Positions 1 to 64,000 of a stretch of 64,000 nucleotides of DNA are shown here, in pieces. Position 1 is the stretch's first letter; each line of letters opens with the position of its first letter. This DNA comes from a virus. Its lineage: Duplodnaviria; Caudoviricetes. The stretch lies in IMG/VR virus record IMGVR_UViG_3300037067_018433; one strand, 5' to 3'. The translations under genes and the position numbers were made by a program. The notes beneath the pieces were generated by a model. That model did not search any database. It was not told where the DNA came from and saw only the letters and a program-made list of their open reading frames with translations.

Positions 1-56
1 CACCGTGGCTGACGGGTGCATTGGGCGCGTTCGGCGCGCAGGGGTAAGGTGATCTG

Positions 57-515
57 ATGATGAATCCGATCGTGATTCAGGCGTGTGCTGAGGAGTTGGA
101 GAAGCAGGCGGACCTGAGCCCCGAGCTCATCGGGCTGCTGCTGGGCGGTGCGGGGGGCGCGGGCCTGGGGTACGCGGCCACCGACGATCCTCGCAAGAAG
201 ACGCGCAACGCCATCCTGGGCGGGTTGGGCGGTGCGCTCGGTGGCGGGATCCTCGGCGGGCAGATCGGTGGCGGCGACGGCCCCGCGGCCCCCGCGGCTC
301 CGAAGCCGCCGGCGGACCCCCTGTCGATGCTGTCGACCGCCCGCGGGGCAACCGCGTCGGCGGAAGACCTGGTGCGGAAGGCGCACGAAGCCGCTCTTCG
401 GCGTGCCGAGGCCCTGCAGCAGGCGTTGGCGGGTGGCGCCCAAGGGGTAGTCGGCGGTGCCGAGGCCCTCGGTCCGGCGCTGGCCGCGCAGGCGACCGGG
501 GTTCCCATCCGCTAG
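57..515 (+). CDS. KxA-motif glycine-zipper protein (putative head-internal/ejected protein)
   Basis: EELEKQA followed by a GxxxG-rich hydrophobic hairpin similar to a segment of 1265..2746. Confidence 0.75.
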   Translation: MMNPIVIQACAEELEKQADLSPELIGLLLGGAGGAGLGYAATDDPRKKTRNAILGGLGGALGGGILGGQIGGGDGPAAPAAPKPPADPLSMLSTARGATASAEDLVRKAHEAALRRAEALQQALAGGAQGVVGGAEALGPALAAQATGVPIR

Positions 516-1268
516 ATGTCGGATACCTCGACCCAGGACCTGAGCCTGTGGCGGCAGTGGGATGCCGGAGGGCGCAAGCCTGACGACATGGAGCCGCTGC
601 TCGACAAGTTCGCGCCCTTGATCGAGAGCCACTACCGACGGTACGCCGGACACGTCAACATCCCGGACGTCGCGATCCGAGCAGACCTCGAGAACAGGTT
701 CGCGCAGGCGGTCAAGACCTACGATCCGACCAAGGGCACGCAGCTGTCGACCCACGTGTGGGGCAACCTCAAGGGGGTCCACCGGTTCGTGGTCCAGCAG
801 CAGAACATGTCCAGGATCCCCGAGAACCAGGCGTCGCGCATTGCGCAGATGACGGCCGCCGTCCACACGCTGCAAGAGGACTTCGGTCGGGTACCGGACA
901 ACGCGGTACTGGCCAGCTACATGAACTGGAGCCCGACGCAGGTGATGCGCCTGCGCAAGTCCATGCGCAAGGACCTGTCGAGCACCCAGTTCCTGGTTCC
1001 GGTGGGTGCGGTCATGCCCTCCCGCTGGGAGGCGATCAAGGCGCTGCTGCCCACCGAGTTGACCCCCAAGCAGCAGTTCGTGTTCAAGCACACGACCGGT
1101 GCGGGCGGCGCACCCATCCTCCAGGCGCAGGCCATCGCCAAGAAGCTGCACATGTCCAATGCCTCCGTCAGCAGGGCGCGAGCGGAGATCGCTGGGATCC
1201 TGGAGCGATACGGCGTGCTCACGCAGGCACCTAATGCGCCGTCCGACCCCGGGACCGAGGTGGATTGA
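516..1268 (+). CDS. Sigma-70-family (group 3/FliA-like) RNA polymerase sigma factor
   Basis: Region 2-like FAQAVKTYDPTKGTQLSTHVW, region 3-like LQEDFGRVPDNAVLASYM, region 4 HTH LTPKQQFVF...QAIAKKLHMSNASVSR. Confidence 0.8.
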   Translation: MSDTSTQDLSLWRQWDAGGRKPDDMEPLLDKFAPLIESHYRRYAGHVNIPDVAIRADLENRFAQAVKTYDPTKGTQLSTHVWGNLKGVHRFVVQQQNMSRIPENQASRIAQMTAAVHTLQEDFGRVPDNAVLASYMNWSPTQVMRLRKSMRKDLSSTQFLVPVGAVMPSRWEAIKALLPTELTPKQQFVFKHTTGAGGAPILQAQAIAKKLHMSNASVSRARAEIAGILERYGVLTQAPNAPSDPGTEVD

Positions 1269-2746
1269 TGGACGCGCCCAAGGTCGACGCGGGTCCCGAC
1301 AAGACCGTGCGGAAGACGGAGGTCGCTGGGATCCCCGTCAACATCGAGCGACCCAAGGGCGTCGTCAAGGTGTTCCCCAAGGGCTACACGCAGCTGTACA
1401 AGGTCGACTACGGATCAACTCCGTTGGCCAAGGGCGTGGATGGAGATCCCCTTGATATCTTCGTGGGCCCGGACAAGTCGTCGAAGACTGTGTTCGTGGT
1501 CGACAAGATGACGGACAAGGATCACTCGGCATTCGACGAGCACAAGGTACTGCTGGGCTTCCGGAGCAAGGGGGACGCACGGGATTGCGTGAAGTTCCAC
1601 TTGTGGGGCACCGACGGGAAGATCAAGCAGATGAGCATCGACAACTTCCTCAAGTCGATCCGAGGGGGAGTGGACAGGTTGGGGAAGCAGGCGGCCGCGT
1701 TGCCGCTGGAGCGTGGTTCCATGATCGACCCATGGCAGGTCGTCGGGTTCATGAGCGTGATGGGCGACGAGAAGACGGCGTTCTCTCTTGCCGACATCCC
1801 GCGCGAGGTCTGGGGTGGGCTGGCGGGCGGCGCGCTCGGGGGTCTTGGTGGATACGGAGCGACCTCCGACCCCCTCAACAAGAAGCGGAACACCGTACTC
1901 GGGGCGCTCGGTGGGGCGGCGGCCGGCGCCGGGCTGGCGCACCTCACGGCCCCCGACGCCAAGCCCGACCCGAAGTTCACCTCTGCCCCCGGTACCGCGT
2001 CTCCGGTCAAGCCAGGGCTCCCGGAGCAAGGCAAGCTGCCCTCTGCCCAGGTGGAGCCCACGCTGCAGCGTTCGGAGGCCGCAGTACGCCAGCAGGCGCA
2101 GCAGCAGATGACCCAGCAGGCGGTCCAGTTCTCGGCGGCCCGCGAGCGCGCCTCCCTGCTCAAGGACCAGGGGCAGGTGATGGCTCGAACCCAGGCGCTG
2201 TTGGCGCCGCGTGAGGCTCCGACCATGCCCAAGGGCGTCCCGCCGCGGAACATGGTCCTTGCTCCCGGCGGCCGGGTGATGTTCCAGCGGGTGGCCAACA
2301 GCGTGGCTCCCGGATCTCTGATGGGCAAGGCGGCGGCGTTGGCGAACGGTGGTGCGAAGCTGGACCTGCTGCGCACGAACCCGAAGCTGGCCCTGGCCAT
2401 CGGCGTGAATCTGCGGAAGCACGCGAGCGGTTGGGGGAGCCTGCTCAAGGGGCTCGGGCTGGTGGCGGGTGTCGGCGCTGCAGGCTACGGCATCCGCGAG
2501 GGGGTCGACTGGCTGGGGCGAAAGGCGGTCGACACCGCCACGCAGGGCGTCAAGGACATTACTGAGGCAATCACGCCGGGGGTCGAGCAGGTTGGCGAGC
2601 AAGGGGCCGATCTTGCGAGGAAGTACGGGCCCGGTCTGTGGGTTGACCAGAAGATGCCGTGGATCCGGGATACGCTTGCCCCTGCCAAGCCCTTGATCAA
2701 TCCCAGCACCCCGATGGGATTGTTCCCGAGCCCGGTGACCCAGTGA
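1265..2746 (+). CDS. Multidomain protein: N-terminal inorganic pyrophosphatase-like domain plus glycine-zipper segments separated by KxA sites
   Basis: IERPKG...DYG...DGDPLDIFVG...FDEHKVLLGF PPase-type motifs; KQA, KTA, KAA and KHA sites. Confidence 0.75.
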   Translation: MMDAPKVDAGPDKTVRKTEVAGIPVNIERPKGVVKVFPKGYTQLYKVDYGSTPLAKGVDGDPLDIFVGPDKSSKTVFVVDKMTDKDHSAFDEHKVLLGFRSKGDARDCVKFHLWGTDGKIKQMSIDNFLKSIRGGVDRLGKQAAALPLERGSMIDPWQVVGFMSVMGDEKTAFSLADIPREVWGGLAGGALGGLGGYGATSDPLNKKRNTVLGALGGAAAGAGLAHLTAPDAKPDPKFTSAPGTASPVKPGLPEQGKLPSAQVEPTLQRSEAAVRQQAQQQMTQQAVQFSAARERASLLKDQGQVMARTQALLAPREAPTMPKGVPPRNMVLAPGGRVMFQRVANSVAPGSLMGKAAALANGGAKLDLLRTNPKLALAIGVNLRKHASGWGSLLKGLGLVAGVGAAGYGIREGVDWLGRKAVDTATQGVKDITEAITPGVEQVGEQGADLARKYGPGLWVDQKMPWIRDTLAPAKPLINPSTPMGLFPSPVTQ

Positions 2747-2967
2747 CAGTCGTCGACCGGCGTCGTGCGCGACGCGACGAGCTGCTCGACCTGCTGTCGG
2801 CGGCGGAAGACGAGTGGGGTTCCAAGCTGGAGGACCAGCTGACCAAGGAAGCGTCGTACTTCCAGAAGATCATCGACAGCAGGACCGGGGCCGGTGCGGC
2901 GACCGGCAGGATTCGCGAGAAGCTGACGGACTTGACCGTGGACAAGATCAGCGCTTTCTTGTCGTGA
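2743..2967 (+). CDS. Small hypothetical protein
   Basis: GTG start overlapping the upstream TGA; contains LTKEAS. Confidence 0.55.
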   Translation: MTVVDRRRARRDELLDLLSAAEDEWGSKLEDQLTKEASYFQKIIDSRTGAGAATGRIREKLTDLTVDKISAFLS

Positions 2968-2972
2968 TCTAA

Positions 2973-4670
2973 ATGCTGATTGCCATTCTCTCACCCTCGG
3001 TCAAGCACGACGGCCTGAAGGCGCCGCCGGCGGATCCCGTCGTGGGCGACGCGTACGTTGTGGCCGCGGGTGGCGAGGGCGCGTGGCTGGGGCTGGACGG
3101 CTCGCTAGTGGAGTGGCGCAGCAACGGCTGGGCGGTGCTCAACGATGGGGCGCTGGAGGCTGGGCGCGCGTTCATAGTGGCGGCAGGCGCCGGCGGCTCG
3201 TTCCTCGGTTACGATCAGCAGATCGCGGTTGTTGTTTCCCTCTGGACATCCAGCTACGCCTACCGGTTCCTCCTGCCGTTCGACGGCAGCGTGGTGTCCT
3301 GCACCCAGAGCCCCACGTACGATGGCTCGCTGTTCGTTTACAGCAACGAGATCGGTGGCTGGTCCAGGCATTCACCTGGCGGCGGTAGTGGGGTCACGGA
3401 TCATGCAGCGCTGCTGAACCTCGACGCGGCACACGCCGGGCACACGGGCTTCGAGTATACGGCGAACAAGGATCAAGCGGGCGGCTACGCGGGGCTGGAT
3501 GGGCAGCGGTACATCGACGGGGACCGGCTGCCCGCGATGAGCACGACGAAGCGCGGGGGAGTCCCGGCGACCGGCACACCCGCCGGTCTGTTTCTGCGCG
3601 ACGACGGGACGTTTGCGTCGGTCGGCGGTGGCGGCGCGCACGCGATCGGTGGGGCGTCCCACGTCGCCGACACCTTGGCCAACTTGAACACCAAGGTCAC
3701 GGACGCGGTCATCGAGTCGACCACGGGGAGCGCCGCCAAGGTTTCAGCACACGTGCTGGAATCCGACCCCCATACCCAGTACCAGTTGGACAGCGAGAGG
3801 GGTCAACCCTCGGGTTACGCCAGCCTCAACACCTTGAGCAAGGTCGAGCAGACCGCGCTGGCCGCGGATACCGCTCCGTGGTCTGGGCTCTCCGGCGTCC
3901 CGTCGACGTTTACGCCATCGGCGCACACCCATGTGGGGGGTGATGTCACCTCCCAGGTCTCGAGCGCGGCTTCAGCGGATGCCGTTCCGTGGACTGGGGT
4001 GAGCGGGAAGCCCTCCACGTTCGATCCTTCGCCCCATACGCATGGGGGCGGTGACATCACGTCCCAGGTCGGATCCGCCGCCGCTGCGGATGCTGTTCCG
4101 TGGACCGGAGTTTCGGGGAAGCCTTCTACCTTCGATCCTTCTCCTCACACTCACGGTGGCGGGGACATCACCTCCCAGGTGTCGTCGGCGGCGTCGGCGG
4201 ACGCTGTTCCATGGACCGGGGTGACGAACCCGCCCGCGACCTACGCGCCGTCCGCGCACGGTCACGCGCAGGCCGACGTCACCAACCTTGTGACCGACCT
4301 CTCGTCAAAAGAGACGCCGTCCGGTGCCCAGTCCAAGGTAGACGCGCACAAGGATCTTACGACCGGCGTGCACGGAGCTGGCGTTTCGACGTTGGCGACG
4401 ACCGCTAACATCGCGACCCACGCCGGGCTGTCCTCCAGCGTTCACGGATTCGACGCGAGCGGTAACGCCCCTCCGCAGTCGCACAACAACGCTGCGCACA
4501 GCGAGAGTTACGCCAAGGACGCCGACCTCTCGACCCACACGGGCCTGACGACGACCGCTCACGGCGGCATTCTCCCGTCGTCTTCGTTCTCGGGGCTAGC
4601 GAAGATCACGGTCGGTACCGTACCGCCGACAAACCCGAGTGTCGGGGACTTATGGATCGATTGCTCATAG
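2973..4670 (+). CDS. Tail fibre-like protein (DUF2793-like N-terminus, HxH repeats)
   Basis: PPADPVVGDAYVVA...AW.G N-terminus, PSxHTH repeats, C-terminal KITVGTVPPTNPSVGDLWID. Confidence 0.75.
   Translation: MLIAILSPSVKHDGLKAPPADPVVGDAYVVAAGGEGAWLGLDGSLVEWRSNGWAVLNDGALEAGRAFIVAAGAGGSFLGYDQQIAVVVSLWTSSYAYRFLLPFDGSVVSCTQSPTYDGSLFVYSNEIGGWSRHSPGGGSGVTDHAALLNLDAAHAGHTGFEYTANKDQAGGYAGLDGQRYIDGDRLPAMSTTKRGGVPATGTPAGLFLRDDGTFASVGGGGAHAIGGASHVADTLANLNTKVTDAVIESTTGSAAKVSAHVLESDPHTQYQLDSERGQPSGYASLNTLSKVEQTALAADTAPWSGLSGVPSTFTPSAHTHVGGDVTSQVSSAASADAVPWTGVSGKPSTFDPSPHTHGGGDITSQVGSAAAADAVPWTGVSGKPSTFDPSPHTHGGGDITSQVSSAASADAVPWTGVTNPPATYAPSAHGHAQADVTNLVTDLSSKETPSGAQSKVDAHKDLTTGVHGAGVSTLATTANIATHAGLSSSVHGFDASGNAPPQSHNNAAHSESYAKDADLSTHTGLTTTAHGGILPSSSFSGLAKITVGTVPPTNPSVGDLWIDCS
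3867..4290 (+). repeat. Intragenic tandem repeat, 111 nt (37 aa) x about 3.8
   Basis: Units begin at 3867, 3978, 4089 and 4200, encoding DAVPWTGVSGKPSTFDPSPHTHGGGDITSQVSSAASA variants. Confidence 0.9.
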
Positions 4671-4682
4671 GTAGGAGGGGCA

Positions 4683-5789
4683 ATGCCTTCGACACACGCT
4701 GCTCGTCTTGACCGCTGGCTAGGGCCGGGGGTGGCCGACCACCTGTCTATGCAGATGCGCAACTGGTACGGACCGCCGATCCCCGTGGCGGGAGTTCCCG
4801 GTGCCGTGTGGGCGCACAAGGGCGGCGACTTCCACGGGCGCATCCGCTCGGGTCAGTTCGTGTCGGGCCTGGATTGGGCGCTCATGCGGCTCAAGCGCGC
4901 GTCGCGCGAGTGGGCGCGCAAGAGTGTATCGCAGGCCAACGCGGGCTTCGCATCCTTGTCCGACCTGATCGCCGAGGCGAGCGCGGGGAAGCGGCGCGAG
5001 TTCTTCTGGAACAAGGTCGGGGCTACTGGCGTCGTTGGCGTGACGAACAGCCTATGGGGGCTCGGCAACCAACCGGCGGCGGGCGCGAATGCCGCCGCGG
5101 CACCGGCGGGTGAGTCGCCGACCAAGGCGACGACCGGCGCGATCAACTTCGACAACGTGTCCCCGGACACCCGTCACGTCGTCTCGGCCTGGGGGCAGGC
5201 GAGCGTCGCCGGGCAAAACCTCTTGCTCTATGACCGCATCTTCCAGGTGAACAAGACGATGGCCTCGACCGCGACCGAGGCCGTGACCGGGATCCCGACG
5301 CGCTACCAGTCGGTCACTCCAGGCGCCGCAGACAGCGCCGAAGGCAACTTCTTGTTCATCGAGGTCGGCGGAACCGCACTTGCCGCCACGGCGCACAACT
5401 GGACCGTCTGCACCTACCTCGATCAAATCAACGGCGCGAGCACGATGCCGTCGCTAGTTGGTAATGCAAGCGCGATCGTGCGGCGTCTCGACCACCCGGC
5501 CTATCAGTGGTTTGCGCCGCTCGCGAACGGCGACACAGGCGTCAAGGCGCTGACCCAGATGCAGTGCAGCGCGAGCGTGGCGACTGGCGTGATCAACTTC
5601 GTGATCGGGCACCCAATCGCCGTGATCCCGGTCCCGATCATCAACCTCGTGTGCCAGCAGGACTACGTCAACACCGCGTTCAACCTCGCGCGCATCTTCG
5701 ATGATGCGGCGCTTGCGCTGTTGGAGTTGATGAAGCCTGCGACGACGGCGACGACCTACAACGCCTCCGTGACCTCTGTGGCCGGATGA
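4683..5789 (+). CDS. Putative virion structural protein
   Basis: SD AGGAGG; A/G/T-rich; tail-gene context. Confidence 0.75.
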   Translation: MPSTHAARLDRWLGPGVADHLSMQMRNWYGPPIPVAGVPGAVWAHKGGDFHGRIRSGQFVSGLDWALMRLKRASREWARKSVSQANAGFASLSDLIAEASAGKRREFFWNKVGATGVVGVTNSLWGLGNQPAAGANAAAAPAGESPTKATTGAINFDNVSPDTRHVVSAWGQASVAGQNLLLYDRIFQVNKTMASTATEAVTGIPTRYQSVTPGAADSAEGNFLFIEVGGTALAATAHNWTVCTYLDQINGASTMPSLVGNASAIVRRLDHPAYQWFAPLANGDTGVKALTQMQCSASVATGVINFVIGHPIAVIPVPIINLVCQQDYVNTAFNLARIFDDAALALLELMKPATTATTYNASVTSVAG

Positions 5790-6055
5790 ACGGCTTTCGG
5801 TTCGTCGGCGGTCGGCTGCGTCGCGACGGCGTCCGGTCCTGGGCCCCGACGCTCACGAGCCACGACCCCAACCCGCCGCTGCCGTTGGAGTCCGGCGGAG
5901 CACCGCCGACCTACTTCGGGATCCTCAAGCGGTGGACGGGTGCAGTGTGGATCAAGGAACCGGACATGCGGTGGTCGGGTGCGGCATGGGTTTCTGCCGT
6001 GACGAAGCGGTGGACCGGGGTCGCCTGGGTCACCGTGGATACGACTGGCGTATAG
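5786..6055 (+). CDS. Small Trp-repeat tail-associated protein
   Basis: ATGA coupling; three (K/M)RW(T/S)GxxW repeats. Confidence 0.7.
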   Translation: MNGFRFVGGRLRRDGVRSWAPTLTSHDPNPPLPLESGGAPPTYFGILKRWTGAVWIKEPDMRWSGAAWVSAVTKRWTGVAWVTVDTTGV

Positions 6056-6058
6056 GGC

Positions 6059-6086
6059 TTGACAATCCCCGTCATTTCAGTAGGCT
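6059..6086 (+). promoter_or_regulatory. Sigma70-like promoter
   Basis: TTGACA-N16-TAGGCT in an intergenic gap. Confidence 0.55.
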
Positions 6087-6118
6087 GAAGGTGCCTGGAC
6101 AGGCGGAAGGAGTTGAAG

Positions 6119-6490
6119 ATGGCCGACGAGAAGACCGATACCACGCCCGCAGCTGCACCGGTGATCGAGGAGAAGTCGGTCCCGGTTCCTGCCCCCGCAC
6201 TCCCCGATACCATCCAGCTGAGCGAGCTCGAGACCCTTCGTCTCGCGTCGAGCAACAACCAGCTCGGCCGGATGGTGGCCGAGACGCGGATGCTGCAGAT
6301 GCAGATCCAGCAGACGTCCGCGCAGGTCAAGCAGTACGACGAGGACATCCAGGCGGCGAGCCAATCGCAGCAGTCCATGCTCGCTGAGGTCGGCGTCGCG
6401 CACGGCGTCGGTCCCGCCATCCGCCGCTACACCATCGATCTCAAGACCGGCGTCTGCTCGTTGAAGAAGGCGCCGCAGCCGAAGGGCTAG
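6119..6490 (+). CDS. Coiled-coil hypothetical protein
   Basis: SD AAGGAG before the ATG at 6119; Q-rich heptads. Confidence 0.7.
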   Translation: MADEKTDTTPAAAPVIEEKSVPVPAPALPDTIQLSELETLRLASSNNQLGRMVAETRMLQMQIQQTSAQVKQYDEDIQAASQSQQSMLAEVGVAHGVGPAIRRYTIDLKTGVCSLKKAPQPKG

Positions 6491-6500
6491 GTGATCGACC

Positions 6501-6641
6501 ATGACGGCACCGCGGCTATCCATCTCGACGCCGCGACCGTCGGTTGTTGCCGTCGGGTCTCCCGCGCCCTCTACAACGCCGCAACCGCCAACGCCCTCGG
6601 CTAGTACGCCGAAGCCGTCGGTCGTGGGGATAGGGTCGTAG
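6501..6641 (+). CDS. 46-aa Pro/Ser/Thr-rich small protein
   Basis: AGGTGA SD; MTAPRLSISTPRPSVV...STPKPSVVGIGS; fills the gap, stop 1 nt before the next ATG. Confidence 0.45.
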   Translation: MTAPRLSISTPRPSVVAVGSPAPSTTPQPPTPSASTPKPSVVGIGS

Positions 6642-6642
6642 C

Positions 6643-7599
6643 ATGCCGGTCACGAACACCGATCTCACCATCCGCATGTTCGTGGACGACATCGCGACGG
6701 TCATCGCCGCGTACAACAGGATCAAGGTCTTCCGGTCCATCGGCAACGAGCTTGGTCCGTGGGAGGAGATCACCGGACCCGCCCTGATTGCGGCGACGCT
6801 GGGTGGCAGCGAGACCGAGCCCTTCCTGCTCAACGGGCTCACGCTCGAGCTCACGGTCGACGGCGTGTCGCCTATCACCGTGGCGTTCGCGGGCGCCGAC
6901 CCGTACACAGCGGCCGCTGCCGCGACGGACATCACCACGGCCCTGGGGGCGTTGGGCACCGCTTCCGACGACGGTACGGGCAAGGTCCGGATGTGGACCA
7001 CGAACACCGGGACCGATGCCAGCTTCGAGATCACCGGGGGCACGGGTTACGCCAACCTCGGTTTCCAGCTCAACCAGTACGACATCGGGGAGGACGCTCG
7101 CATCACGCTGTCGGCCGGCGTGCAGGACTACAGCGAGATCGACCACAACGGGTCGCGCGACTACTGGTACCGGACCCGCTACTACCACACCGGTACCGGT
7201 GCGCAGAGCGAGTACTCCACGGCGTTCCCGGGGGCCACCGTCCTCAAGATGCCGAGCACCGACCTCATCACGGGCACCGTGCATCTGGTGGACCTGCGGG
7301 GCAACGCGCTGCCGCACCAACGCATCTCCATGTACAACCTGTTCGAGCCCAGCATCCGTTCCACGTACGGCGTCTTCGGAATGGAGCACGACTTCTACAC
7401 GGACGAGGACGGGTACGGTGAGTCGGTGTTCGTGCGTGGGGCGCTGGTCGAAGTGACGTTCGAGAACACCAGCGTCAACCGCCGCATCCGCGTGCCGACG
7501 AGCGGCTCCGAGTTCGACATCCTCGACCCGACCCTGGCCCCTGACATTTTTGGGATCTCAAGCCCAACTTACGTGTGGGCTGAGAGGCGGAGTCCCTAA
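6643..7599 (+). CDS. Virion structural protein (beta-rich)
   Basis: Long ORF with strong GC3 bias, coupled to the next gene. Confidence 0.75.
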   Translation: MPVTNTDLTIRMFVDDIATVIAAYNRIKVFRSIGNELGPWEEITGPALIAATLGGSETEPFLLNGLTLELTVDGVSPITVAFAGADPYTAAAAATDITTALGALGTASDDGTGKVRMWTTNTGTDASFEITGGTGYANLGFQLNQYDIGEDARITLSAGVQDYSEIDHNGSRDYWYRTRYYHTGTGAQSEYSTAFPGATVLKMPSTDLITGTVHLVDLRGNALPHQRISMYNLFEPSIRSTYGVFGMEHDFYTDEDGYGESVFVRGALVEVTFENTSVNRRIRVPTSGSEFDILDPTLAPDIFGISSPTYVWAERRSP

Positions 7600-8501
7600 T
7601 GGGCGTCGTAACCGTCCGCGTCTACACGTTGTCCGATGTGCCCCCCGACACGCCCATCGTGGGGTCCACCGTCCGCATCTACGACTCGACGGGAACGACG
7701 TTCATCACCGCGGGCGTGACCAACGCCCTCGGCTACTTTCAGTTCGACGTGATCGGCACCCCCACGCCGGGTACCACGTACCAGGCGCGTTGCAGCAAGA
7801 CAGGGATCGGGTTCACGAGCCCCGAGTTGATCGCGGTACTCGACCCGCTACCGGTCGGCGTCGACAACAACTTCGTGGTGTACGGGACGGTGTTCGTGTT
7901 GCCGGTGGCCACCGACGCCTACTTCTGCCGGTGCAGCGGCTTCTTCATCAACGCCGGCGGCGTGCCGCTCGATGACTTGATGCTGCGCTTCGTCAACATG
8001 TTCGACCCGGTCATCGTCGACAACCGCTGTGTTTCGGGTTCGCTCGAGGTGCGTACCGACGCGCTTGGGTATGCGGTGGTCGACCTCGTGCGGAGCGGCA
8101 AGTACACCGCGCAGCTGGCGGGGTTGCACGACGAGCGGCTCAACATCATCGTTCCTGACCGTACATCGATCAGCTTGATCGACCTCCTGTTCCCCGTGGT
8201 CTACAGCATCACGTTCGACATTCCTGGTCCCTGGACCATGGCTGTCGGATCAAGTGTGGTGCTCACGCCTGCCGTTCTTTCCTCGACGTTCGTCACCATG
8301 GAGGGTACGGCCAACGGAGACGTCGAGTACTCCACGGCCGATTCGTCCGTGGCCTCAATACAGACCGGGGAAGACAGCATCACGATCGTGGGAGTGCGGG
8401 CGGGCTCGACCACTTTGGTCCTGACTCGGCGCGACGACTCGATCATCAGGAACCCCAACCCCGACATCATCGGGACCGGGGTCGCCATCACGGTGGTGTA
8501 G
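7599..8501 (+). CDS. Virion structural protein with C-terminal Ig-like domain
   Basis: VEYSTADSSVASI...ITIVGVRAGSTTL resembles a Big-2 Ig-like motif. Confidence 0.7.
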   Translation: MGVVTVRVYTLSDVPPDTPIVGSTVRIYDSTGTTFITAGVTNALGYFQFDVIGTPTPGTTYQARCSKTGIGFTSPELIAVLDPLPVGVDNNFVVYGTVFVLPVATDAYFCRCSGFFINAGGVPLDDLMLRFVNMFDPVIVDNRCVSGSLEVRTDALGYAVVDLVRSGKYTAQLAGLHDERLNIIVPDRTSISLIDLLFPVVYSITFDIPGPWTMAVGSSVVLTPAVLSSTFVTMEGTANGDVEYSTADSSVASIQTGEDSITIVGVRAGSTTLVLTRRDDSIIRNPNPDIIGTGVAITVV

Positions 8502-8529
8502 ATCCTGATATCGGCGCGCTGGTCAGGCG

Positions 8530-8922
8530 GTGGGTTTGGGCGTCGAGATCCCAAGGGGCGGACTGGACGAGCTTAGCGTCGTGGCATCACGCATGGGGCT
8601 GTCCTATGGCGTGTCCGACGGCGCGTGTGCTCCAGGATCCGTCGAGAGGAACTGGCTCATCGGCACGGTGGCACGTGCGGTAGCCGAGTTCGTCCGCTAC
8701 AAGAACGCCACCAATCCACGGTCGAAGATGGTGTACAAGCGCGCACAGCTCTGGCTGTTCACCACGTACAACGGCAAGGGCCCGCCCCCCGGCAGCTTCG
8801 AGTGGTGCTGCGAGTGGTTGGATGAGGACCCAGAGATCGGTCGAGCACGCGCCCTCAGCCTGGACATAGCAGACCTACCGAAGGTGGACCACTTCAGCAG
8901 TGATCGATCGAGGCGCAAATGA
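8530..8922 (+). CDS. Hypothetical phage protein
   Basis: AQLWLF...GSFEWCCEWLDEDP motif; stop overlaps the next ATG; start uncertain. Confidence 0.6.
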   Translation: MGLGVEIPRGGLDELSVVASRMGLSYGVSDGACAPGSVERNWLIGTVARAVAEFVRYKNATNPRSKMVYKRAQLWLFTTYNGKGPPPGSFEWCCEWLDEDPEIGRARALSLDIADLPKVDHFSSDRSRRK

Positions 8923-11651
8923 CCATCGCGCGCGCCGAGGTCGACTCGGTCGTCTCCGAGCTGTTCCGCCAGCGTCGCCGGCAGTGGACTGGTATGGGCG
9001 GCGGTGGCAACCCGCACGAGACGTGGGCCGACCTACAGAGCATGGTGTCCATGGGCTTCCTGTTGGACGCGGACGCCGTGTTCACGGTGGCCCTGTGGGC
9101 GTCGGCGCAGCTGAACGCGTCCCTGGGTCAGCTGCAGACCATCGTCACGACCATGGACACGGCCGCCGCCCAGCTGTCCGCGGACACGCCCCCGGCACTG
9201 GCCGCCAGCCCGCAGCTCAACCAGGCGTCCTGGGCTCTCAACCAGGCGCTCATCACGCTCGATGGGGCTGCAGCCAGTTCCGCTTCTGGCAAGATCACCG
9301 AGGCCCGCACCAAGCTCGAGGAGTTTGCGACCGCGTCGCTGGCGCCGGTTGTCAGTCCCGGGCTAACGGGCCAGGACCAGCGGACGCCGTCCGAGGCGCG
9401 GGCGGAGCTCCAGACGCAGCTGCCTCTGCTGAGCGCCCAGCTGTCCATGGTCGAGGACGCGGTTGACGTGCTGGACGTCTTGGTGGAGGACCTGGACGTG
9501 GTCCTGCCCCCGGCTTCCGTCACGCGCTTCGTGCGTCAGGTGAAGACCGACGTGGACGCCATCCGCACTCGGTTCCTGGCGCAGGCCGAGACCGAGCGGC
9601 TGACCCAGGCGCGTACCGACCTCATCCGGCTGGCCGCCGACTGTGCGACGCTAGAGCGGTTGACGAGCGTGGTCGAGCCGACCCTGGTCCGGACCAGCGT
9701 GGCGTGCACGGCCTACGGCAGCGGCGACGGGGCGCCGGTCGTGGGCACGATCTCCGCGCCCTACGAGCTGTTGGACGGAGTCACCGACCAGCTGCGCCTC
9801 GGGTTTGACGGGGGTGTCGTCACCCAGTACAGCCTTCCCGATCAACCGAACGTGCTGTACCTGGACTTTCCGATCTCGCTGCCGGTTGGTGGGTGGTATA
9901 CGGTTCCGGGACCGGGTCCGTGGACGTTCAGGCTCTCGGTGGACGGGCGCCAGGGGGCGGCGGTCAGCATCGCCGCAGGTATGTGGACGGTAGCCGCGGT
10001 CCTTGGGGCGGTCGGCGCGGTGTTCGGCGCCATCCCGGAGAACCCGCCGCTGTCCCCCTTCCTGTTGGTCAACTCGTCCTTGGTCATCGGTCCGCCGCCT
10101 CCGATCGTGACCCTCTACTCCACGGTTCGGATGCTCTACAACGTCGGTGTTCCGCTGCCTCCCAACCCGGGCATTGGCGCGTACATAGAGATCACCGGTG
10201 ACGCCGCGTTGATGAACGCCTTCGGGTTCATGGGGCAGGATCTGGACAACCCGCTGGTGAAGACCGAGCGCGTCTACTGGAGGCCGGTCGAGCGCCGGGA
10301 GGTTACGGCGTTCCTTCAGCGCCAGACGTACGCAGGCTCCCAGTTTGGGGAGCGCGTGCGGATGTACCCCACCTCGCGCATCGTGACTTCCGGGAAGCGC
10401 GGGTACATCACGCCGGCAGCGCCGACGACGTTCGGGTGCTTCAACTACAGCGGTACCGGCGTGTGGTACCCGGACATCACGCGCTTGACGCTGTCCGGCG
10501 ACGATCTGGCGCTCGTCCAGGTGGGGGACCGCGTGGTGTTCTCCGGGGTCGTGGCCGTCTACCAGGTGACGCGCATCCGCGAGGATGGTGTGGAGTTAGC
10601 GTGGGTCTCGGGGGCCGTGGCAGCCGCCGGCAGCTACGCCACCACCGTCTCGCCACCCGTGGGCTCCGTCACCGCGGGCATGACCCTGACGTTCGAGGAT
10701 CGTGGTCAACAGGTCTACGCCCGGATCTCCGGTGTTTCGTACGACGCCAACGGCCGCCTTCTCCTGGCGCTTGACCGTCGGCCGTCAACCCTTCCGTACG
10801 GCGCCACCTACTCCTTGTCGTACACAGTGATCAGTGATGTGCTGACCATCCAGTCGGCCAACAACGGAACCACTGGGCGCACGGAGGTCTCGGCGTTCAT
10901 CGGGGCTGATGCCAGCCCGGCACTGGGTCTGGCGTCGGGTACCGACGTGTCCACGGTCGACCAGCTGTACGGGGCCACCGCGGACTTCACGACCGCCGGC
11001 GTGCAGATCGGCGACTACGTGTACCTCGGAGGCGCGCTCCTGGCGGAGGTCCAGGAGTTGGTAAGCAGCAAGGTCGTACGCGTAGATCGACAGCTGTTGG
11101 GGACGGTCTCCGGGACCATGGAGTTCCGTCATCGCCTCTACCAGCTGTACGAGGACCTGCGGCTCACGTTCCCGGTCCTAGACACGGCGCCCACGATCGA
11201 CGATATCCAGCTGCAGGTGAACGAGTGCCTGCGCGCGCCGCAAACGCTGCGGGCTGCCGCCGTTCTGCGCACCGAGCTGGCGGCGTTGACGGTAGTGATC
11301 ACTACACTGCAAGCGGCCATCACCAGCTTCCGCGCCGAGTTCGGCACGCCCAGTGCCGTCATGCGAGATTGCCGTGACGCGCTCGAGGAGTCAGGGGCCG
11401 ACCGTGCGCTGAACCTGCTGTCCACCGGACGGTTGGCCGACCTGTTCTCGGCCAGCACCGACGACTCCTCCTACAGCCGACGGCTCATGCGCTCGATGCG
11501 CAAGGTGAGCCGTACGACGTTGGGTACGTCGGTGTTCGCGCAGTCCATTCGCCAGGAAGCCGACGCCCTGGCGGCCGCCGATTCCCCCGACCTGGGTATC
11601 GACATCCTGGCGCAGGTGGAGACGGGCGGGCCGGGGAGCACGAAGCGATGA
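8919..11651 (+). CDS. Large tail/baseplate-associated protein
   Basis: 910 aa, helical termini around a beta-rich core; directly upstream of baseplate genes. Confidence 0.75.
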   Translation: MTIARAEVDSVVSELFRQRRRQWTGMGGGGNPHETWADLQSMVSMGFLLDADAVFTVALWASAQLNASLGQLQTIVTTMDTAAAQLSADTPPALAASPQLNQASWALNQALITLDGAAASSASGKITEARTKLEEFATASLAPVVSPGLTGQDQRTPSEARAELQTQLPLLSAQLSMVEDAVDVLDVLVEDLDVVLPPASVTRFVRQVKTDVDAIRTRFLAQAETERLTQARTDLIRLAADCATLERLTSVVEPTLVRTSVACTAYGSGDGAPVVGTISAPYELLDGVTDQLRLGFDGGVVTQYSLPDQPNVLYLDFPISLPVGGWYTVPGPGPWTFRLSVDGRQGAAVSIAAGMWTVAAVLGAVGAVFGAIPENPPLSPFLLVNSSLVIGPPPPIVTLYSTVRMLYNVGVPLPPNPGIGAYIEITGDAALMNAFGFMGQDLDNPLVKTERVYWRPVERREVTAFLQRQTYAGSQFGERVRMYPTSRIVTSGKRGYITPAAPTTFGCFNYSGTGVWYPDITRLTLSGDDLALVQVGDRVVFSGVVAVYQVTRIREDGVELAWVSGAVAAAGSYATTVSPPVGSVTAGMTLTFEDRGQQVYARISGVSYDANGRLLLALDRRPSTLPYGATYSLSYTVISDVLTIQSANNGTTGRTEVSAFIGADASPALGLASGTDVSTVDQLYGATADFTTAGVQIGDYVYLGGALLAEVQELVSSKVVRVDRQLLGTVSGTMEFRHRLYQLYEDLRLTFPVLDTAPTIDDIQLQVNECLRAPQTLRAAAVLRTELAALTVVITTLQAAITSFRAEFGTPSAVMRDCRDALEESGADRALNLLSTGRLADLFSASTDDSSYSRRLMRSMRKVSRTTLGTSVFAQSIRQEADALAAADSPDLGIDILAQVETGGPGSTKR

Positions 11652-11980
11652 GCGACCAGTCCAACCGCACGCAGGAAATCAAGATCCGCCTTCGGGCCGA
11701 GGTGTCCGAGGGCTACGCCATGGTGAAGAGCGCGGCGCTGTCCGAGGCGCTGGCGCAGGCCACCCCCGAGCAGCTGATGGTCGAGCAGCTGGATGCGCTG
11801 GCCGGCACCTCGTCCAATCCACGAAGCCCGTCGTATTTGGAGCGTGTGCGGTCGACGCGCGCCAAGCTGCGCTCGGCCATCGAACAGATCCGCGGCATGT
11901 CGCCCGAGGAGCTGGCGTCCTCCAGTGCCGCGGACACCGAGGACACGGCGCTCACGGAGGAAGCTGATGGCGGTTCGTAG
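11648..11980 (+). CDS. Hypothetical protein
   Basis: ATGA coupling; acidic tail; contains MVKSAA. Confidence 0.65.
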   Translation: MSDQSNRTQEIKIRLRAEVSEGYAMVKSAALSEALAQATPEQLMVEQLDALAGTSSNPRSPSYLERVRSTRAKLRSAIEQIRGMSPEELASSSAADTEDTALTEEADGGS

Positions 11981-12635
11981 ACGGAAGCTGACGCTGCGCG
12001 TCGTGCATCTTCGCCGGCTGCTGGACTTGTCCAGCGTCCGCGAAGTTCCGGGCATCAGCCCGCGGACCATCGAAGTGACGGGTACGCGCATGGACTTGAC
12101 CACCAGGGTCGAGGTCAACGAGACGGTCGTCTCCGACTTCGCGGCCACCGACAGCACCCACTTGATCATTACGCTGCCTACGTCCATGAAGTCGCGCATC
12201 CAGTCCATCGCCGTACTCTCGGAGTCCGTCGACCCCGGTGGCAGCAGCCGCGCGTACTACGACCTTGGGCTGCGCCCGATCTTGACCGACGGCAAGTACC
12301 GCGTGCTCCAGCGCTTCATCAAGCTGCTGCTCACGACGCCGGGCACCGACATCTGGAGCAAGTCGTCGGGCGCCGGCCTCCGTGCACTGCAGGTCACCAA
12401 CATCGACGAGAAGAATGCGTCGGGCGTGTCCGGTGAGGTATCCTCGAAGGTGATGCAGGCAAGGGACCAGCTTCTGTTGGCGCAGGCGCAGGACAACAGC
12501 GTGCCGATGGCCGAGCGCCTGTTGGACGCCAGCGTCAACGGCGTCGAGTTCTCTCTGGCGACCGTCTCGTTGAAGGTGCGCATCACGCTCACGTTCCAGG
12601 ACGGGGCGTTCCTGGCTGCGGATGTAGGGTGGTAG
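11967..12635 (+). CDS. Baseplate wedge gp25-like protein
   Basis: SD GGAGG; LQRFIKLLLTTPGTD...ERLL...V gp25-like pattern; precedes the J-like gene. Confidence 0.55.
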   Translation: MAVRRRKLTLRVVHLRRLLDLSSVREVPGISPRTIEVTGTRMDLTTRVEVNETVVSDFAATDSTHLIITLPTSMKSRIQSIAVLSESVDPGGSSRAYYDLGLRPILTDGKYRVLQRFIKLLLTTPGTDIWSKSSGAGLRALQVTNIDEKNASGVSGEVSSKVMQARDQLLLAQAQDNSVPMAERLLDASVNGVEFSLATVSLKVRITLTFQDGAFLAADVGW

Positions 12636-12636
12636 G

Positions 12637-15600
12637 ATGACCAGCAAGGAACTGACCTCACTGATCCTGCGCTGCGTTCGCGGCGCGTTCCCGGACGCCA
12701 ACCTGACGCAGGGGTCTACTGTCTGGACCAAGCTCATCAACCCAATACTCTCGGCCGTCGGTCCCAGCCCGCTCGAGCTGCAGACCAGGGAGTACGAGCG
12801 GGCGATCGTCCGCACGATGCACCCGTCCGTGGACATCGAGAAGGATGGGGAGGTGGACGACCTCCTGCTCAAGCCCTCGGAATCGTTGCTGGCTCCTTTC
12901 GGCAAGGAGATCACGACGATCAAGCAGCGCCAGACCATCCGCGACCTCAGCGTGCACACGCTCGAGTCCATCTCGGATCTGGCGGCGAACTCCGGCATCA
13001 TTCCGGCCGAGGGCGGTTACGCTCAGGGCCCGGTCCGCCTGTACTTCAACGCGCCGACCGGCGAGCGCGTGACGCCCGAGACGTACATGGAGACCCCTGA
13101 CGGCCTGCGGTTCTACGCGACGGGCATCCAATCGATCACCGCCAGCCAGATGACGCTCAACCACACCGGCGACCTCTACTACTGGGACATCCGGGTGATC
13201 GCCGAGAAGCCGGGGGTGACGTACAACGTGGAGGCAGGGCAGGTCAGCCGTGCCCCGACGCTGCCGCGCGTCATCCGGGTGTCCAACCTCTCGCGATTCG
13301 GTGGTGGTCTGCAACGCGACTCGGTGGAAGACGTCGCGGCGAAGATCGAGAACTTCCCCTGCACCCAGTCCATCGGCACGCGCCGCGGGACGTCGGCCAC
13401 GGTGCTGGCCAACCTGGCTGGCGTTCGGGTGCTCGAGACGGTGGGCATGGGCGATCCGCTCATGCAGCGGGACATCATCGTCGGCGGCGAGATGAAGGCT
13501 GAGGCCTTGGCCTACCCGGCGGGCGGCGCGTTCGCGTCGGTGGCCGGCGCGTTCGGCGAAGGCACGCCGGATGAGGATGCCCACATCTACACGCGGTGGT
13601 TCACCGATGCCACGACCCCCGCCGACTTCACGGCGGCCTTCGGGCTCAGCAGCGGGCCGGTCGACGGCTACTACCTCATCGCCTGCTGGTACGACGCCGG
13701 CCTCAAGACGACCCACTGGCTCTACGAGAAGATCATCCGCGTCATCTCCCAGCGGTGTGTGGAGATCGAGAACCAGGTCATTCCAACGGACCTGGACAAC
13801 ATCTACTGGTCGGTGGTGCCCGCACAGCTGACGCTGTCCGAGATCCCGGGCGGCATCCTGTGGCCGGACACGCCGGACGGCGAGGTGGTCATCCGCAGTG
13901 ACGTGGTGCACGTCGGCGGCCAGACCGACGTCTTCCTGATGGGGACGACGACGGAGGACGCGACCACCGACCTGGCGTCGTTGACCGACGAGGACCTGTT
14001 GGGCTACGGGGTCATGGCGCAGCCGCTCAACACCGTCTACTACGTCATGGTCGACGACATGGACGAGATCACCACGTTGGGTCCGGTGGACGCGCGGTTG
14101 GCGGGCGCTGGGCTGTACGACGTGAACCTGGAATGGGCCACGGTCGACCTGACGGGTATCAGCGCGGGGAACGTGTTCCGGTCTCCGGCAGACATGGAGC
14201 AGTACCGGGTCCTGGCGTTGAGGAAGTCGGGCGTCGGCGGCGCGTTCGGCGCCGGGAAGCTGGTCCTCCTGCTCGATGGGGACACAGGGGGGGACGTCAA
14301 TCCGGCGTACTTGATCAAGCGACGGCCGATGGTCGACCTGCGCAACGCGTGCTTCCGCCTCAACAGCGCCGTCGGTACCTCGGGGTACTACCGGGTGATC
14401 TACGACTACGAGGGTGCTGGTGGAGACCCGGCTCACCCGGTCATCGGCTACGCGGGCTGTCGGTACAGCGTGTACCTCTCGACGCCCATGACGGCTACGC
14501 TGGCGGATGAGCCGTGGACGTTCAGCGACGACACGGACATCAACCTGTCGGACCCGAAGCAGCTGCGGGTCGACGGCACGACGCTGACCACGTTCGCGGG
14601 CAGCGACACGGTGTTCGACCCCGGCCCTCCCGGGACCCCGATGAACTTCAACCTCTACGGTGTGGTGGCCGGCGACATCCTGCGGATCGATGCGGGAGTC
14701 GACGCCGGGGACTACGTGCTGCGAGAGGACCCGTTCGGGGCCGGGGGCTCGTTCCTCCGTCTCTCCACGATCCTGCACGCCAACCTGAACGTCCGCTACC
14801 GCATCTTCCGGCCGCTCACGCCGGTAGAGCTGCCGCTGTTGGCCGCCAGCAAGCTGTCGCTGTTGGACGCCGGCGGCACGCTGCTCGGTGTCGACGTTCC
14901 GTACGGCGAGGCGCTCGGTGCGTACAGCGAGGTGTTCACGAACCTGGGGCGCGGGGAGCGGTACAAGACCGGCAGCGCGATCGTTGGGATCTGCACCGAG
15001 GGCGGCATTCCGCTGGCCACAGGCGCGCAGCTCCACAACCCAAGCACAGCGCCGATGTGCTTGTGGGTGTGGCACGAACGCCTGGGGTACCAGAGCTGGC
15101 GAAACTGGAACCCGGCGGACGGCTACCTCACCGATGGCAACGGCGGGTACTACGTCCCCGAGGCCTACGTCTACAACATCAACGTCAACTACGATCTGCA
15201 GGCGGATGCGCCTGTTGGGTGGACCGACTTCCTCATCTACCTCAACGGCTTGTCGCCCTACCCGTTCTGGTCGTACGTCGACGAGGTGATCAGCGGTGTG
15301 ACGTACCGGCACCTCGTCTGCCGACCGTTCGGCTCGTACCTTCAGCTGCTGGGGTTCTCTGGCGGGCTGGGGAAGCTCACGTTCCCCACAGCGTTCACGT
15401 CCGCTGACGTCGATCTGAACCTGGATATCGGGGCTTACACGAAGACGGTGGAGAGCCGCGACGTGCTGTTCGCCAATGTCGACCTGTCGGGCTTGACGTC
15501 GGTCGTCTCCCTGTCGACCCACAAGGACCTCGTGGACATCACGTCCGGCCCCAACGTCGGCGTGAAGGACATGGTGTTGAGCACGAAGGTCGTGAACTCG

Positions 15601-17148
15601 ACCCGTGTTCGCCTCGTTGGGTACTACGCACTCGTTCCGGGGATCACCACTAGCGCACGGATCGGGTTGGCATCCACGGGCGTCGCGCGCGTGTACTTCA
15701 AGGACGCCACGGACTTCGAGTGCGACTTCGCCTCGTCCTTCGTCCCGGAGTCGTCCACCGACCTCGTCTTCCGCCCCGATCCATCCAACCGTCGTATTGG
15801 TTTGGGGTATGTCGCAGCGCAGCCGGCTCACTCCGTCCTCATTCCTGGGTACCCGACGACGGAGAACCCGGACAACGGGTACGTCACGGCGGGCAGCGCG
15901 TGGTACGCCGAGCTCCACGGAAAGATCACCGGAACCGAGTCGGATTTCTGGGCGCTCGGCGTTCGACCGGGGGACTTGGTGGAGTGCAGCTTCCGCGACA
16001 TCATCACGACACGCGTGGCGTGGCCTGTAGGCCCGCTGGGCGCCAACGAGGTCCTGACGATCACGTCGACCGACGGTACGGTGACAACCGCGACGTTCAC
16101 CGCGGGCAGCACGTACACCGGAGCACAGGCCGCCTCCCTCATCAACGTGGCGTTCGGAGACACCGTCGCGTACTACAACGACATGCTGGACACCAAGATC
16201 CACCTGCGCTGGCAGGAGGAGATCACCATTGGTGGGAGCGCGTTGGGCGGCGGCGGTGTGCTGGGTGCCGGTGTCCCGCCGACGAACAACTGGTCGTACT
16301 CCCGCGGCACGTACAAGATCGCGGGCATCGGTCTGGACGGCGGGACCAACGTGAACAGCCGGTTGTACGTCGAGGCGGCGGGAAGCGGGAGCGCACCAAG
16401 CGCCTCCGACATCGCCACCTGCCGCATGCAGTACCGCGTCATCCGCCCGACGCAGCAGCGGTGGAGCTCCATGGAGATGGAGGCGAATGTCGGGGTGGGC
16501 GGGTTGTACTACGTCGACGTCGAGCTGATCGGTCACGGAGTCGGCGACTCATACAACCTGGGTGAGGACGAGAAGATGACGGTGTCCGGTACGCGGACCC
16601 GCGGCTACCGGTTGTCCAGCACCAATCCCGAGACCGCATTCTCCACGGCCGAGGAAGTGTGGGCGCACATCGACAACTACTTCCAGCCGACGTCGGTGGC
16701 CGAGGACTCGCCGCCGTCCGATCAGACGGTGTTCGGCAGCGGCTTCCGGCTGTACTACGAGCGGTCCCCACTGGTGTCGAGCGCCCAGGCGCTGCTCAAC
16801 AGCCGCGAGGAGCGGGACAACAACCAATCCGTGTTGGCCCGCCACCTCTTCCCGTACTACGTGAACTGCGCCGTGGCCTACGCCGGCGGCGCGCTCGAGT
16901 CCGTGGTGCTACCGGAGATCGAGAACCTCATCACGGGTCGCGACCCCAACGAGCCGCTGGACGTGTCGGACATCATCGGGGTCGTCACCGGCTTGGGCGC
17001 GGACCACGTGGACACGCCCATTGGGCTGGCCGTGTTGCGGCATCAGAAGGATCGATCGCTGGACGTGTTGGTGGGCATGGACCGGGTGGAGACCCCGCGG
17101 CTGGCGGGGTTCCTGCCCGGGAACATCACGGTGACGCGTCGCGCCTAG
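12637..17148 (+). CDS. Baseplate J-like wedge protein with a large central insertion
   Basis: N-terminal AQGPVRLYF...IAEKPGVTYNV...VSNLSRFGGG and C-terminal LDVSDII J-like patterns. Confidence 0.7.
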   Translation: MTSKELTSLILRCVRGAFPDANLTQGSTVWTKLINPILSAVGPSPLELQTREYERAIVRTMHPSVDIEKDGEVDDLLLKPSESLLAPFGKEITTIKQRQTIRDLSVHTLESISDLAANSGIIPAEGGYAQGPVRLYFNAPTGERVTPETYMETPDGLRFYATGIQSITASQMTLNHTGDLYYWDIRVIAEKPGVTYNVEAGQVSRAPTLPRVIRVSNLSRFGGGLQRDSVEDVAAKIENFPCTQSIGTRRGTSATVLANLAGVRVLETVGMGDPLMQRDIIVGGEMKAEALAYPAGGAFASVAGAFGEGTPDEDAHIYTRWFTDATTPADFTAAFGLSSGPVDGYYLIACWYDAGLKTTHWLYEKIIRVISQRCVEIENQVIPTDLDNIYWSVVPAQLTLSEIPGGILWPDTPDGEVVIRSDVVHVGGQTDVFLMGTTTEDATTDLASLTDEDLLGYGVMAQPLNTVYYVMVDDMDEITTLGPVDARLAGAGLYDVNLEWATVDLTGISAGNVFRSPADMEQYRVLALRKSGVGGAFGAGKLVLLLDGDTGGDVNPAYLIKRRPMVDLRNACFRLNSAVGTSGYYRVIYDYEGAGGDPAHPVIGYAGCRYSVYLSTPMTATLADEPWTFSDDTDINLSDPKQLRVDGTTLTTFAGSDTVFDPGPPGTPMNFNLYGVVAGDILRIDAGVDAGDYVLREDPFGAGGSFLRLSTILHANLNVRYRIFRPLTPVELPLLAASKLSLLDAGGTLLGVDVPYGEALGAYSEVFTNLGRGERYKTGSAIVGICTEGGIPLATGAQLHNPSTAPMCLWVWHERLGYQSWRNWNPADGYLTDGNGGYYVPEAYVYNINVNYDLQADAPVGWTDFLIYLNGLSPYPFWSYVDEVISGVTYRHLVCRPFGSYLQLLGFSGGLGKLTFPTAFTSADVDLNLDIGAYTKTVESRDVLFANVDLSGLTSVVSLSTHKDLVDITSGPNVGVKDMVLSTKVVNSTRVRLVGYYALVPGITTSARIGLASTGVARVYFKDATDFECDFASSFVPESSTDLVFRPDPSNRRIGLGYVAAQPAHSVLIPGYPTTENPDNGYVTAGSAWYAELHGKITGTESDFWALGVRPGDLVECSFRDIITTRVAWPVGPLGANEVLTITSTDGTVTTATFTAGSTYTGAQAASLINVAFGDTVAYYNDMLDTKIHLRWQEEITIGGSALGGGGVLGAGVPPTNNWSYSRGTYKIAGIGLDGGTNVNSRLYVEAAGSGSAPSASDIATCRMQYRVIRPTQQRWSSMEMEANVGVGGLYYVDVELIGHGVGDSYNLGEDEKMTVSGTRTRGYRLSSTNPETAFSTAEEVWAHIDNYFQPTSVAEDSPPSDQTVFGSGFRLYYERSPLVSSAQALLNSREERDNNQSVLARHLFPYYVNCAVAYAGGALESVVLPEIENLITGRDPNEPLDVSDIIGVVTGLGADHVDTPIGLAVLRHQKDRSLDVLVGMDRVETPRLAGFLPGNITVTRRA

Positions 17149-17453
17149 TCCTCCCCGAGGATGGGGATGGCCGGCTCGAGAAGGTTGGTGATCTTGCCGC
17201 GCTCGAATATCAGTCCGGTGTCGACGTTGAACAGGCAGCCGCACGCCACGCACCGAGCCTTGCCGCAGGGCACCACTTCGTCGGCCCGCACCCGGCGCAT
17301 GTCGTCGACCGTCACCTCGGGCTGCACGTTCCCGCCGCACGCTGGGCACCTGCTGTGCGCGAACAGCCGGCGGCGGGCTTCAACCGCCGGCGTGATGACG
17401 TCGGGGATTCCCTCGATCATCTTCAGCAGGTCCGCGTCCTTCATCCACTGCAT
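17145..17453 (-). CDS. Small Zn-ribbon protein antisense to the tail operon
   Basis: CPAC...CVAC; fills the gap between two plus-strand genes. Confidence 0.7.
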   Translation of the reverse strand: MQWMKDADLLKMIEGIPDVITPAVEARRRLFAHSRCPACGGNVQPEVTVDDMRRVRADEVVPCGKARCVACGCLFNVDTGLIFERGKITNLLEPAIPILGED

Positions 17454-17458
17454 GCTGC

Positions 17459-17487
17459 AGTGTCCCACGGCCGGGCGGTGTAGTCAA
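17459..17487 (-). promoter_or_regulatory. Sigma70-like promoter giving a leaderless mRNA
   Basis: TTGACT-N17-GACACT (with extended TG)-N5-ATG(17453). Confidence 0.5.
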
Positions 17488-20400
17488 TGATCCCCAAGAC
17501 ACCCGAGTGGCCGACCCTGGCGTTCACCCCCGGGCTCAACATCGGGGCCACGGGGTTTGGGTGGGTCGTTGCCGGTACCGAGGGCCTCGAGTGGGCGGCC
17601 AACCCAGCCGGTGCGTTCGGCGTCGACTACGGTCCGTCCCTCGGTCCCGGGGGACCTGACACGGAGATCTTCTGCCTGACGGCAGCCGCGTTCCCGGGCA
17701 ACGTCCGGATGCTGTCCGTGCCCAACGCCGCGCTCGAGCCGCTGGTCGACGGATGGGTGGCGGAGGTCGTGGTCGAGGGCCCGGTTCCCGCGGTCGAAGC
17801 ACCGTCGGTCACCATTGGGTGCGCGGGTACGACGGGCGCGTTTGCCATCGGGGGGATGGGCAAGGTGGAGTTTGCTCCCGGCCCCAACATCTGGCAGGTC
17901 TCCATCTGGGAGTTCGGTACCGGGTGGGTTCTCCTGAACATCCTGACCCTCGCCTACCCGTTCTCCGTCAAGATCGTGCGGAACGCCGGGGAGACGGCGT
18001 ACAGGCTGTACGTCGACGGCGTGTACCAGGGCGAGCGGGAAGAGGGAAACCTGGCGGCCAACCTCGACTGGCTGTTCATGGGAAACCCACGCGTCGGCGT
18101 GATGTGCGAGTCAACCAACGTCGGCGCCCTGTTCCACATCACGTCGTGGCTGGTGGGGCCCGCCGGCATCCGGCCCGTCGCCAACGCTGGTCCCGACAAG
18201 GTCCTGCCCCTCAACAGGATCCTCGGGTTTGATGGTGGAGCCAGCTACGACCCAGACGACGGGGACCTGACGTACGCCTGGAAGCTGGTCCGCGCACCGT
18301 CGGGCAGCGTGCACGTGTACGAAGGAACAGGTGCCATCGGCGGCAGTTCCATCACCTTCGTGTCTGCGGGCATCACCACCGAAGTGGCAGTTGGCGACAT
18401 CCTGCTCATCGAAGGTGAGGAGTACGAGATCACTGGGACGCTCCCGCCCAACACCGTGTACGTGGACCGGGCACTGCCGGCCGGGTACGCCGGGCCGTTC
18501 GTGGTCGCGCTCCAATCGCTGGTCGTCGGGCCCACGACGCGGTTCTTCGCGTTTGCCCCCGACTTGGTCGGGTTGTACGTGGCGCGGTTGGTGGTCGTGG
18601 ACGACGCGGGGCTCTACAGCTCCGCCGACCTGGCTGTGGCCAACGTCGTGGGGTCCACGGTGCCCATGCGCGTGCCTCTGGACATGGGTTTCCTGTGGAG
18701 CTACCTGGCTGACTTCTGGCGCACGGTAGAGAACCGGGAGTGGGCGACGGACGTGTGGGTCGCTCTGGCGCGCATCGTAGGCAGTCAGCTCCAGGATCTG
18801 TGGAACATCGACTTCGACAAGAGCCTGCAAACGACGCAGAACGTCGTGATGCGCCGGTGGCTGGAATACCCGCCGCGCTTGGATTTCAACAAGGCGGACG
18901 CCCCCGTATTCGTCAGCCGCCTTCGCTCGATGCTCGGCGACACGCGCTACACGCAGGCCATGATCGACGGGTTGATCCTGCCCTTCGACTTCACCTTCAC
19001 CCTGACGTTCTACCTGTCGACTGGTGCCGTCGTGGTTCCGATCACTGCGCCGATGAACACCGTGGTCAAGGACGTACCGGCGGTGCTCAACGCGGGGTTC
19101 GCGGCGGCCGGCTACCCCAACGTGCACTTCCAGTTCCGGGAGATCGAGGAAGAGCTCCCCACCGTGCCGATGGTTGCGCAGTTCAAGATGACGTGCGTGT
19201 CTCCGGACTGCTACACCGAGATCGGGGTGGTCCCCGCGTTCTTCACGGCCACCTCCAACGTGTTCCGCGGGACGTACGGATTGGTGGTCGGCGACCGCAC
19301 CGTCCGCCTCAGCCCCGGGCCGACGTTCCCCGCTCCCGACGGAGACCTGGATCTCGATGGTATCGTCAAGGTGGGGGACATCCTCAACCTCGGCGGGCGC
19401 TCGTTCAACATCGTGGCCGTCTCGAACTACCGGACGGTGGACCCGACCACCGGGCTCCCGGCGTGGCCGTACTACAAGTACCTCGAGGTCGAGGTGGACG
19501 GGGATCTTCCGGCGGGCATCTACTACTGGGCCATCCCGTCCTACTGGAAGACGGTGGTGACCGACTGGAAGGCCGAAGGGCTCACGCCGGGCGACCGCGT
19601 GTACTTCGACCGGCGCCCGGTCACCGACCCGAGCGGTCCGTCTACGCTGGTGGCCGTCGACTGCTACGGGGCGGGCGCAGACAAGTTGTGCACGACGGCC
19701 GCCGCCATGTTCTACGCGGACTACGTCTACACGCCGTCCTACGCCCACCGCTACTTCTACCTGCCGACGGATGCTTCCGTGCTGAGCGTTCCGACGCTCC
19801 AGGAGGCTCCGGAGAGCCCGACGTGGATCATGCAGGAGTTCCTGCACTACATCGTCGACGAGCGGCGCGACGGACGGTACGTCGTGCTCAACCACCGCGA
19901 GGAGCCCGTCAACGAGATGCTGACGGGCTGGGTGAGGGATCGTACGGGTCCGGTGGATTCCGCCGAGTTCCTTCCCGAACAGCTGTGGGCAGAGATCACG
20001 CACGTCGACAACCGCGACACCATCGAGGCCAACTTCGGGCGTAGGGTTGCTGCGTGGGTCGCGGACTACGCGGCGGCCGACAGCAACTACCTGTCCATCG
20101 TGACCGGGTTGTGGTTGGTCTACAGCCAGGGGCCGACGCCGCTGAACATCGAGCGCGCGGTGGGCATCATCAGCAGTGTGCCGTACGCCGAAGCCGCCGG
20201 CACCATCCTGGACCTGGTGCAGGACTTCCTGCCGGGCCGCACCTTCATGTTGATCCGGGATACCGACCAGTCGTCCGTCGTCCGCAGCTACGTGTTCCCT
20301 ACCGGCAGCGGGCCGTCCATCAACCCGGCGACCGGCGTGGCGTACACCATCGGCGATAGCGTCCCGCGGTTCGCGCTGTTGGTGAGCACCCAGTTGTACT

Positions 20401-21908
20401 TCGACTACATCGACGACCCCGAGTGGTGGGTCGGGCTGCGTAGCATCGGAGTGATCACCGAGCCTGAGAAGATCCACAAGTTCGGGGTGTTCCTCGACGC
20501 GCGCTACGCCAACATGGCGTTGGTGGCCCCCGTCATCAACTTCGTGCTCGACTTCAAGAAGACGCACACCTACCCGATCTTCGCCCTGCTGCAGCGCCTC
20601 ACCACCACCATAGAGATCAGCGACTTGGTGGAGACGACCGTGACCCTCTGTCTCAAGACGCACTTGTGGGATCATGCGGCTCCCCCCATCTTGGACTACC
20701 CGCGGCTGGGCTCGGGTGTGCGTGTGTCTACCGCTGGAACCGGCACGCGGAACGAGGATCTGATCTTCCGTATGGCCACCTCCGGGGATAGCGGGTACAC
20801 CATCGCGCTCCGTGCGGCAGCCGCGCTCAACGCGACCGCCGTCGGGAATGCCCTCACGTTGGAGTTCGTTCGGGGAGTGACCACGTCGGCGGCGGCCATG
20901 GCGTTCTGGAACCTGCTGCCCGCGCCATGGAACAAGGTAGTCGCTCTCCTGCCCGTGGGGTCCACAGGTCTCGGTACCATCGACGACGAGTTCGGTCCGG
21001 TGCACGCCAATCACCGTGGGCTGTACCAGGTGCACATCGACGACGAGGCTTCCGGCGCGGCGCTGGACGACTTCACATGCTCGATCGAGGACTGGTCACT
21101 GGGGGTGAACACCGTCATCGACGGCAACTACGGAGCGGCGCACAACATCATCGACGTGGTCACAACCACCGGTTTCTACCACCAGATCAAGGTGGACGTG
21201 GCGACGTGGCACCAGTTCTGCGACGCGAGCATTCCTGCACAGACCGACATCATTGCGTCGACGCATTGGTTGATCTTCTACACGCCCGCCGGTGTCTACC
21301 GGACCGAGGGGCGGGTCGTTGGGGTTCTGGGTCCGAGCGCGGGCTTCTGGAACGACGGTTCGGACAGCTGGGTCGACGTCGAGATCGACCCGGCGCTGGC
21401 CGCGCCCCAGGTGGGCGACTGGTTCGCCGTCTACCGCGGACCGCCCGTCGGTCGGGTGATGGACTGGATGACGAACGGGCCCATCGCGGCGAACGCCGAC
21501 ATCTTCCTCGGGCCGCTGGTTGGGGACAACGAGATCACCGGGTCGGTCGTCAACCCGGCGCACCCCGACTACCAGATCAGCGTCGCGGGGGGTGCGGCGC
21601 CCGTACCCCGCTTCTTCTACACTGTGGCTGTCGGGTGGTCGGTGCTGCGCCCGAACATCGACTACTTCATGTACTACGACGCCAATGGCTCGTTCCTCGG
21701 CATCGCTGAGCTGCTCAGCGTGGACGGGGTGAACGACGTGACCGTTCGCGTGCGCCCCACCACCAACGCCCAGCCGCCGGTGGGCGGGTACTTCGTTGTC
21801 GTACGTCGGCCGCTGCACACCGACATGACGCCGGACTACATCCGGCACTTCTCGGCCTTCGGTCTTGGAATCGACGGGCAGTTCCTGAAGCAGACGGTTA
21901 GTGTATAG
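17487..21908 (+). CDS. Large baseplate/tail protein with PKD-like domain
   Basis: PVANAGPD...DG..SYDPD..LTYAW PKD motif; 1473 aa. Confidence 0.75.
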   Translation: MIPKTPEWPTLAFTPGLNIGATGFGWVVAGTEGLEWAANPAGAFGVDYGPSLGPGGPDTEIFCLTAAAFPGNVRMLSVPNAALEPLVDGWVAEVVVEGPVPAVEAPSVTIGCAGTTGAFAIGGMGKVEFAPGPNIWQVSIWEFGTGWVLLNILTLAYPFSVKIVRNAGETAYRLYVDGVYQGEREEGNLAANLDWLFMGNPRVGVMCESTNVGALFHITSWLVGPAGIRPVANAGPDKVLPLNRILGFDGGASYDPDDGDLTYAWKLVRAPSGSVHVYEGTGAIGGSSITFVSAGITTEVAVGDILLIEGEEYEITGTLPPNTVYVDRALPAGYAGPFVVALQSLVVGPTTRFFAFAPDLVGLYVARLVVVDDAGLYSSADLAVANVVGSTVPMRVPLDMGFLWSYLADFWRTVENREWATDVWVALARIVGSQLQDLWNIDFDKSLQTTQNVVMRRWLEYPPRLDFNKADAPVFVSRLRSMLGDTRYTQAMIDGLILPFDFTFTLTFYLSTGAVVVPITAPMNTVVKDVPAVLNAGFAAAGYPNVHFQFREIEEELPTVPMVAQFKMTCVSPDCYTEIGVVPAFFTATSNVFRGTYGLVVGDRTVRLSPGPTFPAPDGDLDLDGIVKVGDILNLGGRSFNIVAVSNYRTVDPTTGLPAWPYYKYLEVEVDGDLPAGIYYWAIPSYWKTVVTDWKAEGLTPGDRVYFDRRPVTDPSGPSTLVAVDCYGAGADKLCTTAAAMFYADYVYTPSYAHRYFYLPTDASVLSVPTLQEAPESPTWIMQEFLHYIVDERRDGRYVVLNHREEPVNEMLTGWVRDRTGPVDSAEFLPEQLWAEITHVDNRDTIEANFGRRVAAWVADYAAADSNYLSIVTGLWLVYSQGPTPLNIERAVGIISSVPYAEAAGTILDLVQDFLPGRTFMLIRDTDQSSVVRSYVFPTGSGPSINPATGVAYTIGDSVPRFALLVSTQLYFDYIDDPEWWVGLRSIGVITEPEKIHKFGVFLDARYANMALVAPVINFVLDFKKTHTYPIFALLQRLTTTIEISDLVETTVTLCLKTHLWDHAAPPILDYPRLGSGVRVSTAGTGTRNEDLIFRMATSGDSGYTIALRAAAALNATAVGNALTLEFVRGVTTSAAAMAFWNLLPAPWNKVVALLPVGSTGLGTIDDEFGPVHANHRGLYQVHIDDEASGAALDDFTCSIEDWSLGVNTVIDGNYGAAHNIIDVVTTTGFYHQIKVDVATWHQFCDASIPAQTDIIASTHWLIFYTPAGVYRTEGRVVGVLGPSAGFWNDGSDSWVDVEIDPALAAPQVGDWFAVYRGPPVGRVMDWMTNGPIAANADIFLGPLVGDNEITGSVVNPAHPDYQISVAGGAAPVPRFFYTVAVGWSVLRPNIDYFMYYDANGSFLGIAELLSVDGVNDVTVRVRPTTNAQPPVGGYFVVVRRPLHTDMTPDYIRHFSAFGLGIDGQFLKQTVSV

Positions 21909-21918
21909 TGGAGGCACC

Positions 21919-22671
21919 ATGCGTGTTGCGACCCGTACGAAGATCATGAGCAACGTCCACATCTGGGCCGAGGATCTCTTCGGCAATCGGGTGTACGACG
22001 TCAAGCGGCACAACTGCTTCCTCGACAACGGCCACACGTGGCTCTCCCAGGTTCTGGCCTACAACACGGCGGGCTACGTGCGCGCCGATCCGCCGCCGGA
22101 TGTGGAGCCGGACGTTGGGGCCCCTGGTCCCTACGAGCGGACGTTGGCCGCTCCCGTCACGACCGCCGCCATCAACATGCCGTACCTCCCGTTCTACATC
22201 GGGCTCGGTGTGGGCGGGAACCAGCAGTCGGGGCCGATGCCCGTGGACGTGGACCCCCAGTATCCGGGGACCAACGTGCAGTCGGACGCCGACCCGACGG
22301 TGCCCGGTCTCGAGCGCCCGGTGCGCGTCACGACCGACGGCGCGACCTGGGCCCGTTGGCTGAACCCGGTCGTGGTGACGATTCCCGGTCCGCTGCCCTA
22401 CACCTACACGCGCTTCACCTCCACGTTCGCGGTCGGCGATATCAACACCGGTACCAAGATCGGTGGTGGCGACTACGCTAACGTCCCGCTGGCGGAAGCC
22501 GCGATGTACTACTGGACCAACGCGCCGGATTCGGCGTCATTGGACTACATTCCCCCGAACCCCCCGCTGGCCTTCGTCCAGGGCCAGGCCATTGCCTACG
22601 ATACGTTCCCCACGCTCAACAAGACAGCGGCCTTGGTGGTCGTCGTGCAGTGGGATCTCATCCACGTCTAG
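21919..22671 (+). CDS. Tail/baseplate structural protein
   Basis: SD GGAGG; HN..LD.G...YIGLGVG...EAAMY...FPTLNKT pattern of fibre-attachment proteins. Confidence 0.7.
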   Translation: MRVATRTKIMSNVHIWAEDLFGNRVYDVKRHNCFLDNGHTWLSQVLAYNTAGYVRADPPPDVEPDVGAPGPYERTLAAPVTTAAINMPYLPFYIGLGVGGNQQSGPMPVDVDPQYPGTNVQSDADPTVPGLERPVRVTTDGATWARWLNPVVVTIPGPLPYTYTRFTSTFAVGDINTGTKIGGGDYANVPLAEAAMYYWTNAPDSASLDYIPPNPPLAFVQGQAIAYDTFPTLNKTAALVVVVQWDLIHV

Positions 22672-22680
22672 GAGGACCGC

Positions 22681-25485
22681 ATGCCGCGCACCAACTACCC
22701 GTTCCCCGCTCTCGGTACCCTGCACTGGCGGACTCGCCACACGTTCACCGGTGACACGACGCCCCCCAGCCGCGCCGGCGGTGTGCCGTCGCTTTCGACA
22801 CGAGTTCCGTTCCTCGAGACGGGGACGAGTGGTGACGGTGGTGGACTTCACGTTGCCACCACGCGCGCTATCGGTATGGGAGAGGACCCCCGAAGCAGCG
22901 TCTTCAATCGTCCGCTCTACGACCTGGCGTGCAGCCTCGACATCCTGATGGAGAAGGACTCGGCGGAGCTGGAGATCCTGACGTCCGCCGCCGTCGTGTC
23001 GGGTGGGGCCCCCGACTACCTCGTTGACGTGGTTGCGTGTTTCGTTCCCGATCCGGTCATCTACCTTGGCCCCGCTGGTACGACGGCTGTCGGCGGTGCG
23101 GATCCCGAGAAGTGGTGCAGCAACTACATCAAGGTGTGGGGACCGGGAGCCACGGGTCCGGCCATCGATCCCATCACCGGGCAGCCGTTCCAGGTCATGG
23201 ACGTCCGCAACATGCTCACCGGGTTGGTCAGCGTCTACGCGAACCACCCGACGAACACCCAGGTCTACCCGTTCGGAACTCCTGGTGTGATGACCAGCGT
23301 GGTGGGGACCGCCGTCCAGTTCTACACGCTTGCCGGGGGTGACGCGCCGCCCGTGGGCACGGCTGCCTCCCCGAACTACCAGGCGTTCTTCAACTACACG
23401 CTCTTCGAGCGCAACCTGGCGACCAACCCGACCCTCACCACGCCGTACGCCACGTGCGCCAGCTGGGCCGGCGCGCTGCCCGCGACCTACACGATGGATC
23501 GTGACGTGCAGGCGTTGGGCTGGCTGGCGGGGGACGTCGTCTACCTGTCCCACTTCATGTACGCACCGCAGATCTCCATGTCCGGGAACTACGCGCCGGG
23601 TGTGGAGACCGCGCTGCTCCACGGCACGCCGGCGCTGGCTGCTTTCGGCGCGAGCTACCGGTTCATGGACCTGCTCCGGTTTTCGGACACCACCATCCTG
23701 CCGATGCCACTCGAGGTGACCGAACCGCCCGCGGCTACCATGGGATCCTTCGACTACGCCAATGCCCTCATCAGGGCGGTCGACGGTGCGATGACCGGGA
23801 CTATCGGCTTCGATTTCCGGGGGGGTTCTGATCGCGACATCCCCGGTGGCGGAACGGACACGGACGACGCGTACGCCGGGTTCATGCACCGGAAGCTCAT
23901 GAGCTTCGGCAGCCCGCTAAACACCGAACTCGCGACGGACGACGGCGTGTCGTGGGCCGGCAGTACCGTCACGCTGACCGGGTTCCCCGTCTCCCACTTC
24001 TACGGGGCGGCGCCCGCCAACTCGCATGTTCTCTTGGGCGTGGACATGATCGAGTTGACGACGGCCGCCGGCGTGACCATCGGCCTGTACGTCATTGACG
24101 GTGTGGGCGGGGTGGGTGCCACCTGCAACATCGCCAACCTCGATGGATCTGTTCCTGTGCTGGGTGCCGACAACGGAACGATGCGTGTCTACCGCCCGCA
24201 GTTCCGTACGGGCATCTGGGATTCGGCAGGCGTGCTTGCCGGGCGGTTTGGCGGGACGCTGTTTGTCGGAGACGAGTTCGATACTGACATCTACGCGGCG
24301 GTCGGCGCGCTGTCTGTTGGTGCGTCGGACATCTTCACGGGCTGGAACTCCCCTCTTCCCCGTGATCTGAACGTGGCGATGGACGCATCCGTTGTGCCGC
24401 GATTCCGCGTGCTGTACACCGGGGGTCTTCAACTCGCCGGCGCCTACGACGGCGCCTCCCAGATGTACACCGAGGTCAGCGGCGGGCCGCTTGCGGCTCC
24501 GACATGGAACGGCGCAGGCACCTCGTGGACGACCGACTTGGGCACTTCGCTCACGGGAGCAGCAAAGCCCTGGAATGGTCGGCATCTGTACCTCCACTCA
24601 TTGGACGCCAACGGCGGTGACGACTCGGTGTACACGCAGCTCAGCGTGACGGCGGGTCCTGTTGCCGGTCTTGGTGGTGCAGAGCACGCCGGTGTTTGGA
24701 TGGGGTTCCCGGGTGTCGCCTACCCGCTAGGTGCCACTGTCGGCGCCGGTGATCGTAACGCAGGTTTCGTCTTCTCCCGAAACACTGGGGCGTTCATGGA
24801 GCTCAGTGCCGGGATCACTACGGCAGCACCAGCACTCCTTCGTCGATACACGTTGCGCCAGACACCCACGAACCGCAATCCTCCAGCAACCTTCGCGTCG
24901 CCCGCACGCCTTGAGATGGACACGTCGACATCCATCGGTTGGGAGGTCGAGAAGACTTTCTACCAGAACATCGTCATCTCGGAAGGGCAATCCTGTGCTG
25001 TGGGGAACTGGACTTACGGACAGGACGCCGGTGGTTTCGCTGTCTGGTTCAGGGCGGGTGCCGGCGACGCTACCGAGCTGAATGACTCCATCGACTTCCC
25101 TTTCAACATTCCGGCTGGTGCGACGATCACCGCCGTTGACGTGAAGTACGGGCACAGCAACGGGTATGTCGGTGGGGGCGGGTCTCGACTGCCGCTTGTT
25201 TATGTTCGGCGCGAGGATCCGAACATGGCGGTAAGCGCGGGGGTGCCGAGTGCCCGAGTCGAGCTTCTGGCCGCCGGCTCTTGGCCCGGAATTGGTGTAG
25301 GAGGGGCGGGGTGGCACTGGCAGGTGATTCCGTACGTTCCTGATCAAAACGCGTTGGTAGACAACAGCCTGTACCAGTACTCAGTTCGTGTTGCTTGCCT
25401 CTACGACGCAGGCGCAGGCGTTGCTGCTCATGAGATCGCAGGGATACGAATCACGTACACGTGTGTGGATCTGTTGCCCGCATAG
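22681..25485 (+). CDS. Putative tail fibre/receptor-binding protein
   Basis: SD AGGAGG; 934 aa, Gly/Thr-rich; last large gene of the tail operon. Confidence 0.65.
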   Translation: MPRTNYPFPALGTLHWRTRHTFTGDTTPPSRAGGVPSLSTRVPFLETGTSGDGGGLHVATTRAIGMGEDPRSSVFNRPLYDLACSLDILMEKDSAELEILTSAAVVSGGAPDYLVDVVACFVPDPVIYLGPAGTTAVGGADPEKWCSNYIKVWGPGATGPAIDPITGQPFQVMDVRNMLTGLVSVYANHPTNTQVYPFGTPGVMTSVVGTAVQFYTLAGGDAPPVGTAASPNYQAFFNYTLFERNLATNPTLTTPYATCASWAGALPATYTMDRDVQALGWLAGDVVYLSHFMYAPQISMSGNYAPGVETALLHGTPALAAFGASYRFMDLLRFSDTTILPMPLEVTEPPAATMGSFDYANALIRAVDGAMTGTIGFDFRGGSDRDIPGGGTDTDDAYAGFMHRKLMSFGSPLNTELATDDGVSWAGSTVTLTGFPVSHFYGAAPANSHVLLGVDMIELTTAAGVTIGLYVIDGVGGVGATCNIANLDGSVPVLGADNGTMRVYRPQFRTGIWDSAGVLAGRFGGTLFVGDEFDTDIYAAVGALSVGASDIFTGWNSPLPRDLNVAMDASVVPRFRVLYTGGLQLAGAYDGASQMYTEVSGGPLAAPTWNGAGTSWTTDLGTSLTGAAKPWNGRHLYLHSLDANGGDDSVYTQLSVTAGPVAGLGGAEHAGVWMGFPGVAYPLGATVGAGDRNAGFVFSRNTGAFMELSAGITTAAPALLRRYTLRQTPTNRNPPATFASPARLEMDTSTSIGWEVEKTFYQNIVISEGQSCAVGNWTYGQDAGGFAVWFRAGAGDATELNDSIDFPFNIPAGATITAVDVKYGHSNGYVGGGGSRLPLVYVRREDPNMAVSAGVPSARVELLAAGSWPGIGVGGAGWHWQVIPYVPDQNALVDNSLYQYSVRVACLYDAGAGVAAHEIAGIRITYTCVDLLPA

Positions 25486-25503
25486 CGGGCGGAGGAGGAA
25501 GAG

Positions 25504-25884
25504 ATGGACATTCGATTGCTTGTTGCTGTTGTGGCTGCCGCGGCCAGCGCGTGGTTGTTGATCGTCATCATCAGGAAGGTCCTGGATGCGATCGACAAGG
25601 CGACGGACGGCGTCTTCTACAAGAAGGGCTGGGTGAAGAAGACGGGGATCGTGCTGGACACGCTGCTTCCCATCCTGCCCTGCGTGCCGTCGGGCGGCTT
25701 GGCCCTGCTCATCATGAGCTTCTGGCCGCCGGACGCTCTGTGGAACAACAGCCTCCTGTACTTCTGCATCGGGGCGCTGGCCGGCGTGGTGGCCGCCCAG
25801 ATCTACCAGACCATCACCCGCGGGCTCGAGAAGTACGCCGAGCGCATCGTCGCCAAGACCCCCACCGATCCCCCCACTAGCTAA
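25504..25884 (+). CDS. Holin-like membrane protein
   Basis: 126 aa with about three hydrophobic helices, at the end of the tail operon. Confidence 0.55.
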   Translation: MDIRLLVAVVAAAASAWLLIVIIRKVLDAIDKATDGVFYKKGWVKKTGIVLDTLLPILPCVPSGGLALLIMSFWPPDALWNNSLLYFCIGALAGVVAAQIYQTITRGLEKYAERIVAKTPTDPPTS

Positions 25885-25916
25885 AAGAAACGGGGGTGCG
25901 GATCCCCCCGTTTCTT
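25885..25916. terminator. Bidirectional intrinsic terminator
   Basis: AAGAAACGGGGG / CCCCCGTTTCTT inverted repeat between convergent genes. Confidence 0.85.
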
Positions 25917-25933
25917 CGTACCCAGATACTGGG

Positions 25934-26791
25934 CTAGTCCAGGTACCGGATGCACAGGTTGTCGATGTCCGGGGATCCATCGAATCCGAACCCGTCGTCG
26001 CTCAGGGAGCCGTAGCCCCATTCGTCCGCGCCGACGGGTTCCCCGTTGAAGTAGTACGTGCTAGCGGTGCTCAGCACGTCACGCTCGAGCAGCACCCACT
26101 CGCCGTCGGCCCATGTTCCGACGCTGTCTGCAAGGGCGCTCCCCCCGATGTACACGTTGTGGTCCACCCGCAAGCTGAAGCCATCCGGGTGAATGCTGTG
26201 GAGTACTCCGGTACTGCCCTCCGGCCTCACTCGTACCGAGACCCGGAAGGAACGACCAAGCGGAATGGAGTACTCGGCGCTGCAGAAGATGGACAGCCCC
26301 TGGCCCTCGTAGCCGTCGGCGATGAGCTCGACGTTGGAGGGGGCTCCGCAGCCGGCGTCCACGGGGTTCACCGAACCCGTATCGGTCTCGAAGTCGACCC
26401 ACACGTCGCACTCGCAGTTGCCCAGACCCTCGTCCGTTCCGCCGTCGCAGTCGTCGTCCACGTCGTTGCAGGTCTCGGACGGCACGACGCACTCGTCTTC
26501 CCACCGGCAGAAGCCATCGCAGGACCGCGTACCGGGGGATCCACAGTCGGTGGTGCAGGTCGCCGGCGGCAGCCCGGGCTCGCAGTCCTCGCCGGGCTCG
26601 ACCAGGTCGTTGCCGCACTCGCTGCAGCCCTCGGCGCCCAGGCAGTCGCTGTCCGCGCAGTCGAGATACCCGTCGAGGTCGTTGTCGACCGCGTCGTGGC
26701 AGTCCAGCTCCGTCACCGGAGCATCGCTGTCGTCGGCCGTGGCCGAACCGCAACCGATCACCAGAACCGCCAGAACCATCAAGTTCTTCAT
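25934..26791 (-). CDS. Cys/Asp-rich lipoprotein with myxobacterial-type repeats
   Basis: Lipobox VIGC; CHDAVDNDLDGYLDCADSDC, CGNDLVEPGEDCE, ETCNDVDDDCDGGTDEG. Confidence 0.8.
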   Translation of the reverse strand: MKNLMVLAVLVIGCGSATADDSDAPVTELDCHDAVDNDLDGYLDCADSDCLGAEGCSECGNDLVEPGEDCEPGLPPATCTTDCGSPGTRSCDGFCRWEDECVVPSETCNDVDDDCDGGTDEGLGNCECDVWVDFETDTGSVNPVDAGCGAPSNVELIADGYEGQGLSIFCSAEYSIPLGRSFRVSVRVRPEGSTGVLHSIHPDGFSLRVDHNVYIGGSALADSVGTWADGEWVLLERDVLSTASTYYFNGEPVGADEWGYGSLSDDGFGFDGSPDIDNLCIRYLD

Positions 26792-26793
26792 GG

Positions 26794-27774
26794 CTACTCC
26801 TCTTCGTTGCTTGGGGCGTCGTCCTCGTACCGCTTTTCCGTCGGTACTAGGGGATCCACATCCTCCTTGTGTAGAATGATCCAAAGAAGGTTGTCGCACC
26901 TGTCTTTGCTACGCGAGCCACTGGCCAGCGCATCCAACGACGCGAGGCACTCCTTGACCCCTGCGTAGATGTCCTCGAACAGCTCGTTCGTAGGACAATC
27001 CTCGCTGAACTCCGTGGTCGACCAGATGGTGTCCAGACAGCTGACCGCGAACGCGTCCGCTTCGGGGGAGAGGTCACCGTTTTCCTTCCGCAGCTTCCGC
27101 ACGCCGCCCGCGTCAGGGATGCACACAAGACTCGGGCGCTGCTTCCACTCTTCCGCGTCCTTCTTCGCGCGCCGCGCTTTCGCCGCGCGCCGCTTTTCCC
27201 CTTGCGCCGCTTCTTCGGGATTCATGAAGACCTGATCTCGTGCGTCGAACTTGTCTTCGTGCTCCCATTTGATCCAGGGAATGGCCCACCCGGTGCACCG
27301 CAGTTGCTCTTCCAGGATATCCGCGAGCGCGAACGGCGTCACGTGTGCAACCGTGGCAACAGGGACAAGCTCGGTCTTTCCTACTTGTAGCTGGTAGGGG
27401 TTTCCTCCCTTCGCCGTTGCCGGCATGTTCCACGTCCGTAGAAGAAGGCCGCCATTGGTCGACACGTAGGTGTCCAGCCGCATGTCCCTCAGCTCTTCGA
27501 GGATGGAGAGCACACCAGAATCTATCGTCTCCAGGTCGGCAACCATCGCCGCTTCCACCTTGTGGATGTCCATCTTCTGAAGGTCCGAGATGAACTTGTT
27601 TCCGTCAGGAATCCAGTAGAGCTGGGGGAGTTCGTTTTCGGCTCCAGGCCACTCCCATTCGACGATCCGAGGGCCCACATTCTCCAGGGCCGCTATCATG
27701 TCCGACGTTCCGTAGAAGGACCCAGGAACCCTCGTCCAACTCCACTTCAGCTGCGCTACCTTCGTGCTTGCCAT
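26794..27774 (-). CDS. Hypothetical protein
   Basis: SD GAGGAG; 326 aa; lower GC3. Confidence 0.7.
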   Translation of the reverse strand: MASTKVAQLKWSWTRVPGSFYGTSDMIAALENVGPRIVEWEWPGAENELPQLYWIPDGNKFISDLQKMDIHKVEAAMVADLETIDSGVLSILEELRDMRLDTYVSTNGGLLLRTWNMPATAKGGNPYQLQVGKTELVPVATVAHVTPFALADILEEQLRCTGWAIPWIKWEHEDKFDARDQVFMNPEEAAQGEKRRAAKARRAKKDAEEWKQRPSLVCIPDAGGVRKLRKENGDLSPEADAFAVSCLDTIWSTTEFSEDCPTNELFEDIYAGVKECLASLDALASGSRSKDRCDNLLWIILHKEDVDPLVPTEKRYEDDAPSNEEE

Positions 27775-27805
27775 TTTTCTCCTCTGGCCTTGCGGCCGTC
27801 ACGTG

Positions 27806-28171
27806 CTATTGAAGCGGCTTCCCGTAGGGCTCCTCCCACGAGATGCTGTCCCTGAGCGCGATCAAGCGAGCGAGCTCCTCCTGTTTGTGGCGCAGCTGGT
27901 CCTCCAGCTGGTAGATGGCGTCACGAGCCGTGACGCACTGCAGGTGGATCACGGTCTTCCGCTCATCCCTCTTCGCCAGGGTCACGGTGGCGAAGCGGAA
28001 GGACCCCTCCAACTTGTCCCACTCCGTTCCCGAGACGAACAACATTCCGCTATCGAAGATGTCCTTCGACTCCTTCAGCGACAGGTTGTTTCTGAGCCTG
28101 TAGAGCGCATTGACCGCGCTGAGCTTGGTCGGGGGCTCGAGCTTCGACGCATCGTACGTCACCTTCAACAT
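27806..28171 (-). CDS. Hypothetical protein
   Basis: SD AAGGAGG; C-terminal coiled coil. Confidence 0.7.
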   Translation of the reverse strand: MLKVTYDASKLEPPTKLSAVNALYRLRNNLSLKESKDIFDSGMLFVSGTEWDKLEGSFRFATVTLAKRDERKTVIHLQCVTARDAIYQLEDQLRHKQEELARLIALRDSISWEEPYGKPLQ

Positions 28172-28199
28172 CTGCTCCTCCTTTGGCCTTGCGGCCGAT

Positions 28200-28272
28200 C
28201 GGTCCGGTGAGCTGTCGGATGATAGCCGTGGAGGTCAGGGGAACCGACTAACCCCGACAGCTCACCGGACCG
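28200..28272. repeat. 19-bp perfect inverted repeat in a putative 5' leader
   Basis: CGGTCCGGTGAGCTGTCGG / CCGACAGCTCACCGGACCG. Confidence 0.85.
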
Positions 28273-28362
28273 GGGGACCCGACGGGTCCCCTGTACGGTC
28301 CGGAGAGGAAGCGGACGAGATGGGGCCCTTACGGCGAATCCATAGCTTCCTCTGTTCATTGA

Positions 28363-28394
28363 TCTTATGCCAAATCGAGCCTTCTCGTTTTCGC
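28363..28394 (-). promoter_or_regulatory. Putative phage-specific promoter
   Basis: GCGAAAA-N16-GGCATAAGA, one of four copies before minus-strand operons. Confidence 0.7.
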
Positions 28395-28407
28395 TTCCGG
28401 GCCTGGT

Positions 28408-28436
28408 TTTCACCGACAACCCCCCGGTGGTACGCT
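28408..28436 (+). promoter_or_regulatory. Sigma70-like extended -10 promoter
   Basis: TTTCAC-N17-TACGCT with TG extension. Confidence 0.5.
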
Positions 28437-28477
28437 GGAACTATCAACACGGCGCACAGCGCCTGAAGGAGCAAACC

Positions 28478-30892
28478 ATGGTACTTTCGCGAACCCTCAG
28501 CACGACCACCCGGGAGTTCTGGACCGAGACCGCGGCCACGCTCATCGGGGGCACGGCCATCGCCCACACCACCCTGCTCCAGCGGGACATCAACAACATC
28601 CGCAAGCCGGTGGTCAAGGTGAAGCTCAGCATCGTCACCCTGGTCCCCGTGATCACCTGCGACGTCACGTACGACGCGGGCGGCTTCATGATCGTCACGC
28701 TGACCAACACGGCGGCCGTCGGGACGTCCGCCGCCTACACCCTGGACATCCAGTGGGCGACCATCGTGAACAACGGGACCGCCGATCCGAGCTTCTCGTA
28801 CGACACGCTGGCGGCCATCGCCGCACCGCCGGTCAACCGGGTGTACGTCGACGGGACTCTGGGTGACGACAACAACGACGGGTCGTCCTACACCCAGGCC
28901 TGGAAGACGCTGGACTACCTGCGCAAGCAGCTCGAGGCGCAGAAGGCGCTGTTCCCGGGCACCGCCACGACCTACGTCCACACGCGTGGTGCGTGGGCCG
29001 CCGACGACCACCTGGCGCTCACCGCGCTCCAGCAGGGTCTCGGGCGCATCGTCATCGGCTGCGACTTCGACAACAGCACGCTGCTGCAGACGGGTACGGT
29101 CACCACGATCCACGACCACATCCCGGCGACGGCCGTGCCGCTGCACGACCTGTGCTACATCTCGCTCACCGGAATCGTCCTGACGTCGGCCGACGAAGGG
29201 CGCCACGTCCGGTTCATCGACGCGACCGGTGCCAACTACGCCACCGCTCAGATCATGCAGCGCATCTCGGCGACCGAGTGCTGGATCAACTGGCGCTTCG
29301 GTGCAGGCGGCGTGAACCCCGAGCGTGCGGCGTTCGTGGTCGGCGGCGACGTCATCACCGCGCAGATCTTCGAGTCGACTGCGCTCATCGCCGGGCGCAT
29401 CATCCTGGGCGCCGAAGGGCGCATCCCGCAGGCGGCTACCGGCGTCACTTCCGGCCAGGGCGTCTCGCTGCTCAACCTGCGCACCTACAACCAGGCCCTG
29501 CTCTACGGAACCGGCGGCGGCGCCGTATGGATCGACGCGCGCAATGCGGCGGGCACCGCGCAGCCCATCGTGGCTGTGGGTGGCGCGGGCACGTGCCTCG
29601 GCACCTGGACCAGCGACTGGACGCACCCGGACGACATGCAGGAGTTCGGGTTCGCGGATGCGGTCAACGCCGGCTACGCGACGGGTTGTCGCGGCTCCAA
29701 CGTCACGGCGACCGCGGGTGTGACCTCCGTTCACGGGCTGTTCACCGGTACCCTGTCGCTGAGCGCCACGGTGACCGCGGTCGGCGTCCGCGCGCAGTCC
29801 ATCCAGTCGGTGGGCGCGGGTGCGGCACTCGCCTCCTACTGCATGGCGGATGCCGGAACGACCACGACCGCACCTCCGTACATGGCGAACGCTGGCGGCA
29901 TTCTGGCAACCGACCGCTGTTGCGTCGTCACCGGCAACGTGGCCGGTCTGACCACGGGCTACTGGGTGGTGAGCGACGGCGGCCGCCTCAAGGTCACGAA
30001 CTGTTCGGGTCTCAACTACGGTACGGGCGTCGGGCTGTTCGGTCTGTACGCCGATCGCAAGGGCACCTTCGAGATCGACGGCGTGTCCATGGCGGCCATC
30101 GACGGGAAGAACGGCCGCCTGCGCATGCTCGGGACCAACGGCGAGATCAGCGACGCCGCGACCATCCCCGCCAGCTTCGGGGGCGGCGCCGACATCTTCG
30201 TCCAGGACGGCGTTCTGTGCCTCAACATGGACGTGCTCAAGGGTGCCGTCAACTCGGCGACCGCCATCCAGAACGGCGCGGACGGCCAGATCGTGGCCAT
30301 CGGCACCCAGTTCATCTCGGCTACCGCCGTGTTCACCGCTGGTCACGTCGGGCGCAGCATCAAGGTGAGCGGTTCAGGGACCCCGGCGAACAACGACGTC
30401 CACGTCATCACGGCGTACACCAACCCGACCACCGTCGTCATCGGCGGCGCCGTCGGTCTGGTCAACGATGCGGGCCTCACCTGGGGCCTCGTGGGCACCG
30501 GCAACACGTTCATCGAGTGCGGGCGTGGCGGTCACGTCGTGCAGTCGGCGGGCATGAACTTCAGCATCAAGGAGCCTGAGGTCGATCCTGTCACGACGTT
30601 CCAGGATTGGGACGACTACGGCTACGGGGCGCTCGGCGCCATCTACATGCACGAGGACACGAGCATGACCCTCGGGACGCTCGTCGAGCCCGCGGGTGTC
30701 GCGACGGCGACCGGGCTCGCCGCGACCATCCTCAACCACTCGACGCTCCTGCACACGGGTGGCGCGGTCCTGCTGGGTGTGGCGCCGCTGCAGCTTGGCG
30801 GTGCGGCGGCTGCCGCGTGGCCGGCGGCCTCCGCGAGCGACCTGGCGGCTGGCGTTCCGCAGTTCTGCTTCATCCTGCCGGCTGTCGTCTGA
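28478..30892 (+). CDS. Large virion protein, tailspike/beta-helix-like
   Basis: SD AAGGAG; VYVDGTLGDDNNDGS...AWKTL motif typical of beta-helix N-termini. Confidence 0.7.
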   Translation: MVLSRTLSTTTREFWTETAATLIGGTAIAHTTLLQRDINNIRKPVVKVKLSIVTLVPVITCDVTYDAGGFMIVTLTNTAAVGTSAAYTLDIQWATIVNNGTADPSFSYDTLAAIAAPPVNRVYVDGTLGDDNNDGSSYTQAWKTLDYLRKQLEAQKALFPGTATTYVHTRGAWAADDHLALTALQQGLGRIVIGCDFDNSTLLQTGTVTTIHDHIPATAVPLHDLCYISLTGIVLTSADEGRHVRFIDATGANYATAQIMQRISATECWINWRFGAGGVNPERAAFVVGGDVITAQIFESTALIAGRIILGAEGRIPQAATGVTSGQGVSLLNLRTYNQALLYGTGGGAVWIDARNAAGTAQPIVAVGGAGTCLGTWTSDWTHPDDMQEFGFADAVNAGYATGCRGSNVTATAGVTSVHGLFTGTLSLSATVTAVGVRAQSIQSVGAGAALASYCMADAGTTTTAPPYMANAGGILATDRCCVVTGNVAGLTTGYWVVSDGGRLKVTNCSGLNYGTGVGLFGLYADRKGTFEIDGVSMAAIDGKNGRLRMLGTNGEISDAATIPASFGGGADIFVQDGVLCLNMDVLKGAVNSATAIQNGADGQIVAIGTQFISATAVFTAGHVGRSIKVSGSGTPANNDVHVITAYTNPTTVVIGGAVGLVNDAGLTWGLVGTGNTFIECGRGGHVVQSAGMNFSIKEPEVDPVTTFQDWDDYGYGALGAIYMHEDTSMTLGTLVEPAGVATATGLAATILNHSTLLHTGGAVLLGVAPLQLGGAAAAAWPAASASDLAAGVPQFCFILPAVV

Positions 30893-30908
30893 GCATAGGA
30901 GGTCCTCC

Positions 30909-31832
30909 TTGCCGGCGTTCATCCACGACCGTGCCAAACGGATCATGAAGTCCACGGTCCCCGAGTACGGCAAGGAGAAGGGGAAGCAGGTGGCCTTCGC
31001 TCTAGCGACCCAAGAAGCACACGCCATGGGCAAGTCCCCCAAGACCTGGAAGGGCGAGCCGTTCGGTACTGCCCAGGGGCGTCGCGAGGCCAAGGCCAAG
31101 TTCCCCCACCCCTCCAAGATGAAGAAGACCGCCGAGGACCCGGTCACCGGGCTCCCGACGGCAGACGAGATCGCGGAGCACGTTCGGGTGGGGATGATGG
31201 AAGCGGGGAAGCCCTTGGACAACGGCGTGCTCAAGACCAACGCGCTCGCAGCGGTCACCCCTATCATGGCGTCGATCGACGCCTACCTCAAGAAGGCGGA
31301 TGGCGAGCCGTCCGAGGACCAGGTGGCCGAGTTCCTTCAGCGGAACCCGAACCCGTCGGACGACGCCTTCCACCAGTGGGCAGAAGGCCATGGGTGGGAG
31401 CCGGACGACGCGGAGGCCGTGGCCTACCGGCTGGCGACGCAGAAGGCACAGTTCAACCTCGGCGGCAAGGCGAACGAGGCAGGAAAGACGCCGGCGGATG
31501 TCGACCAAGACCAGCTGGCCAAGGGCCTGATCGTGGAGAAGGAGCACACGCCCAACCTCCAGGACCGGGCTCGGATCAGCACCGATCACATCGTCGAGGA
31601 TGGCAAGTACTACGACGACCCCATGTTCAAGTCCGACCTGAAGAAGACGGGCACCATCAGCTTCGAGAACGGGAAGTTCGTGCTCCACACCAAGGGCGGC
31701 GGTCGGGTCCTGGGGAAGCACCCGGATCGCGCTTCGGCTGTCCGCCAGGAGCGAGCGGTGCACGTCAACAAGCATGCGGCGATTGACGTAGAGGTCCTCA
31801 TCCCCCACGTACTGGAGGCGCTTGGTGGCTGA
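30909..31832 (+). CDS. KxA-linked polyprotein of small domains, including a DUF5661-like domain
   Basis: AGGAGG + TTG; QLAKGLIVEKEHT...ISTDHIVEDGKYY; junctions KKTA, KKA, KKTG, KHA. Confidence 0.75.
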   Translation: MPAFIHDRAKRIMKSTVPEYGKEKGKQVAFALATQEAHAMGKSPKTWKGEPFGTAQGRREAKAKFPHPSKMKKTAEDPVTGLPTADEIAEHVRVGMMEAGKPLDNGVLKTNALAAVTPIMASIDAYLKKADGEPSEDQVAEFLQRNPNPSDDAFHQWAEGHGWEPDDAEAVAYRLATQKAQFNLGGKANEAGKTPADVDQDQLAKGLIVEKEHTPNLQDRARISTDHIVEDGKYYDDPMFKSDLKKTGTISFENGKFVLHTKGGGRVLGKHPDRASAVRQERAVHVNKHAAIDVEVLIPHVLEALGG

Positions 31833-33231
31833 CCCATCGCCCAGCCTCATTCAGGACGTGCTGGCCGGCGACCCGAGCGCGGCCGCCGAGCTGCAAAGGA
31901 TGCAGGAGTCCGACGTTCGTTCGAGCTTCGCGGGTCCCAACAAGGGCCCGCTGTCCTCTATCTTCGCCCGTGCGCTCCTAGGCCGCAGCAGGAGCCCGTC
32001 GGCGGCGCTGACGAGGGAAGAGGAGCGGCTGCTCGAGACCTCCCGTCCTGACCTGCGCTACGAGTCGGCGGCCGCCAACCCCCACCGCACGTACCCCGGC
32101 AGCCGGCTGTTGACGGCGCCGGCCATCGCCGCGCTGCCCGCGGCGGGCGTAGGGGCTGGTCTAGGGTACCTGGCGTCGTCCCAGACCGACCTCCCGGCCT
32201 GGGCCAAGAGCCTCATCACCGCGGGTGGTGCGGGTGTCGGGGGCGTGGCGGGCTCCGCAACGGCCCACGCGCTGCGCCAGAGCCACGCACGGGCCCTGCG
32301 CCGGGAGCACACGGAGAAGAGCGCGTCGCTGGTCGAGACCCTGGTTCCGTACGTCCTGGACGCCCTGCAGAAGGAAGCGGCGAGTCTCGGGTGGCTCAAG
32401 GGGCTGCTTGGGGGTTCGGACGATGCTGCCCGGGCTGCGGCGGGTACGGCAGGCGGCCTTGAGCGGACGGTGGTCCCCGCCCTTCTCTCCAAGGCGGTCG
32501 CCGAACCCCTGGCCTCCTTGCCACCGACTGCCCTCTCCAGGGCCGCGGCCCCCGTTGTTCGAGCATCGGAGGAGCTGGACCCTGGATTCCTGCGCCCGGG
32601 AAAGTCGCGCATGCGCACCGGGGCGAACGAGACGTTTGAGGATCCTCGATCGACCCAGGAGATCCTCGCGGATCCGGAGTACGTCGCGCGCATCCATGGA
32701 GCGCGGCCGACCGAGGTCGCGTCCATCAAGCCGCCGGATGACCCGGACGCCGCTATCCGCGCCGCGCTCCAGGCGCACCCGGAGAAGGCACTCGAGCTCG
32801 ACATGCTGTCGGACACGCTGCGGCGTGGGGGAGAGCCCATGTCGCACTTCGACCCCCGCGTGCTCAGTCGCGTGGGGGCCCCGTCGATGCCCGCGTCCGG
32901 CGCCCTGGGTTCTCTCCCGTTCAACATCGGCGGGTCGTCCGTGCCCATCCAGGCTCTCCCCCAGTTCGGACCCGGTGTCCTGCGCATGAACGTGATGAAC
33001 CGGAGCCCAGAGGAGATCCTGAACGGTCTCGAGTGGCGACCGGGCGGGGTGCCCGGCACACGGTCGACCATGCTGCCGCCGGCCCCAACGCTCCCGGCCG
33101 GCGCCTACTCGTCGATGGGCGAAGCGCCGACGCTCATGCGCGGATCACGCGCCCCCGACGCGTACATGCCCACGTCCCCCGCTGTGCACATGCCGACGGT
33201 TCCCAACGGCACACCCACGGTACCTGCTTGA
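31825..33231 (+). CDS. KxA-motif glycine-zipper, Pro-rich protein
   Basis: GGAGG + GTG; GVGAGLGY...GGAGVGGVAG hairpin; EKSA and QKEA. Confidence 0.7.
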   Translation: MADPSPSLIQDVLAGDPSAAAELQRMQESDVRSSFAGPNKGPLSSIFARALLGRSRSPSAALTREEERLLETSRPDLRYESAAANPHRTYPGSRLLTAPAIAALPAAGVGAGLGYLASSQTDLPAWAKSLITAGGAGVGGVAGSATAHALRQSHARALRREHTEKSASLVETLVPYVLDALQKEAASLGWLKGLLGGSDDAARAAAGTAGGLERTVVPALLSKAVAEPLASLPPTALSRAAAPVVRASEELDPGFLRPGKSRMRTGANETFEDPRSTQEILADPEYVARIHGARPTEVASIKPPDDPDAAIRAALQAHPEKALELDMLSDTLRRGGEPMSHFDPRVLSRVGAPSMPASGALGSLPFNIGGSSVPIQALPQFGPGVLRMNVMNRSPEEILNGLEWRPGGVPGTRSTMLPPAPTLPAGAYSSMGEAPTLMRGSRAPDAYMPTSPAVHMPTVPNGTPTVPA

Positions 33232-33232
33232 T

Positions 33233-33508
33233 ATGCGCGTGCCGGAAGCCGTGTGGATCGAGGCCACCAAGCACCTGACCAAGGTAGCGGAAGACGCCGG
33301 ACAGCCCGCGGGGTTGGGGGAGCCCGAAGACGTTCGACGGGTCCGACGCTTCCGTGACTTGCTCAGCCGGTTGTTCCGCAAGAGCCGTACCATGCGCACC
33401 GTCAGCGTTGTTTCGGACCTTGATCCAACAGGGGAACTGGCCGAGCACCTACCGATGCTAAAGGAAAGGGCGGGGGGTACTGGTGTACCGACCCCGCCCT
33501 CTCCTTGA
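33233..33508 (+). CDS. Small KxA-motif protein
   Basis: Coupled to the upstream stop; LTKVAE. Confidence 0.55.
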   Translation: MRVPEAVWIEATKHLTKVAEDAGQPAGLGEPEDVRRVRRFRDLLSRLFRKSRTMRTVSVVSDLDPTGELAEHLPMLKERAGGTGVPTPPSP

Positions 33509-33521
33509 TCGTTACCGCCGC

Positions 33522-33800
33522 CTACTTCGCGGTCGAGCCGAGCGGGTTGCCGCCCCGCAACCGGGCACGCGCCTCATCCTCGGTGATCCCCGCTTCCTGC
33601 GCCAGTTCGCGCGCGTTGCGAATGACGCGCTCCCGGCGCGACTCGCCCTTGCGCCGGGTGTTGGTGCGGATGGCGGCGAACGTCCGGTGGACCTCGTCGA
33701 TCACCACTTCCTTCTTCCCGTCCTTCTCCACCACGCGCGGGCTCCGGTGGAGCTCCTCGCGCAGCCACTTCCCGTTCATGGTGATCTCGTTGCTCTTCAC
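33522..33800 (-). CDS. Basic hypothetical protein
   Basis: AAGGAG + GTGA coupling. Confidence 0.6.
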   Translation of the reverse strand: MKSNEITMNGKWLREELHRSPRVVEKDGKKEVVIDEVHRTFAAIRTNTRRKGESRRERVIRNARELAQEAGITEDEARARLRGGNPLGSTAK

Positions 33801-34114
33801 GGCGTCTCCTTTCCCCGAAGCAGGTTCCAGACGCGCTTGAGCGCCTTGCGGATACGCTGCTTCGCGATCTTCTGCGTGGGGGCCGTGGGCGCCTCGATGA
33901 TGATGTTCCCGACCGCCTGCCCGAACTGCTCGTCGGTCCCGAGCCGACGCTTCGCCGCGTGCATCGAGAACCCGTCGTTCTTCGCCCACGGTCGACCGTC
34001 CTTCCGGGTCCCCCGCGGCTGCTGGAGGAACGGATCCACCTTGCGTCGGCGCCGGCGGTCGCGCCGCTTGGCGGTCAGCAGCGGACTCCGGAGCTTGTGG
34101 ACGCCATCCTTCAC
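33797..34114 (-). CDS. Basic hypothetical protein
   Basis: GAGGTG + GTGA coupling. Confidence 0.6.
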   Translation of the reverse strand: MKDGVHKLRSPLLTAKRRDRRRRRKVDPFLQQPRGTRKDGRPWAKNDGFSMHAAKRRLGTDEQFGQAVGNIIIEAPTAPTQKIAKQRIRKALKRVWNLLRGKETP

Positions 34115-34551
34115 GGCGTCACCTCGATCTGCGCCGCCTCGCTCTTCTCCTGTACCTCGGCCACCGGGGCGTCCGCGTCCTCGGTGGCCGGTTCGACGGC
34201 CGACAGGTCGACGCCCAGCTTGGAGGCCGTCACGCCGATGACGTTGCCCATCTCGAAGATCTGGCCGTTGAGGTTCCGCACGACCTCGGAGCGGATGGTG
34301 ATGCTCTTCTTGAGCTTCTCCATATCCGGCTCGAGCTCCTTCAGCATCGCCGTGAGATTCTCGATCTCGGTGCGGTGCTTGGCGATCTCGAACTCGACGA
34401 ACGTGAGCTTGTTGGTCATGCCCAGGGTGGCGGTCTCCGCGTCCTTGGCGTCGTTCGCGCACTTGAGCACCTGGCTCTGCGCGCGGCACACGTGGGCCTT
34501 CACCCCCTCGGCGTACGCCCGGCCCCTCTTCTGCTTGTTGACCTTGCTCAC
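34111..34551 (-). CDS. Coiled-coil hypothetical protein
   Basis: GGAGGTG + GTGA coupling. Confidence 0.65.
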   Translation of the reverse strand: MSKVNKQKRGRAYAEGVKAHVCRAQSQVLKCANDAKDAETATLGMTNKLTFVEFEIAKHRTEIENLTAMLKELEPDMEKLKKSITIRSEVVRNLNGQIFEMGNVIGVTASKLGVDLSAVEPATEDADAPVAEVQEKSEAAQIEVTP

Positions 34552-35156
34552 GGCGTCACCTCCGGCGGCGTCTCGGGCTTGGGCGCGGGCGCGTCCGCCT
34601 TCTTGTGGACGCTCGTGCACGCCACCTTCTTGCCGGGGGGGCACACGCTGCGCATCCCGTGCAGGATCTCCAGCTCCTCGGGGCTCAGCTTCGCCTCCTT
34701 CTGCGCGTTCAGCGGGGTGCCGTGGACGATGTTGGCCATGATGTCCGCGAGGTCGTGCGTCTCCAGGGCCGCCTCGAGCTCCGCCAACGAGGAGATGCGC
34801 CCCGACTTCAGCTGCTTGACGCGCTCCAGCGCGTCGGCGAGCGCCTTCTGCAGCTCGTCGCTGAGCGGACGCTGCTCGATGTACGCGAGGTAGTCGGGGT
34901 TCATGTACTGGAACGCCGCCTCGATGTCCGCGGCGTCGCACTCGCGCGCGCTCCACGCCTTCTTGAACAGCATGGGATCACGCTGGCGGAGGGCCCACGC
35001 CAACAGCGTGCTCCAGTTCTCGAAGCGCTCGTACAGCTTCTTGCTGAGCTCCTCCGACGTGATGCGCAGCATGTCCAACAGGAACATGTGGTTCCTGGCC
35101 TGGGCCGCCCGGCCACTACCGAGCGCATGCAGGACGTTCTCTTCCGTGACCTTCAT
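34548..35156 (-). CDS. Hypothetical protein
   Basis: SD AGGAGAG; 202 aa. Confidence 0.7.
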   Translation of the reverse strand: MKVTEENVLHALGSGRAAQARNHMFLLDMLRITSEELSKKLYERFENWSTLLAWALRQRDPMLFKKAWSARECDAADIEAAFQYMNPDYLAYIEQRPLSDELQKALADALERVKQLKSGRISSLAELEAALETHDLADIMANIVHGTPLNAQKEAKLSPEELEILHGMRSVCPPGKKVACTSVHKKADAPAPKPETPPEVTP

Positions 35157-35247
35157 CTTTCTCTCCTATCCTGACCGGTTGCCCGGCCGAAATGGGACCG
35201 CCCCATGCGGTCACCGTGGAACGCGAAGCCGCGCGCTATCTATCAGA

Positions 35248-36090
35248 TCAGACGATCCAGTGGATCACGATGCAGCCGGTCGAGCTCCCCCAGGACGACG
35301 ACATGCTCCCGTAGTAGTCAAGCATCTGATCCTGGATCGTGTACTTGTACGACCGGTAGGTGTCCTGGGTCCAGGTGTTCGGTGTAATCAACACGTCCGG
35401 CATGTGGCAGCTCTCCTGCGGATCGGGGTCGCCGTTGATCGCAAGCTCATCGCTGTCGCAGTCACCGATGCCCCACGCCTGCTGAGCGATATTCCCGCGC
35501 GTGCAGTCCTCGTCGGCCACGTTGATCGTCCACACGCAGTCCTGCATGTCCGTCCACGAGCGACCCGTCTCGTTTCCGGAACAGTCGGTGCTAGCGTACT
35601 CGATGATGGACAGGTCGAGGTATGTCAGCCACGTACCAACGTCCGGTTCGTTGACGACGTAGCTGTTGGCCGTGCCGACGTAGACGTACAAACCGTCCGC
35701 GGAAGTCTTGATCGAGTCCACCACCCAGCCCCAATAGATCGAGCCGCTGAAGTACGCCTCGGCACCGGTGTTCCAATCGCCGTTGACACGACTGGTGACT
35801 GCCCCGCCGATGTCGCGTACCAGAAGTTTCTTGCAGGAGTCCCAGTTCGCCTCGCCCATCGACGTGTAGTATTTGTACGAGTAGTAGTTGAGACAGATGA
35901 AGGTCTCGGAAGCCGGGAGCCGGAATCCCGGGGGATCCAGCGCATCGTCGACCACGGGCGCCGCGGACAGGCCCGTCAGATCGAACGACGCATCGATGGC
36001 GGCCTGGGGAGACCCGACCACAGGCACCTCCCACTGAGCGAACACCGGCGAACACAGCAGCACAACGAGGGCGAACACCAACTTCTTCAT
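35248..36090 (-). CDS. Secreted acidic/Cys-containing protein
   Basis: Signal peptide MKKLVFALVVLLCSPVFA; SD AAGGAG. Confidence 0.75.
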   Translation of the reverse strand: MKKLVFALVVLLCSPVFAQWEVPVVGSPQAAIDASFDLTGLSAAPVVDDALDPPGFRLPASETFICLNYYSYKYYTSMGEANWDSCKKLLVRDIGGAVTSRVNGDWNTGAEAYFSGSIYWGWVVDSIKTSADGLYVYVGTANSYVVNEPDVGTWLTYLDLSIIEYASTDCSGNETGRSWTDMQDCVWTINVADEDCTRGNIAQQAWGIGDCDSDELAINGDPDPQESCHMPDVLITPNTWTQDTYRSYKYTIQDQMLDYYGSMSSSWGSSTGCIVIHWIV

Positions 36091-36153
36091 GCTCTCTCCT
36101 TCTTCCGGGGAACCCCCGGATTAGCCCGGCTCCGCCATGGAACCGGATCTACG

Positions 36154-36195
36154 AAAATGAAGCGGCCCCCGGGACCTGTCCCCGAGGGCCGCTTC
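36154..36195 (-). terminator. Intrinsic terminator closing the RNA cluster
   Basis: GAAGCGGCC...GGCCGCTTC stem followed by ATTTT on the minus strand. Confidence 0.7.
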
Positions 36196-36331
36196 GTGGT
36201 TTCGAGTGTTGAAGGTTCTCCAAGAATCCGCCGGCGACAGGTGCCGGCTTCTCCACGCTGAACTTGGACTCAGAGCCCTTTCTGGGGGTTGAGTTTCGTG
36301 TCGCACAACGTGGGAACGCGATCACGAACGG

Positions 36332-36555
36332 TGGCGCCCGATGGTATCGAGCCATCCCTGGGGACTACTAGGACGAGGGCTGCCGAGTCGAACGGCTCAT
36401 CATTCTATCTGGAGGGGTGATCTACGCAACATTACGCCGTCAGCAACTGCTCCCTGGGAGGTACCTCAGTTGTGGAGGTAGACGTCGTTCACCCAGTCAA
36501 CCGTCACCCAATCCGTCCCTCGCTCGTTCATCCGTGCTCACCTGAGCTGGGCGCC
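36332..36555 (-). ncRNA. tRNA-shaped 224-nt RNA with a nested second tRNA-like element
   Basis: GGCGCCC/GGGCGCC-A-CC acceptor, GCTC/GAGC D stem, GATGG-CTCGATA-CCATC T arm; inner GCGAGGG/CCCTCGT stem and GCCG-TTCGACT-CGGC arm. Confidence 0.55.
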
Positions 36556-36804
36556 GGACCGGGGAGGGCCGAAACGCTTCGGTCAGTCCCCGGTCTTCAA
36601 AGTCCATGGGCGTTGAGCCATCGAGTGCGCCCTTTGCTTTCGACGGGCTAGGATGAGCCCCACGATGATCGACTGGAGATGGCTCTCCAAAACGTCGTCG
36701 ATCTTACCCTCGCTCGTCTGGGCACCGCAATGCACGGTGTCCCGGGGTATCTCCGCCAAGCGTCCCTGGTGGAGCGTCAGCTGTCGCGGCAGCTGCTGTT
36801 TGGA

Positions 36805-36879
36805 TCGAGGTGGTGGGACTCGAACCCACGGTGAAACGCGCTCCCAAAGCGCGTGGCATCGCCGCTAGCCAACACCTCG
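36805..36879 (-). tRNA. tRNA-Pro(UGG)
   Basis: CGAGGTG/CACCTCG acceptor, CGCGC-TTTGGGA-GCGCG anticodon arm, GTGGG-TTCGAGT-CCCAC T arm, A73. Confidence 0.9.
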
Positions 36880-37011
36880 GTCGGTAGATCTTGCAGGTCG
36901 CAATCCCGTAGCGGATCTACCTTGCTCCTCCTGTTTGCATCTCCTAGGCGATGCACCAGTTGTCCTAGTAACAACCGTGGGATCCCGGGGAGCATTCCCG
37001 AATCCCTGTCG

Positions 37012-37397
37012 TGGAGGTGTGGGGAATCGAACCCCAGTCCACCTGGCTTTGGATCGAGGTCGTTCACGGGCGTGTCCAGCTTCATGACCGCCAGCCCGCT
37101 GGCTGACTGGCGACCGGTAGACGTCTCGATTGTCGCTCTCCGCCGACATCACCAAACGGAGAGTAACGCCACCTGTTCATGACAAGGCTGCCCGATCCCG
37201 GTAACCCGGATCGGAGCCCCGCTCGGTGCCGCTGTTTAGGCGGCGGCCGCGACCGGCGCGAACGCCGGTGCACGACGATCCGAGAGGCGAACGACGTTGT
37301 CGTTGGCACTTGAGGTTGCCGCGAGTTTGATGGGCTACGCAGCCTGCCCAGCCCGCACCTGTTCACCGCTGTCCAAGTGTCGAAACCGATCACCCCC
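37012..37397 (-). ncRNA. ssrA: tmRNA
   Basis: 5' GGGGGTGATCGGTTTCGAC, 3' GGGGTTCGATTCCCCACACCTCCA, G3.U70 pair; tag ANDNVVRLSDRRAPAFAPVAAAA* at 37307..37236. Confidence 0.95.
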
Positions 37398-37615
37398 AGA
37401 GGCGCCACCCAACCGTCGGGCGCCCATCGACATGGTAGCTGCGAACTACCTTGCACGTTCAGTTGTCAGAGACCAACTGCCCGATGGTACAGAAAGTGGA
37501 GGCACCCGGCAAGGTGCTTTGAGGCGCTTGCCTGCTGAAGCCCGACCCTGGGCCCAGGGCGCCGGGTGCCCCCGCTAGCCGGCGACCAAAGTTCTCTTCG
37601 GTGCCTTGCGACCGG

Positions 37616-37810
37616 CTAGTCCCGGATGACACGGTCCGCCGGCCACCAGCCGACGGTCTTGATCCTCACGGACCCGGGTCCGGAAAACCCGGGCATGGGG
37701 TCCTGGTAGTCGACGACTTCCCTCGCGTACGAGTCCAGCGGCTGCTCGTCGCGTTCCGGGAGCATCGGCAGTCTCCGCACCATCTTCGTGACCAGGTCCT
37801 TGTTGCTCAT
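37616..37810 (-). CDS. Small hypothetical protein
   Basis: ATGA coupling to the upstream gene. Confidence 0.5.
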   Translation of the reverse strand: MSNKDLVTKMVRRLPMLPERDEQPLDSYAREVVDYQDPMPGFSGPGSVRIKTVGWWPADRVIRD

Positions 37811-38073
37811 GTCTTCTTCAACTCCTCGTTGCAGCGGGTGGCGAGTTCGTAGTACGCCTTGCACCACGTCTCCTTGTCCGCCACCTCGTCCTTCGGCAGG
37901 TTCCCCGCCTTGTTGAACGCGTAGTAGGCCGTGCCCAGCAGGTCGTTCTTGTCCTGGATGACCTTCTTGGCCGCATCCAGGTTGTCCTCGAGCTGGAGAG
38001 CGTAGGCCTGAAGAGCCCGGACCACCAGCGCGGTGTTCAACTGCGCCTTCAGCGTCACTTCGTCGACCATCAC
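37807..38073 (-). CDS. Small helical hypothetical protein
   Basis: SD GGAGG; coupled. Confidence 0.65.
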   Translation of the reverse strand: MMVDEVTLKAQLNTALVVRALQAYALQLEDNLDAAKKVIQDKNDLLGTAYYAFNKAGNLPKDEVADKETWCKAYYELATRCNEELKKT

Positions 38074-38264
38074 AACCTCCGCGGGAGCACCAACTCCCTC
38101 ATCAGCGCGGCGTCCGACCCGGGCAGGTAGGTTCCCTGGGAATCCCTCCTCGGCGTCCAGCCGCCATCGTCCTCCGGGCGTGCGGCCTCGTCAAACACCA
38201 GGAGCGGATCTTCGGCCGCGGACTGGGCGTCCGCGAGTACGTCGTCCCAGATGTCACGTGGCAT
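38070..38264 (-). CDS. Small hypothetical protein
   Basis: Fills the gap with overlaps at both ends. Confidence 0.5.
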   Translation of the reverse strand: MPRDIWDDVLADAQSAAEDPLLVFDEAARPEDDGGWTPRRDSQGTYLPGSDAALMRELVLPRRL

Positions 38265-39162
38265 CGACGGGGGCTTCCTTGGGCTCGACCTTCTCCTGCT
38301 TCATCTCGCGCTTCTCGTCGTGCTTCTCGCGCCACATCGGGTCCTCCCAGCGCACCGGATTCCCCGCCGTCTTGGGGTCCTGCTCCGCGGCCTTCGCCGC
38401 TTCCACCGCGGCCTTCGCCGCGTTCCGCCACTGCGGAGGCACGCGGTCAACAGGGCCCTTCCAGGTGCGGCTGTCCGCCTCCGGCTGCTGCACGACGCGC
38501 CGCAGTCCGAACTCGTCGACCTCGACCGCCGCGCGGTGGTAGCTGATCTCCACCATGCCGGACGGGCTGGCGATGATCTTGGCGGCGCGCTGGCGCCGGC
38601 TCACCGCCAGCTTGCCGACGAGCCCGTCGACCTGGTAGCTCGGCGGGCAGCTGCCCGACCAGTTGGAGATGACGATCAGCCGGCGGCCGGCGACGAGCCG
38701 CTGCACGAACTCGTCGTCCACGTCCGCCTTCAGCAGCATCGCATCCGGGATGCCCGGGGGCACGACGAAGCCCGGGGCGCGGTACAGCTTGTTCGCCTTC
38801 TCCGCCAGCCGGATCAGGACGCTGTCCGTCAGCTCGACGGGGTGCGAGACGGTCCCCTCGTACTGCACCACGGTCATCGTACCCTCGTGGTCGAAGCAGA
38901 ACTCGAACGCCTCGTCGATGGACGCGGTGAAGAACTGGACGTAGACCGAGTTCGTCCCCGGCTGGTCGTAGATGACGCAGCTGCCGGTCTCGAAGCCCGG
39001 GATGCCGCGCAGTTCCTTCTCGACGATTTCCGAGGCGGCTTCCTTCGTGGGGACGTCGAGCACCAACAGCTTGTCGCGCCGCTGGCCGATGGGCCGGAAC
39101 TTGACGTGCAGATCCTGCAGCGCCCTCGCGGTCGAGTTCTCGTTCTTGAACGTGACTCCCAT
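38254..39162 (-). CDS. Hypothetical protein
   Basis: SD AAGGAGG before the ATG at 39162. Confidence 0.75.
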   Translation of the reverse strand: MGVTFKNENSTARALQDLHVKFRPIGQRRDKLLVLDVPTKEAASEIVEKELRGIPGFETGSCVIYDQPGTNSVYVQFFTASIDEAFEFCFDHEGTMTVVQYEGTVSHPVELTDSVLIRLAEKANKLYRAPGFVVPPGIPDAMLLKADVDDEFVQRLVAGRRLIVISNWSGSCPPSYQVDGLVGKLAVSRRQRAAKIIASPSGMVEISYHRAAVEVDEFGLRRVVQQPEADSRTWKGPVDRVPPQWRNAAKAAVEAAKAAEQDPKTAGNPVRWEDPMWREKHDEKREMKQEKVEPKEAPVDAT

Positions 39163-39237
39163 GAGATCCTCCTTGGCTTGCGCCACTGTTGACCAGCGGA
39201 CAGCCCGCTGGCTGACGGTATTGCTCCGTCTCATTTA

Positions 39238-39268
39238 TCTTATGCCGGTTTCGATCCCTGTTTTTACA
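39238..39268 (-). promoter_or_regulatory. Putative phage-specific promoter
   Basis: TGTAAAA-N15-GGCATAAGA. Confidence 0.65.
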
Positions 39269-39279
39269 TCCCCACCATG

Positions 39280-39294
39280 TGCTATGCTGAGCCC
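39280..39294 (+). promoter_or_regulatory. Extended -10 promoter, leaderless
   Basis: TG-C-TATGCT-GAGCCC-ATG. Confidence 0.6.
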
Positions 39295-40686
39295 ATGGAG
39301 CTTGGGGTTCGGCATCTTCGGAAGCTGGCGGAGTTCGCGCCGGGGCTCCCCAGCCGCTCGCGGTACGAGCCGTTGCCGTCGGTTACCGCGCCCAAGCCCT
39401 TCAAGCTGAACATCCAGCGGCACGTCGCCGACCGAGCCGGGGAGCACCTAGATCTTCGGTTGGTGGATCCCGACACGGGGCTCGCGCACAGCTGGGCGCT
39501 CAAGAAGTGGCCCGCTCCGGGTACCGGGACCTACGCCCCTCAACAGCCGACGCATGAAGGGGCGTACGCCGGATGGAGTGGTACGATCCCCACCGGTACG
39601 TACGGAGCTGGGACGGTTGAGAGCCAGCGGCTGGAGGACGCTGAGGTCATCCACAGTTCACCCAACGAGCTGCGCTTCAACCTGTACAGCGGCAAGATCC
39701 CCGAGCAGCTCGTGCTCAAGCGGACGTCGGGTGACCGGATGTGGGTGCTGCACAACGCCACGCCCTCACGCCACACGAAGCACTGGGCCGAACTGCTGCC
39801 GAACTACAAGCCCTCTCTCGGCCACGTGCAGTTCAAGGCGCTCGACCCTACCAAGTCCGACGAAATCTGGCAGCCCAAGATCGACGGGGCCCATGGCATC
39901 GTGGTAGCGGAAGGCGGGAAACCCGTCCGGCTGTTCTCCTATCGCGATGCCAAGAACGAGACTGGATTGATCGAGCACACGCACAAGCTGCCGGAGTGGT
40001 GGAAGAACGTGGCGCCCGCCGGCCTCAAGCCGACGGTGTTGCGCGCGGAGATCACCGGACGTGACTCCTCCGGTAAGCCGGTGCCCAGCGCCACCATCGG
40101 CGGCATCCTCAACGCCACCGTTCCCCACAGCCGCCAGATGCAGACGGATCAAGGGGTGAACCTGCGGCTCATCGGGTTCCGCGTGCAGCGGGAGGACGGC
40201 AAGGTCGTTCCGGACAACGCGCCGTACAAGCCGCAGTTGTCCACCATCCGTAGACTGGCCGCCGACATTCCCGTGCTCTACCCGATGCCGACCGCAGAGA
40301 ACCCCCAGCAGAAGGCCAAGCTGCTGGCGGATGTCGCCTCCGGCCACCACAGCCTCACCGGAGAGGGTGTGGTTGTGATCAAGCCACAGGGCACGTACAA
40401 GGCGCCCATCACCGAGACGCACGACGTCACCATCCGCAAGATTCTGCCGAGCATCAGGGAGGGGGAGGCCGGGGGTTTCGAGTTCAGCTGGGGCGATGGC
40501 CCCGTAGTAGGCGTGGTGGGCACCGGGTTCACCCACGCCCAGAAGCGCGAGATGCTGGCGAAGCCCGCGGACTGGGAGGGACGTGTGGTCAAGGTCACCG
40601 CCAAGCAGCGGTTCCCGAGCGGCGCTCTCCGCGGGGCGGCGTACGTCCAGGAGCACGAATCGAAGTCCCCGACGCCCTTTGGCTAG
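39295..40686 (+). CDS. LigD-type 3'-phosphoesterase domain fused to an ATP-dependent DNA ligase
   Basis: QRH.A.R..HLDLRL...SWA...H..Y...G.IP.G.YGAGTV phosphoesterase motif; ligase QPKIDG, EGVV, OB-fold VGTGFT...GALR. Confidence 0.85.
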   Translation: MELGVRHLRKLAEFAPGLPSRSRYEPLPSVTAPKPFKLNIQRHVADRAGEHLDLRLVDPDTGLAHSWALKKWPAPGTGTYAPQQPTHEGAYAGWSGTIPTGTYGAGTVESQRLEDAEVIHSSPNELRFNLYSGKIPEQLVLKRTSGDRMWVLHNATPSRHTKHWAELLPNYKPSLGHVQFKALDPTKSDEIWQPKIDGAHGIVVAEGGKPVRLFSYRDAKNETGLIEHTHKLPEWWKNVAPAGLKPTVLRAEITGRDSSGKPVPSATIGGILNATVPHSRQMQTDQGVNLRLIGFRVQREDGKVVPDNAPYKPQLSTIRRLAADIPVLYPMPTAENPQQKAKLLADVASGHHSLTGEGVVVIKPQGTYKAPITETHDVTIRKILPSIREGEAGGFEFSWGDGPVVGVVGTGFTHAQKREMLAKPADWEGRVVKVTAKQRFPSGALRGAAYVQEHESKSPTPFG

Positions 40687-40722
40687 TTGCCTTCGGTCCA
40701 TACTGCGCGGTACACTGAGTTC
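40687..40722 (+). promoter_or_regulatory. Sigma70-like promoter, leaderless
   Basis: TTGCCT-N18-TACACT-GAGTTC-ATG. Confidence 0.65.
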
Positions 40723-41208
40723 ATGGAACGAGCCGAAGAGGTTGCCCAGTACCTTCAGGGTTCCCTGCTCGAACGACTCAGGAAGATCGCGGCTGACGAA
40801 GCGGCTGCGTCGACCAAGGTGGCGGCCGCTCCCCCTCCGACTCCGCCTCACGACCCTCCCCCTCTTCCGCTGATGAAGAAGGTGGCGCACCTGTCTTCAT
40901 CCGAGCGTGAAGCACGCCGCGCCCACGGCGCTACCGCCGTCAACATGCTGGCGGACATGCTGTACGGACCGCGGGTCGGTCAGGAGCAGAAGCTCGCGGC
41001 GGCCATCGCCGGCGAGACGTTCAAGGTGGCGGCGAGGGACCTGGCGGATTGGGCTCCTCGATCCAACCCCGTCATCCAGAGCGTGCTGGCGCAGGCGAAT
41101 GTGAAGACGGCGTCAGCCGGTGACCGGGAGACCGCCGAGTACGTCGGGCGCCTGTTGGCCCACGGGCTGTACGCCCGGCACCTGGAGGCGACGGGCGCGT
41201 GCCGATAA
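40723..41208 (+). CDS. KxA-repeat protein
   Basis: 6 of 7 Lys are in K-x-A. Confidence 0.75.
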   Translation: MERAEEVAQYLQGSLLERLRKIAADEAAASTKVAAAPPPTPPHDPPPLPLMKKVAHLSSSEREARRAHGATAVNMLADMLYGPRVGQEQKLAAAIAGETFKVAARDLADWAPRSNPVIQSVLAQANVKTASAGDRETAEYVGRLLAHGLYARHLEATGACR

Positions 41209-41228
41209 CAGGCCGTGATCTGGCTCCG

Positions 41229-41738
41229 ATGGCCGACGACGCGTTAGTGCTGGCGACCAGGGTGGTTCGCGCCCTGCGTCAGAAGCAGGAAAAGAAGACG
41301 GAGAAGAAGAAGATGCCGACCAAGACCGCCGAGGAGCTGAACCTGCTGGGGGCCATCGCGTTCGGCCGGGCACTCGCCGAGAGGGATCTCGAGCCGTTCA
41401 AGCTGGCGTACCTGAAGGGCACGACCGTCAAGACGGCGGCCGCCGCAGCGGAGTGGCTCAAGGAGCTCGAGCAGCTGACGAAGAACGCGGACGCCGCGGA
41501 CGTCGCACGCGAGCACCCGTACCTGTCGACGGTCCCGGGGCCGAGAACGGCTGTCGTGAAGGGGCAGGGGCAGGAGCGCGAGACGCACAAGAAGCGCGCG
41601 TCTCTGGGTTCCGCCTACGATACGTTCGCGCAGACGCTGCCCGAGGACCAGCGTGAGTCGTTCTTCAAGATCGCGGAGAAGGTCAACGACGACGTCATTC
41701 GAGCGGCGGCCGTAGTGCTGCCGGCGATGGGGCGCTGA
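41229..41738 (+). CDS. KxA-repeat protein
   Basis: KTA, KLA, KTA, KNA, KRA, KIA; start could be 41313. Confidence 0.7.
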   Translation: MADDALVLATRVVRALRQKQEKKTEKKKMPTKTAEELNLLGAIAFGRALAERDLEPFKLAYLKGTTVKTAAAAAEWLKELEQLTKNADAADVAREHPYLSTVPGPRTAVVKGQGQERETHKKRASLGSAYDTFAQTLPEDQRESFFKIAEKVNDDVIRAAAVVLPAMGR

Positions 41739-41740
41739 CC

Positions 41741-42112
41741 ATGTGGCGCAAGTTCTGGACCTGGCTCAAGGACAAGGTCTGGCCCTGGCTCAAGAAGTGG
41801 TGGAAGTGGATGCTGTTCCCGATCGGCATCCTGCTGTTCATCCTCAGCCTCCGGCGGCGAACGACGACGGTCGTGGTGAGCGACGGACACGCGACCGACC
41901 TCGCCATCAAGAAGCATGACGAGCAGATCGCACAGCAGGTGACGGAGGCCGAAGCGAAGGCGGCTGCGGAGCTGAAGAAGATCGAAGAACAGCACGCGGC
42001 GACCATCGAGAGCCTCAACGCCGCACAGCGTCTCAAGTATGAGGAGTTGAAGCAGCAAGGTCCGCGCGAGATCAACGCGTGGCTGTTGCGGGTGGGTAGG
42101 GGTGAAGCATGA
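41741..42112 (+). CDS. Membrane-anchored coiled-coil protein (i-spanin-like)
   Basis: Trp/Lys amphipathic N-terminus, one TM helix, coiled coil. Confidence 0.6.
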   Translation: MWRKFWTWLKDKVWPWLKKWWKWMLFPIGILLFILSLRRRTTTVVVSDGHATDLAIKKHDEQIAQQVTEAEAKAAAELKKIEEQHAATIESLNAAQRLKYEELKQQGPREINAWLLRVGRGEA

Positions 42113-42606
42113 CCACCAAGTCGCGCATCAGCCTGTTCTCCGTTCTGCTCATCATCGCCCTGGTGTTGACCGCCTGGTGCTGGCCGGCGAATGCCGAGGA
42201 CTTCCCACCGGGTGAGGACCAGATCGTACCGTTGGCGGTGGGTGACCGGGCACCGTTCGAGGGCCAGCTGTTCGAGACCACAACTGCGATCAGGTGGGGC
42301 TTTAGAATTCAATCACTGCGCCTGCGCCTGGATGCGGATGTGGCGGCTGCCAACGAATCGTGCGCGGTCCAGACCGAGCTGCTGACCACCAAGCTCAACC
42401 TTGCTCAGGAGCGGTTCGACTTCAACGTCACCATGCTGACCGACGCTCGGGATCAGCTCCAGGCGCAGGTCGTGCAGCTGACCGAGGCACTCGCCGACGC
42501 CCAGGATACGCCATGGTACAGATCCTGGACGTTCGGGCTCGTCGTCGGCATCGTTGGCGCTGGGCTGTTGGCGGTCGGCGGTGCGTACCTCGCATCAGCC
42601 ATCTAG
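42109..42606 (+). CDS. Exported coiled-coil protein with C-terminal TM helix
   Basis: Signal peptide, heptads, C-terminal hydrophobic helix; ATGA coupling. Confidence 0.65.
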   Translation: MTTKSRISLFSVLLIIALVLTAWCWPANAEDFPPGEDQIVPLAVGDRAPFEGQLFETTTAIRWGFRIQSLRLRLDADVAAANESCAVQTELLTTKLNLAQERFDFNVTMLTDARDQLQAQVVQLTEALADAQDTPWYRSWTFGLVVGIVGAGLLAVGGAYLASAI

Positions 42607-42692
42607 CGAATATCTGCGACCGCACCGCACTGGCTACGATTCAGACTAAAGGAAAAGGGAGAGGTAGGACCGGCTACGGCCGGCGTTTCTCC

Positions 42693-42983
42693 CTAGGCAG
42701 CGATGAGGTAGACGCGGGTGGGGATTCCGGGATCCGTGAGCGTGACGATGGCGAAGGTCCCGGGCGCGGGCGTCACCAGCTGGTAGACGCGTCCGGTGTC
42801 GGGGTCGACCCGCGGTTCGCAGGTCGGCGGCGTTCCGGTGTACGCCACCAGGCACTCGGGGGGCACCCACAGGTGCAGCTCCCTCTTCATGCCGATGACC
42901 ACCAGCTCTTCGCCCGGCTTCTCCCCGGGAACCACGGTGCCGGCCTTGAGACCCTGGAGGAACTTCAGCGGCAGCTTCGTCAT
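42693..42983 (-). CDS. Hypothetical protein
   Basis: SD GGGAG; 96 aa. Confidence 0.6.
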   Translation of the reverse strand: MTKLPLKFLQGLKAGTVVPGEKPGEELVVIGMKRELHLWVPPECLVAYTGTPPTCEPRVDPDTGRVYQLVTPAPGTFAIVTLTDPGIPTRVYLIAA

Positions 42984-43158
42984 GTCGCGTTCTCCCTGTT
43001 GCAGATGAGCCGCAGCGCGGTCTCCTGCATGTGATTGACGGACCCCCGGTTGATCAGACGTGCGCGGATGTGCGCCTCGCGGTGGCGGTCGCAGACGGCC
43101 ACCCTGTCCCCCGTGCGGCTATCCCGTCGACAGCCGCACGGTTCGTGGGTGACCCGCA

Positions 43159-43626
43159 CTACGGCGCCACCTCCGTGGTCACCTCGGCGTGGTACGCGTA
43201 CGGGTTCTCCACCGGACCCCGGAAGGTCACGGTGAACTCCACGCGTAGCGCATCGATGTGGAAGCCCATCTGCAGGGGCCCGACGCCGACGGCCGCCGCG
43301 TCGCCGATGAGCTTGCCGATCCCCGACATGGCGTCCGCCAACTGTGGGCGGAGGACGCGGGGAATGGACATCCCGAAGCCGTTCTCCCCGAGCACGAACG
43401 ACCGCAGCTGCGGGTCGCCGTTGCCGATCAGCTCGAGCTCGGCGCTGAACGGCATGACCAGGTTGGAGCCGTCGACGGTGACCTCGCCGTCGATGGTGAA
43501 CACCCCCTTCACCCCGGGTTCCGTGAACGTGATGCCCTCGGTGATGCCCGTGGCGTAGGCCGCGCCCGCGACGATGCACAGCGACAGACAGACGGAAATG
43601 GCGACGGTGATGATCGTGCGTCTCAT
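43159..43626 (-). CDS. Secreted hypothetical protein
   Basis: SD AAGGAGG; signal peptide ending in AYA. Confidence 0.7.
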   Translation of the reverse strand: MRRTIITVAISVCLSLCIVAGAAYATGITEGITFTEPGVKGVFTIDGEVTVDGSNLVMPFSAELELIGNGDPQLRSFVLGENGFGMSIPRVLRPQLADAMSGIGKLIGDAAAVGVGPLQMGFHIDALRVEFTVTFRGPVENPYAYHAEVTTEVAP

Positions 43627-43783
43627 GGAATCCTCCTTGCCCAGTGGGCGGAATGCCGGCGGGTGTCCCCTTGCCGACTCGGGGGCTCCGGAGCTACCCC
43701 GGAGTATTACGCGGCGTCCCAGCCGATAGGTGGGATCGTCAGCTGGTGCCTGGACGGACGCCAACTACTCTTCCCTGCATTGA

Positions 43784-43815
43784 TCTTATGCCAGATCCAA
43801 TAGGAGGATTTTCGC
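43784..43815 (-). promoter_or_regulatory. Putative phage-specific promoter
   Basis: GCGAAAA-N16-GGCATAAGA. Confidence 0.7.
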
Positions 43816-44459
43816 TACTTCTTCTTGGGGCTGGCTTGGGCCGCGGTGCGCTCGGCCATGTTCTCGCGGAGGCGCTTCATGTCGGCGAGCAAGCTGCGTC
43901 CCCAGTTCATGGACACCCGGATGCTCCGCGTGCACCCGGCCATGACCCAGCGCGTGTACGGCGTCAGCGTTCGGCACATGTCAGGCAGCCGGAAGTGGAC
44001 AGGCGGCAGGTACCCCAGCAGCATGTATGCCCCGCAGATATCCCAGCTGAAGTCCATGCCGCCACCGGTCAACGCCATCACCGGTTCGTCGTCCACCATC
44101 ACCACGGTCAGTGCGCAGGAGGAGTTGTCCAGGATCTCTTGGGCTTCGCTGGGATTCAGGCGGAGGTTGGGCAGCGGGTAGTAGCAGTTCATCATCGGCG
44201 TGTAGCGATCGGGATTCTCCTGCATCCTGTTCCGGATGGCGTCCTGGATCTTGTCGAGCGGACTGTCCTTGTCCAGCAGCAGATCATCTAGATCCGTGTT
44301 CTCGCCATCCAACCACGCCATGCACTGCTTGCGATCCCAGTCCGTGACGTCGGGGTACACGAGGTCCCACTTCTCGCCGAATCCTTCGGACCAGTAGTAG
44401 TCCACCGGCTTGACGTCGATGGCCGCGCAACTAAGGGCCTTGATCGGTGTTCGCTTCAC
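43815..44459 (-). CDS. Hypothetical phage protein
   Basis: GTGA coupling; ALTGGGMDFSWDIC.AY..LGYLPP motif. Confidence 0.7.
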   Translation of the reverse strand: MKRTPIKALSCAAIDVKPVDYYWSEGFGEKWDLVYPDVTDWDRKQCMAWLDGENTDLDDLLLDKDSPLDKIQDAIRNRMQENPDRYTPMMNCYYPLPNLRLNPSEAQEILDNSSCALTVVMVDDEPVMALTGGGMDFSWDICGAYMLLGYLPPVHFRLPDMCRTLTPYTRWVMAGCTRSIRVSMNWGRSLLADMKRLRENMAERTAAQASPKKK

Positions 44460-44821
44460 GTCTTCTCCTTGCACCTGCAGCCGGCGGCCGGGCAGCGTAG
44501 GCTCTGGCAGCGTGGGCAGGTGGTGACCTTCTTCGGGTCGGATGGGTGGAACATGCAACAGACCGGGCAGAAGTAGCCGAGGGGCTGGGGTTCTACTCCC
44601 AGCAGCCCCAGTACACGGCGCACGATGCGCTCCTGCACCACCAGCGGCTGCTTCAGGTGCGGGAGCAGTCGACTGGCGACCGTCTCCTCCCAGATACCAG
44701 GAGCGCGGTCGCCGTAGGCTTTCTTGATCTTGTCGGAGTCCGGACCGAGGATGACGGCGCTGACCGGCCCGTCACCCTCGGCTTCGATTCCGAAGATGGC
44801 GTACCTGCAGCGAAGGATCAC
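44456..44821 (-). CDS. Protein with C-terminal Cys cluster
   Basis: CPVC...CPRC...C..C.C. Confidence 0.65.
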   Translation of the reverse strand: MILRCRYAIFGIEAEGDGPVSAVILGPDSDKIKKAYGDRAPGIWEETVASRLLPHLKQPLVVQERIVRRVLGLLGVEPQPLGYFCPVCCMFHPSDPKKVTTCPRCQSLRCPAAGCRCKEKT

Positions 44822-46788
44822 TTATCCTTCGCCCCGCTCTTGAGCTCGCGGATGGCGGGCAGGACCTTCTCGCTGAAGAACGCCATCACCTTCTTGAGGT
44901 TGTTGTTGACCTTCTCCACGCGCTCGTTCAGGCACTTCAGCTCGGCCATCAGCTCGGTGTGCGTGGGGATGCCCACGGTGGGTACGCATTCGGCGGCGAC
45001 GGCGGCCGGCTTGGGCTGGACGACCATGGACGACCCGCTGGCTCCGATGGGCTGCATGCGCGGCATGCCGGGGGCCGGGGGCCCGGGGATGGAAGCGTCG
45101 GTGACCGCCTTGGGGGTAGCCGGAGACGCCGCTGCAGGGGCCACGGCGCCCGTGAGAATCGGGGGCAGGGCCATTGGCAGGTCCAGCTGTACGGGGGGCG
45201 CCACGGGCGCCGCAGGAGGCGCTGCGGGGGCCCCGGGCTCGCCCGGCAGGTCGCCCGGACGCATCTCCGGGCCCTCCTTGCCCTTCTTCCCTCCCGCCTT
45301 GGTCGTACGCTTCTTCGCCGGTGCGGCTTCCGGTGCGGCTGCCGGGGTGGCGGGCGCGGCCGCAGCCCCGGGCTTGGGACTGCCCGCGTTCTGCCAGGCC
45401 TGGACCTGCTCGCGGTACGCGCGGTACGTGGACTTCGCGTAGTTGTAGATGCTCTGGGCCTTCTGCAGCGCGTCGCGGTACTCGGAGGGCACCGTCGCAC
45501 TCGTGACGTCCTTGTACCAGAACGGGGGCTTGGGCAGCGGCTTCGGACAGCCGACGGACGCCGCGTCCGACAGCAGGATGGCCACCTTCAGCATCGCTTC
45601 CTGGCCCGGGGGATCCGCGTTCTCTCCCAGCGCCTTGAGCATGTCGTGCGCCGCGTTCATCATCGCGACCACGAGCTTCGGGTCTTCCTCGAGGTTCAGC
45701 ATCAGCGTGATGATGGACACCACGTACGTCTGGGGGTCGGTCTTGCTGGAACCGGATGGAACGGGGATGCTTGGATCGGGCATAGCTCCTCCTTCGCGGT
45801 CTACACGCCGCACATGCAGGCCCTCACGGGCAACACACAGGTCGAACAGGCCGGCCGCCCGACCTTCGTTGTCGGTGGTCAGCGGGTTGTTGAGCAAGCA
45901 GTGCACGACCATCATGTCCGTGCACCCATAGCATGCGTCGATGCGCCCGGAACGCGCCGGGCACCTGATCTGCGACTGGTGCTTCTCCCAGCCGTTCATC
46001 ACCTGCGACATGATCTCCACGCGCCACATGTCGAATGGCGTCGTGCGCGACTCGCCGTACGCCGGCTGCTGGGTGGCGTAGTAGTCCACCAGCGCCGGGT
46101 GATCGGCGGGTGACACACGGACACCGGCGCCGCGTTCGTTCACGGTCTGCGAGAGCTCCGTGGTATTGGGCAGTTCTGCCATCAGTTCCTTCTCCTGTAG
46201 CACGAATTCGGCGCGAGCGGAACCATGTCCGTCCCTCTTCTTCATGTGCAGGTCGATGTCACTCGCGTCGTTCTCGTTGATCGCTCGGAACGTCGCGTCC
46301 TGCATCAGCTTGATCGGGCCGTCCACGTCCTTGCGGCTGAACCGCTCCCCGGTTCCCTTCTCCTGCCACCCCGCGTTCTCCAGCTTCGGGAAGTACCAGG
46401 TGATGTACAGATCCCAGCCGATGTTCTGCGGGAGAGCCACGAATCCGCGTGCCGCCAGCAGGTTCATGACCTCCAGCTTGCAGTGGTTCTCGAACGCCTC
46501 CCCCAGCTTGTTCTTCCGCGGACCCCAGGGGGTGCGATGGTACAGCCGGTTCACGCTGACCGGTATCTCGGGCAGCGTCAGGCACAGGACTACAGGCCCG
46601 GCGGTAGTTGTCCCCTGTACCCGCCCCTTGGGCCCTGGCCGAGGCTCCCGCCACGTTGGGTGGCCCCGTAGTCCGTCTTGAGGCCCTCCACCGAGCGTGA
46701 GACCATGGCCATCTGCCGGCCGAGGGACGCCTTCTTCGGCGCCAGCTGCTTCTGCTGGATCTTCAGCTTCACCACGATCTGCTTCCAT
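44818..46788 (-). CDS. RusA-like Holliday-junction resolvase domain in frame with two further modules; start uncertain
   Basis: P.SVNRLY...RKDVDGPIKLMQDA...IN.ND RusA pattern; internal SD+ATG at 46182 and 45783. Confidence 0.6.
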   Translation of the reverse strand: MEADRGEAEDPAEAAGAEEGVPRPADGHGLTLGGGPQDGLRGHPTWREPRPGPKGRVQGTTTAGPVVLCLTLPEIPVSVNRLYHRTPWGPRKNKLGEAFENHCKLEVMNLLAARGFVALPQNIGWDLYITWYFPKLENAGWQEKGTGERFSRKDVDGPIKLMQDATFRAINENDASDIDLHMKKRDGHGSARAEFVLQEKELMAELPNTTELSQTVNERGAGVRVSPADHPALVDYYATQQPAYGESRTTPFDMWRVEIMSQVMNGWEKHQSQIRCPARSGRIDACYGCTDMMVVHCLLNNPLTTDNEGRAAGLFDLCVAREGLHVRRVDREGGAMPDPSIPVPSGSSKTDPQTYVVSIITLMLNLEEDPKLVVAMMNAAHDMLKALGENADPPGQEAMLKVAILLSDAASVGCPKPLPKPPFWYKDVTSATVPSEYRDALQKAQSIYNYAKSTYRAYREQVQAWQNAGSPKPGAAAAPATPAAAPEAAPAKKRTTKAGGKKGKEGPEMRPGDLPGEPGAPAAPPAAPVAPPVQLDLPMALPPILTGAVAPAAASPATPKAVTDASIPGPPAPGMPRMQPIGASGSSMVVQPKPAAVAAECVPTVGIPTHTELMAELKCLNERVEKVNNNLKKVMAFFSEKVLPAIRELKSGAKDK

Positions 46789-47069
46789 TCACGGTACTCC
46801 TGATCTGACTCCAGCCGGCGGATCGCGTTCTTGCAGCGGTCCTCGATGTACTCGAGGTTGGCCTTGGCTTCTTCCAGTCGCGCGTCGATGTCCGCTTCCA
46901 CCGAGCTGATGAACTGCCACCACTTCAGCGTGTTGTGGTAGTGGGAGAAGATGGTCTTGGATCCACTACCACTGAGGTCGGCCGGCAAGTCCAACAGCTT
47001 GTCGGAAGGCGCGTCCAAATCGAGGTCGATCTTGCGCGCCGCCAGCTCCCTCATGGCCTGGGCGTACAT
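46590..47069 (-). CDS. Coiled-coil protein, possibly a UvsY-like recombination mediator
   Basis: Helical heptads; position in the recombination operon; start uncertain. Confidence 0.55.
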   Translation of the reverse strand: MYAQAMRELAARKIDLDLDAPSDKLLDLPADLSGSGSKTIFSHYHNTLKWWQFISSVEADIDARLEEAKANLEYIEDRCKNAIRRLESDQEYREWKQIVVKLKIQQKQLAPKKASLGRQMAMVSRSVEGLKTDYGATQRGGSLGQGPRGGYRGQLPPGL

Positions 47070-47125
47070 CGAGTACGGGAGGCCCTCGCGTGGGGGGTCT
47101 TCGGTGGCCTTCCCCGGGCCTAGCT

Positions 47126-47941
47126 TCAGACCCCCGGATTGGTCTTCGCGCGTTCGGCGCACTTGAGCACCTCCGTCAGTGGGACCGCTTTGTTCCGCGG
47201 GTGAGGGCAAGCAGGGGCGTAGGCGCACGCCCCGCAGCTGTAGCTGTCGTCGGTGCCCGGTGGCATGTTGCCCGCCATCTTGTGCCCCAGCACGGTACTG
47301 GCACGCCTGCGCATCGCGTCCCAGTACGAGTCGGGGATCTTCACGACGACGTGGCGCTCCTCGTACGAGCGCCGGCTGATGTAGATGAACCACACGGCAT
47401 CCAGCTGCAGGCAGTGCTGGTAGACACTTGCCTGCAGCAGGTCCTTCTCTCGCGTCGTGCTCAGGCTGGCGTACTCGGATTCGCCCAGACCCTTGATCTC
47501 GTGCCCGATACGCCAGTTCTTGTACTCGAGCACCGAGTCCCCGCTGCCCGCCAAACACAGGCGCTCCACATCCGGCATGTCCTTCGTGAGCGGGACCTCC
47601 GCCCGGTACTTGAAGACGCCCGAGCGCTTCGCAGTACGCGCGAACGACCGCTGGATCATGCCGTGCAGGATCTTTCCCACACGACCCGCCCGCATGACGT
47701 TGGGTGGGATGGCGGTGTTGAGCCGTGGAATGCCCTCGAACTCCATGGACGCCTTGCGCAAGCAATCAGCGAGCGCGCTGGGGTGGATAGCGGCCGATCG
47801 CTCGGACGCCTGGTCCTCGTCCTCGAACACGTTGACGAAGCGGTAGACGTTGCGCGCCGCCTTGTTGACGACCACCGGCTCGCCCAGCTGGTGCCCCAGC
47901 AGCTCGAGCGCCTTGGTCAACTCCTGTAGGGGGTCGCTCAC
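47126..47941 (-). CDS. Cas4-like PD-(D/E)xK exonuclease
   Basis: PSALADC...H...D...EIK...Q...Y...CGAC...C, a 1+3 Cys arrangement. Confidence 0.8.
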   Translation of the reverse strand: MSDPLQELTKALELLGHQLGEPVVVNKAARNVYRFVNVFEDEDQASERSAAIHPSALADCLRKASMEFEGIPRLNTAIPPNVMRAGRVGKILHGMIQRSFARTAKRSGVFKYRAEVPLTKDMPDVERLCLAGSGDSVLEYKNWRIGHEIKGLGESEYASLSTTREKDLLQASVYQHCLQLDAVWFIYISRRSYEERHVVVKIPDSYWDAMRRRASTVLGHKMAGNMPPGTDDSYSCGACAYAPACPHPRNKAVPLTEVLKCAERAKTNPGV

Positions 47942-48216
47942 GTGTCCTCCTCACGCCACCACTCGATCGCTTTCGATGGGACGTAGTCAGGATCAGGAAC
48001 CGTCCACGTCGTGAAGTTGTTCTCGCAGATGGAGGGGATGAGCTCTTCGACGTATGCGGTAGCCGCCATGTCTGCATCCTCGAACTGTTTAGGGTCGTGG
48101 TGTTTGGGTGCGGCCTGCAGATGGAAGTGGACGTCGGCGGCCCCCGTCGACGTCGGGAACCGGACGTGACACCGGTACCACACCCACCCCTTTTCAAGCG
48201 CCTCAGCCGTTGGCAT
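47938..48216 (-). CDS. Hypothetical protein
   Basis: TGATG coupling. Confidence 0.6.
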   Translation of the reverse strand: MPTAEALEKGWVWYRCHVRFPTSTGAADVHFHLQAAPKHHDPKQFEDADMAATAYVEELIPSICENNFTTWTVPDPDYVPSKAIEWWREEDT

Positions 48217-48422
48217 CACAGGCCCTCCCACAGATCTACGCGGGTAGTGACACCTTTGGAGTCGGTGACGTCGAACAACTGGGCCAGGTTGCCGTCGCTG
48301 TTCCGCTGGATGTCCAGGGCCGCCTTCGCCGCTTCCTTCGGGCTGGTAGCGGTGACGTCGATCTCCCAGCGGACGAGGTAGTCGTGGTTGCGCGGGCGCC
48401 TGGTCTTCTTAGTCTTCGCCAT
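48216..48422 (-). CDS. Small hypothetical protein
   Basis: SD AGGAGG; YLVRWEIDV.A.SP.EAA. Confidence 0.7.
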   Translation of the reverse strand: MAKTKKTRRPRNHDYLVRWEIDVTATSPKEAAKAALDIQRNSDGNLAQLFDVTDSKGVTTRVDLWEGL

Positions 48423-48981
48423 CGGGTCCTCCTGATCGCAGCTCGTCCATCATGTCGTTGAACACGTCCCGCGCCTCGTCGCTTTTCCCGAAGATCGCCG
48501 CGAGGTCTCGTCGGCCTAGAGAATCGTTGAGCGCGCTGCACACAGCGTCCGCCATCGCCTTGCCCATGGTCAAACGCAGCTGTCGGCGCTCCTCATCCTT
48601 CGCCTGCTGCGCCTTCAGCGCGGCTGTGAAGGCCGTGGCCCGCGTCTTCTTGTCGGCCGCCACTTGTTCGGCAGTCGGGTAGCTCCAATCCGCCATCTTC
48701 TTGATGGCGTCCGGGTCATGGTCTCCGTCGAGGAGCACGTGCATATCGAGGTCCGTCGGATTGTCTCCCGACTGGACGTCCACATCGAGTCGATCACGGG
48801 CGTCTGGTCGGAGCAGATCTGCCCCCACATACTCAGCCACCGCGTGACGGAACAAGCACTTCGCAGCGTCCCGAAGTCCGTCGTCGATGTTCCGGTTCAG
48901 GAAATGGTCGCCTAGCTCGTGCTGCACCTGCAGCGCGAATGCTGCAGCCACAACTTCTGGGGGGGTCAGCTGCTTGCTCAT
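48409..48981 (-). CDS. Hypothetical protein
   Basis: SD AGGAG; ATGA coupling to recA. Confidence 0.65.
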   Translation of the reverse strand: MSKQLTPPEVVAAAFALQVQHELGDHFLNRNIDDGLRDAAKCLFRHAVAEYVGADLLRPDARDRLDVDVQSGDNPTDLDMHVLLDGDHDPDAIKKMADWSYPTAEQVAADKKTRATAFTAALKAQQAKDEERRQLRLTMGKAMADAVCSALNDSLGRRDLAAIFGKSDEARDVFNDMMDELRSGGPDGED

Positions 48982-50177
48982 CGTTTCTCCTGTGGTCCCA
49001 GCAGCGGAGGCCGCGGCAGGGTGTTGAGGAGCATCCGGTAGAGACTGAACCACAAAGAGGGATCGGTCCGCATGCGGTTCATCACTTCGACGGATCCCGA
49101 GGCTTCGACCACCACGTTCCCTTCCTGGTCCATGACCTTCGTCTTCGGGCCGGCTTGCACGACGTGGTCGTGGCGCCGGAGCGTCTCGAACAAATCGGAG
49201 ATCACGTCCGGGCCCGACTCGAAGTACATGACGTACTCTCCGTACTGCCCGTCGTGCGTATCACGCTTGGCCTTGGTGAGCTCCCAGCCGATGGTCTTCC
49301 CGACCTTGGGCTCCCCCTGGAGCGGCAGCTTGCCCTTGTTCTGCAACTGCAGGTCCATGGTGTTGTAGTGTCGACGGGCGAAGGCCCCGTGCTTGGTACT
49401 CCACTTGCGTGCCTGCCAGCCGCCCGTGGCCAGGTTGGCGCGCGCCTGACCCACGATCACCAGGGTCGGGCGGTCGAGTCCCCCCAGTCGGTGGCAGACG
49501 CTGGTGTACTTCTTCACGAACTCGGTATCCAGCTGCGCCATCGGGAGCCCGGACCCGCCCTCGATCTGCATGTCGGACGCTATCTCGCCGGCCTTGGCCC
49601 GCTGCTCGACGAAGTCCTTGGGCATCAGGCCATCGATGGAGTTGATGATGATCAGCTGGCAGAGGTTGGACTTGGCGGTGAGCAGCACCTTCCGGTACAT
49701 CGACTCGGCTTCGGTGGTCTGGCAGAACAGCACTTCGCCGATCTGGGACTGCAGATCCGCCCGCATCTCACCACTCAGCTTGGCGCCCAGCGACGCTTCG
49801 TAGTTGTCGATGTCCTCCTCGCCCAGCGCTACGCGCACGCCCATCTTGCGCGCCCACAGCTTGTCGAAGCCTGAGGGCTCGGTGTACCCGATGAAGATCC
49901 CGGACTTCTCGCCGTACAAAAACTGGTTCATCTTCATCAGGCAGTTGAGCAACGCGTCCTTGCCCACGCCCTCCTGCCCGTCGAGCTGGTTGATGGTGCC
50001 CGACGGGAAGCCTCCGGCCAGCGCCAGGTCCACGGACGCGACGCCCGTAGGTCGGCGCAGCGGTGTGGGGTCCACCATGTTCGAGGCGCGCGTGACCTTC
50101 ACGTCCCCCTGGTTCAGCAGCGACAGGAGGGCATCGATCGGAGTTGCAGGCTCCTTCTCCTTCTTTTTACGTTGCAT
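48978..50177 (-). CDS. recA: RecA-like recombinase with variant Walker motifs
   Basis: PTG..SVDLAL.GGFPSG...GQEGVGKD; ARKMGV; IIINSIDGLMPK; GQAR. Confidence 0.8.
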   Translation of the reverse strand: MQRKKKEKEPATPIDALLSLLNQGDVKVTRASNMVDPTPLRRPTGVASVDLALAGGFPSGTINQLDGQEGVGKDALLNCLMKMNQFLYGEKSGIFIGYTEPSGFDKLWARKMGVRVALGEEDIDNYEASLGAKLSGEMRADLQSQIGEVLFCQTTEAESMYRKVLLTAKSNLCQLIIINSIDGLMPKDFVEQRAKAGEIASDMQIEGGSGLPMAQLDTEFVKKYTSVCHRLGGLDRPTLVIVGQARANLATGGWQARKWSTKHGAFARRHYNTMDLQLQNKGKLPLQGEPKVGKTIGWELTKAKRDTHDGQYGEYVMYFESGPDVISDLFETLRRHDHVVQAGPKTKVMDQEGNVVVEASGSVEVMNRMRTDPSLWFSLYRMLLNTLPRPPLLGPQEKR

Positions 50178-50325
50178 CGTGGTGCTCCTCTTCGATGTAC
50201 TCCGTCCCGTGGACCGGGCACCGTGGGATGCTGTCTGGGTCCCTGGTGTCCAGGACGAGCAGCGCCCCGCACTTCGGGCACTTGCCGTCGGGTGGTGCCT
50301 TGATCTGCACGTTCAGCTTTTCCAT
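50167..50325 (-). CDS. 52-aa Zn-finger protein
   Basis: MEKLNVQIKAPPDGKCPKCGALL...RCPVHG; fills the polA-recA gap. Confidence 0.65.
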   Translation of the reverse strand: MEKLNVQIKAPPDGKCPKCGALLVLDTRDPDSIPRCPVHGTEYIEEEHHDAT

Positions 50326-52278
50326 CTAGCCCTTCGCTTCCTTCCAGTTGGGGCCGATACCGCCGTCGGCCGTGATGTCCACAGGCAAATGGATGCCCAT
50401 GTCTTCTTGCGGGTTGGTCGCCAGCTTCAGGCAGCGGGCTAGCGCTTCCTTCGCCACGCTGTCCTCCGCGGTGCTCACCAGCTCGTCGTGCACCGGGGCC
50501 TGCGGAACGAACGCGATGCTTCGTAGGTCCGGGTCACGCCAGATGCGGATCTGGATGAGCTTCATCAGGTCTGCGGCGGCCCCCTGGATCTCGGAGTTCA
50601 CCGCTTGGCGACACGCCTCGTTCCAGTCGGGGCTCCGCATCTGCTTCATCAGTTCCCACTCGGGAACATTGAAGTTGAGCTTTCCCGCCGGCAGCTGCCG
50701 ACGCCAGCCCAGGAGCGTCGTCACGTACCCGGTCTCGGACACGAACGCCTTGGTCCGCTCGATGAACTTGCCCACGCCCGGGAACCTGTCCAGCCACTTC
50801 CGCTGCAGGCCCCGGGCGTACTCCAGGTTCTCGTCACGGTCGGTCGACGGCAGCTTGTGCAGCTGGGTGATGAGCTTCCACTCGGTCTCCCCGTACAGCA
50901 GCCCGAAGCCCGTGCGCTTCTTGTCGTTGCGCTCGTCCTCGAGCTCCTGCTGGTGAGGGGTTCTCTTCTTGGTCTTGTGCGCCTCGTTGACCTCCTCGTA
51001 CGGGACGCCCTCCATCATCTCGACGGTCTTGCTGTGGACGTCGATGCCGTCGCGGAACAGTTGGATCATCACCTCGTCGCCGGACAAGGCCGCCGCCAGC
51101 TTCAGCTCGACCTGCTCGAGGTCGAAGTCCAGCACCTTCCACCCCGGTGGGGCGATGAACAGGTTCCTGAACGCCTTCGGAATGTTCTGGAGGTTGGGGG
51201 CCGATGATGACAAGCGCCCCGTTCGAGCACCTCCTTGGTTGAACGACGTGTGCAGGCGGCTGAAGGGATCGAGCTGCTTCCGCAGGCCCGTGGTGTACGT
51301 GCCCAGCTGCTTCACCGCGTCCCGCGAGTCCAGGACCGCCTGGACCAGCTCGTGGTTCACGTTCGGCAGCTTGAGCCACGCTTCGAGCACGTCCACGTCC
51401 AGCGACGGGCTCTTGATCCCCTTCTTCCCGCCGCCCGTGAACTTGACCGGCGGGTACTTCAGCTTGTCGAAGAACAGCTCTCCCAGCTGCTTGGGGGAGT
51501 TGAGGTTGACCGGGTACCCGGCCAGGGCCGACACCTTGCGCGACTGCTCGTCGATCTCCTGCTGGAGGGGACCCGCCAGCGAGCTCATCTTGTCGACGTC
51601 GATGAGCGAGCCGGCACGCTCGTACTCGTACAGGATGCGGGTCATGGGGATCTCGATGGTCTTGTACAGCTCCCACTGGTTTCCGACCAGGGGATTCGGC
51701 GTGGCGATCAGTCGCCGGCGTAGCTCGTCGGCGTTCACCCCCGTCATCCACGCGTCCATCGTGGCGTAGCCCATGACCTTGGTGCGGTTGTCGGGGTTGA
51801 GCAGCGCCATCACCAGGTCTTCCTTGCCGAAGACGTCGCGGAAGGTCCCCCAGTCGGTGTACCGAGGATCGTAGCGCTCGTACAGCCCGTCCTTGGACAG
51901 GTACTTGAGGTCGTGGTGGGGACGCGCGCTGTTCTCGCGCATGCTGCCTACGGCGCAATCGAAGATGGGGTCGGCCACTTTGATCCCGATGTTGGCCAAC
52001 CGGTGCATGTCGAACTTCGCGTTCTGCATGTCCTTGAGCTTGCCGCCCAGCAGTAGCGGATTGAGGATGGGGATGAGGATGCTGGGCAGGCAGACCCGCC
52101 GGTTCCCGCAGGCTAGAGACATGATCAGGACCTTGTCCTTCCACGAGAAGTCCTTGCCGTTGGTCTCGGTATCGAACGCGAACGTCTCGTAGTGGTCGGC
52201 GTACTCCAGGAACTCCTGGACCTCGCGCTCGGTACCGAGGTACTCGGGGACCGGAACCTGCCCGCCCAGCGATTCCAT
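50326..52278 (-). CDS. polA: Family A DNA polymerase with 3'-5' exonuclease
   Basis: FDTET, NAKFD, TGRLSS..PNLQNIP, DLEQVEL, R...K...FGLLYG, VHDEL. Confidence 0.95.
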   Translation of the reverse strand: MESLGGQVPVPEYLGTEREVQEFLEYADHYETFAFDTETNGKDFSWKDKVLIMSLACGNRRVCLPSILIPILNPLLLGGKLKDMQNAKFDMHRLANIGIKVADPIFDCAVGSMRENSARPHHDLKYLSKDGLYERYDPRYTDWGTFRDVFGKEDLVMALLNPDNRTKVMGYATMDAWMTGVNADELRRRLIATPNPLVGNQWELYKTIEIPMTRILYEYERAGSLIDVDKMSSLAGPLQQEIDEQSRKVSALAGYPVNLNSPKQLGELFFDKLKYPPVKFTGGGKKGIKSPSLDVDVLEAWLKLPNVNHELVQAVLDSRDAVKQLGTYTTGLRKQLDPFSRLHTSFNQGGARTGRLSSSAPNLQNIPKAFRNLFIAPPGWKVLDFDLEQVELKLAAALSGDEVMIQLFRDGIDVHSKTVEMMEGVPYEEVNEAHKTKKRTPHQQELEDERNDKKRTGFGLLYGETEWKLITQLHKLPSTDRDENLEYARGLQRKWLDRFPGVGKFIERTKAFVSETGYVTTLLGWRRQLPAGKLNFNVPEWELMKQMRSPDWNEACRQAVNSEIQGAAADLMKLIQIRIWRDPDLRSIAFVPQAPVHDELVSTAEDSVAKEALARCLKLATNPQEDMGIHLPVDITADGGIGPNWKEAKG

Positions 52279-52281
52279 CAG

Positions 52282-53628
52282 CTACTCCAGGTCATCGGCG
52301 GTGAGGGGGTCGTCTTCATCCTCCTCGACCGGAGGTGCCTGGCCGATGGCCGCGAGCATCGGGTTGGCAGTAGACGCCGCGGGGGACGCCATGTACGGGG
52401 GCATGGGAGCCGCGACCGGCGGCGCCTGCGGAGTCGCGGGCTGCGGCGGAGGCAGCTGTGCCTGGAGGAACGGAGGGAGGGGCGCCGGCGCCGGGGGAGT
52501 TGCAGGAGCGCCCACTGTTGACGGCAGGCCGCTGCGCGGCTGTGCGTTGGGATCCGCACCGAGACCACCGGCCGTGACGTTGATGCCGAACTGCTTCTTG
52601 ATGCGTTTCTGCAGCGAGGCAGGCGGTAGCGCCGCGTAGATGGTGGGCAGATCGTACGGCGTGATGGTCATGCCGCGATCCGCCAGGGACTTGACGTACT
52701 CCTGCTGGATATCGCTGGTCATCGGCTTGCCGTCAGGTCCCAGCAGCACCTGGACCTCGATGGTCCCGGGCTTGTTCTTCGCCGGGTCGATGGGACGGCG
52801 GAACTGGAGGTTCACGTCGAACACGGTCAGCGGGCGCGGGGTCGCGCAGCCCTTGCACTGGATGAGCTTGTGGTACGTGTGATTGCGCGTGTTGCAGTGG
52901 GGGCACACGCCGCCGTTGGTCAGCAAGCGCAGGAACTCGGCGTCCGACAACCCGCTGGTGTCGACGCTTGCCACGATCTGGTTGCAGTTGTTGCAGGCCG
53001 CGGCGTACACGGTGATGCGCCCGCCGCACTTGCAGTAGTCGCCCAGCTGGTCGTCCAGGGTCTCCAGCGCCTCCTGGTCCTGGCGCCCGAACTCGATGTG
53101 TCCGTAGTAGCCCAGGACGCGAGGCAGCTGCTGGTTGCAGAACGGGCAGTTCGTGTTGGTGGACGTCTGCTGGCACTGCTTCCAGTTCGTCATGATCTTG
53201 CCCTGGCGTGCCTTCTCGGGGTTGCTGTGCGGGAGCTTCTGCTCGTGATAGAAGTGCAGGCCCAGCATGTTGTACGCGAAGCGCGCCATCACGCTGTCGT
53301 GATCGGGTACCATGCACGCCAAACACAGCTCGTACGACGCGAAGTCGTTGAGTCCGCGTCCGCAGATCACGAAGCCCTTCTTGCCCGTACGGGTCTCGGG
53401 CCAGAAGTGGGAGTTGAAGCGCCAGAACGGAAGGTCCATGTTCTCATGCCGCGTCGGGTCGTACCAGACGTCCGTCGGGTACTGTCCGGGGATGAGCTTC
53501 GCCGGCGTCCAGACCATGGTATCGAGGAACATCCGGTTGTACTTTCCCTTGACGTCCCCCCGGTAGCTCTTCTGCTGGTTCTCGCGGAACTTCCGGGAAG
53601 CACTCGCGTAGTCGTACGGCGTATTCAT
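52282..53628 (-). CDS. gp32-like single-stranded DNA-binding protein with extra Zn ribbons
   Basis: H...C...CLAC motif, further CxxC pairs, Pro-rich linker, acidic tail EEDEDDPLTADDLE; lies between primase and polA. Confidence 0.6.
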   Translation of the reverse strand: MNTPYDYASASRKFRENQQKSYRGDVKGKYNRMFLDTMVWTPAKLIPGQYPTDVWYDPTRHENMDLPFWRFNSHFWPETRTGKKGFVICGRGLNDFASYELCLACMVPDHDSVMARFAYNMLGLHFYHEQKLPHSNPEKARQGKIMTNWKQCQQTSTNTNCPFCNQQLPRVLGYYGHIEFGRQDQEALETLDDQLGDYCKCGGRITVYAAACNNCNQIVASVDTSGLSDAEFLRLLTNGGVCPHCNTRNHTYHKLIQCKGCATPRPLTVFDVNLQFRRPIDPAKNKPGTIEVQVLLGPDGKPMTSDIQQEYVKSLADRGMTITPYDLPTIYAALPPASLQKRIKKQFGINVTAGGLGADPNAQPRSGLPSTVGAPATPPAPAPLPPFLQAQLPPPQPATPQAPPVAAPMPPYMASPAASTANPMLAAIGQAPPVEEDEDDPLTADDLE

Positions 53629-54560
53629 GATCTCACCTTTCTCTGGCCGACAACAGCGGCCAGTTGCTGTGCGTTCAGGTCGTCCGGTTGGATGTCCGGA
53701 TTGTCGTCCTCGTAGTTCAGGAGATCGACCAGCGGTCCCATGCGCTCGAGCAGCCGCATGTACAACCGCCGCGATGCGTCTCTGCCCGCACGGTCGTTGT
53801 CGTACAGGATCCACACGGGCCGGTAGACGGCTACGATCAGTTCCACTTGTTCGGGGGTGAACCCTACACCCTGCGTGGCGACCACCGGATACCCAAGCTG
53901 GTGCACCCACATGGCCGCCTTGTAGCCCTCGACGATGCCGTAGGGACCGGTCGGCGGCAGCAGGTTGAACCCCCACAGGTGGTTTCGGTGCCCCTGGTCA
54001 GTGCCGGGCTTGATGCCCACTTCGTCTTCGTACAGCTTGTACTTGGGGATCGTATCCTTGTCGACGGCCCCTCCGACGATCGCCACCAGGCCTCCGTGGC
54101 GGTCGTACACCGGGTACGTCACCCGGCGCTCGTTGAGGTCGTACCCCACCTGGAACCGGTCCAGCGTGCGAACCTTGAACCCGGCGTTCAGCAGGTTCCG
54201 CGGCAGGTTGGACTGGAACACGCCAACCATTGCCGCGAGGCTACCGATCCTCTCTTCCACCTCCTCGTCTGTCGTCTTCGGGCGAGCCGGCCGCATCTGC
54301 TTGAGCGCCCGGGCGAATGTCTTGGCCCCCTCCCGGTCCATGCCCCGACGGGACAAGAACTGGTCGAGCCACTCGTTGTACCCACAGGTGAAGCAGATCA
54401 CTTTACCTGTGTCCAGGTACACGCTCATGCTAGGGTGACGCTCGGTACCCGGGGCGTTCACCGGATGGAACGGGCAGTACACGGAGACCCGGTTGGGTAG
54501 CGTGCGGTGGACCCGCACGTACCCTTCCAGCATCTGGGCGATTTCCGACCCGTCGGCCAT
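53625..54560 (-). CDS. DnaG-like DNA primase
   Basis: CPFH...CFTC Zn finger; TOPRIM IVEGY and YDND. Confidence 0.85.
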   Translation of the reverse strand: MADGSEIAQMLEGYVRVHRTLPNRVSVYCPFHPVNAPGTERHPSMSVYLDTGKVICFTCGYNEWLDQFLSRRGMDREGAKTFARALKQMRPARPKTTDEEVEERIGSLAAMVGVFQSNLPRNLLNAGFKVRTLDRFQVGYDLNERRVTYPVYDRHGGLVAIVGGAVDKDTIPKYKLYEDEVGIKPGTDQGHRNHLWGFNLLPPTGPYGIVEGYKAAMWVHQLGYPVVATQGVGFTPEQVELIVAVYRPVWILYDNDRAGRDASRRLYMRLLERMGPLVDLLNYEDDNPDIQPDDLNAQQLAAVVGQRKVRS

Positions 54561-55948
54561 CAGTCCTTCTTCACCTTGGCCGCGTGCCCGGCGCGGCTTG
54601 CTCCACCGAGGCTGTTGGTCGGCGGCCGTGCGGCGTCCAACGGATCCTCGTCGACCTCCTTGCGCAAGAGGCTCTTCAGCTTCTTGTAGTCGTCCACGCG
54701 CTCGCACCAGTCGGTCATGCCCTCGCAGAACGCGCCGCTGACCAGGAACCCTGGGAGCTCGAACTCGCGGGCCCCCGTTGGCTGGAGCAGCAGCTGTCGG
54801 GCGCCGGAGCGGTCCGCCCGGATCTTGGTGATGCGCAACGTCATGTCCGCGTCCTGGCCCAGGGCGTCGGCGTTGGCGATGTCCCGCTGGGAGTCCACCG
54901 GGACGTCCTTCTCTCCTTCGCGGTTCGCCTGGTGCGTGACGATCACCGGCACGTTCAGGGACAGCGCCAACTGCTTGGCGTCGGAACTGAGGTTGCTGAT
55001 GACCGTCCATTCACGGCTTCGCTTGCCCGTTCGGACGTCTGCCGCGTGCAGCAGCCCGTCGATGAACACGGCGATGGCCCCCGTGTCGCGCGCCGCCTGC
55101 TCGACATCCAACAGGCTGTACGCCTTCTTGCGACGGGCAGGGCTGATGGCGGGTCCCGCGAACACGATCTCACGACCCAGCTTTTCCGAGTACCGGATGT
55201 CGGCCAGTGCATCGCCCAGCGTCTGGTACTCCGTGGGCGACAGCAGCCCCTTGTTGAACCGTCCGTAGTCGACCTTGGCCCGGATGCAGGCCAGCCGGTT
55301 CATGAGCTGGTTCCTGCTCATCTCGAAGCTGACGAACAGCACCCGACCCTCGCGCTGCTGGCTGATGTGGTTGAGCACGTGCAGCAGCTCGAACGTCTTC
55401 CCGCTCTTCGGGCGCCCGTAGAGCACGATGAAGTCCGTGGGCTGGATGCCTCGCGTCTCGGTGTTGAGCACCGGCCACGGATAGGGGAGTCCGGTGATGG
55501 TGGCGTCCTTTCCCCGTTCGTACCACGCCAGGGGCTCAGCGGACATGCCACCGGCGGTGACCGTCGTGTTCGGCTGGTGGTCGTACAGGAGCGTGCGCAT
55601 CTGGGTGATGGCCTCTTGCACGGCTTGTGGTGTGGTGAGCGTCTTGGATTGCAGTGCAGCCAGCTGCACGGCCACCTGACGCTGGAGCGACAGGCCGATC
55701 AGTTCCGCGGCCACGGCCGCCGGCGACACGTCCGGCGGCGCGGGCTCCGGGATGACACCCGGGTTCTGGCGCACGAACTCGCTCAGGGTCGGGAGCGACG
55801 AGTACTCGGCCCGGTGCTCGACCAGGTACTTGAACGCCTGCTGCACGCCGGGCATGCCCAGGTGCTCGGCTCGTAGTCCGCCGCTCAGCAGCTCGTCCAG
55901 GCACCGGCGTTCCAGCACCATTCCCAACATCGACAACTCAGGATTCAA
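54560..55948 (-). CDS. DnaB-like replicative helicase
   Basis: GRPKSGKT, FVSFEMS, FIDG, HQANR, QDAD. Confidence 0.9.
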   Translation of the reverse strand: MNPELSMLGMVLERRCLDELLSGGLRAEHLGMPGVQQAFKYLVEHRAEYSSLPTLSEFVRQNPGVIPEPAPPDVSPAAVAAELIGLSLQRQVAVQLAALQSKTLTTPQAVQEAITQMRTLLYDHQPNTTVTAGGMSAEPLAWYERGKDATITGLPYPWPVLNTETRGIQPTDFIVLYGRPKSGKTFELLHVLNHISQQREGRVLFVSFEMSRNQLMNRLACIRAKVDYGRFNKGLLSPTEYQTLGDALADIRYSEKLGREIVFAGPAISPARRKKAYSLLDVEQAARDTGAIAVFIDGLLHAADVRTGKRSREWTVISNLSSDAKQLALSLNVPVIVTHQANREGEKDVPVDSQRDIANADALGQDADMTLRITKIRADRSGARQLLLQPTGAREFELPGFLVSGAFCEGMTDWCERVDDYKKLKSLLRKEVDEDPLDAARPPTNSLGGASRAGHAAKVKKD

Positions 55949-55962
55949 GCGATCCTCCCTTC

Positions 55963-56289
55963 TCAGAACTGTTGCAGGTCCTTGTCCTTCCGTAGGGCAC
56001 TGGCGATGTCCGCCGGCTCCTCGAGATCCGGGGGCAGCGTCATCGTCGTGCCGCCCGGTCCCAGGTTCTGCCCCATGGCTTTCTCCACCAGCTCGACCAG
56101 CGTCGTGGCGGCGTCGACCACCTCTCTAGGCCAGGTCGTCGTCTGGGAGTAGCCCGCCTGCCCCGGCGGCCCGATCCCATTTCGGTTCTTCAACACCGCC
56201 TGGGCATCCAGCGTCAGGCCCTGGGACGTCATCCGCAGCTCCAGGCGCACCAACGCCAACACGTCCAACTTCAGCACGCCTTCGTACAT
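55963..56289 (-). CDS. Hypothetical protein
   Basis: GGAGG upstream of the ATG at 56289. Confidence 0.6.
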   Translation of the reverse strand: MYEGVLKLDVLALVRLELRMTSQGLTLDAQAVLKNRNGIGPPGQAGYSQTTTWPREVVDAATTLVELVEKAMGQNLGPGGTTMTLPPDLEEPADIASALRKDKDLQQF

Positions 56290-56497
56290 AGTCCAACACC
56301 TCCAGTGCATAGGGTGTGGCACCCTCCGCTACGTGCCGCGCCACGTTGTACAAGTACGTCAGGTGAACAGCGGCCTTCGCCTGATCAGAGAAGTCGACAG
56401 CCTCTTCCACCTCCGCGCCCGCCTCGATGGAGCTGTACGCCGGTAGATCCGGGTGTTCCGGCGTATGACGGGCGCGGATGACGACTCGGATGATCAC
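56126..56497 (-). CDS. Hypothetical protein
   Basis: GTGA coupling, but a long overlap with the next gene. Confidence 0.45.
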   Translation of the reverse strand: MIIRVVIRARHTPEHPDLPAYSSIEAGAEVEEAVDFSDQAKAAVHLTYLYNVARHVAEGATPYALEVLDYVRRRAEVGRVGVGAPGAADDVPGPDAGCPGGVEEPKWDRAAGAGGLLPDDDLA

Positions 56498-56952
56498 AGC
56501 ATCTTCTCCAGTGCCCCGAGTTCAACTTCCTTGGGTCCCAGGACAGAGACGATGGGCGGGACGTCGATTTCGAGACCGTCGAGCTGGTGTCCGTACCGAC
56601 CCTGGAGCACCAGCAGCGCGTTCTTGCCGTCCTTGCCGTCCTTGCCCCGGAACTTGTAGTTGATCTCCACGACCGTCCGGAACTCTTCGTCCGTGACGAT
56701 CTCTTCGAGCGCGTCGAAGTTGACGGCGCGGCCGCCGGCCAGCTTGGTCGACAGCAGGCCCATGGTCTCCGACTTGCGCGACTCCTTGGATGTGGCCTTG
56801 ACGCGGTCGGCCACGATCTTGCGCGAGTCGTTGTACTGCTCCACCAGCTTCTGGAGCGTCGAGACGACGCCGCTGTTCTGCTGGACGAAGTCCTTGAGCG
56901 CCTTGTGCGCGCTGTCCAGGGCCTCGACCGGATCGATTTCGTTCATCCTCAT
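56494..56952 (-). CDS. Hypothetical protein
   Basis: AAGGAG + ATGA coupling. Confidence 0.7.
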   Translation of the reverse strand: MRMNEIDPVEALDSAHKALKDFVQQNSGVVSTLQKLVEQYNDSRKIVADRVKATSKESRKSETMGLLSTKLAGGRAVNFDALEEIVTDEEFRTVVEINYKFRGKDGKDGKNALLVLQGRYGHQLDGLEIDVPPIVSVLGPKEVELGALEKML

Positions 56953-57641
56953 GCTCCTTCCGGTGCCACAGGGCTCATGCCCTGGGCGATGCGCAGGTAG
57001 GCCCACGAACGGTCGTACAGCCCCTGCAGGTCGTCCTCGGTCGCCTTCTGCAACTGCGGCTTGTCCGCGGTCCGCAGCAGGTAGGCGGGGTGGAAGATGG
57101 GTTGCGCGCAGTACGCGACCTTGCGCTCCACCCCCTGCACGAACACGTCGTGCATGTTCTCCCGCAGCTTGGTGATCGAGCCCTTGAGCCCAAAGCTCAG
57201 GCACGCGTACTCGCCGGCCAACACGAGGGCGATGGGATCGATGATGCGCACGAGACGCTCGACCCACGGTCGGCAGTTGCCGATCTCTTCCGCTGTCGGT
57301 TTGGCGTTCTCCCACTTCGGGGGGTCGGTGAGCGTGTTGAGCTGGGCAGGCCAGCAGCTGCACGTGTTCCAGATGTAGAAGTCGTCGACGTTTCCCGGCT
57401 CCCCGTTGGGCGTCTTCAGCTTGGCGAGCATCTCGTTCAGCCTCTTGCCGGAGCGCCCGACGAACGCCGATCCGTCGTCGTTCTCCTCGGGTCCCGGCGC
57501 CTCCCCGAAGATGATGATGCGCGCGGCGTCCGCATCCCCCCGTCCCTGGACGACCTGCTTGCGGGTCTTGACCAGTCGGGGACACTTCTCGCACGACGCC
57601 ATCTCTGCGAAGAGCTCGTCGACCTGTACCTGCTTGCTCAA
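56949..57641 (-). CDS. Family 4 uracil-DNA glycosylase
   Basis: CEKC, GEAPG..E...G.AFVG.SG, N..C.P, C.PW, HPAYLLR. Confidence 0.92.
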   Translation of the reverse strand: MSKQVQVDELFAEMASCEKCPRLVKTRKQVVQGRGDADAARIIIFGEAPGPEENDDGSAFVGRSGKRLNEMLAKLKTPNGEPGNVDDFYIWNTCSCWPAQLNTLTDPPKWENAKPTAEEIGNCRPWVERLVRIIDPIALVLAGEYACLSFGLKGSITKLRENMHDVFVQGVERKVAYCAQPIFHPAYLLRTADKPQLQKATEDDLQGLYDRSWAYLRIAQGMSPVAPEGA

Positions 57642-58231
57642 CGCAACAGCCCCGCTGCCCGCATCTTCGCCAGCACCTGTGGCGGGATGTTCCGCGGGTC
57701 GATACCCTGACCGGGTAGCGCAAGCCCGCTACCCTGGGCACGACGGAACATCTCCTCCATCTCCTTCGCCTCCTTCTCGAGCTTCGCGCTCATCTCCGCC
57801 TGGAGCGCCTCACGGAACTTGAGGCGGATGAACTCTGCTGCGGGGATCGCAGCGTCGATCATCTTGACGCGCGCCACGAAGTCGAGCGGGATGTAGGACG
57901 GGCGGTCCTCCGTGTCGAAGTCCGGGCGCAACGCGCCGATGGTCTGGAGAATCGGGCGCCCACTAGGCGCCTGTGTTGGGAACGCGACCTCGAGGTAGCG
58001 CACCACGCACCGCAATCCGACGCACTTCCGCTGCCCGAAGCTCGCGGGCAGTTCCTCGATTTCGGGGTCGAAGCGTCCGGTGAGCAGCTCGCCGTCCTTC
58101 GTCTTGATGTGGTACCAGACGCCCCCTTCCTCCACCAACTTCTTCTGCTCGGCCTCCATCTGCTCCTGGAGTTCCGGAGGCAGGCCCTCCACGTCCTCTG
58201 CCTCGATCTTGTCCTCCGACGCGTCGCTCAT
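57638..58231 (-). CDS. Hypothetical protein
   Basis: ATGA coupling to the helicase. Confidence 0.7.
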   Translation of the reverse strand: MSDASEDKIEAEDVEGLPPELQEQMEAEQKKLVEEGGVWYHIKTKDGELLTGRFDPEIEELPASFGQRKCVGLRCVVRYLEVAFPTQAPSGRPILQTIGALRPDFDTEDRPSYIPLDFVARVKMIDAAIPAAEFIRLKFREALQAEMSAKLEKEAKEMEEMFRRAQGSGLALPGQGIDPRNIPPQVLAKMRAAGLLR

Positions 58232-59670
58232 GCTCCACTCCCTTCGGCGCTCAAGTAGCGCCAGCTGTAGGGGCCACCTCGATCTGGTGGCCAAGAAACG
58301 ATCAACTGCTTCAGCTTTCGGCACGTGCGTAGACATGGGCCTATATGATCTTCCACGAAAATTACAATTGGCAAGTGCTTTCCTGGTACCAGGCGCTGTG
58401 CCCGGCCGATGATCTGCTGGAAGCTGCCCTCCCAGCTGAACGGCTCGCAGACCACCAGCATGTCCAACGCCTGCTTGTTGAGCGCCTTCTCCCCCAGCCG
58501 TAGCTGGCAGATGAGGATCTTGCCCCGGTTCGTGGCCACGGTTCTCTGCTCGCCCTTCACTCCTCCATGGACGACGCTGGCGTCCGGCAACAGTGCGTGC
58601 AGCTGCTGCAGCATGTACCGACGGTCGCTGAGCACCAGGATGTTCCGGCCTTGCGCCGCCCCCTGCTTGATGAGGTCCACGATCTCATACGTCCGTGGTT
58701 GGAGACCCGCCAGGTACGTGTGGAGCTTCGGAATGTTGATCTGGTTGTACAGCATGACGTGGGCCTTGAACATGGGGTCGGCGGGATCGATGCGGTGCTG
58801 GACGCGGTAGAAGTAGAACGACGGCCGGAGGTCCTGCTTCAGGTAGGTCATGCGCGCCGGCCCCAGGTGCAGGTAGTACATCTGCTCCAGCCCGTCCTGG
58901 CGCCTGGGGGTAGCGGACAGCCAGTAGCGACGGCCGGCGAACAACGGCGCGGCCTTCGAGAACTCCTTCGCGCCCATGATCTGCGCTTCGTCGAAGATAG
59001 CCACCGCGAACCTGTTGCGCACCTCCACTGGCAACGTCTGCTCGTTGGCCATCCTGTACAGCGTCTCGACCAACGCCACGACCACCGGCTTGTCCCAGTC
59101 GTGGTGTCCGTCACCAACCAGCCCGACGGGCACCGGGGACCCATCGTCCATGACGAGGTGCCGGTGGATCTCGTCCTTCCACTGCTGCTGAAGGCCCGAG
59201 CTGTCGACGATGACGATGAACGGGTTGCGGAACTGGGCGGCGGCATGCAGCGCGATCACGGTTTTGCCCACGCCGCACGAGATCACCAGTCCCCCAGCGT
59301 CGTGCTGCAAGAGCCGGGCGACGGCCGCCTGTTGCACGCCGTCATGCCGGATGGCGTCGAGCACCACTTGGCTGCGCATGGGTACCGTCTCGAACTCCTT
59401 CGGTCGTAGATCAATGAGGGGGATACCCCAGTCGGTGAACCGGTTGCGGAACACCTCGCCGTCGAACGGCCCCCAGATGTAGCGCGGTACGCCGATGTGG
59501 TGGACGCCGTCGGCCCACGCCAGCAGCGGCTCCCGCTGCTTCTTCAACTTGCTGGTGGCGTTGGGCGTGAACGTCAGGCTGGCCTTCAGCTGTCGAAGGT
59601 CGACAAGTTCCTTGGGCAGCCACAAAAGGCCGCTCAGATAGGCAGTGCCCGGCTCCATGTTGTATGCCAC
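58228..59670 (-). CDS. Superfamily 2 helicase (UvsW/ResIII-like)
   Basis: CGVGKT, DEAQ, SATP, QIIGRAQR; AAGGAG + GTG. Confidence 0.88.
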   Translation of the reverse strand: MAYNMEPGTAYLSGLLWLPKELVDLRQLKASLTFTPNATSKLKKQREPLLAWADGVHHIGVPRYIWGPFDGEVFRNRFTDWGIPLIDLRPKEFETVPMRSQVVLDAIRHDGVQQAAVARLLQHDAGGLVISCGVGKTVIALHAAAQFRNPFIVIVDSSGLQQQWKDEIHRHLVMDDGSPVPVGLVGDGHHDWDKPVVVALVETLYRMANEQTLPVEVRNRFAVAIFDEAQIMGAKEFSKAAPLFAGRRYWLSATPRRQDGLEQMYYLHLGPARMTYLKQDLRPSFYFYRVQHRIDPADPMFKAHVMLYNQINIPKLHTYLAGLQPRTYEIVDLIKQGAAQGRNILVLSDRRYMLQQLHALLPDASVVHGGVKGEQRTVATNRGKILICQLRLGEKALNKQALDMLVVCEPFSWEGSFQQIIGRAQRLVPGKHLPIVIFVEDHIGPCLRTCRKLKQLIVSWPPDRGGPYSWRYLSAEGSGA

Positions 59671-59783
59671 CGGAGGCTCCTTTCGTGACCCGCCGGTGCG
59701 CAACCATCGAGGCTGCCACTTGGACGTGGGGTCTGTCAACGAAAAAAATGGACCGAAATCGAAACGCAGAGCGCCAGCAAGTT

Positions 59784-59814
59784 TCTTATGCCTATTTTGA
59801 TCTTTTATTTTCGC
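59784..59814 (-). promoter_or_regulatory. Putative phage-specific promoter of the replication operon
   Basis: GCGAAAA-N15-GGCATAAGA. Confidence 0.7.
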
Positions 59815-59817
59815 GCG

Positions 59818-59853
59818 TTGACACGGTGCGGCGCCCGCGTCTAGTCTTGGATT
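59818..59853 (+). promoter_or_regulatory. Sigma70-like promoter, leaderless
   Basis: TTGACA-N18-TAGTCT-TGGATT-ATG. Confidence 0.7.
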
Positions 59854-61089
59854 ATGGAGACGTTGGACATCCAGGATGACCACGGTGCGCTGCTGGCGCT
59901 TGTCGGCGACGCGATCCCCGAGAACATCAAGCAGGCGAGCATCACCGACCTGGACGTCAACCAGGCACCGGACGACCTGTTCGCCCTGGTCATCGAGCGT
60001 GCGGGGCAGCCGCCGCTCCGGAAGTTCGCGTGCAGCGACGGGCCTACCACCTACGTTTCGGCGCTGTACCTCACGCAGACCTACCGGCACCTGACGCCGG
60101 CCGCGGTCAAGACCGCAGCGAAGAGCCTCCTGCAGGCGGCGGACGTCTACCGCGTGACGCTGCCCGCGGATGTGGCGAAGTTGGCGGCGACCGGTGGCCT
60201 GTCGCAGTTCGAGGAGCCCGAGACCAAGGTCGCGGGCCTGGACGACATGCTGAAGGTGATCCGCGAGCGGCGGCAGGAGAACAAGCTGCGGAAGACCGCC
60301 GACCTGACGGGAACCGAGCTCACTCCTGTGGGCACCCCACGTCCACCAACGGACGCCGTCAAGAAGCTGGCGGCCGTCGACAACCACGTATCGTGGTCCG
60401 GACCGACGGTCGAAGAGATCGAGCCGCCCCTTCGCCTCGTCGAGCTCGGCGTCAAGACCGCCGGTGGCAACACCTATCCTCTGGACAAGGTCCGTGACCT
60501 GATGGACCTCGAGCGCGCGTTCGCCCACAACATCACGGCCATCCCCGTGGACGACCGGGTGAAGGTGGCGTGTGCGGTGGTCGAGCGCGAGCAGGACATG
60601 GGCCTCCCGTCGGGCGCCCCCGTGCTCAAGTACGCGGGCAAGAGCTTCCGTTCCGCCCGTGAGCTGGAGCAGGCGCTGTGGTCACGCGTCACCATGGGCA
60701 AGCGCGCGCACAAGGACACCACCGGCTACAACAAGCTGGCGGCGATCAAAGACCCCCAGGAGTACGCCGAGAAGCTGGCGGCCGTCGACCGCTCCATCGG
60801 CCTGGATCGGGAGTGGGACCGCGGGCTCGAGGACCCGTGGGCCGCGACGCTGTCCGCGAAGAAGACCGCCGAGGTCATCTACAACCAGAACGGGGTGTTC
60901 GTCTCCGACCACCAGCTGGAGCGCATGGCCGCCAAGGAACCGAAGAAGGTGCTGTGCGCGATCCTCGACGCCGACATGGTGGAGGAATTCATCAAGGACC
61001 CGGTCGGTGTCTTCCGGTCGATGCCCGAGCCGATGAAGCAGTCCATTGGGCGTCTGGCCAACGACCCGCTGTGGCGGGCTGATCCGTAG
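59854..61089 (+). CDS. KxA-repeat protein (putative scaffold/inner-head protein)
   Basis: 14 of 28 Lys are in K-x-A (hand count). Confidence 0.8.
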   Translation: METLDIQDDHGALLALVGDAIPENIKQASITDLDVNQAPDDLFALVIERAGQPPLRKFACSDGPTTYVSALYLTQTYRHLTPAAVKTAAKSLLQAADVYRVTLPADVAKLAATGGLSQFEEPETKVAGLDDMLKVIRERRQENKLRKTADLTGTELTPVGTPRPPTDAVKKLAAVDNHVSWSGPTVEEIEPPLRLVELGVKTAGGNTYPLDKVRDLMDLERAFAHNITAIPVDDRVKVACAVVEREQDMGLPSGAPVLKYAGKSFRSARELEQALWSRVTMGKRAHKDTTGYNKLAAIKDPQEYAEKLAAVDRSIGLDREWDRGLEDPWAATLSAKKTAEVIYNQNGVFVSDHQLERMAAKEPKKVLCAILDADMVEEFIKDPVGVFRSMPEPMKQSIGRLANDPLWRADP

Positions 61090-61166
61090 GTTCGTTCCGG
61101 ACGGCATGTCGCCGTCCGGTTGCTCCTCGGCTCCTGCGGGAGCCGCAAGGAAAAACGGAGATCATC

Positions 61167-62243
61167 ATGGCAACGAAGCTCGACAGTCTGCTCAAGCGCA
61201 CCGCGCGCTCCTCGCACATCCTCGACAACTGCCAGCGGGGGGTGCAGGGGGAAATCAACCAGCTCTGGCAGGAGCTCGACCACCTCGACCAGGTCATCGA
61301 GGGGCACGTCGGCTTCCCCGAGATCGACCGGCTGTCCGTCAGCACCATCAGCGCCGGTGCCGGCGCCACCGCCGTGCTGGTCGAGGGCCGCAACTTCATC
61401 CCCACGGGCTGGAAGCGCGGGATGGTCAACATCAACCCCGGCGTGAACATGGGCATCGACTGGTACGCGGCCCAGCCGGGGAGCGACGGCAACCGTCTGC
61501 GCATCGTCTACGTGAAGGGCGGCGCGGGTCTGGGCGTGGCCTACAACCCGGCCAACAACACGGCGACCGTGACGCTGGCGGCCGGTGGTTCGACCGCGAA
61601 CGCCGTCATCGCGGCGGTCCAGGCGACGGCCGCGGTCTACGCCCAGGTCAATGGGGTTCTCCAGTACGGCCACAGCGGTGCGGGCGTCATCAACGTGGCG
61701 CAGGCTTCCACCGCGATCGTCGGCGGTACGGGCACCGCGCTGCGCTGCGCGGCGCTCACCGTCGACCCGGGCGGCGCCAACAACGCCGTTCTGTACACGG
61801 CACGCGTTCCGGGAACCCCCGGCAACAGCATCACCGTCGCGTACACGGTGGGCGTCGTCGGTGCGGCCCCCGTGGTCACCGTGACCGGTCAGCGCATCAG
61901 CGTGGCCATCGACGCCGGCGTCACGACGGCCAACGCCGTGATCCTGGCGGTCAACAACCACACGACGGCCCGCGGCCTGGTCCACGCCAGCCGCGTGTAT
62001 GGCGACACGGGCGCCGGGACCATCCCGGGTCTCATGGCCGCTGCCGCACTGACCAACGGCGCGGACGGCCAGGGGCTGCGCGTCGAGGTCGGTGGTCTGG
62101 CGGGCGTGCTCTACAACGTCACCGACACCACGTTCAACTTCGACGTGGGAGCGCTGGCCGAGCAGGTGAACACGGAGCTCACCACGCTCCGCGTCGACAT
62201 CTGCGGGCACGGCTTCCGCATCCCGATGGCGGTCGTCGCGTAG
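61167..62243 (+). CDS. Virion protein with two sheath-like beta repeats
   Basis: YAAQPGSDGNRLRIVY / YTARVPGTPGNSITVAY and TANAVI.AV repeats. Confidence 0.7.
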   Translation: MATKLDSLLKRTARSSHILDNCQRGVQGEINQLWQELDHLDQVIEGHVGFPEIDRLSVSTISAGAGATAVLVEGRNFIPTGWKRGMVNINPGVNMGIDWYAAQPGSDGNRLRIVYVKGGAGLGVAYNPANNTATVTLAAGGSTANAVIAAVQATAAVYAQVNGVLQYGHSGAGVINVAQASTAIVGGTGTALRCAALTVDPGGANNAVLYTARVPGTPGNSITVAYTVGVVGAAPVVTVTGQRISVAIDAGVTTANAVILAVNNHTTARGLVHASRVYGDTGAGTIPGLMAAAALTNGADGQGLRVEVGGLAGVLYNVTDTTFNFDVGALAEQVNTELTTLRVDICGHGFRIPMAVVA

Positions 62244-62250
62244 TTCCACC

Positions 62251-62286
62251 TTTCCGCCGCCGCGCTCCTCGTGATACGATGAGTCC
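62251..62286 (+). promoter_or_regulatory. Extended -10 promoter, leaderless
   Basis: TG-A-TACGAT-GAGTCC-ATG. Confidence 0.6.
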
Positions 62287-63084
62287 ATGGCGGGTCATGT
62301 AGCTACCGATCTCCCCCCTCGTGTAGCGCTGACCCGCCAATCCACCTTCTCCTCGGCTTACGTGCACCCTCTGGCCGCCGACCGGCTGCTTGAGGAGAAG
62401 TACGGGGTCGAGTGGTTGCTCTGGGAACCCGAGACGTTGTGGACCACCATCACCAAGGACTTCGCACTGCACGCCGAGTTGAGCAGGACGGTGCGCGCCG
62501 GACTGCAGGCGGTGCGCACGTTGCACAACACCGATCAGTTCTTCGAGGAGTGGCAGGTCACCAACTGGGTCACCCAGGCGCTAGACGGTACGCTCCCGGA
62601 CTTCGACTCGCTGCAGGATGCCGAACCCGGCCAGCTCATGCACGCCGTGTACTGCGCGAAGCTGTCCCGCGGCAACATGCCGTACGCTGACGAAGTCCAG
62701 AAGTGGATGGCCTGCGAGTTTCTGGACGCCGGGCTGCTCTACGCGCCTCCCCCACTCGAGTTCATCCAGGACGAGATCGCGATGATGGAGGCGCACTGTC
62801 GCAAGTGTGGGAACGTGGAGTGGTCCGAGGGGCTCACCGAGTGCCCCAACTGCGGCGCCGGTCGCGACCAGCTGGACATATTGGCCCGTCACCAGTGGAC
62901 CATGGTCAAGGACATGTGGTCCTTGATCAAGAACAAGGTAGCGAACAGCGTGTCGTTGGCCGAGGACATGATGGGCGTGCAGATGGCCCGGCTGCTGGCG
63001 GCCAGGGATCATCTGAACGACCGCGTCTCTCTGCTGAACACACAACTCAAGGAGCTGGACTTTGGACCTGTGCCCACGCCATAA
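62287..63084 (+). CDS. Hypothetical protein with Zn ribbon
   Basis: CRKC...CPNC. Confidence 0.75.
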   Translation: MAGHVATDLPPRVALTRQSTFSSAYVHPLAADRLLEEKYGVEWLLWEPETLWTTITKDFALHAELSRTVRAGLQAVRTLHNTDQFFEEWQVTNWVTQALDGTLPDFDSLQDAEPGQLMHAVYCAKLSRGNMPYADEVQKWMACEFLDAGLLYAPPPLEFIQDEIAMMEAHCRKCGNVEWSEGLTECPNCGAGRDQLDILARHQWTMVKDMWSLIKNKVANSVSLAEDMMGVQMARLLAARDHLNDRVSLLNTQLKELDFGPVPTP

Positions 63085-64000
63085 CCGGGAGCTGCTCGCG
63101 GGCTTCTGCGACGTCTTCGTCAAGAGGGCGGCGATCGGGCATGTCGGTCTGGGTACGGAGCCGACACCCATCCAGCACTGGCACCGGAAGTTTGCCGCGC
63201 TGCCGGAGGATGAGCAGCTGAAGCTGTCGGCGTTTGCATCGATCATCGCCCCCGTGCTGTACAAGCAGGCGGGCGCCGCGCAAAGTGCTCTGCGCGCGGT
63301 TGGCTCGCTGGACGATGTGGCGCCGGCGGTGCGCTCCGTCGAGCGTGCGGCACCCGCACTCCGTGTTCTTGAAGGTGGTGGGGAGGCCGCGGGATACGTC
63401 CGGCCGCGGGTCATGGTGGACATGAACGCCCCGCCCTCCGGTGTCCCGTTCAACGCGCTCCCGCCGCCTCCAACAACGCCCGCACCATCAGTGCTCCAGT
63501 CCTCGCTCTCCAACGCGGACCTTCCAGGAACTCCGATCCCCTCCGGCGGCGCTTCCGTTGGTGCTGTGCCCCCGGTCCCCACGACCCCGGGTCTTCCTTC
63601 CTGGGCGAACCGCGCGCTCGGTTCGTACAAGGGGATGAAGCCCTGGCAGAAGGGCATGTTCGCGTTTGGTGTGGGCATGCCGCTGTACCAGTACAGTCAG
63701 GGGCAGATCGGTCCTGGGGAGTTGGCGGCGGGCATCGGGGGCAGCGTGCTCACCATGGGTATGGGCATGCCGATGCAGCTCGCGGGGTCCCTCGGCGCCC
63801 CGATGTTGGCTGGCCGTGTGATCGACCCGGCCCTTGGTTGGCGCCCCATGGAGCAGCGGTTGCAGGAAGCGCAGCAATCGGGCCAGCAACAGATGCTGTC
63901 CGCTGTCCAACAGCAGATGGGCGGGTATCAGATCCCACAGTACGCACCCGGTGGCTACCAGTTCAGTGCCAACGGTCTGGCGATGTCCGGTCCCCAGGGC
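63062..64000 (+). CDS. KxA-motif Gly/Pro-rich protein (3'-partial)
   Basis: AAGGAG + TTG; GFCDVFVKRAA, LYKQAG; frame open to the window end. Confidence 0.7.
   Translation, partial: MDLCPRHNRELLAGFCDVFVKRAAIGHVGLGTEPTPIQHWHRKFAALPEDEQLKLSAFASIIAPVLYKQAGAAQSALRAVGSLDDVAPAVRSVERAAPALRVLEGGGEAAGYVRPRVMVDMNAPPSGVPFNALPPPPTTPAPSVLQSSLSNADLPGTPIPSGGASVGAVPPVPTTPGLPSWANRALGSYKGMKPWQKGMFAFGVGMPLYQYSQGQIGPGELAAGIGGSVLTMGMGMPMQLAGSLGAPMLAGRVIDPALGWRPMEQRLQEAQQSGQQQMLSAVQQQMGGYQIPQYAPGGYQFSANGLAMSGPQG

Follow-up and report, generated by a model that had tools for sequence, protein, structure and literature searches.

We consider it likely that the tripeptide Lys-x-Ala (K-x-A) is the recognition motif, and probably the cleavage motif, of the head-maturation protease in a clade of phages, and that the proteins encoded at 59854-61089, 40687-41208 and perhaps 41229-41738 are predicted substrates of this protease. 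The window, a stretch of 64,000 nucleotides, was analyzed at its full length; its source is an uncultured phage of ~204 kb, which belongs with many other uncultured phages of ~180-200 kb in one large clade. In related phages the motif occurs in head-assembly proteins and flanks the head-protease domain at either end, so it is probably the cutting signal of the protease.

Enrichment of K-x-A in the window

The first-pass annotation of this DNA had described K-x-A as enriched in a subset of proteins. To correct for Ala content, the probability of Ala at position +2 given Lys was compared with the Ala fraction of the same protein for each of the 64 genes called in the 64-kb window. K-x-A is enriched beyond Ala content in two proteins, 59854-61089 and 40687-41208, and marginally in 41229-41738. 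The features discussed below are as follows.

59854..61089, plus strand: protein of 411 aa, family OG1, with 14 K-x-A; ranks first among the window's predicted protease substrates
40687..41208 (probable start 40723; 40873 in the database gene call), plus strand: small Ala-rich predicted substrate, 6 of 7 Lys in K-x-A
41229..41738, plus strand: protein of 169 aa, marginal candidate substrate, 6 of 17 Lys in K-x-A (P = 0.049)
63062..64000, plus strand: weak candidate, truncated open reading frame, 3 of 7 Lys in K-x-A (P = 0.049, failing correction for 64 tests)
1265..2746, plus strand: InPase-domain protein (PF18823 at residues 15-130, Pfam E = 1.9×10−21; PHROG 4660, "minor head protein")

The hand counts in the first-pass annotation are reproduced for the two enriched proteins: 14 of the 28 Lys in 59854-61089 are in K-x-A against 3.41 expected (P = 1.2×10−6, binomial test), and 6 of the 7 Lys from 40723 to 41208 against 1.4 expected (P = 3-4×10−4). 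The six sites counted in 41229-41738 are also present, at the marginal level given above. The rest of the window is at chance level (76 K-x-A observed, 74.2 expected), in agreement with the earlier impression that tail, baseplate and replication proteins contain only incidental sites. Seven other proteins had been listed as bearers of the motif (57-515, 1265-2746, 30909-31832, 31822-33231, 33233-33508, 39277-40686 and 63062-end), and their K-x-A content is indistinguishable from chance when pooled (17 versus 14.5 expected, P = 0.29). The sites that were placed at domain boundaries in the first six of these proteins are at chance level, and the claim for 63062-end is left marginal; its three sites all fall within the N-terminal 70 residues, beyond which the sequence is rich in Pro, Gly and Gln. 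The window is Ala-rich and has a GC content of 66%.

The homologs of 40687-41208 keep K-x-A at partly different sites (7 of 9 Lys in P0015 and 4 of 5 in P0017), and nearly every lysine of this family is in the motif. The single homolog of 41229-41738, P0019, has 5 of 13 Lys in K-x-A (P = 0.07), with three sites conserved. Neither protein has a Pfam or PHROG family match. A matrix of flanking residues trained on the enriched families of related phages, which separates real from incidental sites only weakly, places 11 of 100 sites in the window above the 95% background level; these include the site FVKRAA in 63062-64000 and 2 of the 14 sites in 59854-61089, where the flanking context is thus weak.

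K-x-A in the OG1 family

The K-x-A sites of 59854-61089 are at K26, 57, 86, 109, 125, 147, 171, 201, 237, 259, 283, 294, 307 and 337, with spacings of 10-40 residues. None of 200,000 shuffles reaches 14 K-x-A, and K.A ranks first among all 400 residue pairs at +2. The enrichment depends on the offset, with 14 sites at +2 versus 3.4 expected and none at +1 versus 3.4 expected. It is also specific to Lys: R-x-A occurs 3 times versus 3.0 expected, and neither E-to-A nor other residue pairs are enriched. Moreover, all 36 homologs, from contigs spanning 50-66% GC, are K-x-A-enriched. Most sites in the family alignment are contained in ~15 hot columns; nevertheless, lineage-specific lysines, present in at most 10% of the sequences, show a 2-fold enrichment (57 K-x-A versus 28.6 expected). 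Since these rare lysines are still enriched, it is the motif, and not just the position, that is under selection.

In an AF2 model, 59854-61089 is a folded alpha/beta protein (pLDDT 82.8) in which many K-x-A sites lie within helices or strands, several of them ~5 residues into a helix starting with Pro or Asp. According to this model, a protease could reach the sites only if the protein were unfolded or part of an assembly intermediate. The protein has no family match in Pfam, PHROG or PDB, and no DNA or protein match was found among cultured phages; the OG1 profile likewise has no match in Salmonella phage Arash, Bacillus phage G or Myrna. In fold searches with the model, the BFVD matches are all uncharacterized viral proteins, and the PDB matches, which cover small helical pieces only, do not exceed Z 5.8; a protein-atlas search returns only viral hypothetical clusters.

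The gene adjoins a helicase gene and lies outside the block between TerL and the capsid gene. Its ortholog in two related genomes (G1 and G3) lies between the helicase gene and the homolog of 62362-63084, 25-30 kb from the capsid gene. The first-pass annotation had supposed that the protease degrades scaffolds, but a scaffold role for 59854-61089 finds no support in its well-folded model (pLDDT 83) or in its position in relatives, where it is not beside the capsid gene. The liberation of packed enzymes and membrane hairpins, which the annotation had also supposed, is speculative. The neighboring 61167-62243 was considered as a capsid protein and rejected, because it lacks synteny, being missing at the corresponding place in G1 and G3, and matches no Pfam or PHROG family.

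K-x-A in the head genes of related phages

Five related complete phage genomes of ~180-200 kb (G1-G5), with 66 shared orthogroups, were compared. Seven of the 66 orthogroups are K-x-A-enriched (P = 3×10−20 to 6×10−4), while the other orthogroups pooled show 387 K-x-A versus 434 expected. The genes of five of the seven families fall in the interval from TerL to the major capsid protein; the head protease is one of the seven. No sequence link was detected among the seven families. Paralogy among them was considered as the source of the signal and rejected, as the OG1 profile search found no paralogs.

A prohead protease of the kind that the first-pass annotation had postulated was found in G1-G5. 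Its gene lies between TerL and the capsid gene, and the protein matches PHROG 18299, "head maturation protease" (E = 7×10−8). The structural model shows the clan-SH serine-protease fold of T4 gp21 and herpesvirus assemblin, with Z 9.6 and an rmsd of 3.0 over 135 residues against T4 gp21 (5JBL, 5jbl_C), Z 8.2 against the VZV protease and Z 5.5-7.5 against other assemblins. An HK97-type (S78) or ClpP-type protease was rejected, because PF04586 and PF00574 have no match in G1-G5, whereas control genomes matched; Pfam Peptidase_S77 (PF03420; MEROPS S77) matches neither G1-G5 nor the control genomes. Judging by synteny with the relatives, the window phage's own protease gene would lie beyond base 64000.

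In the protease family, His106 and Ser162 are invariant, as is K27, and A29, K239 and A241 are nearly invariant. Among the best 150 representatives there are 1594 K-x-A versus 727 expected, and all 150 exceed expectation. It is also evident that the sites bracket the catalytic domain: counting sites up to 45 residues from the domain, 84 of 88 single-domain proteases have one on the upstream side and 85 have one on the downstream side, whereas K-x-A is depleted inside the domain (65 versus 91.9 expected). In the model the N-terminal flanking site is in a segment with pLDDT <50, and K232 and K239 lie at the C-terminal edge of the domain, just before a second segment with pLDDT <50 (residues 245-268). 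Furthermore, all five capsid-protein orthologs have K-x-A at residues 23-27, and the Arash capsid protein gp226 has it at residues 26-28. The comparative evidence from the head-module families, the flanks of the catalytic domain and the capsid protein strongly favors the earlier proposal of an Ala-ending code of the head protease, even though most of the window proteins listed for it are at chance level, which leaves their packaging and cleavage conjectural.

K-x-A follows a similar pattern in cultured relatives. In Arash (53% GC), 10 of 21 Lys in gp220, 8 of 16 in gp223 and 7 of 13 in gp225 are in K-x-A, and sites flank the domain of the protease gp222. Flanking sites of this kind are also present in gp19, the protease of Bacillus phage G (31% GC), and the neighbors of the protease in Myrna and phage G show a weak enrichment.

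Proposed cleavage rule and alternative explanations

The fuller motif would read [L/F/M]-[E/V]-K-[T/L/V]-A-[S/A/G]. By analogy with the P3-x-P1 rules of T4, phiKZ, SPN3US and herpesviruses, Lys would occupy P3 and Ala P1, with the small residue at P1'. That a small residue follows the motif had been noticed before and is borne out at the family level, with Ser 3.4-fold and Ala 1.7-fold enriched at +3. The P3-Lys/P1-Ala rule would replace the x-x-Glu rule of T4 and phiKZ. The predicted substrates would first become part of the assembling prohead and later be processed, 59854-61089 into short pieces and the others by trimming. The bond broken could be the one after Ala or the one after Lys, and the sites may be bound rather than cut.

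K-x-A could instead be a docking or capsid-targeting motif that stays uncut and draws proteins into the prohead by binding to the protease, the scaffold, the portal or the shell interior; the statistics would be equal for every short linear motif that a head component recognizes. We regard such docking as unlikely. It would accommodate the many sites of 59854-61089 in structured elements, as well as the detection of gp220-gp225 in Arash virions at 80-100% coverage (reported as coverage without peptide termini), which indicates that these proteins are not simply removed (PMC10585845). Against it stands the layout of the sites. They flank the catalytic domain in 84-85 of 88 proteases and are depleted inside it, the upstream flank is disordered with a second disordered segment a few residues beyond the downstream sites, and a site lies ~25 residues from the N-terminus of the capsid protein. 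In T4, moreover, the protease motif is where targeting sequences themselves are cut off, which also counts against docking. Sites that flank the domain and lie near the capsid N-terminus form the classic autoprocessing and propeptide layout of T4 gp21, phiKZ gp175 and SPN3US gp245 (PMC10052503).

It is very unlikely that structure or composition produces the enrichment as a side effect, through Ala-rich amphipathic helices at high GC or through helix-start motifs inherited within one family. The genome is indeed Ala-rich at 66% GC, several sites of 59854-61089 are ~5 residues into a helix beginning with Pro or Asp, and ~15 conserved columns contain most OG1 sites. Yet the Ala fraction of the individual protein is already built into each expectation, no excess is seen elsewhere in the window (76 versus 74), and the motif is also found in phage G and Arash, at 31% and 53% GC. 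The site upstream of the protease domain, moreover, is in a disordered linker. The offset and Lys specificity (only +2 is enriched, and Arg is no substitute for Lys), the seven families with no detected sequence link and an OG1 profile free of paralogs, the enrichment of lineage-specific lysines and the flanking of the protease domain largely refute this explanation. A covalent role of the lysines in head assembly (acylation, methylation or isopeptide bonds), with modification or cross-linking in place of cutting, would suit the strict Lys specificity without Arg enrichment and the presence of nearly all lysines of the 40687 family in the motif. We nevertheless find it highly improbable: no candidate modifying enzyme was identified, the pattern at the protease domain and the capsid N-terminus has no parallel in known cross-linking systems, and the small residue at +3, as in the A|S sites of assemblin, fits a protease subsite better.

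Comparison with known head proteases

T4 gp21 (MEROPS S77) cuts gp22, gp67, gp68, IPI-III, Alt, gp23 and gp24 after (L/I)-x-Glu. The K-x-A protease shares its fold (Z 9.6 to 5JBL), and in both systems a three-residue P3-x-P1 motif is dense in core or scaffold-like proteins, occurs near the capsid N-terminus and flanks the protease domain. With its many motif copies, 59854-61089 resembles gp22, a protein that is reduced to small peptides, but it differs in its predicted globular fold and in not being encoded beside the capsid gene. The enriched motif also differs from that of T4 and MEROPS S77 in ending with Ala, so that P1 Ala and P3 Lys would replace Glu and Leu/Ile, and the protease of the clade contains a Cys-rich insert (SMGC...CxIC) and is fused to an InPase domain in some genomes. 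The release and maturation sites that herpesvirus assemblin (MEROPS S21) cuts have the form (V/L/I)-x-Ala|Ser. Here the likeness includes the fold (VZV Z 8.2, others 5.5-7.5), Ala at the putative P1, Ser or another small residue at P1' and autoprocessing sites flanking the catalytic domain, whereas P3 is hydrophobic in assemblin and would be Lys in the K-x-A clade.

phiKZ gp175 and SPN3US gp245 follow the rule S/A/G-x-Glu, with Ser preferred at P1' of A-x-E (PMC10052503). The window phage's clade resembles these phages in large size, virion-associated RNA polymerase subunits, many head proteins with several motif copies in propeptides (PMC10052503) and a preference for Ser at what would be P1', but the phiKZ/SPN3US rule ends in Glu, and no sequence similarity to phiKZ or SPN3US was detected. 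A protease group described in 2021, for which no substrate motif was given (PMC7824862), is probably the same clade as the K-x-A protease, because Bacillus phage G gp19 is a member.

A literature search found no Lys/Ala prohead cleavage rule. To our knowledge, all experimentally studied head proteases of giant phages with the gp21/assemblin fold cut after Glu. We lean towards the view that a very large, uncharacterized clade of proteases with this fold, comprising over 3,300 sequence clusters, among them the proteases of Salmonella phage Arash, Bacillus phage G and the cluster C mycobacteriophages, uses a Lys-x-Ala|small rule with P1 Ala as in herpesviruses. Such a rule would be a new specificity in the gp21/assemblin fold, with P1 Ala and P1' Ser matching herpesvirus assemblin. 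If this is true, the head cargo and scaffold of the clade's phages, including 59854-61089 and 40687-41208, would be readable from sequence, and the substrates, propeptides and internal head proteins of widespread uncultured ~200-kb phages could be predicted in the same way; for annotation, anonymous proteins such as 59854-61089 would be flagged as head-associated. Arash is a cultured member open to direct experiment. The rule may also govern the cutting of multi-domain packaged proteins, such as protease-InPase fusions, into separate modules. In G1 and G5 the head protease carries at its C-terminus the InPase domain found in 1265-2746 (BLAST match to the G1 fusion), and although the 5 K-x-A in 1265-2746 are at chance level (4.4 expected), K141 and K170 lie directly after the InPase domain.

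Lys-x-Ala sites in the window proteins

The window has a GC content of 66% and gives no DNA or protein match against 50,697 cultured-phage records; one of its proteins is carried by the record of a 203,683-base contig. A self-trained codon model called 64 genes, and the layout is as follows.

57 to ~33,500, plus strand: tail, baseplate and fibre block (PHROG tail-fibre and baseplate-wedge matches)
36805-36879, minus strand: tRNA-Pro(TGG) (ARAGORN)
37011-37397, minus strand: phage-encoded tmRNA, 23-residue tag with AAA end (ARAGORN)
39277-40686, plus strand: LigD-like ligase (Pfam, PHROG)
44.8-59.7 kb, minus strand: replication block (family A DNA polymerase, DnaB-like helicase, SF2 helicase)
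59854 to end of window, plus strand: final block

The replication block also holds a weak RecA-like match under the Pfam threshold. The ligase is LigD 3'-phosphoesterase-like in its N-terminal region (Pfam, slightly below threshold) and an ATP-dependent DNA ligase in its C-terminal region (PHROG 114).

For all 64 genes, the number of Lys with Ala at +2 (K-x-A) was compared with that expected from the protein's own Ala fraction. The first-pass annotation had reported K-x-A enrichment in a subset of proteins, and this is borne out in 59854-61089, where 14 of 28 Lys are in K-x-A (3.41 expected, p = 1.2e-6), and in 40687-41208, with 6 of 7 Lys (p = 3e-4), a count unchanged with the originally proposed start at 40723. 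The six sites reported in 41229-41738 are present (6 of 17 Lys), but their p of 0.049 is unremarkable given 64 tests, as is the same value for the truncated ORF 63062-end (3 of 7 Lys). The sites assigned to domain boundaries in the other listed proteins are at chance level (17 vs. 14.5 expected, pooled with 63062-end). On these per-protein and pooled counts, the observation is valid for two, possibly three, proteins and not for the boundary list. The remaining window proteins together carry 76 sites, 74.2 being expected. Of the 400 residue pairs at offset +2 in 59854-61089, K.A deviates most; at offset +1 Lys is never followed by Ala, Arg in place of Lys gives no such enrichment, and not one of 200,000 shuffles has as many as 14 sites.

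The 310-aa protein at 38254-39186 (minus strand), which has no Pfam match, carries K-x-A at 6 of 20 Lys (p = 0.013), four of the sites being clustered in the C-terminal 55 residues. There is also a weak hint of K-x-A avoidance in the five giant tail/baseplate proteins on the plus strand (8919-11651, 12637-17148, 17487-21908, 22681-25485 and 28367-30892; 3 vs. 7.9 expected, P = 0.046).

Conservation of the motif in homologues

Homologues of 59854-61089 number 13 in a collection of 5.8 billion proteins; IMG/VR has 30 loci, most of them on 120-198-kb contigs. All 36 homologues tested, from contigs of 50-66% GC, show a 2- to 5-fold K-x-A enrichment. In an alignment of 32 sequences of this orthogroup (OG1), about 15 columns carry most of the sites; K57-F-A59 is present in every sequence, and K26, K86 and K337 in almost all. 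Enrichment is also evident at Lys outside the conserved-Lys columns (156 vs. 66.3) and at Lys found in at most 10% of the sequences (57 vs. 28.6, p = 2e-6), so that the motif itself, and not fixed positions alone, is under selection. Judged from these sequences, the enrichment in OG1 is inherited and under selection. Homologues of 40687-41208 likewise carry K-x-A at 7 of 9 Lys (76% identity) and at 4 of 5 Lys, in partly different places (33% identity).

Enriched families in five related genomes

Five related phage contigs (G1-G5) of 177-198 kb were taken whole; CheckV puts completeness at 100% for four and at 92% for the other, and terminal repeats are present in two. Their genes were called and clustered with those of the window, and enrichment is seen in seven of the 66 orthogroups that three or more genomes share.

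Enriched orthogroups (K-x-A sites observed vs. expected)
OG1, family of 59854-61089: 82 vs. 24.2
DUF5661-containing protein adjoining TerL: 60 vs. 16.3
660-750-aa protein: 60 vs. 20.0
~120-aa protein, two genes upstream of the capsid gene: 24 vs. 5.9
Head protease: 65 vs. 31.7
~260-aa protein, same block: 52 vs. 26.4
340-490-aa protein, same block: 34 vs. 18.2

The non-enriched orthogroups together carry 387 sites vs. 434 expected. Five of the seven families are located between the genes of TerL and the capsid protein, both identified through PHROG matches, and the OG1 profile finds no paralogues among the other enriched families. In the enriched families the sites have a common context, L/F/M at -2, E/V at -1, T/L/V at +1 and S/A at +3, which is absent from sites elsewhere. 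K-x-A is a Lys-specific, offset-specific and selected motif, restricted to head-module families that form a conserved set. The G1 homologue of the ligase 39277-40686 lies between TerL and one enriched head-module family.

The head protease and its flanking sites

The enriched 570-970-aa proteins of the relatives match PHROG 18299 (head maturation protease) at residues ~75-240 and have an invariant SMGC...CxIC motif; S78 and ClpP models find no match in the five genomes, and the S77 model matches neither these nor the control genomes. An AF2 model of the protease domain from 46 sequences (pLDDT >90 at residues ~40-235) matches T4 gp21 best (5jbl_C; Z 9.6, rmsd 3.0, 135 residues), followed by the herpesvirus proteases (VZV, Z 8.2; PRV, HSV, HCMV, KSHV and EBV, 5.5-7.5). 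As modelled, the relatives' protease has the gp21/assemblin fold.

The family comprises 3,312 cluster representatives (E 1e-3 or better), and the best 150 of these contain 1594 K-x-A vs. 727 expected, every one being above expectation. In 88 single-domain members, the sites form sharp peaks ~25-30 residues upstream of the domain, where it ends, and 20-40 residues beyond it (upstream sites in 84, downstream in 85), while the catalytic interior is depleted (65 vs. 91.9, p = 0.002). The invariant upstream K27 sits in a segment of pLDDT <50; K232 and K239 are at the C-terminal edge, shortly before a second such segment (residues 245-268). K-x-A thus brackets the protease domain. Autoprocessing sites are so placed in T4 gp21 and in the phiKZ and SPN3US proteases (PMC10052503).

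In G1 and G5 the head protease bears a C-terminal InPase domain (PF18823), with K-x-A sites between the modules of the fusion (L038:8907-11714, minus strand); in the window InPase is a separate gene (1265-2746, plus strand).

Relatives of the protease are also found in cultured phages. Around the protease gp222 of Salmonella phage Arash (53% GC), K-x-A occupies 10 of 21 Lys in gp220, 8 of 16 in gp223 and 7 of 13 in gp225, with Ser next in most cases; gp222 has K29 and K218, one on each side of the domain, and Bacillus phage G gp19 (31% GC) has the same flanking sites. The enrichment is weak in Mycobacterium phage Myrna gp97. This 1211-aa protein (L089:8872-12507), annotated as tape measure, has head-protease family sequence in its N-terminal ~200 residues (VSMG...CSACG) and is encoded two genes upstream of the major head protein. 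Capsid proteins carry K-x-A at residues 23-27 in all five relatives (e.g., EGKDKTA, then E), and Arash gp226 has K26-E-A28. Arash gp220-gp226 were detected in virions (PMC10585845); these data are coverage and spectral counts only, so cleavage can be neither demonstrated nor excluded from them.

Possible roles of the motif

It is likely that the head protease cuts at K-x-A, probably after Ala; by analogy with L/I-x-E, A-x-E and the herpesviral V/L-x-A|S, Lys would be P3, Ala P1 and a small residue P1'. A docking motif without cleavage would be compatible with the statistics, but it accounts less well for the sites on both sides of the protease domain and for that near the capsid-protein N-terminus, and we consider it unlikely. 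A compositional or structural artefact is more doubtful still: Lys and offset specificity with the rest of the window at chance, the restriction to 7 of 66 orthogroups, the enrichment at lineage-specific Lys, the depleted domain interior between flanking sites, and the presence of those sites in phage G at 31% GC all contradict it. Least probable is a lysine-modification mark, for which no supporting enzyme is found.

The observation made on the window is confirmed in part, and the processing code proposed with it is supported in part: in its core, but not in its boundary sites. We infer prohead-protease processing with a new specificity. A literature search found no paper on a Lys-x-Ala rule; Iyer et al. 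(2021) gave no specificity for the divergent SH-peptidase clade that they mention in group 3 jumbo phages.

Protein 59854-61089 as a candidate substrate

Searches of Pfam, PHROG, PDB and named clusters give no match to 59854-61089. Its AF2 model is confident (pLDDT 82.8) and consists of a beta-hairpin plus helical domains, with disordered linkers at 120-127 and 148-170. K125, K147 and K171 are placed in linkers, K57 and K201 in strands, and further sites about five residues into several helices. It is the most motif-dense of the predicted protease substrates and, like T4 gp22, could be cut into pieces of 10-40 residues if the sites are accessible.

A scaffold role for this protein was not adopted, because in G1 and G3 the orthologue is flanked by an SF2 helicase gene and the 62362-63084 homologue instead of adjoining the capsid gene, and 61167-62243, which intervenes in the window (plus strand; 358 aa, four Lys, zero K-x-A), has no counterpart at the equivalent place there. 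As it is not syntenic in G1 or G3, 61167-62243 was also ruled out as a capsid gene; its sole match is a 241-aa protein elsewhere in G1. In G4 the OG1 orthologue is split into two overlapping minus-strand ORFs (42465-43397 and 43394-43957, within L072), which may reflect either a frameshift or a genuine split, and K-x-A is enriched in both halves.

What the first reader, a model, noticed from the sequence alone, without database searches (positions are those of the whole stretch)
36332..36555. tRNA inside a tRNA: nested tRNA mimic of 224 nt
Seen on the minus strand: an outer shell with perfect 7-bp acceptor GGCGCCC/GGGCGCC, A73 then CC, a GCTC-AGGT-GAGC mini D arm and T arm GATGG-CTCGATA-CCATC. 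Its anticodon loop is replaced by about 160 nt. That insert has its own 7-bp stem GCGAGGG/CCCTCGT, a canonical T loop GCCG-TTCGACT-CGGC and a long interrupted hairpin (GGGTGA/TCACCC, TCTAC/GTAGA, CAACTG/CAGTTG). A 21-codon ORF (MNERGTDWVTVDWVNDVYLHN) runs through it. The topology is tmRNA-like but lacks G3.U70. Inference: a new tRNA mimic, such as an anticodon-nuclease decoy, a Y-RNA-like or non-Ala tmRNA-like molecule, or an RNA cut out by tRNA-processing enzymes.
Basis: partly seen in the sequence, partly recalled or inferred. Interest (0 to 1): 0.75.

Follow-up and report, generated by a model that had tools for sequence, protein, structure and literature searches.

The report
Phage tRNA-shaped RNA with swappable core
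A giant bacterial virus carries, just after its tmRNA and tRNA genes, a conserved RNA that has the outline of a tRNA but holds about 165 unrelated, fast-changing bases where the codon-reading loop should be; it resembles the still unexplained stable RNAs of phage T4, and its function is unknown.

Summary
The window is a novel high-GC jumbo phage of about 204 kb. The element lies in a non-coding RNA operon: tmRNA, tRNA-Pro, a 250-nt structured module, this element, a hairpin, then a strong terminator.

One related phage contig, L005, carries the same element. Its tRNA-like shell is 51/55 nt identical, against 66% identity at four-fold sites. The helix that stands in for the anticodon stem changed on both sides at 5 of 6 pairs. 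The three T-loop changes keep U55, C56, R57 and A58.

The roughly 160-nt interior is no more alike between the two phages than shuffled sequence, yet it keeps its length.

- **Supported:** the outer tRNA mimic.
- **Not supported:** the inner tRNA, the 21-codon ORF and the tmRNA-like reading.
- **No match:** no Rfam family matches, and ARAGORN does not call the element.

Best reading: a non-decoding, tRNA-derived scaffold RNA with a swappable cargo, probably matured by RNase P and CCA-type enzymes. This is the architecture and operon position of T4 RNAC. Processing and function are untested.

Earlier notes of this scan describe similar tRNA-shell RNAs in other phage genomes. I did not verify those notes.

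The parts
36549..36555 (-). 5' strand of the 7-bp acceptor-type stem
   Evidence: Perfectly complementary to 36333-36339; identical in L005; pair probability 1.0 in both sequences.
36536..36547 (-). Reduced D-type hairpin (4 bp, 4-nt loop AGGU; CGGU in L005), one base after the acceptor strand
   Evidence: The stem is identical in both phages, the only change is loop position 1, and the GG is kept.
36530..36533 (-). 5' strand of the anticodon-stem analogue (GGAU), two bases (AC) after the D hairpin
   Evidence: Pairs with 36362-36365. In L005 a 6-bp helix of different sequence sits in the same register between the conserved AC and CCAGG; 5 of 6 positions changed on both sides.
36366..36529 (-). 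Variable interior (cargo), 164 nt; 154 nt in L005
   Evidence: No more similar to the L005 interior than shuffled sequence (global 95 identical vs null 94.7; local score 23 vs null 25.4). Under a shell constraint it folds as closing stem + long irregular arm + short 3' hairpin in both.
36382..36396 (-). Inner hairpin with T-loop-like 7-nt loop (window only)
   Evidence: The L005 counterpart has a different stem and a loop that can zip up, so T-loop identity is not conserved.
36362..36365 (-). 3' strand of the anticodon-stem analogue (GUCC)
36357..36361 (-). 5-nt variable-loop equivalent CCAGG
   Evidence: Identical in both phages.
36340..36356 (-). T arm: 5-bp stem, 7-nt loop
   Evidence: Stem identical in L005. 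Loop CUCGAUA vs UUCAACA differs at positions 54, 57 (purine kept) and 59, keeping U55 C56 A58. Pair probability is 0.11 in the window and 1.0 in L005.
36330..36339 (-). 3' acceptor strand, A73 (36332) and encoded CC (36331-36330)
   Evidence: ACCG is identical in L005.
36557..36595 (-). 5'-flanking hairpin ending 1 nt before the acceptor stem
   Evidence: The stem differs in L005 with 2 pairs changed on both sides.
36295..36328 (-). 3'-flanking hairpin starting 3 nt after A73, with a conserved 13-nt loop
   Evidence: 4 pairs changed on both sides between the two phages, loop conserved.
36159..36195 (-). Intrinsic terminator ending the RNA operon
   Evidence: 16-bp G+C-rich stem plus T tract; kept in L005 with compensatory changes.
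36556..36804 (-). Upstream ~250-nt multi-hairpin RNA module between tRNA-Pro and the element
   Evidence: RNAalifold on window + L005: 68 pairs, 11 changed on both sides. The core 36600-36730 is ~97% identical.
36805..36879 (-). tRNA-Pro(UGG), same operon
   Evidence: ARAGORN and Rfam, 50 bits. Absent from L005.
37009..37397 (-). Phage tmRNA, first gene of the operon
   Evidence: ARAGORN and Rfam, 92 bits. The core is nearly identical in L005 and L007.

Best explanation
The 224-nt stretch is a real non-coding RNA gene, or module, of a jumbo phage's tmRNA/tRNA operon. It is a tRNA-derived shell: a 7-bp acceptor stem, a reduced D hairpin, a 4-6-bp anticodon-stem analogue, a 5-nt variable loop, a T arm with T-loop consensus, and A73-CC. 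In place of an anticodon loop the shell carries a branched domain of ~155-165 nt whose sequence is completely different in the only known relative. It cannot decode. Proposed mechanism (inferred, not shown): it is transcribed with the tmRNA and tRNA-Pro and ends at the terminator at 36195-36159. The 12-bp acceptor/T-arm stack with ACC lets host RNase P cut before G36555, and 3' trimming plus CCA completion finish the end after 36332-36330. This releases a stable RNA with tRNA-type ends. The shell serves as a processing and stability scaffold, and the variable interior is the working, exchangeable part with an unknown target. The interior evolves like the hypervariable genes on either side, so a role in dealing with the host is my guess.
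For: Shown: all shell elements are present and occur more often than chance predicts. The element lies in a gene-free 1.5-kb island on the same strand as the tmRNA and tRNA-Pro and upstream of a strong terminator. A syntenic relative (L005) keeps the shell at 51/55 nt, while four-fold sites of an 84%-identical orthologue are only 66% identical. The anticodon-stem analogue is replaced pair for pair, 5 of 6 positions changed on both sides, in a register fixed by conserved flanks. The T-loop changes keep U55, C56, R57 and A58. In L005 the unconstrained MFE is exactly this cloverleaf-like shell, with pair probabilities 0.74-1.0. RNAalifold recovers the acceptor, D and T helices. The interiors are unrelated in sequence but similar in length, 164 vs 154 nt. 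No anticodon loop can be drawn, and no tRNA caller or Rfam model accepts the element. The analogue was checked here: T4 rnaC lies at the distal end of the T4 tRNA operon, and its fold pairs the two ends next to a canonical T arm with ~100 nt in between. The T4 tRNA transcript is the precursor of eight tRNAs plus the species I and II RNAs and terminates after species I (PMC2330249); their function is still unknown (PMC9697503). Established knowledge: bacterial RNase P and CCA-adding enzymes recognise the acceptor/T-arm stack and the RCC(A) end.
Against: Only two sequences carry the element. The acceptor, D and T stems are identical in both, so they show conservation, not covariation. In the window the nearest-neighbour model prefers a rod-like fold by 7.1 kcal/mol and gives the T arm p=0.11 and the anticodon-stem analogue p~0. 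Fold stability is unremarkable. The D arm is abnormal: one base instead of two before it and a 4-nt loop, so a tRNA-like elbow is uncertain. Structured hairpins abut both ends within 1-3 nt, which fits a domain of a larger RNA as well as it fits an excised molecule. No RNA ends, expression data or partner proteins were obtained.
Confidence: 0.55

Rival explanations
1. The tRNA-like shell is one domain of a single large (~650 nt) ornate phage RNA running from the end of tRNA-Pro to the terminator, comparable in kind to GOLLD or ROOL. It is not cut out.
For: The whole stretch 36150-36804 is non-coding and built of helices that covary between the two phages (11/68 and 9/47 pairs changed on both sides). 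Hairpins abut the shell within 1-3 nt. GOLLD and ROOL are phage RNAs found near tRNA islands, and tRNAs sometimes sit in the GOLLD linker (bioRxiv 10.1101/2024.12.08.627333).
Against: No GOLLD or ROOL score even at E<=10. No covarying long-range helix joining the modules was found. A complete acceptor/T-arm stack with A73-CC is exactly what tRNA-end enzymes cut. In T4 the comparable RNAs are released from the operon transcript (PMC2330249).
Confidence: 0.2
2. The shell is only a processing signal (a 't-element' or mascRNA-type punctuation mark) that defines the 3' end of the conserved upstream module and the 5' end of what follows. The excised piece itself is a by-product.
For: The upstream module 36600-36730 is far more conserved (~97%) than the element's interior. 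tRNA-like punctuation is established in plant mitochondria (PMC1920247) and for MALAT1/mascRNA (Rfam RF01684).
Against: A punctuation mark needs no 160-nt interior of preserved length closed by its own helices in both phages. tRNA-Pro, where present, already supplies processing sites.
Confidence: 0.1
3. It is a decaying tRNA gene that suffered an insertion, or a chance fold in G+C-rich spacer.
For: The D arm looks like a common tRNA D arm with deletions. No tRNA finder calls the element. The fold z-score is unremarkable.
Against: The shell is 93% identical against 66% at four-fold sites. Helix replacement is pair for pair. The T-loop changes follow tRNA rules. The descriptor expectation is ~0.001 for this island.
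Confidence: 0.05
4. It acts at the DNA level: a phage attachment site copying the 3' end of a host tRNA, or inverted repeats bounding a recombination cassette.
For: The 3' block (T arm plus acceptor strand) is the part of a tRNA gene that attP sites usually copy. The shell stems are conserved in sequence rather than covarying. The interior looks exchanged.
Against: No integrase or recombinase family was found in the proteins scanned around it. An att site explains neither the conserved 5' acceptor strand and D hairpin nor the compensating anticodon-stem analogue. The phage has the replication and structural make-up of a large virulent-type phage.
Confidence: 0.03
5. It is a second, non-alanine tmRNA-like molecule, or a carrier of the 21-codon ORF.
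For: The topology (acceptor, reduced D element, large insert, T arm) is that of a tmRNA. An ATG-initiated 21-codon frame exists in the window.
Against: C3-G70 instead of G3.U70. The frame is absent in L005. There is no Rfam tmRNA score on the element. A bona fide tmRNA lies 450 nt upstream.
Confidence: 0.02

Closest known systems
Phage T4 stable RNAs RNAC (species 1, 139 nt) and RNAD (species 2, 119 nt)
   Same: They are non-decoding small RNAs encoded at the distal end of a phage tRNA operon just before its terminator, and are made from the same precursor as the tRNAs (PMC2330249). In rnaC the two ends pair next to a canonical T arm, with ~100 nt of hairpins between. Their function is unknown (PMC9697503).
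   Different: There is no sequence similarity. This element is longer (224 nt), has a perfect 7-bp acceptor stem (rnaC's has two U.U mismatches), and keeps a D hairpin, an anticodon-stem analogue and a variable loop. It follows a tmRNA, and its interior is exchanged between relatives. RNAD showed no tRNA-like shell in my fold.
tRNA-like domain of tmRNA (Rfam RF00023)
   Same: The 5' and 3' ends form an acceptor stem stacked on a T arm, the D element is reduced, and a large insert replaces the anticodon arm.
   Different: There is no G3.U70, no conserved reading frame and no tmRNA model score. The interior is not conserved, whereas the neighbouring true tmRNA core is ~99% identical between the phages.
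tRNA-like processing signals: plant mitochondrial t-elements (PMC1920247), mascRNA (RF01684)
   Same: They are tRNA-shaped structures without decoding function, embedded in longer transcripts and cut by tRNA-end enzymes.
   Different: Those are about tRNA-sized or smaller and carry no large inserted domain. The mascRNA model scores only on the true tRNA-Pro here.
GOLLD and ROOL large ornate phage RNAs (RF01998, RF03087)
   Same: They are phage-borne, lie beside tRNA genes, are richly structured and of unknown function; GOLLD sometimes carries a tRNA in a linker.
   Different: There is no model match. Here the tRNA-like part is the outer frame and the variable part is inside, not the reverse.
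YrlA bacterial Y RNAs (RF02553)
   Same: They are tRNA mimics with T- and D-type arms joined to a second domain.
   Different: In YrlA (from my own knowledge) the free ends form the Ro-binding stem and the acceptor-like stem is capped, which is the opposite topology. The only YrlA score (14.9 bits vs 69 gathering) lies on tRNA-Pro, not on the element.

Membership tests
tRNA (RF00005) | Acceptor stem stacked on a 5-bp T arm with a 7-nt T loop, discriminator base | tested here: met
tRNA (RF00005) | Anticodon stem closed by a 7-nt anticodon loop; normal D arm; recognised by tRNA models | tested here: not met
   The helix after the D hairpin leads into 154-164 nt. The D loop is 4 nt. ARAGORN does not call it with default settings, with or without introns allowed, and there is no RF00005 score at E<=10.
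tmRNA (RF00023) | G3.U70 alanine identity pair | tested here: not met
   C3-G70 in both phages.
tmRNA (RF00023) | Conserved tag reading frame and pseudoknots; covariance-model score | tested here: not met
   The ORF is not shared, the interior is unrelated, and there is no model score.
T4 RNAC-type stable RNAs of phage tRNA operons | Encoded at the end of a phage tRNA-type operon, before the terminator, on the same strand | tested here: met
   for the window; and PMC2330249 for T4.
T4 RNAC-type stable RNAs of phage tRNA operons | Terminal helix abutting a canonical T arm, non-tRNA interior | tested here: met
   rnaC; element.
T4 RNAC-type stable RNAs of phage tRNA operons | Release from the precursor and accumulation as a stable RNA | not testable with these tools
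T4 RNAC-type stable RNAs of phage tRNA operons | Sequence homology to rnaC or rnaD | tested here: not met
   Distant blastn of the element against 50,697 phage records, T4 included, found nothing. The resemblance is architectural only.
GOLLD / ROOL | Match to the family covariance model | tested here: not met
YrlA Y RNA | Match to RF02553 | tested here: not met
   No match on the element.
YrlA Y RNA | Ro (TROVE) gene nearby | tested here: inconclusive
   No TROVE domain among the ~20 window proteins scanned with Pfam. That scan covers only part of one 64-kb window of a 204-kb genome.
Group I intron-bearing bacterial tRNA | Intron core recognised by RF00028; exons that join into an anticodon stem-loop | tested here: not met
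   No intron model score. The bases flanking the insert give no U33/R37-type loop (read).

The most novel reading that the evidence does not exclude
The shell is a portable tRNA-type expression and processing cassette used by a broad, uncatalogued class of phage RNAs. Recombination at the invariant shell swaps cargo domains between phages, and the cargos act as RNA decoys or inhibitors aimed at host defences or RNA-handling enzymes. That would make this an RNA-level hypervariable counter-defence locus, sitting here between two hypervariable protein genes.
Probability: 0.15. Interest if true: 0.85.

Novelty: new variant of a known kind. Interest (0 to 1): 0.6.

Why it matters
Phage T4's RNAC and RNAD have had no assigned function for some fifty years. 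This element shows the same design in an unrelated, high-G+C jumbo phage: tRNA-type ends around a non-tRNA body, at the end of a tRNA-type operon. It adds two informative facts. The shell is under strong purifying selection, and the body is exchanged wholesale between close relatives while keeping its size. That separates a scaffold from a cargo and points to where function should be sought. If such RNAs are common in phages, as unchecked earlier notes of this scan suggest, they are a missing Rfam family. They would also be a natural counterpart of the engineered tRNA scaffold used to express recombinant RNAs.

Tried and rejected
Homologue searches that found nothing:
- blastn, near and distant, against phage records.
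- Exact-pattern scans of viral contigs, metagenome contigs and GTDB genome contigs.
- Protein-seeded scans of viral contigs with three neighbouring genes.
- The DNA polymerase gave only remote, unrelated contigs.
- A full HMMER search of 1.84 billion representatives with the downstream gene found only the window protein and the L005 orthologue.

Other identical or partial copies gave no extra information:
- L001 and L006 are 100% identical to the window.
- A JGI variant could not be fetched.
- L007, a third relative, ends inside the tmRNA.

Ideas dropped:
- Group I intron, YrlA, GOLLD or ROOL: no model scores.
- A conserved small ORF: absent in L005.
- Cognate pairing between the interior and the phage-specific spacer: RNAduplex energies equal the shuffled controls.
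- Enrichment of GGUGA or CCUCC words in the interior: weak and post hoc.
- An apparent shared word order in the 3' part of the interiors: not above shuffled alignments.
- ARAGORN at lowered thresholds gives only noise across the island.

Full report
**Setting.** The window has ~65% G+C. It encodes a family-A DNA polymerase, a DnaB-type helicase and a head protein related to phage families, and most of its ORFs have no Pfam or PHROG match. Its proteins occur on contigs of up to 203,683 bp, so it is a novel jumbo phage. The nearest phage polymerases are about 30% identical. Between the genes ending at 37616 and starting at 36090 lies about 1.5 kb without a credible ORF. On the minus strand this island holds a tmRNA (37397-37009, Rfam 92 bits) and tRNA-Pro(UGG) (36879-36805). 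It ends in a 16-bp intrinsic terminator at 36195-36159. The finding lies between tRNA-Pro and the terminator, on the same strand.

**Observation.** These include the 21-codon frame and C3-G70 in place of G3.U70. I scanned the window for a T arm (5 bp, loop NTCRANN) directly followed by a 7-mer that is perfectly complementary to a 7-mer up to 420 nt upstream. This found three sites: tRNA-Pro, the element, and 59971-59693. Dinucleotide shuffles give 0.2 such sites per window on both strands, or about 0.001 for this island and strand. I loosened the loop pattern to admit the observed C54, so the figure is somewhat generous. Neither ARAGORN (default, with introns allowed, or at relaxed thresholds) nor any of 4227 Rfam models recognises the element, even at E<=10 on a 271-nt slice. 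Its folding energy is ordinary (z -0.6 to -1.4).

**A relative.** Most searches found no homologue (see Tried and rejected). The upstream 326-aa protein has one 38%-identical relative on a 12.4-kb Logan contig, L005, which is syntenic. It carries the same four genes, a 1.47-kb gene-free gap with a tmRNA bearing the same tag, then the orthologues of the downstream genes. Orthologues range from 38% to 86% amino-acid identity. Four-fold degenerate sites of an 84%-identical protein are 66% identical. This gives a baseline for unconstrained change. A third phage, L007, shares the tmRNA, but its 1-kb contig stops before the element.

**What is conserved.** The alignment of the two RNA islands is a mosaic.
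- **5' shell block.** Acceptor strand, one A, D hairpin and AC total 22 nt and differ at one D-loop base.
- **3' shell block.** CCAGG, the T arm, the acceptor strand and ACCG total 33 nt and differ at three T-loop positions.
- **Overall.** That makes 51/55 identical, and none of the 32 stem bases changed. At 66% neutral identity the chance of this is about 3e-6 (my binomial estimate).
- **T loop.** The changes (CUCGAUA to UUCAACA) fall at positions 54, 57 and 59. They keep U55, C56, a purine at 57 and A58, which is the tRNA T-loop rule.
- **Anticodon-stem analogue.** Between the conserved AC and CCAGG the window has GGAU paired with GUCC, and L005 has UAGGUG paired with CACCUA. In the same register, 5 of 6 positions changed on both sides and still pair. 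I estimate the chance of such complementarity at fixed positions in both sequences at about 1e-4.
- **Folds.** The unconstrained MFE of the L005 element is exactly acceptor + D hairpin + this helix + T arm, with pair probabilities 0.74-1.0. RNAalifold on the pair returns the acceptor, D and T helices. A construct with the interior replaced by a tetraloop folds as a cloverleaf-like shell in both.

**What is not conserved.** The interior is 164 nt in the window and 154 nt in L005. It is no more similar than shuffled sequence: 95 identical positions against 94.7 +/- 3.5 in global alignment, and a local score of 23 against 25.4 +/- 4.7. With neutral sites still 66% identical, this points to replacement or strongly accelerated change, not drift. 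The two flanking protein genes are also the most divergent of the locus, at 38% and 41% identity. With the shell imposed, both interiors fold as a G+C-rich closing stem, a long irregular arm and a short hairpin near the 3' side. The topology is therefore similar. The window's inner T loop has no true counterpart, because the L005 loop can zip into a 6-bp stem with a triloop. The 21-codon frame has no equivalent in L005. The 'tRNA inside a tRNA' and peptide ideas therefore rest on one sequence only.

**Evidence against.** For the window sequence the energy model prefers a rod-like fold that uses the T-arm strands. It scores -88.4 kcal/mol against -81.3 for the shell fold, with the T arm at p=0.11 and the anticodon-stem analogue at p~0. 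That rod is not available to L005, so the shell is the only shared structure, but the window RNA might switch or misfold. The D arm is abnormal, with one linker base and a 4-nt loop. The acceptor, D and T stems show conservation but no covariation, and there are only two sequences.

**Context.** The element is one of a chain of structured modules.
- The 250 nt upstream (36804-36556) fold into about six helices, with 11 of 68 pairs changed on both sides, around a ~130-nt core that is ~97% identical.
- A hairpin ends 1 nt before the acceptor stem.
- A hairpin with a conserved 13-nt loop and four compensated pairs starts 3 nt after A73.
- The terminator also covaries.
- No integrase, Ro, CCA-adding, RtcB or SmpB family was detected in the ~20 window proteins scanned.
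- A LigD-phosphoesterase-containing protein lies 3 kb away.

**Interpretation.** The shell has everything that bacterial RNase P and 3'-end/CCA enzymes need: a 12-bp acceptor/T stack, a T loop and A73-CC (established knowledge). It sits in an operon whose other products need those enzymes. I therefore favour a released, stable, non-decoding tRNA-like RNA whose shell is a scaffold and whose interior is an exchangeable cargo (0.55). The main rival is that it stays as a domain of a ~650-nt ornate RNA (0.2). Lesser rivals are a pure punctuation signal, a pseudogene, a DNA-level site and a tmRNA-like molecule.

**Comparison with known RNAs.** The closest published analogue is T4 RNAC. It lies last in the T4 tRNA operon. 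My fold pairs its two ends next to a canonical T arm, with ~100 nt between. It is cut from the tRNA precursor transcript (PMC2330249), and its function remains unknown (PMC9697503). There is no sequence similarity, so this is the same kind of RNA, not the same family. The topology also matches the tmRNA tRNA-like domain, but the defining tmRNA features fail. GOLLD and ROOL share the phage and tRNA neighbourhood but not the models.

**Earlier scan notes.** A word search returned several follow-up reports on other phage genomes. They describe tRNA shells with large, variable inserts and also name T4 RNAC/RNAD as closest known. Those notes are unchecked and I could not compare sequences. They suggest the kind is recurrent, and I do not count them as evidence. 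Notes on this genome had flagged the island as a possible polycistronic RNA precursor, and my covariation results agree.

**Verdict.** The finding is a real, conserved tRNA-shaped phage RNA with a swappable core. It is a new variant of a known but unexplained kind. Processing and function are unproven.

Noticed in passing
window 36556-36804 (-); L005 2634-2886: A ~250-nt multi-hairpin RNA module between tRNA-Pro and the element. Its ~130-nt core (36600-36730) is ~97% identical between phages whose neutral sites are 66% identical. Variable hairpins keep pairing through 11 double changes. No Rfam match. It may be a separate new ncRNA or part of one large RNA.
   Followed up: partly
window 36295-36328 (-); L005 3108-3141: A hairpin 3 nt after the element, with four pairs changed on both sides and a conserved 13-nt loop. 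A further conserved 6-bp hairpin lies at about 36230-36250, before the terminator.
   Followed up: partly
window 37009-37397 (-); L005 2066-2455; L007 ~480-1003: The phage tmRNA core, including the 23-residue tag frame, is ~99% identical in three phages. The tRNA-like domain stems differ with compensation (acceptor GGGGGUG vs GGGGAUG; different T stems). In L007 the 5' tRNA-like part looks quite different. L005 lacks tRNA-Pro and has 178 nt of other structured sequence in its place.
   Followed up: partly
window 36707-36726 vs 36517-36555 (-): The element's first nine bases (with one change) and an exact 11-mer from its inner stem recur together, without the D hairpin, at the start of the conserved upstream core. 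This could be a partial duplication or an alternative pairing partner for the 3' acceptor strand (7 bp with one G.U in the window, one mismatch in L005).
   Followed up: partly
window 59693-59971 (-): A second hit of the acceptor-plus-T-arm descriptor (loop CUCGAUG, span 279 nt). Its 5' strand lies antisense to a plus-strand gene, and the T-arm-like hairpin sits just upstream of a ribosome-binding site. Probably chance.
   Followed up: no
window 35248-36090 (-) and 38254-39234 (-): The two protein genes flanking the RNA island are the most divergent of the locus (41% and 38% identity to L005, against 69-86% for neighbours). They have no Pfam or PHROG family and essentially no other relatives among 15 billion proteins. 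The RNA island sits in a hypervariable region.
   Followed up: partly
window 37476-37621 (-): About 145 nt upstream of the tmRNA, including a hairpin straddling the stop codon of the 64-aa gene, are almost invariant in three phages. This may be the operon's promoter or leader. No sigma-70-type promoter was detected in 36000-37900.
   Followed up: no
window 39277-40686 (+): A 469-aa protein with a LigD 3'-phosphoesterase domain lies 3 kb from the RNA island. A first-stage note reads it as an end-healing/ligase fusion. Any link to RNA repair is speculative.
   Followed up: no
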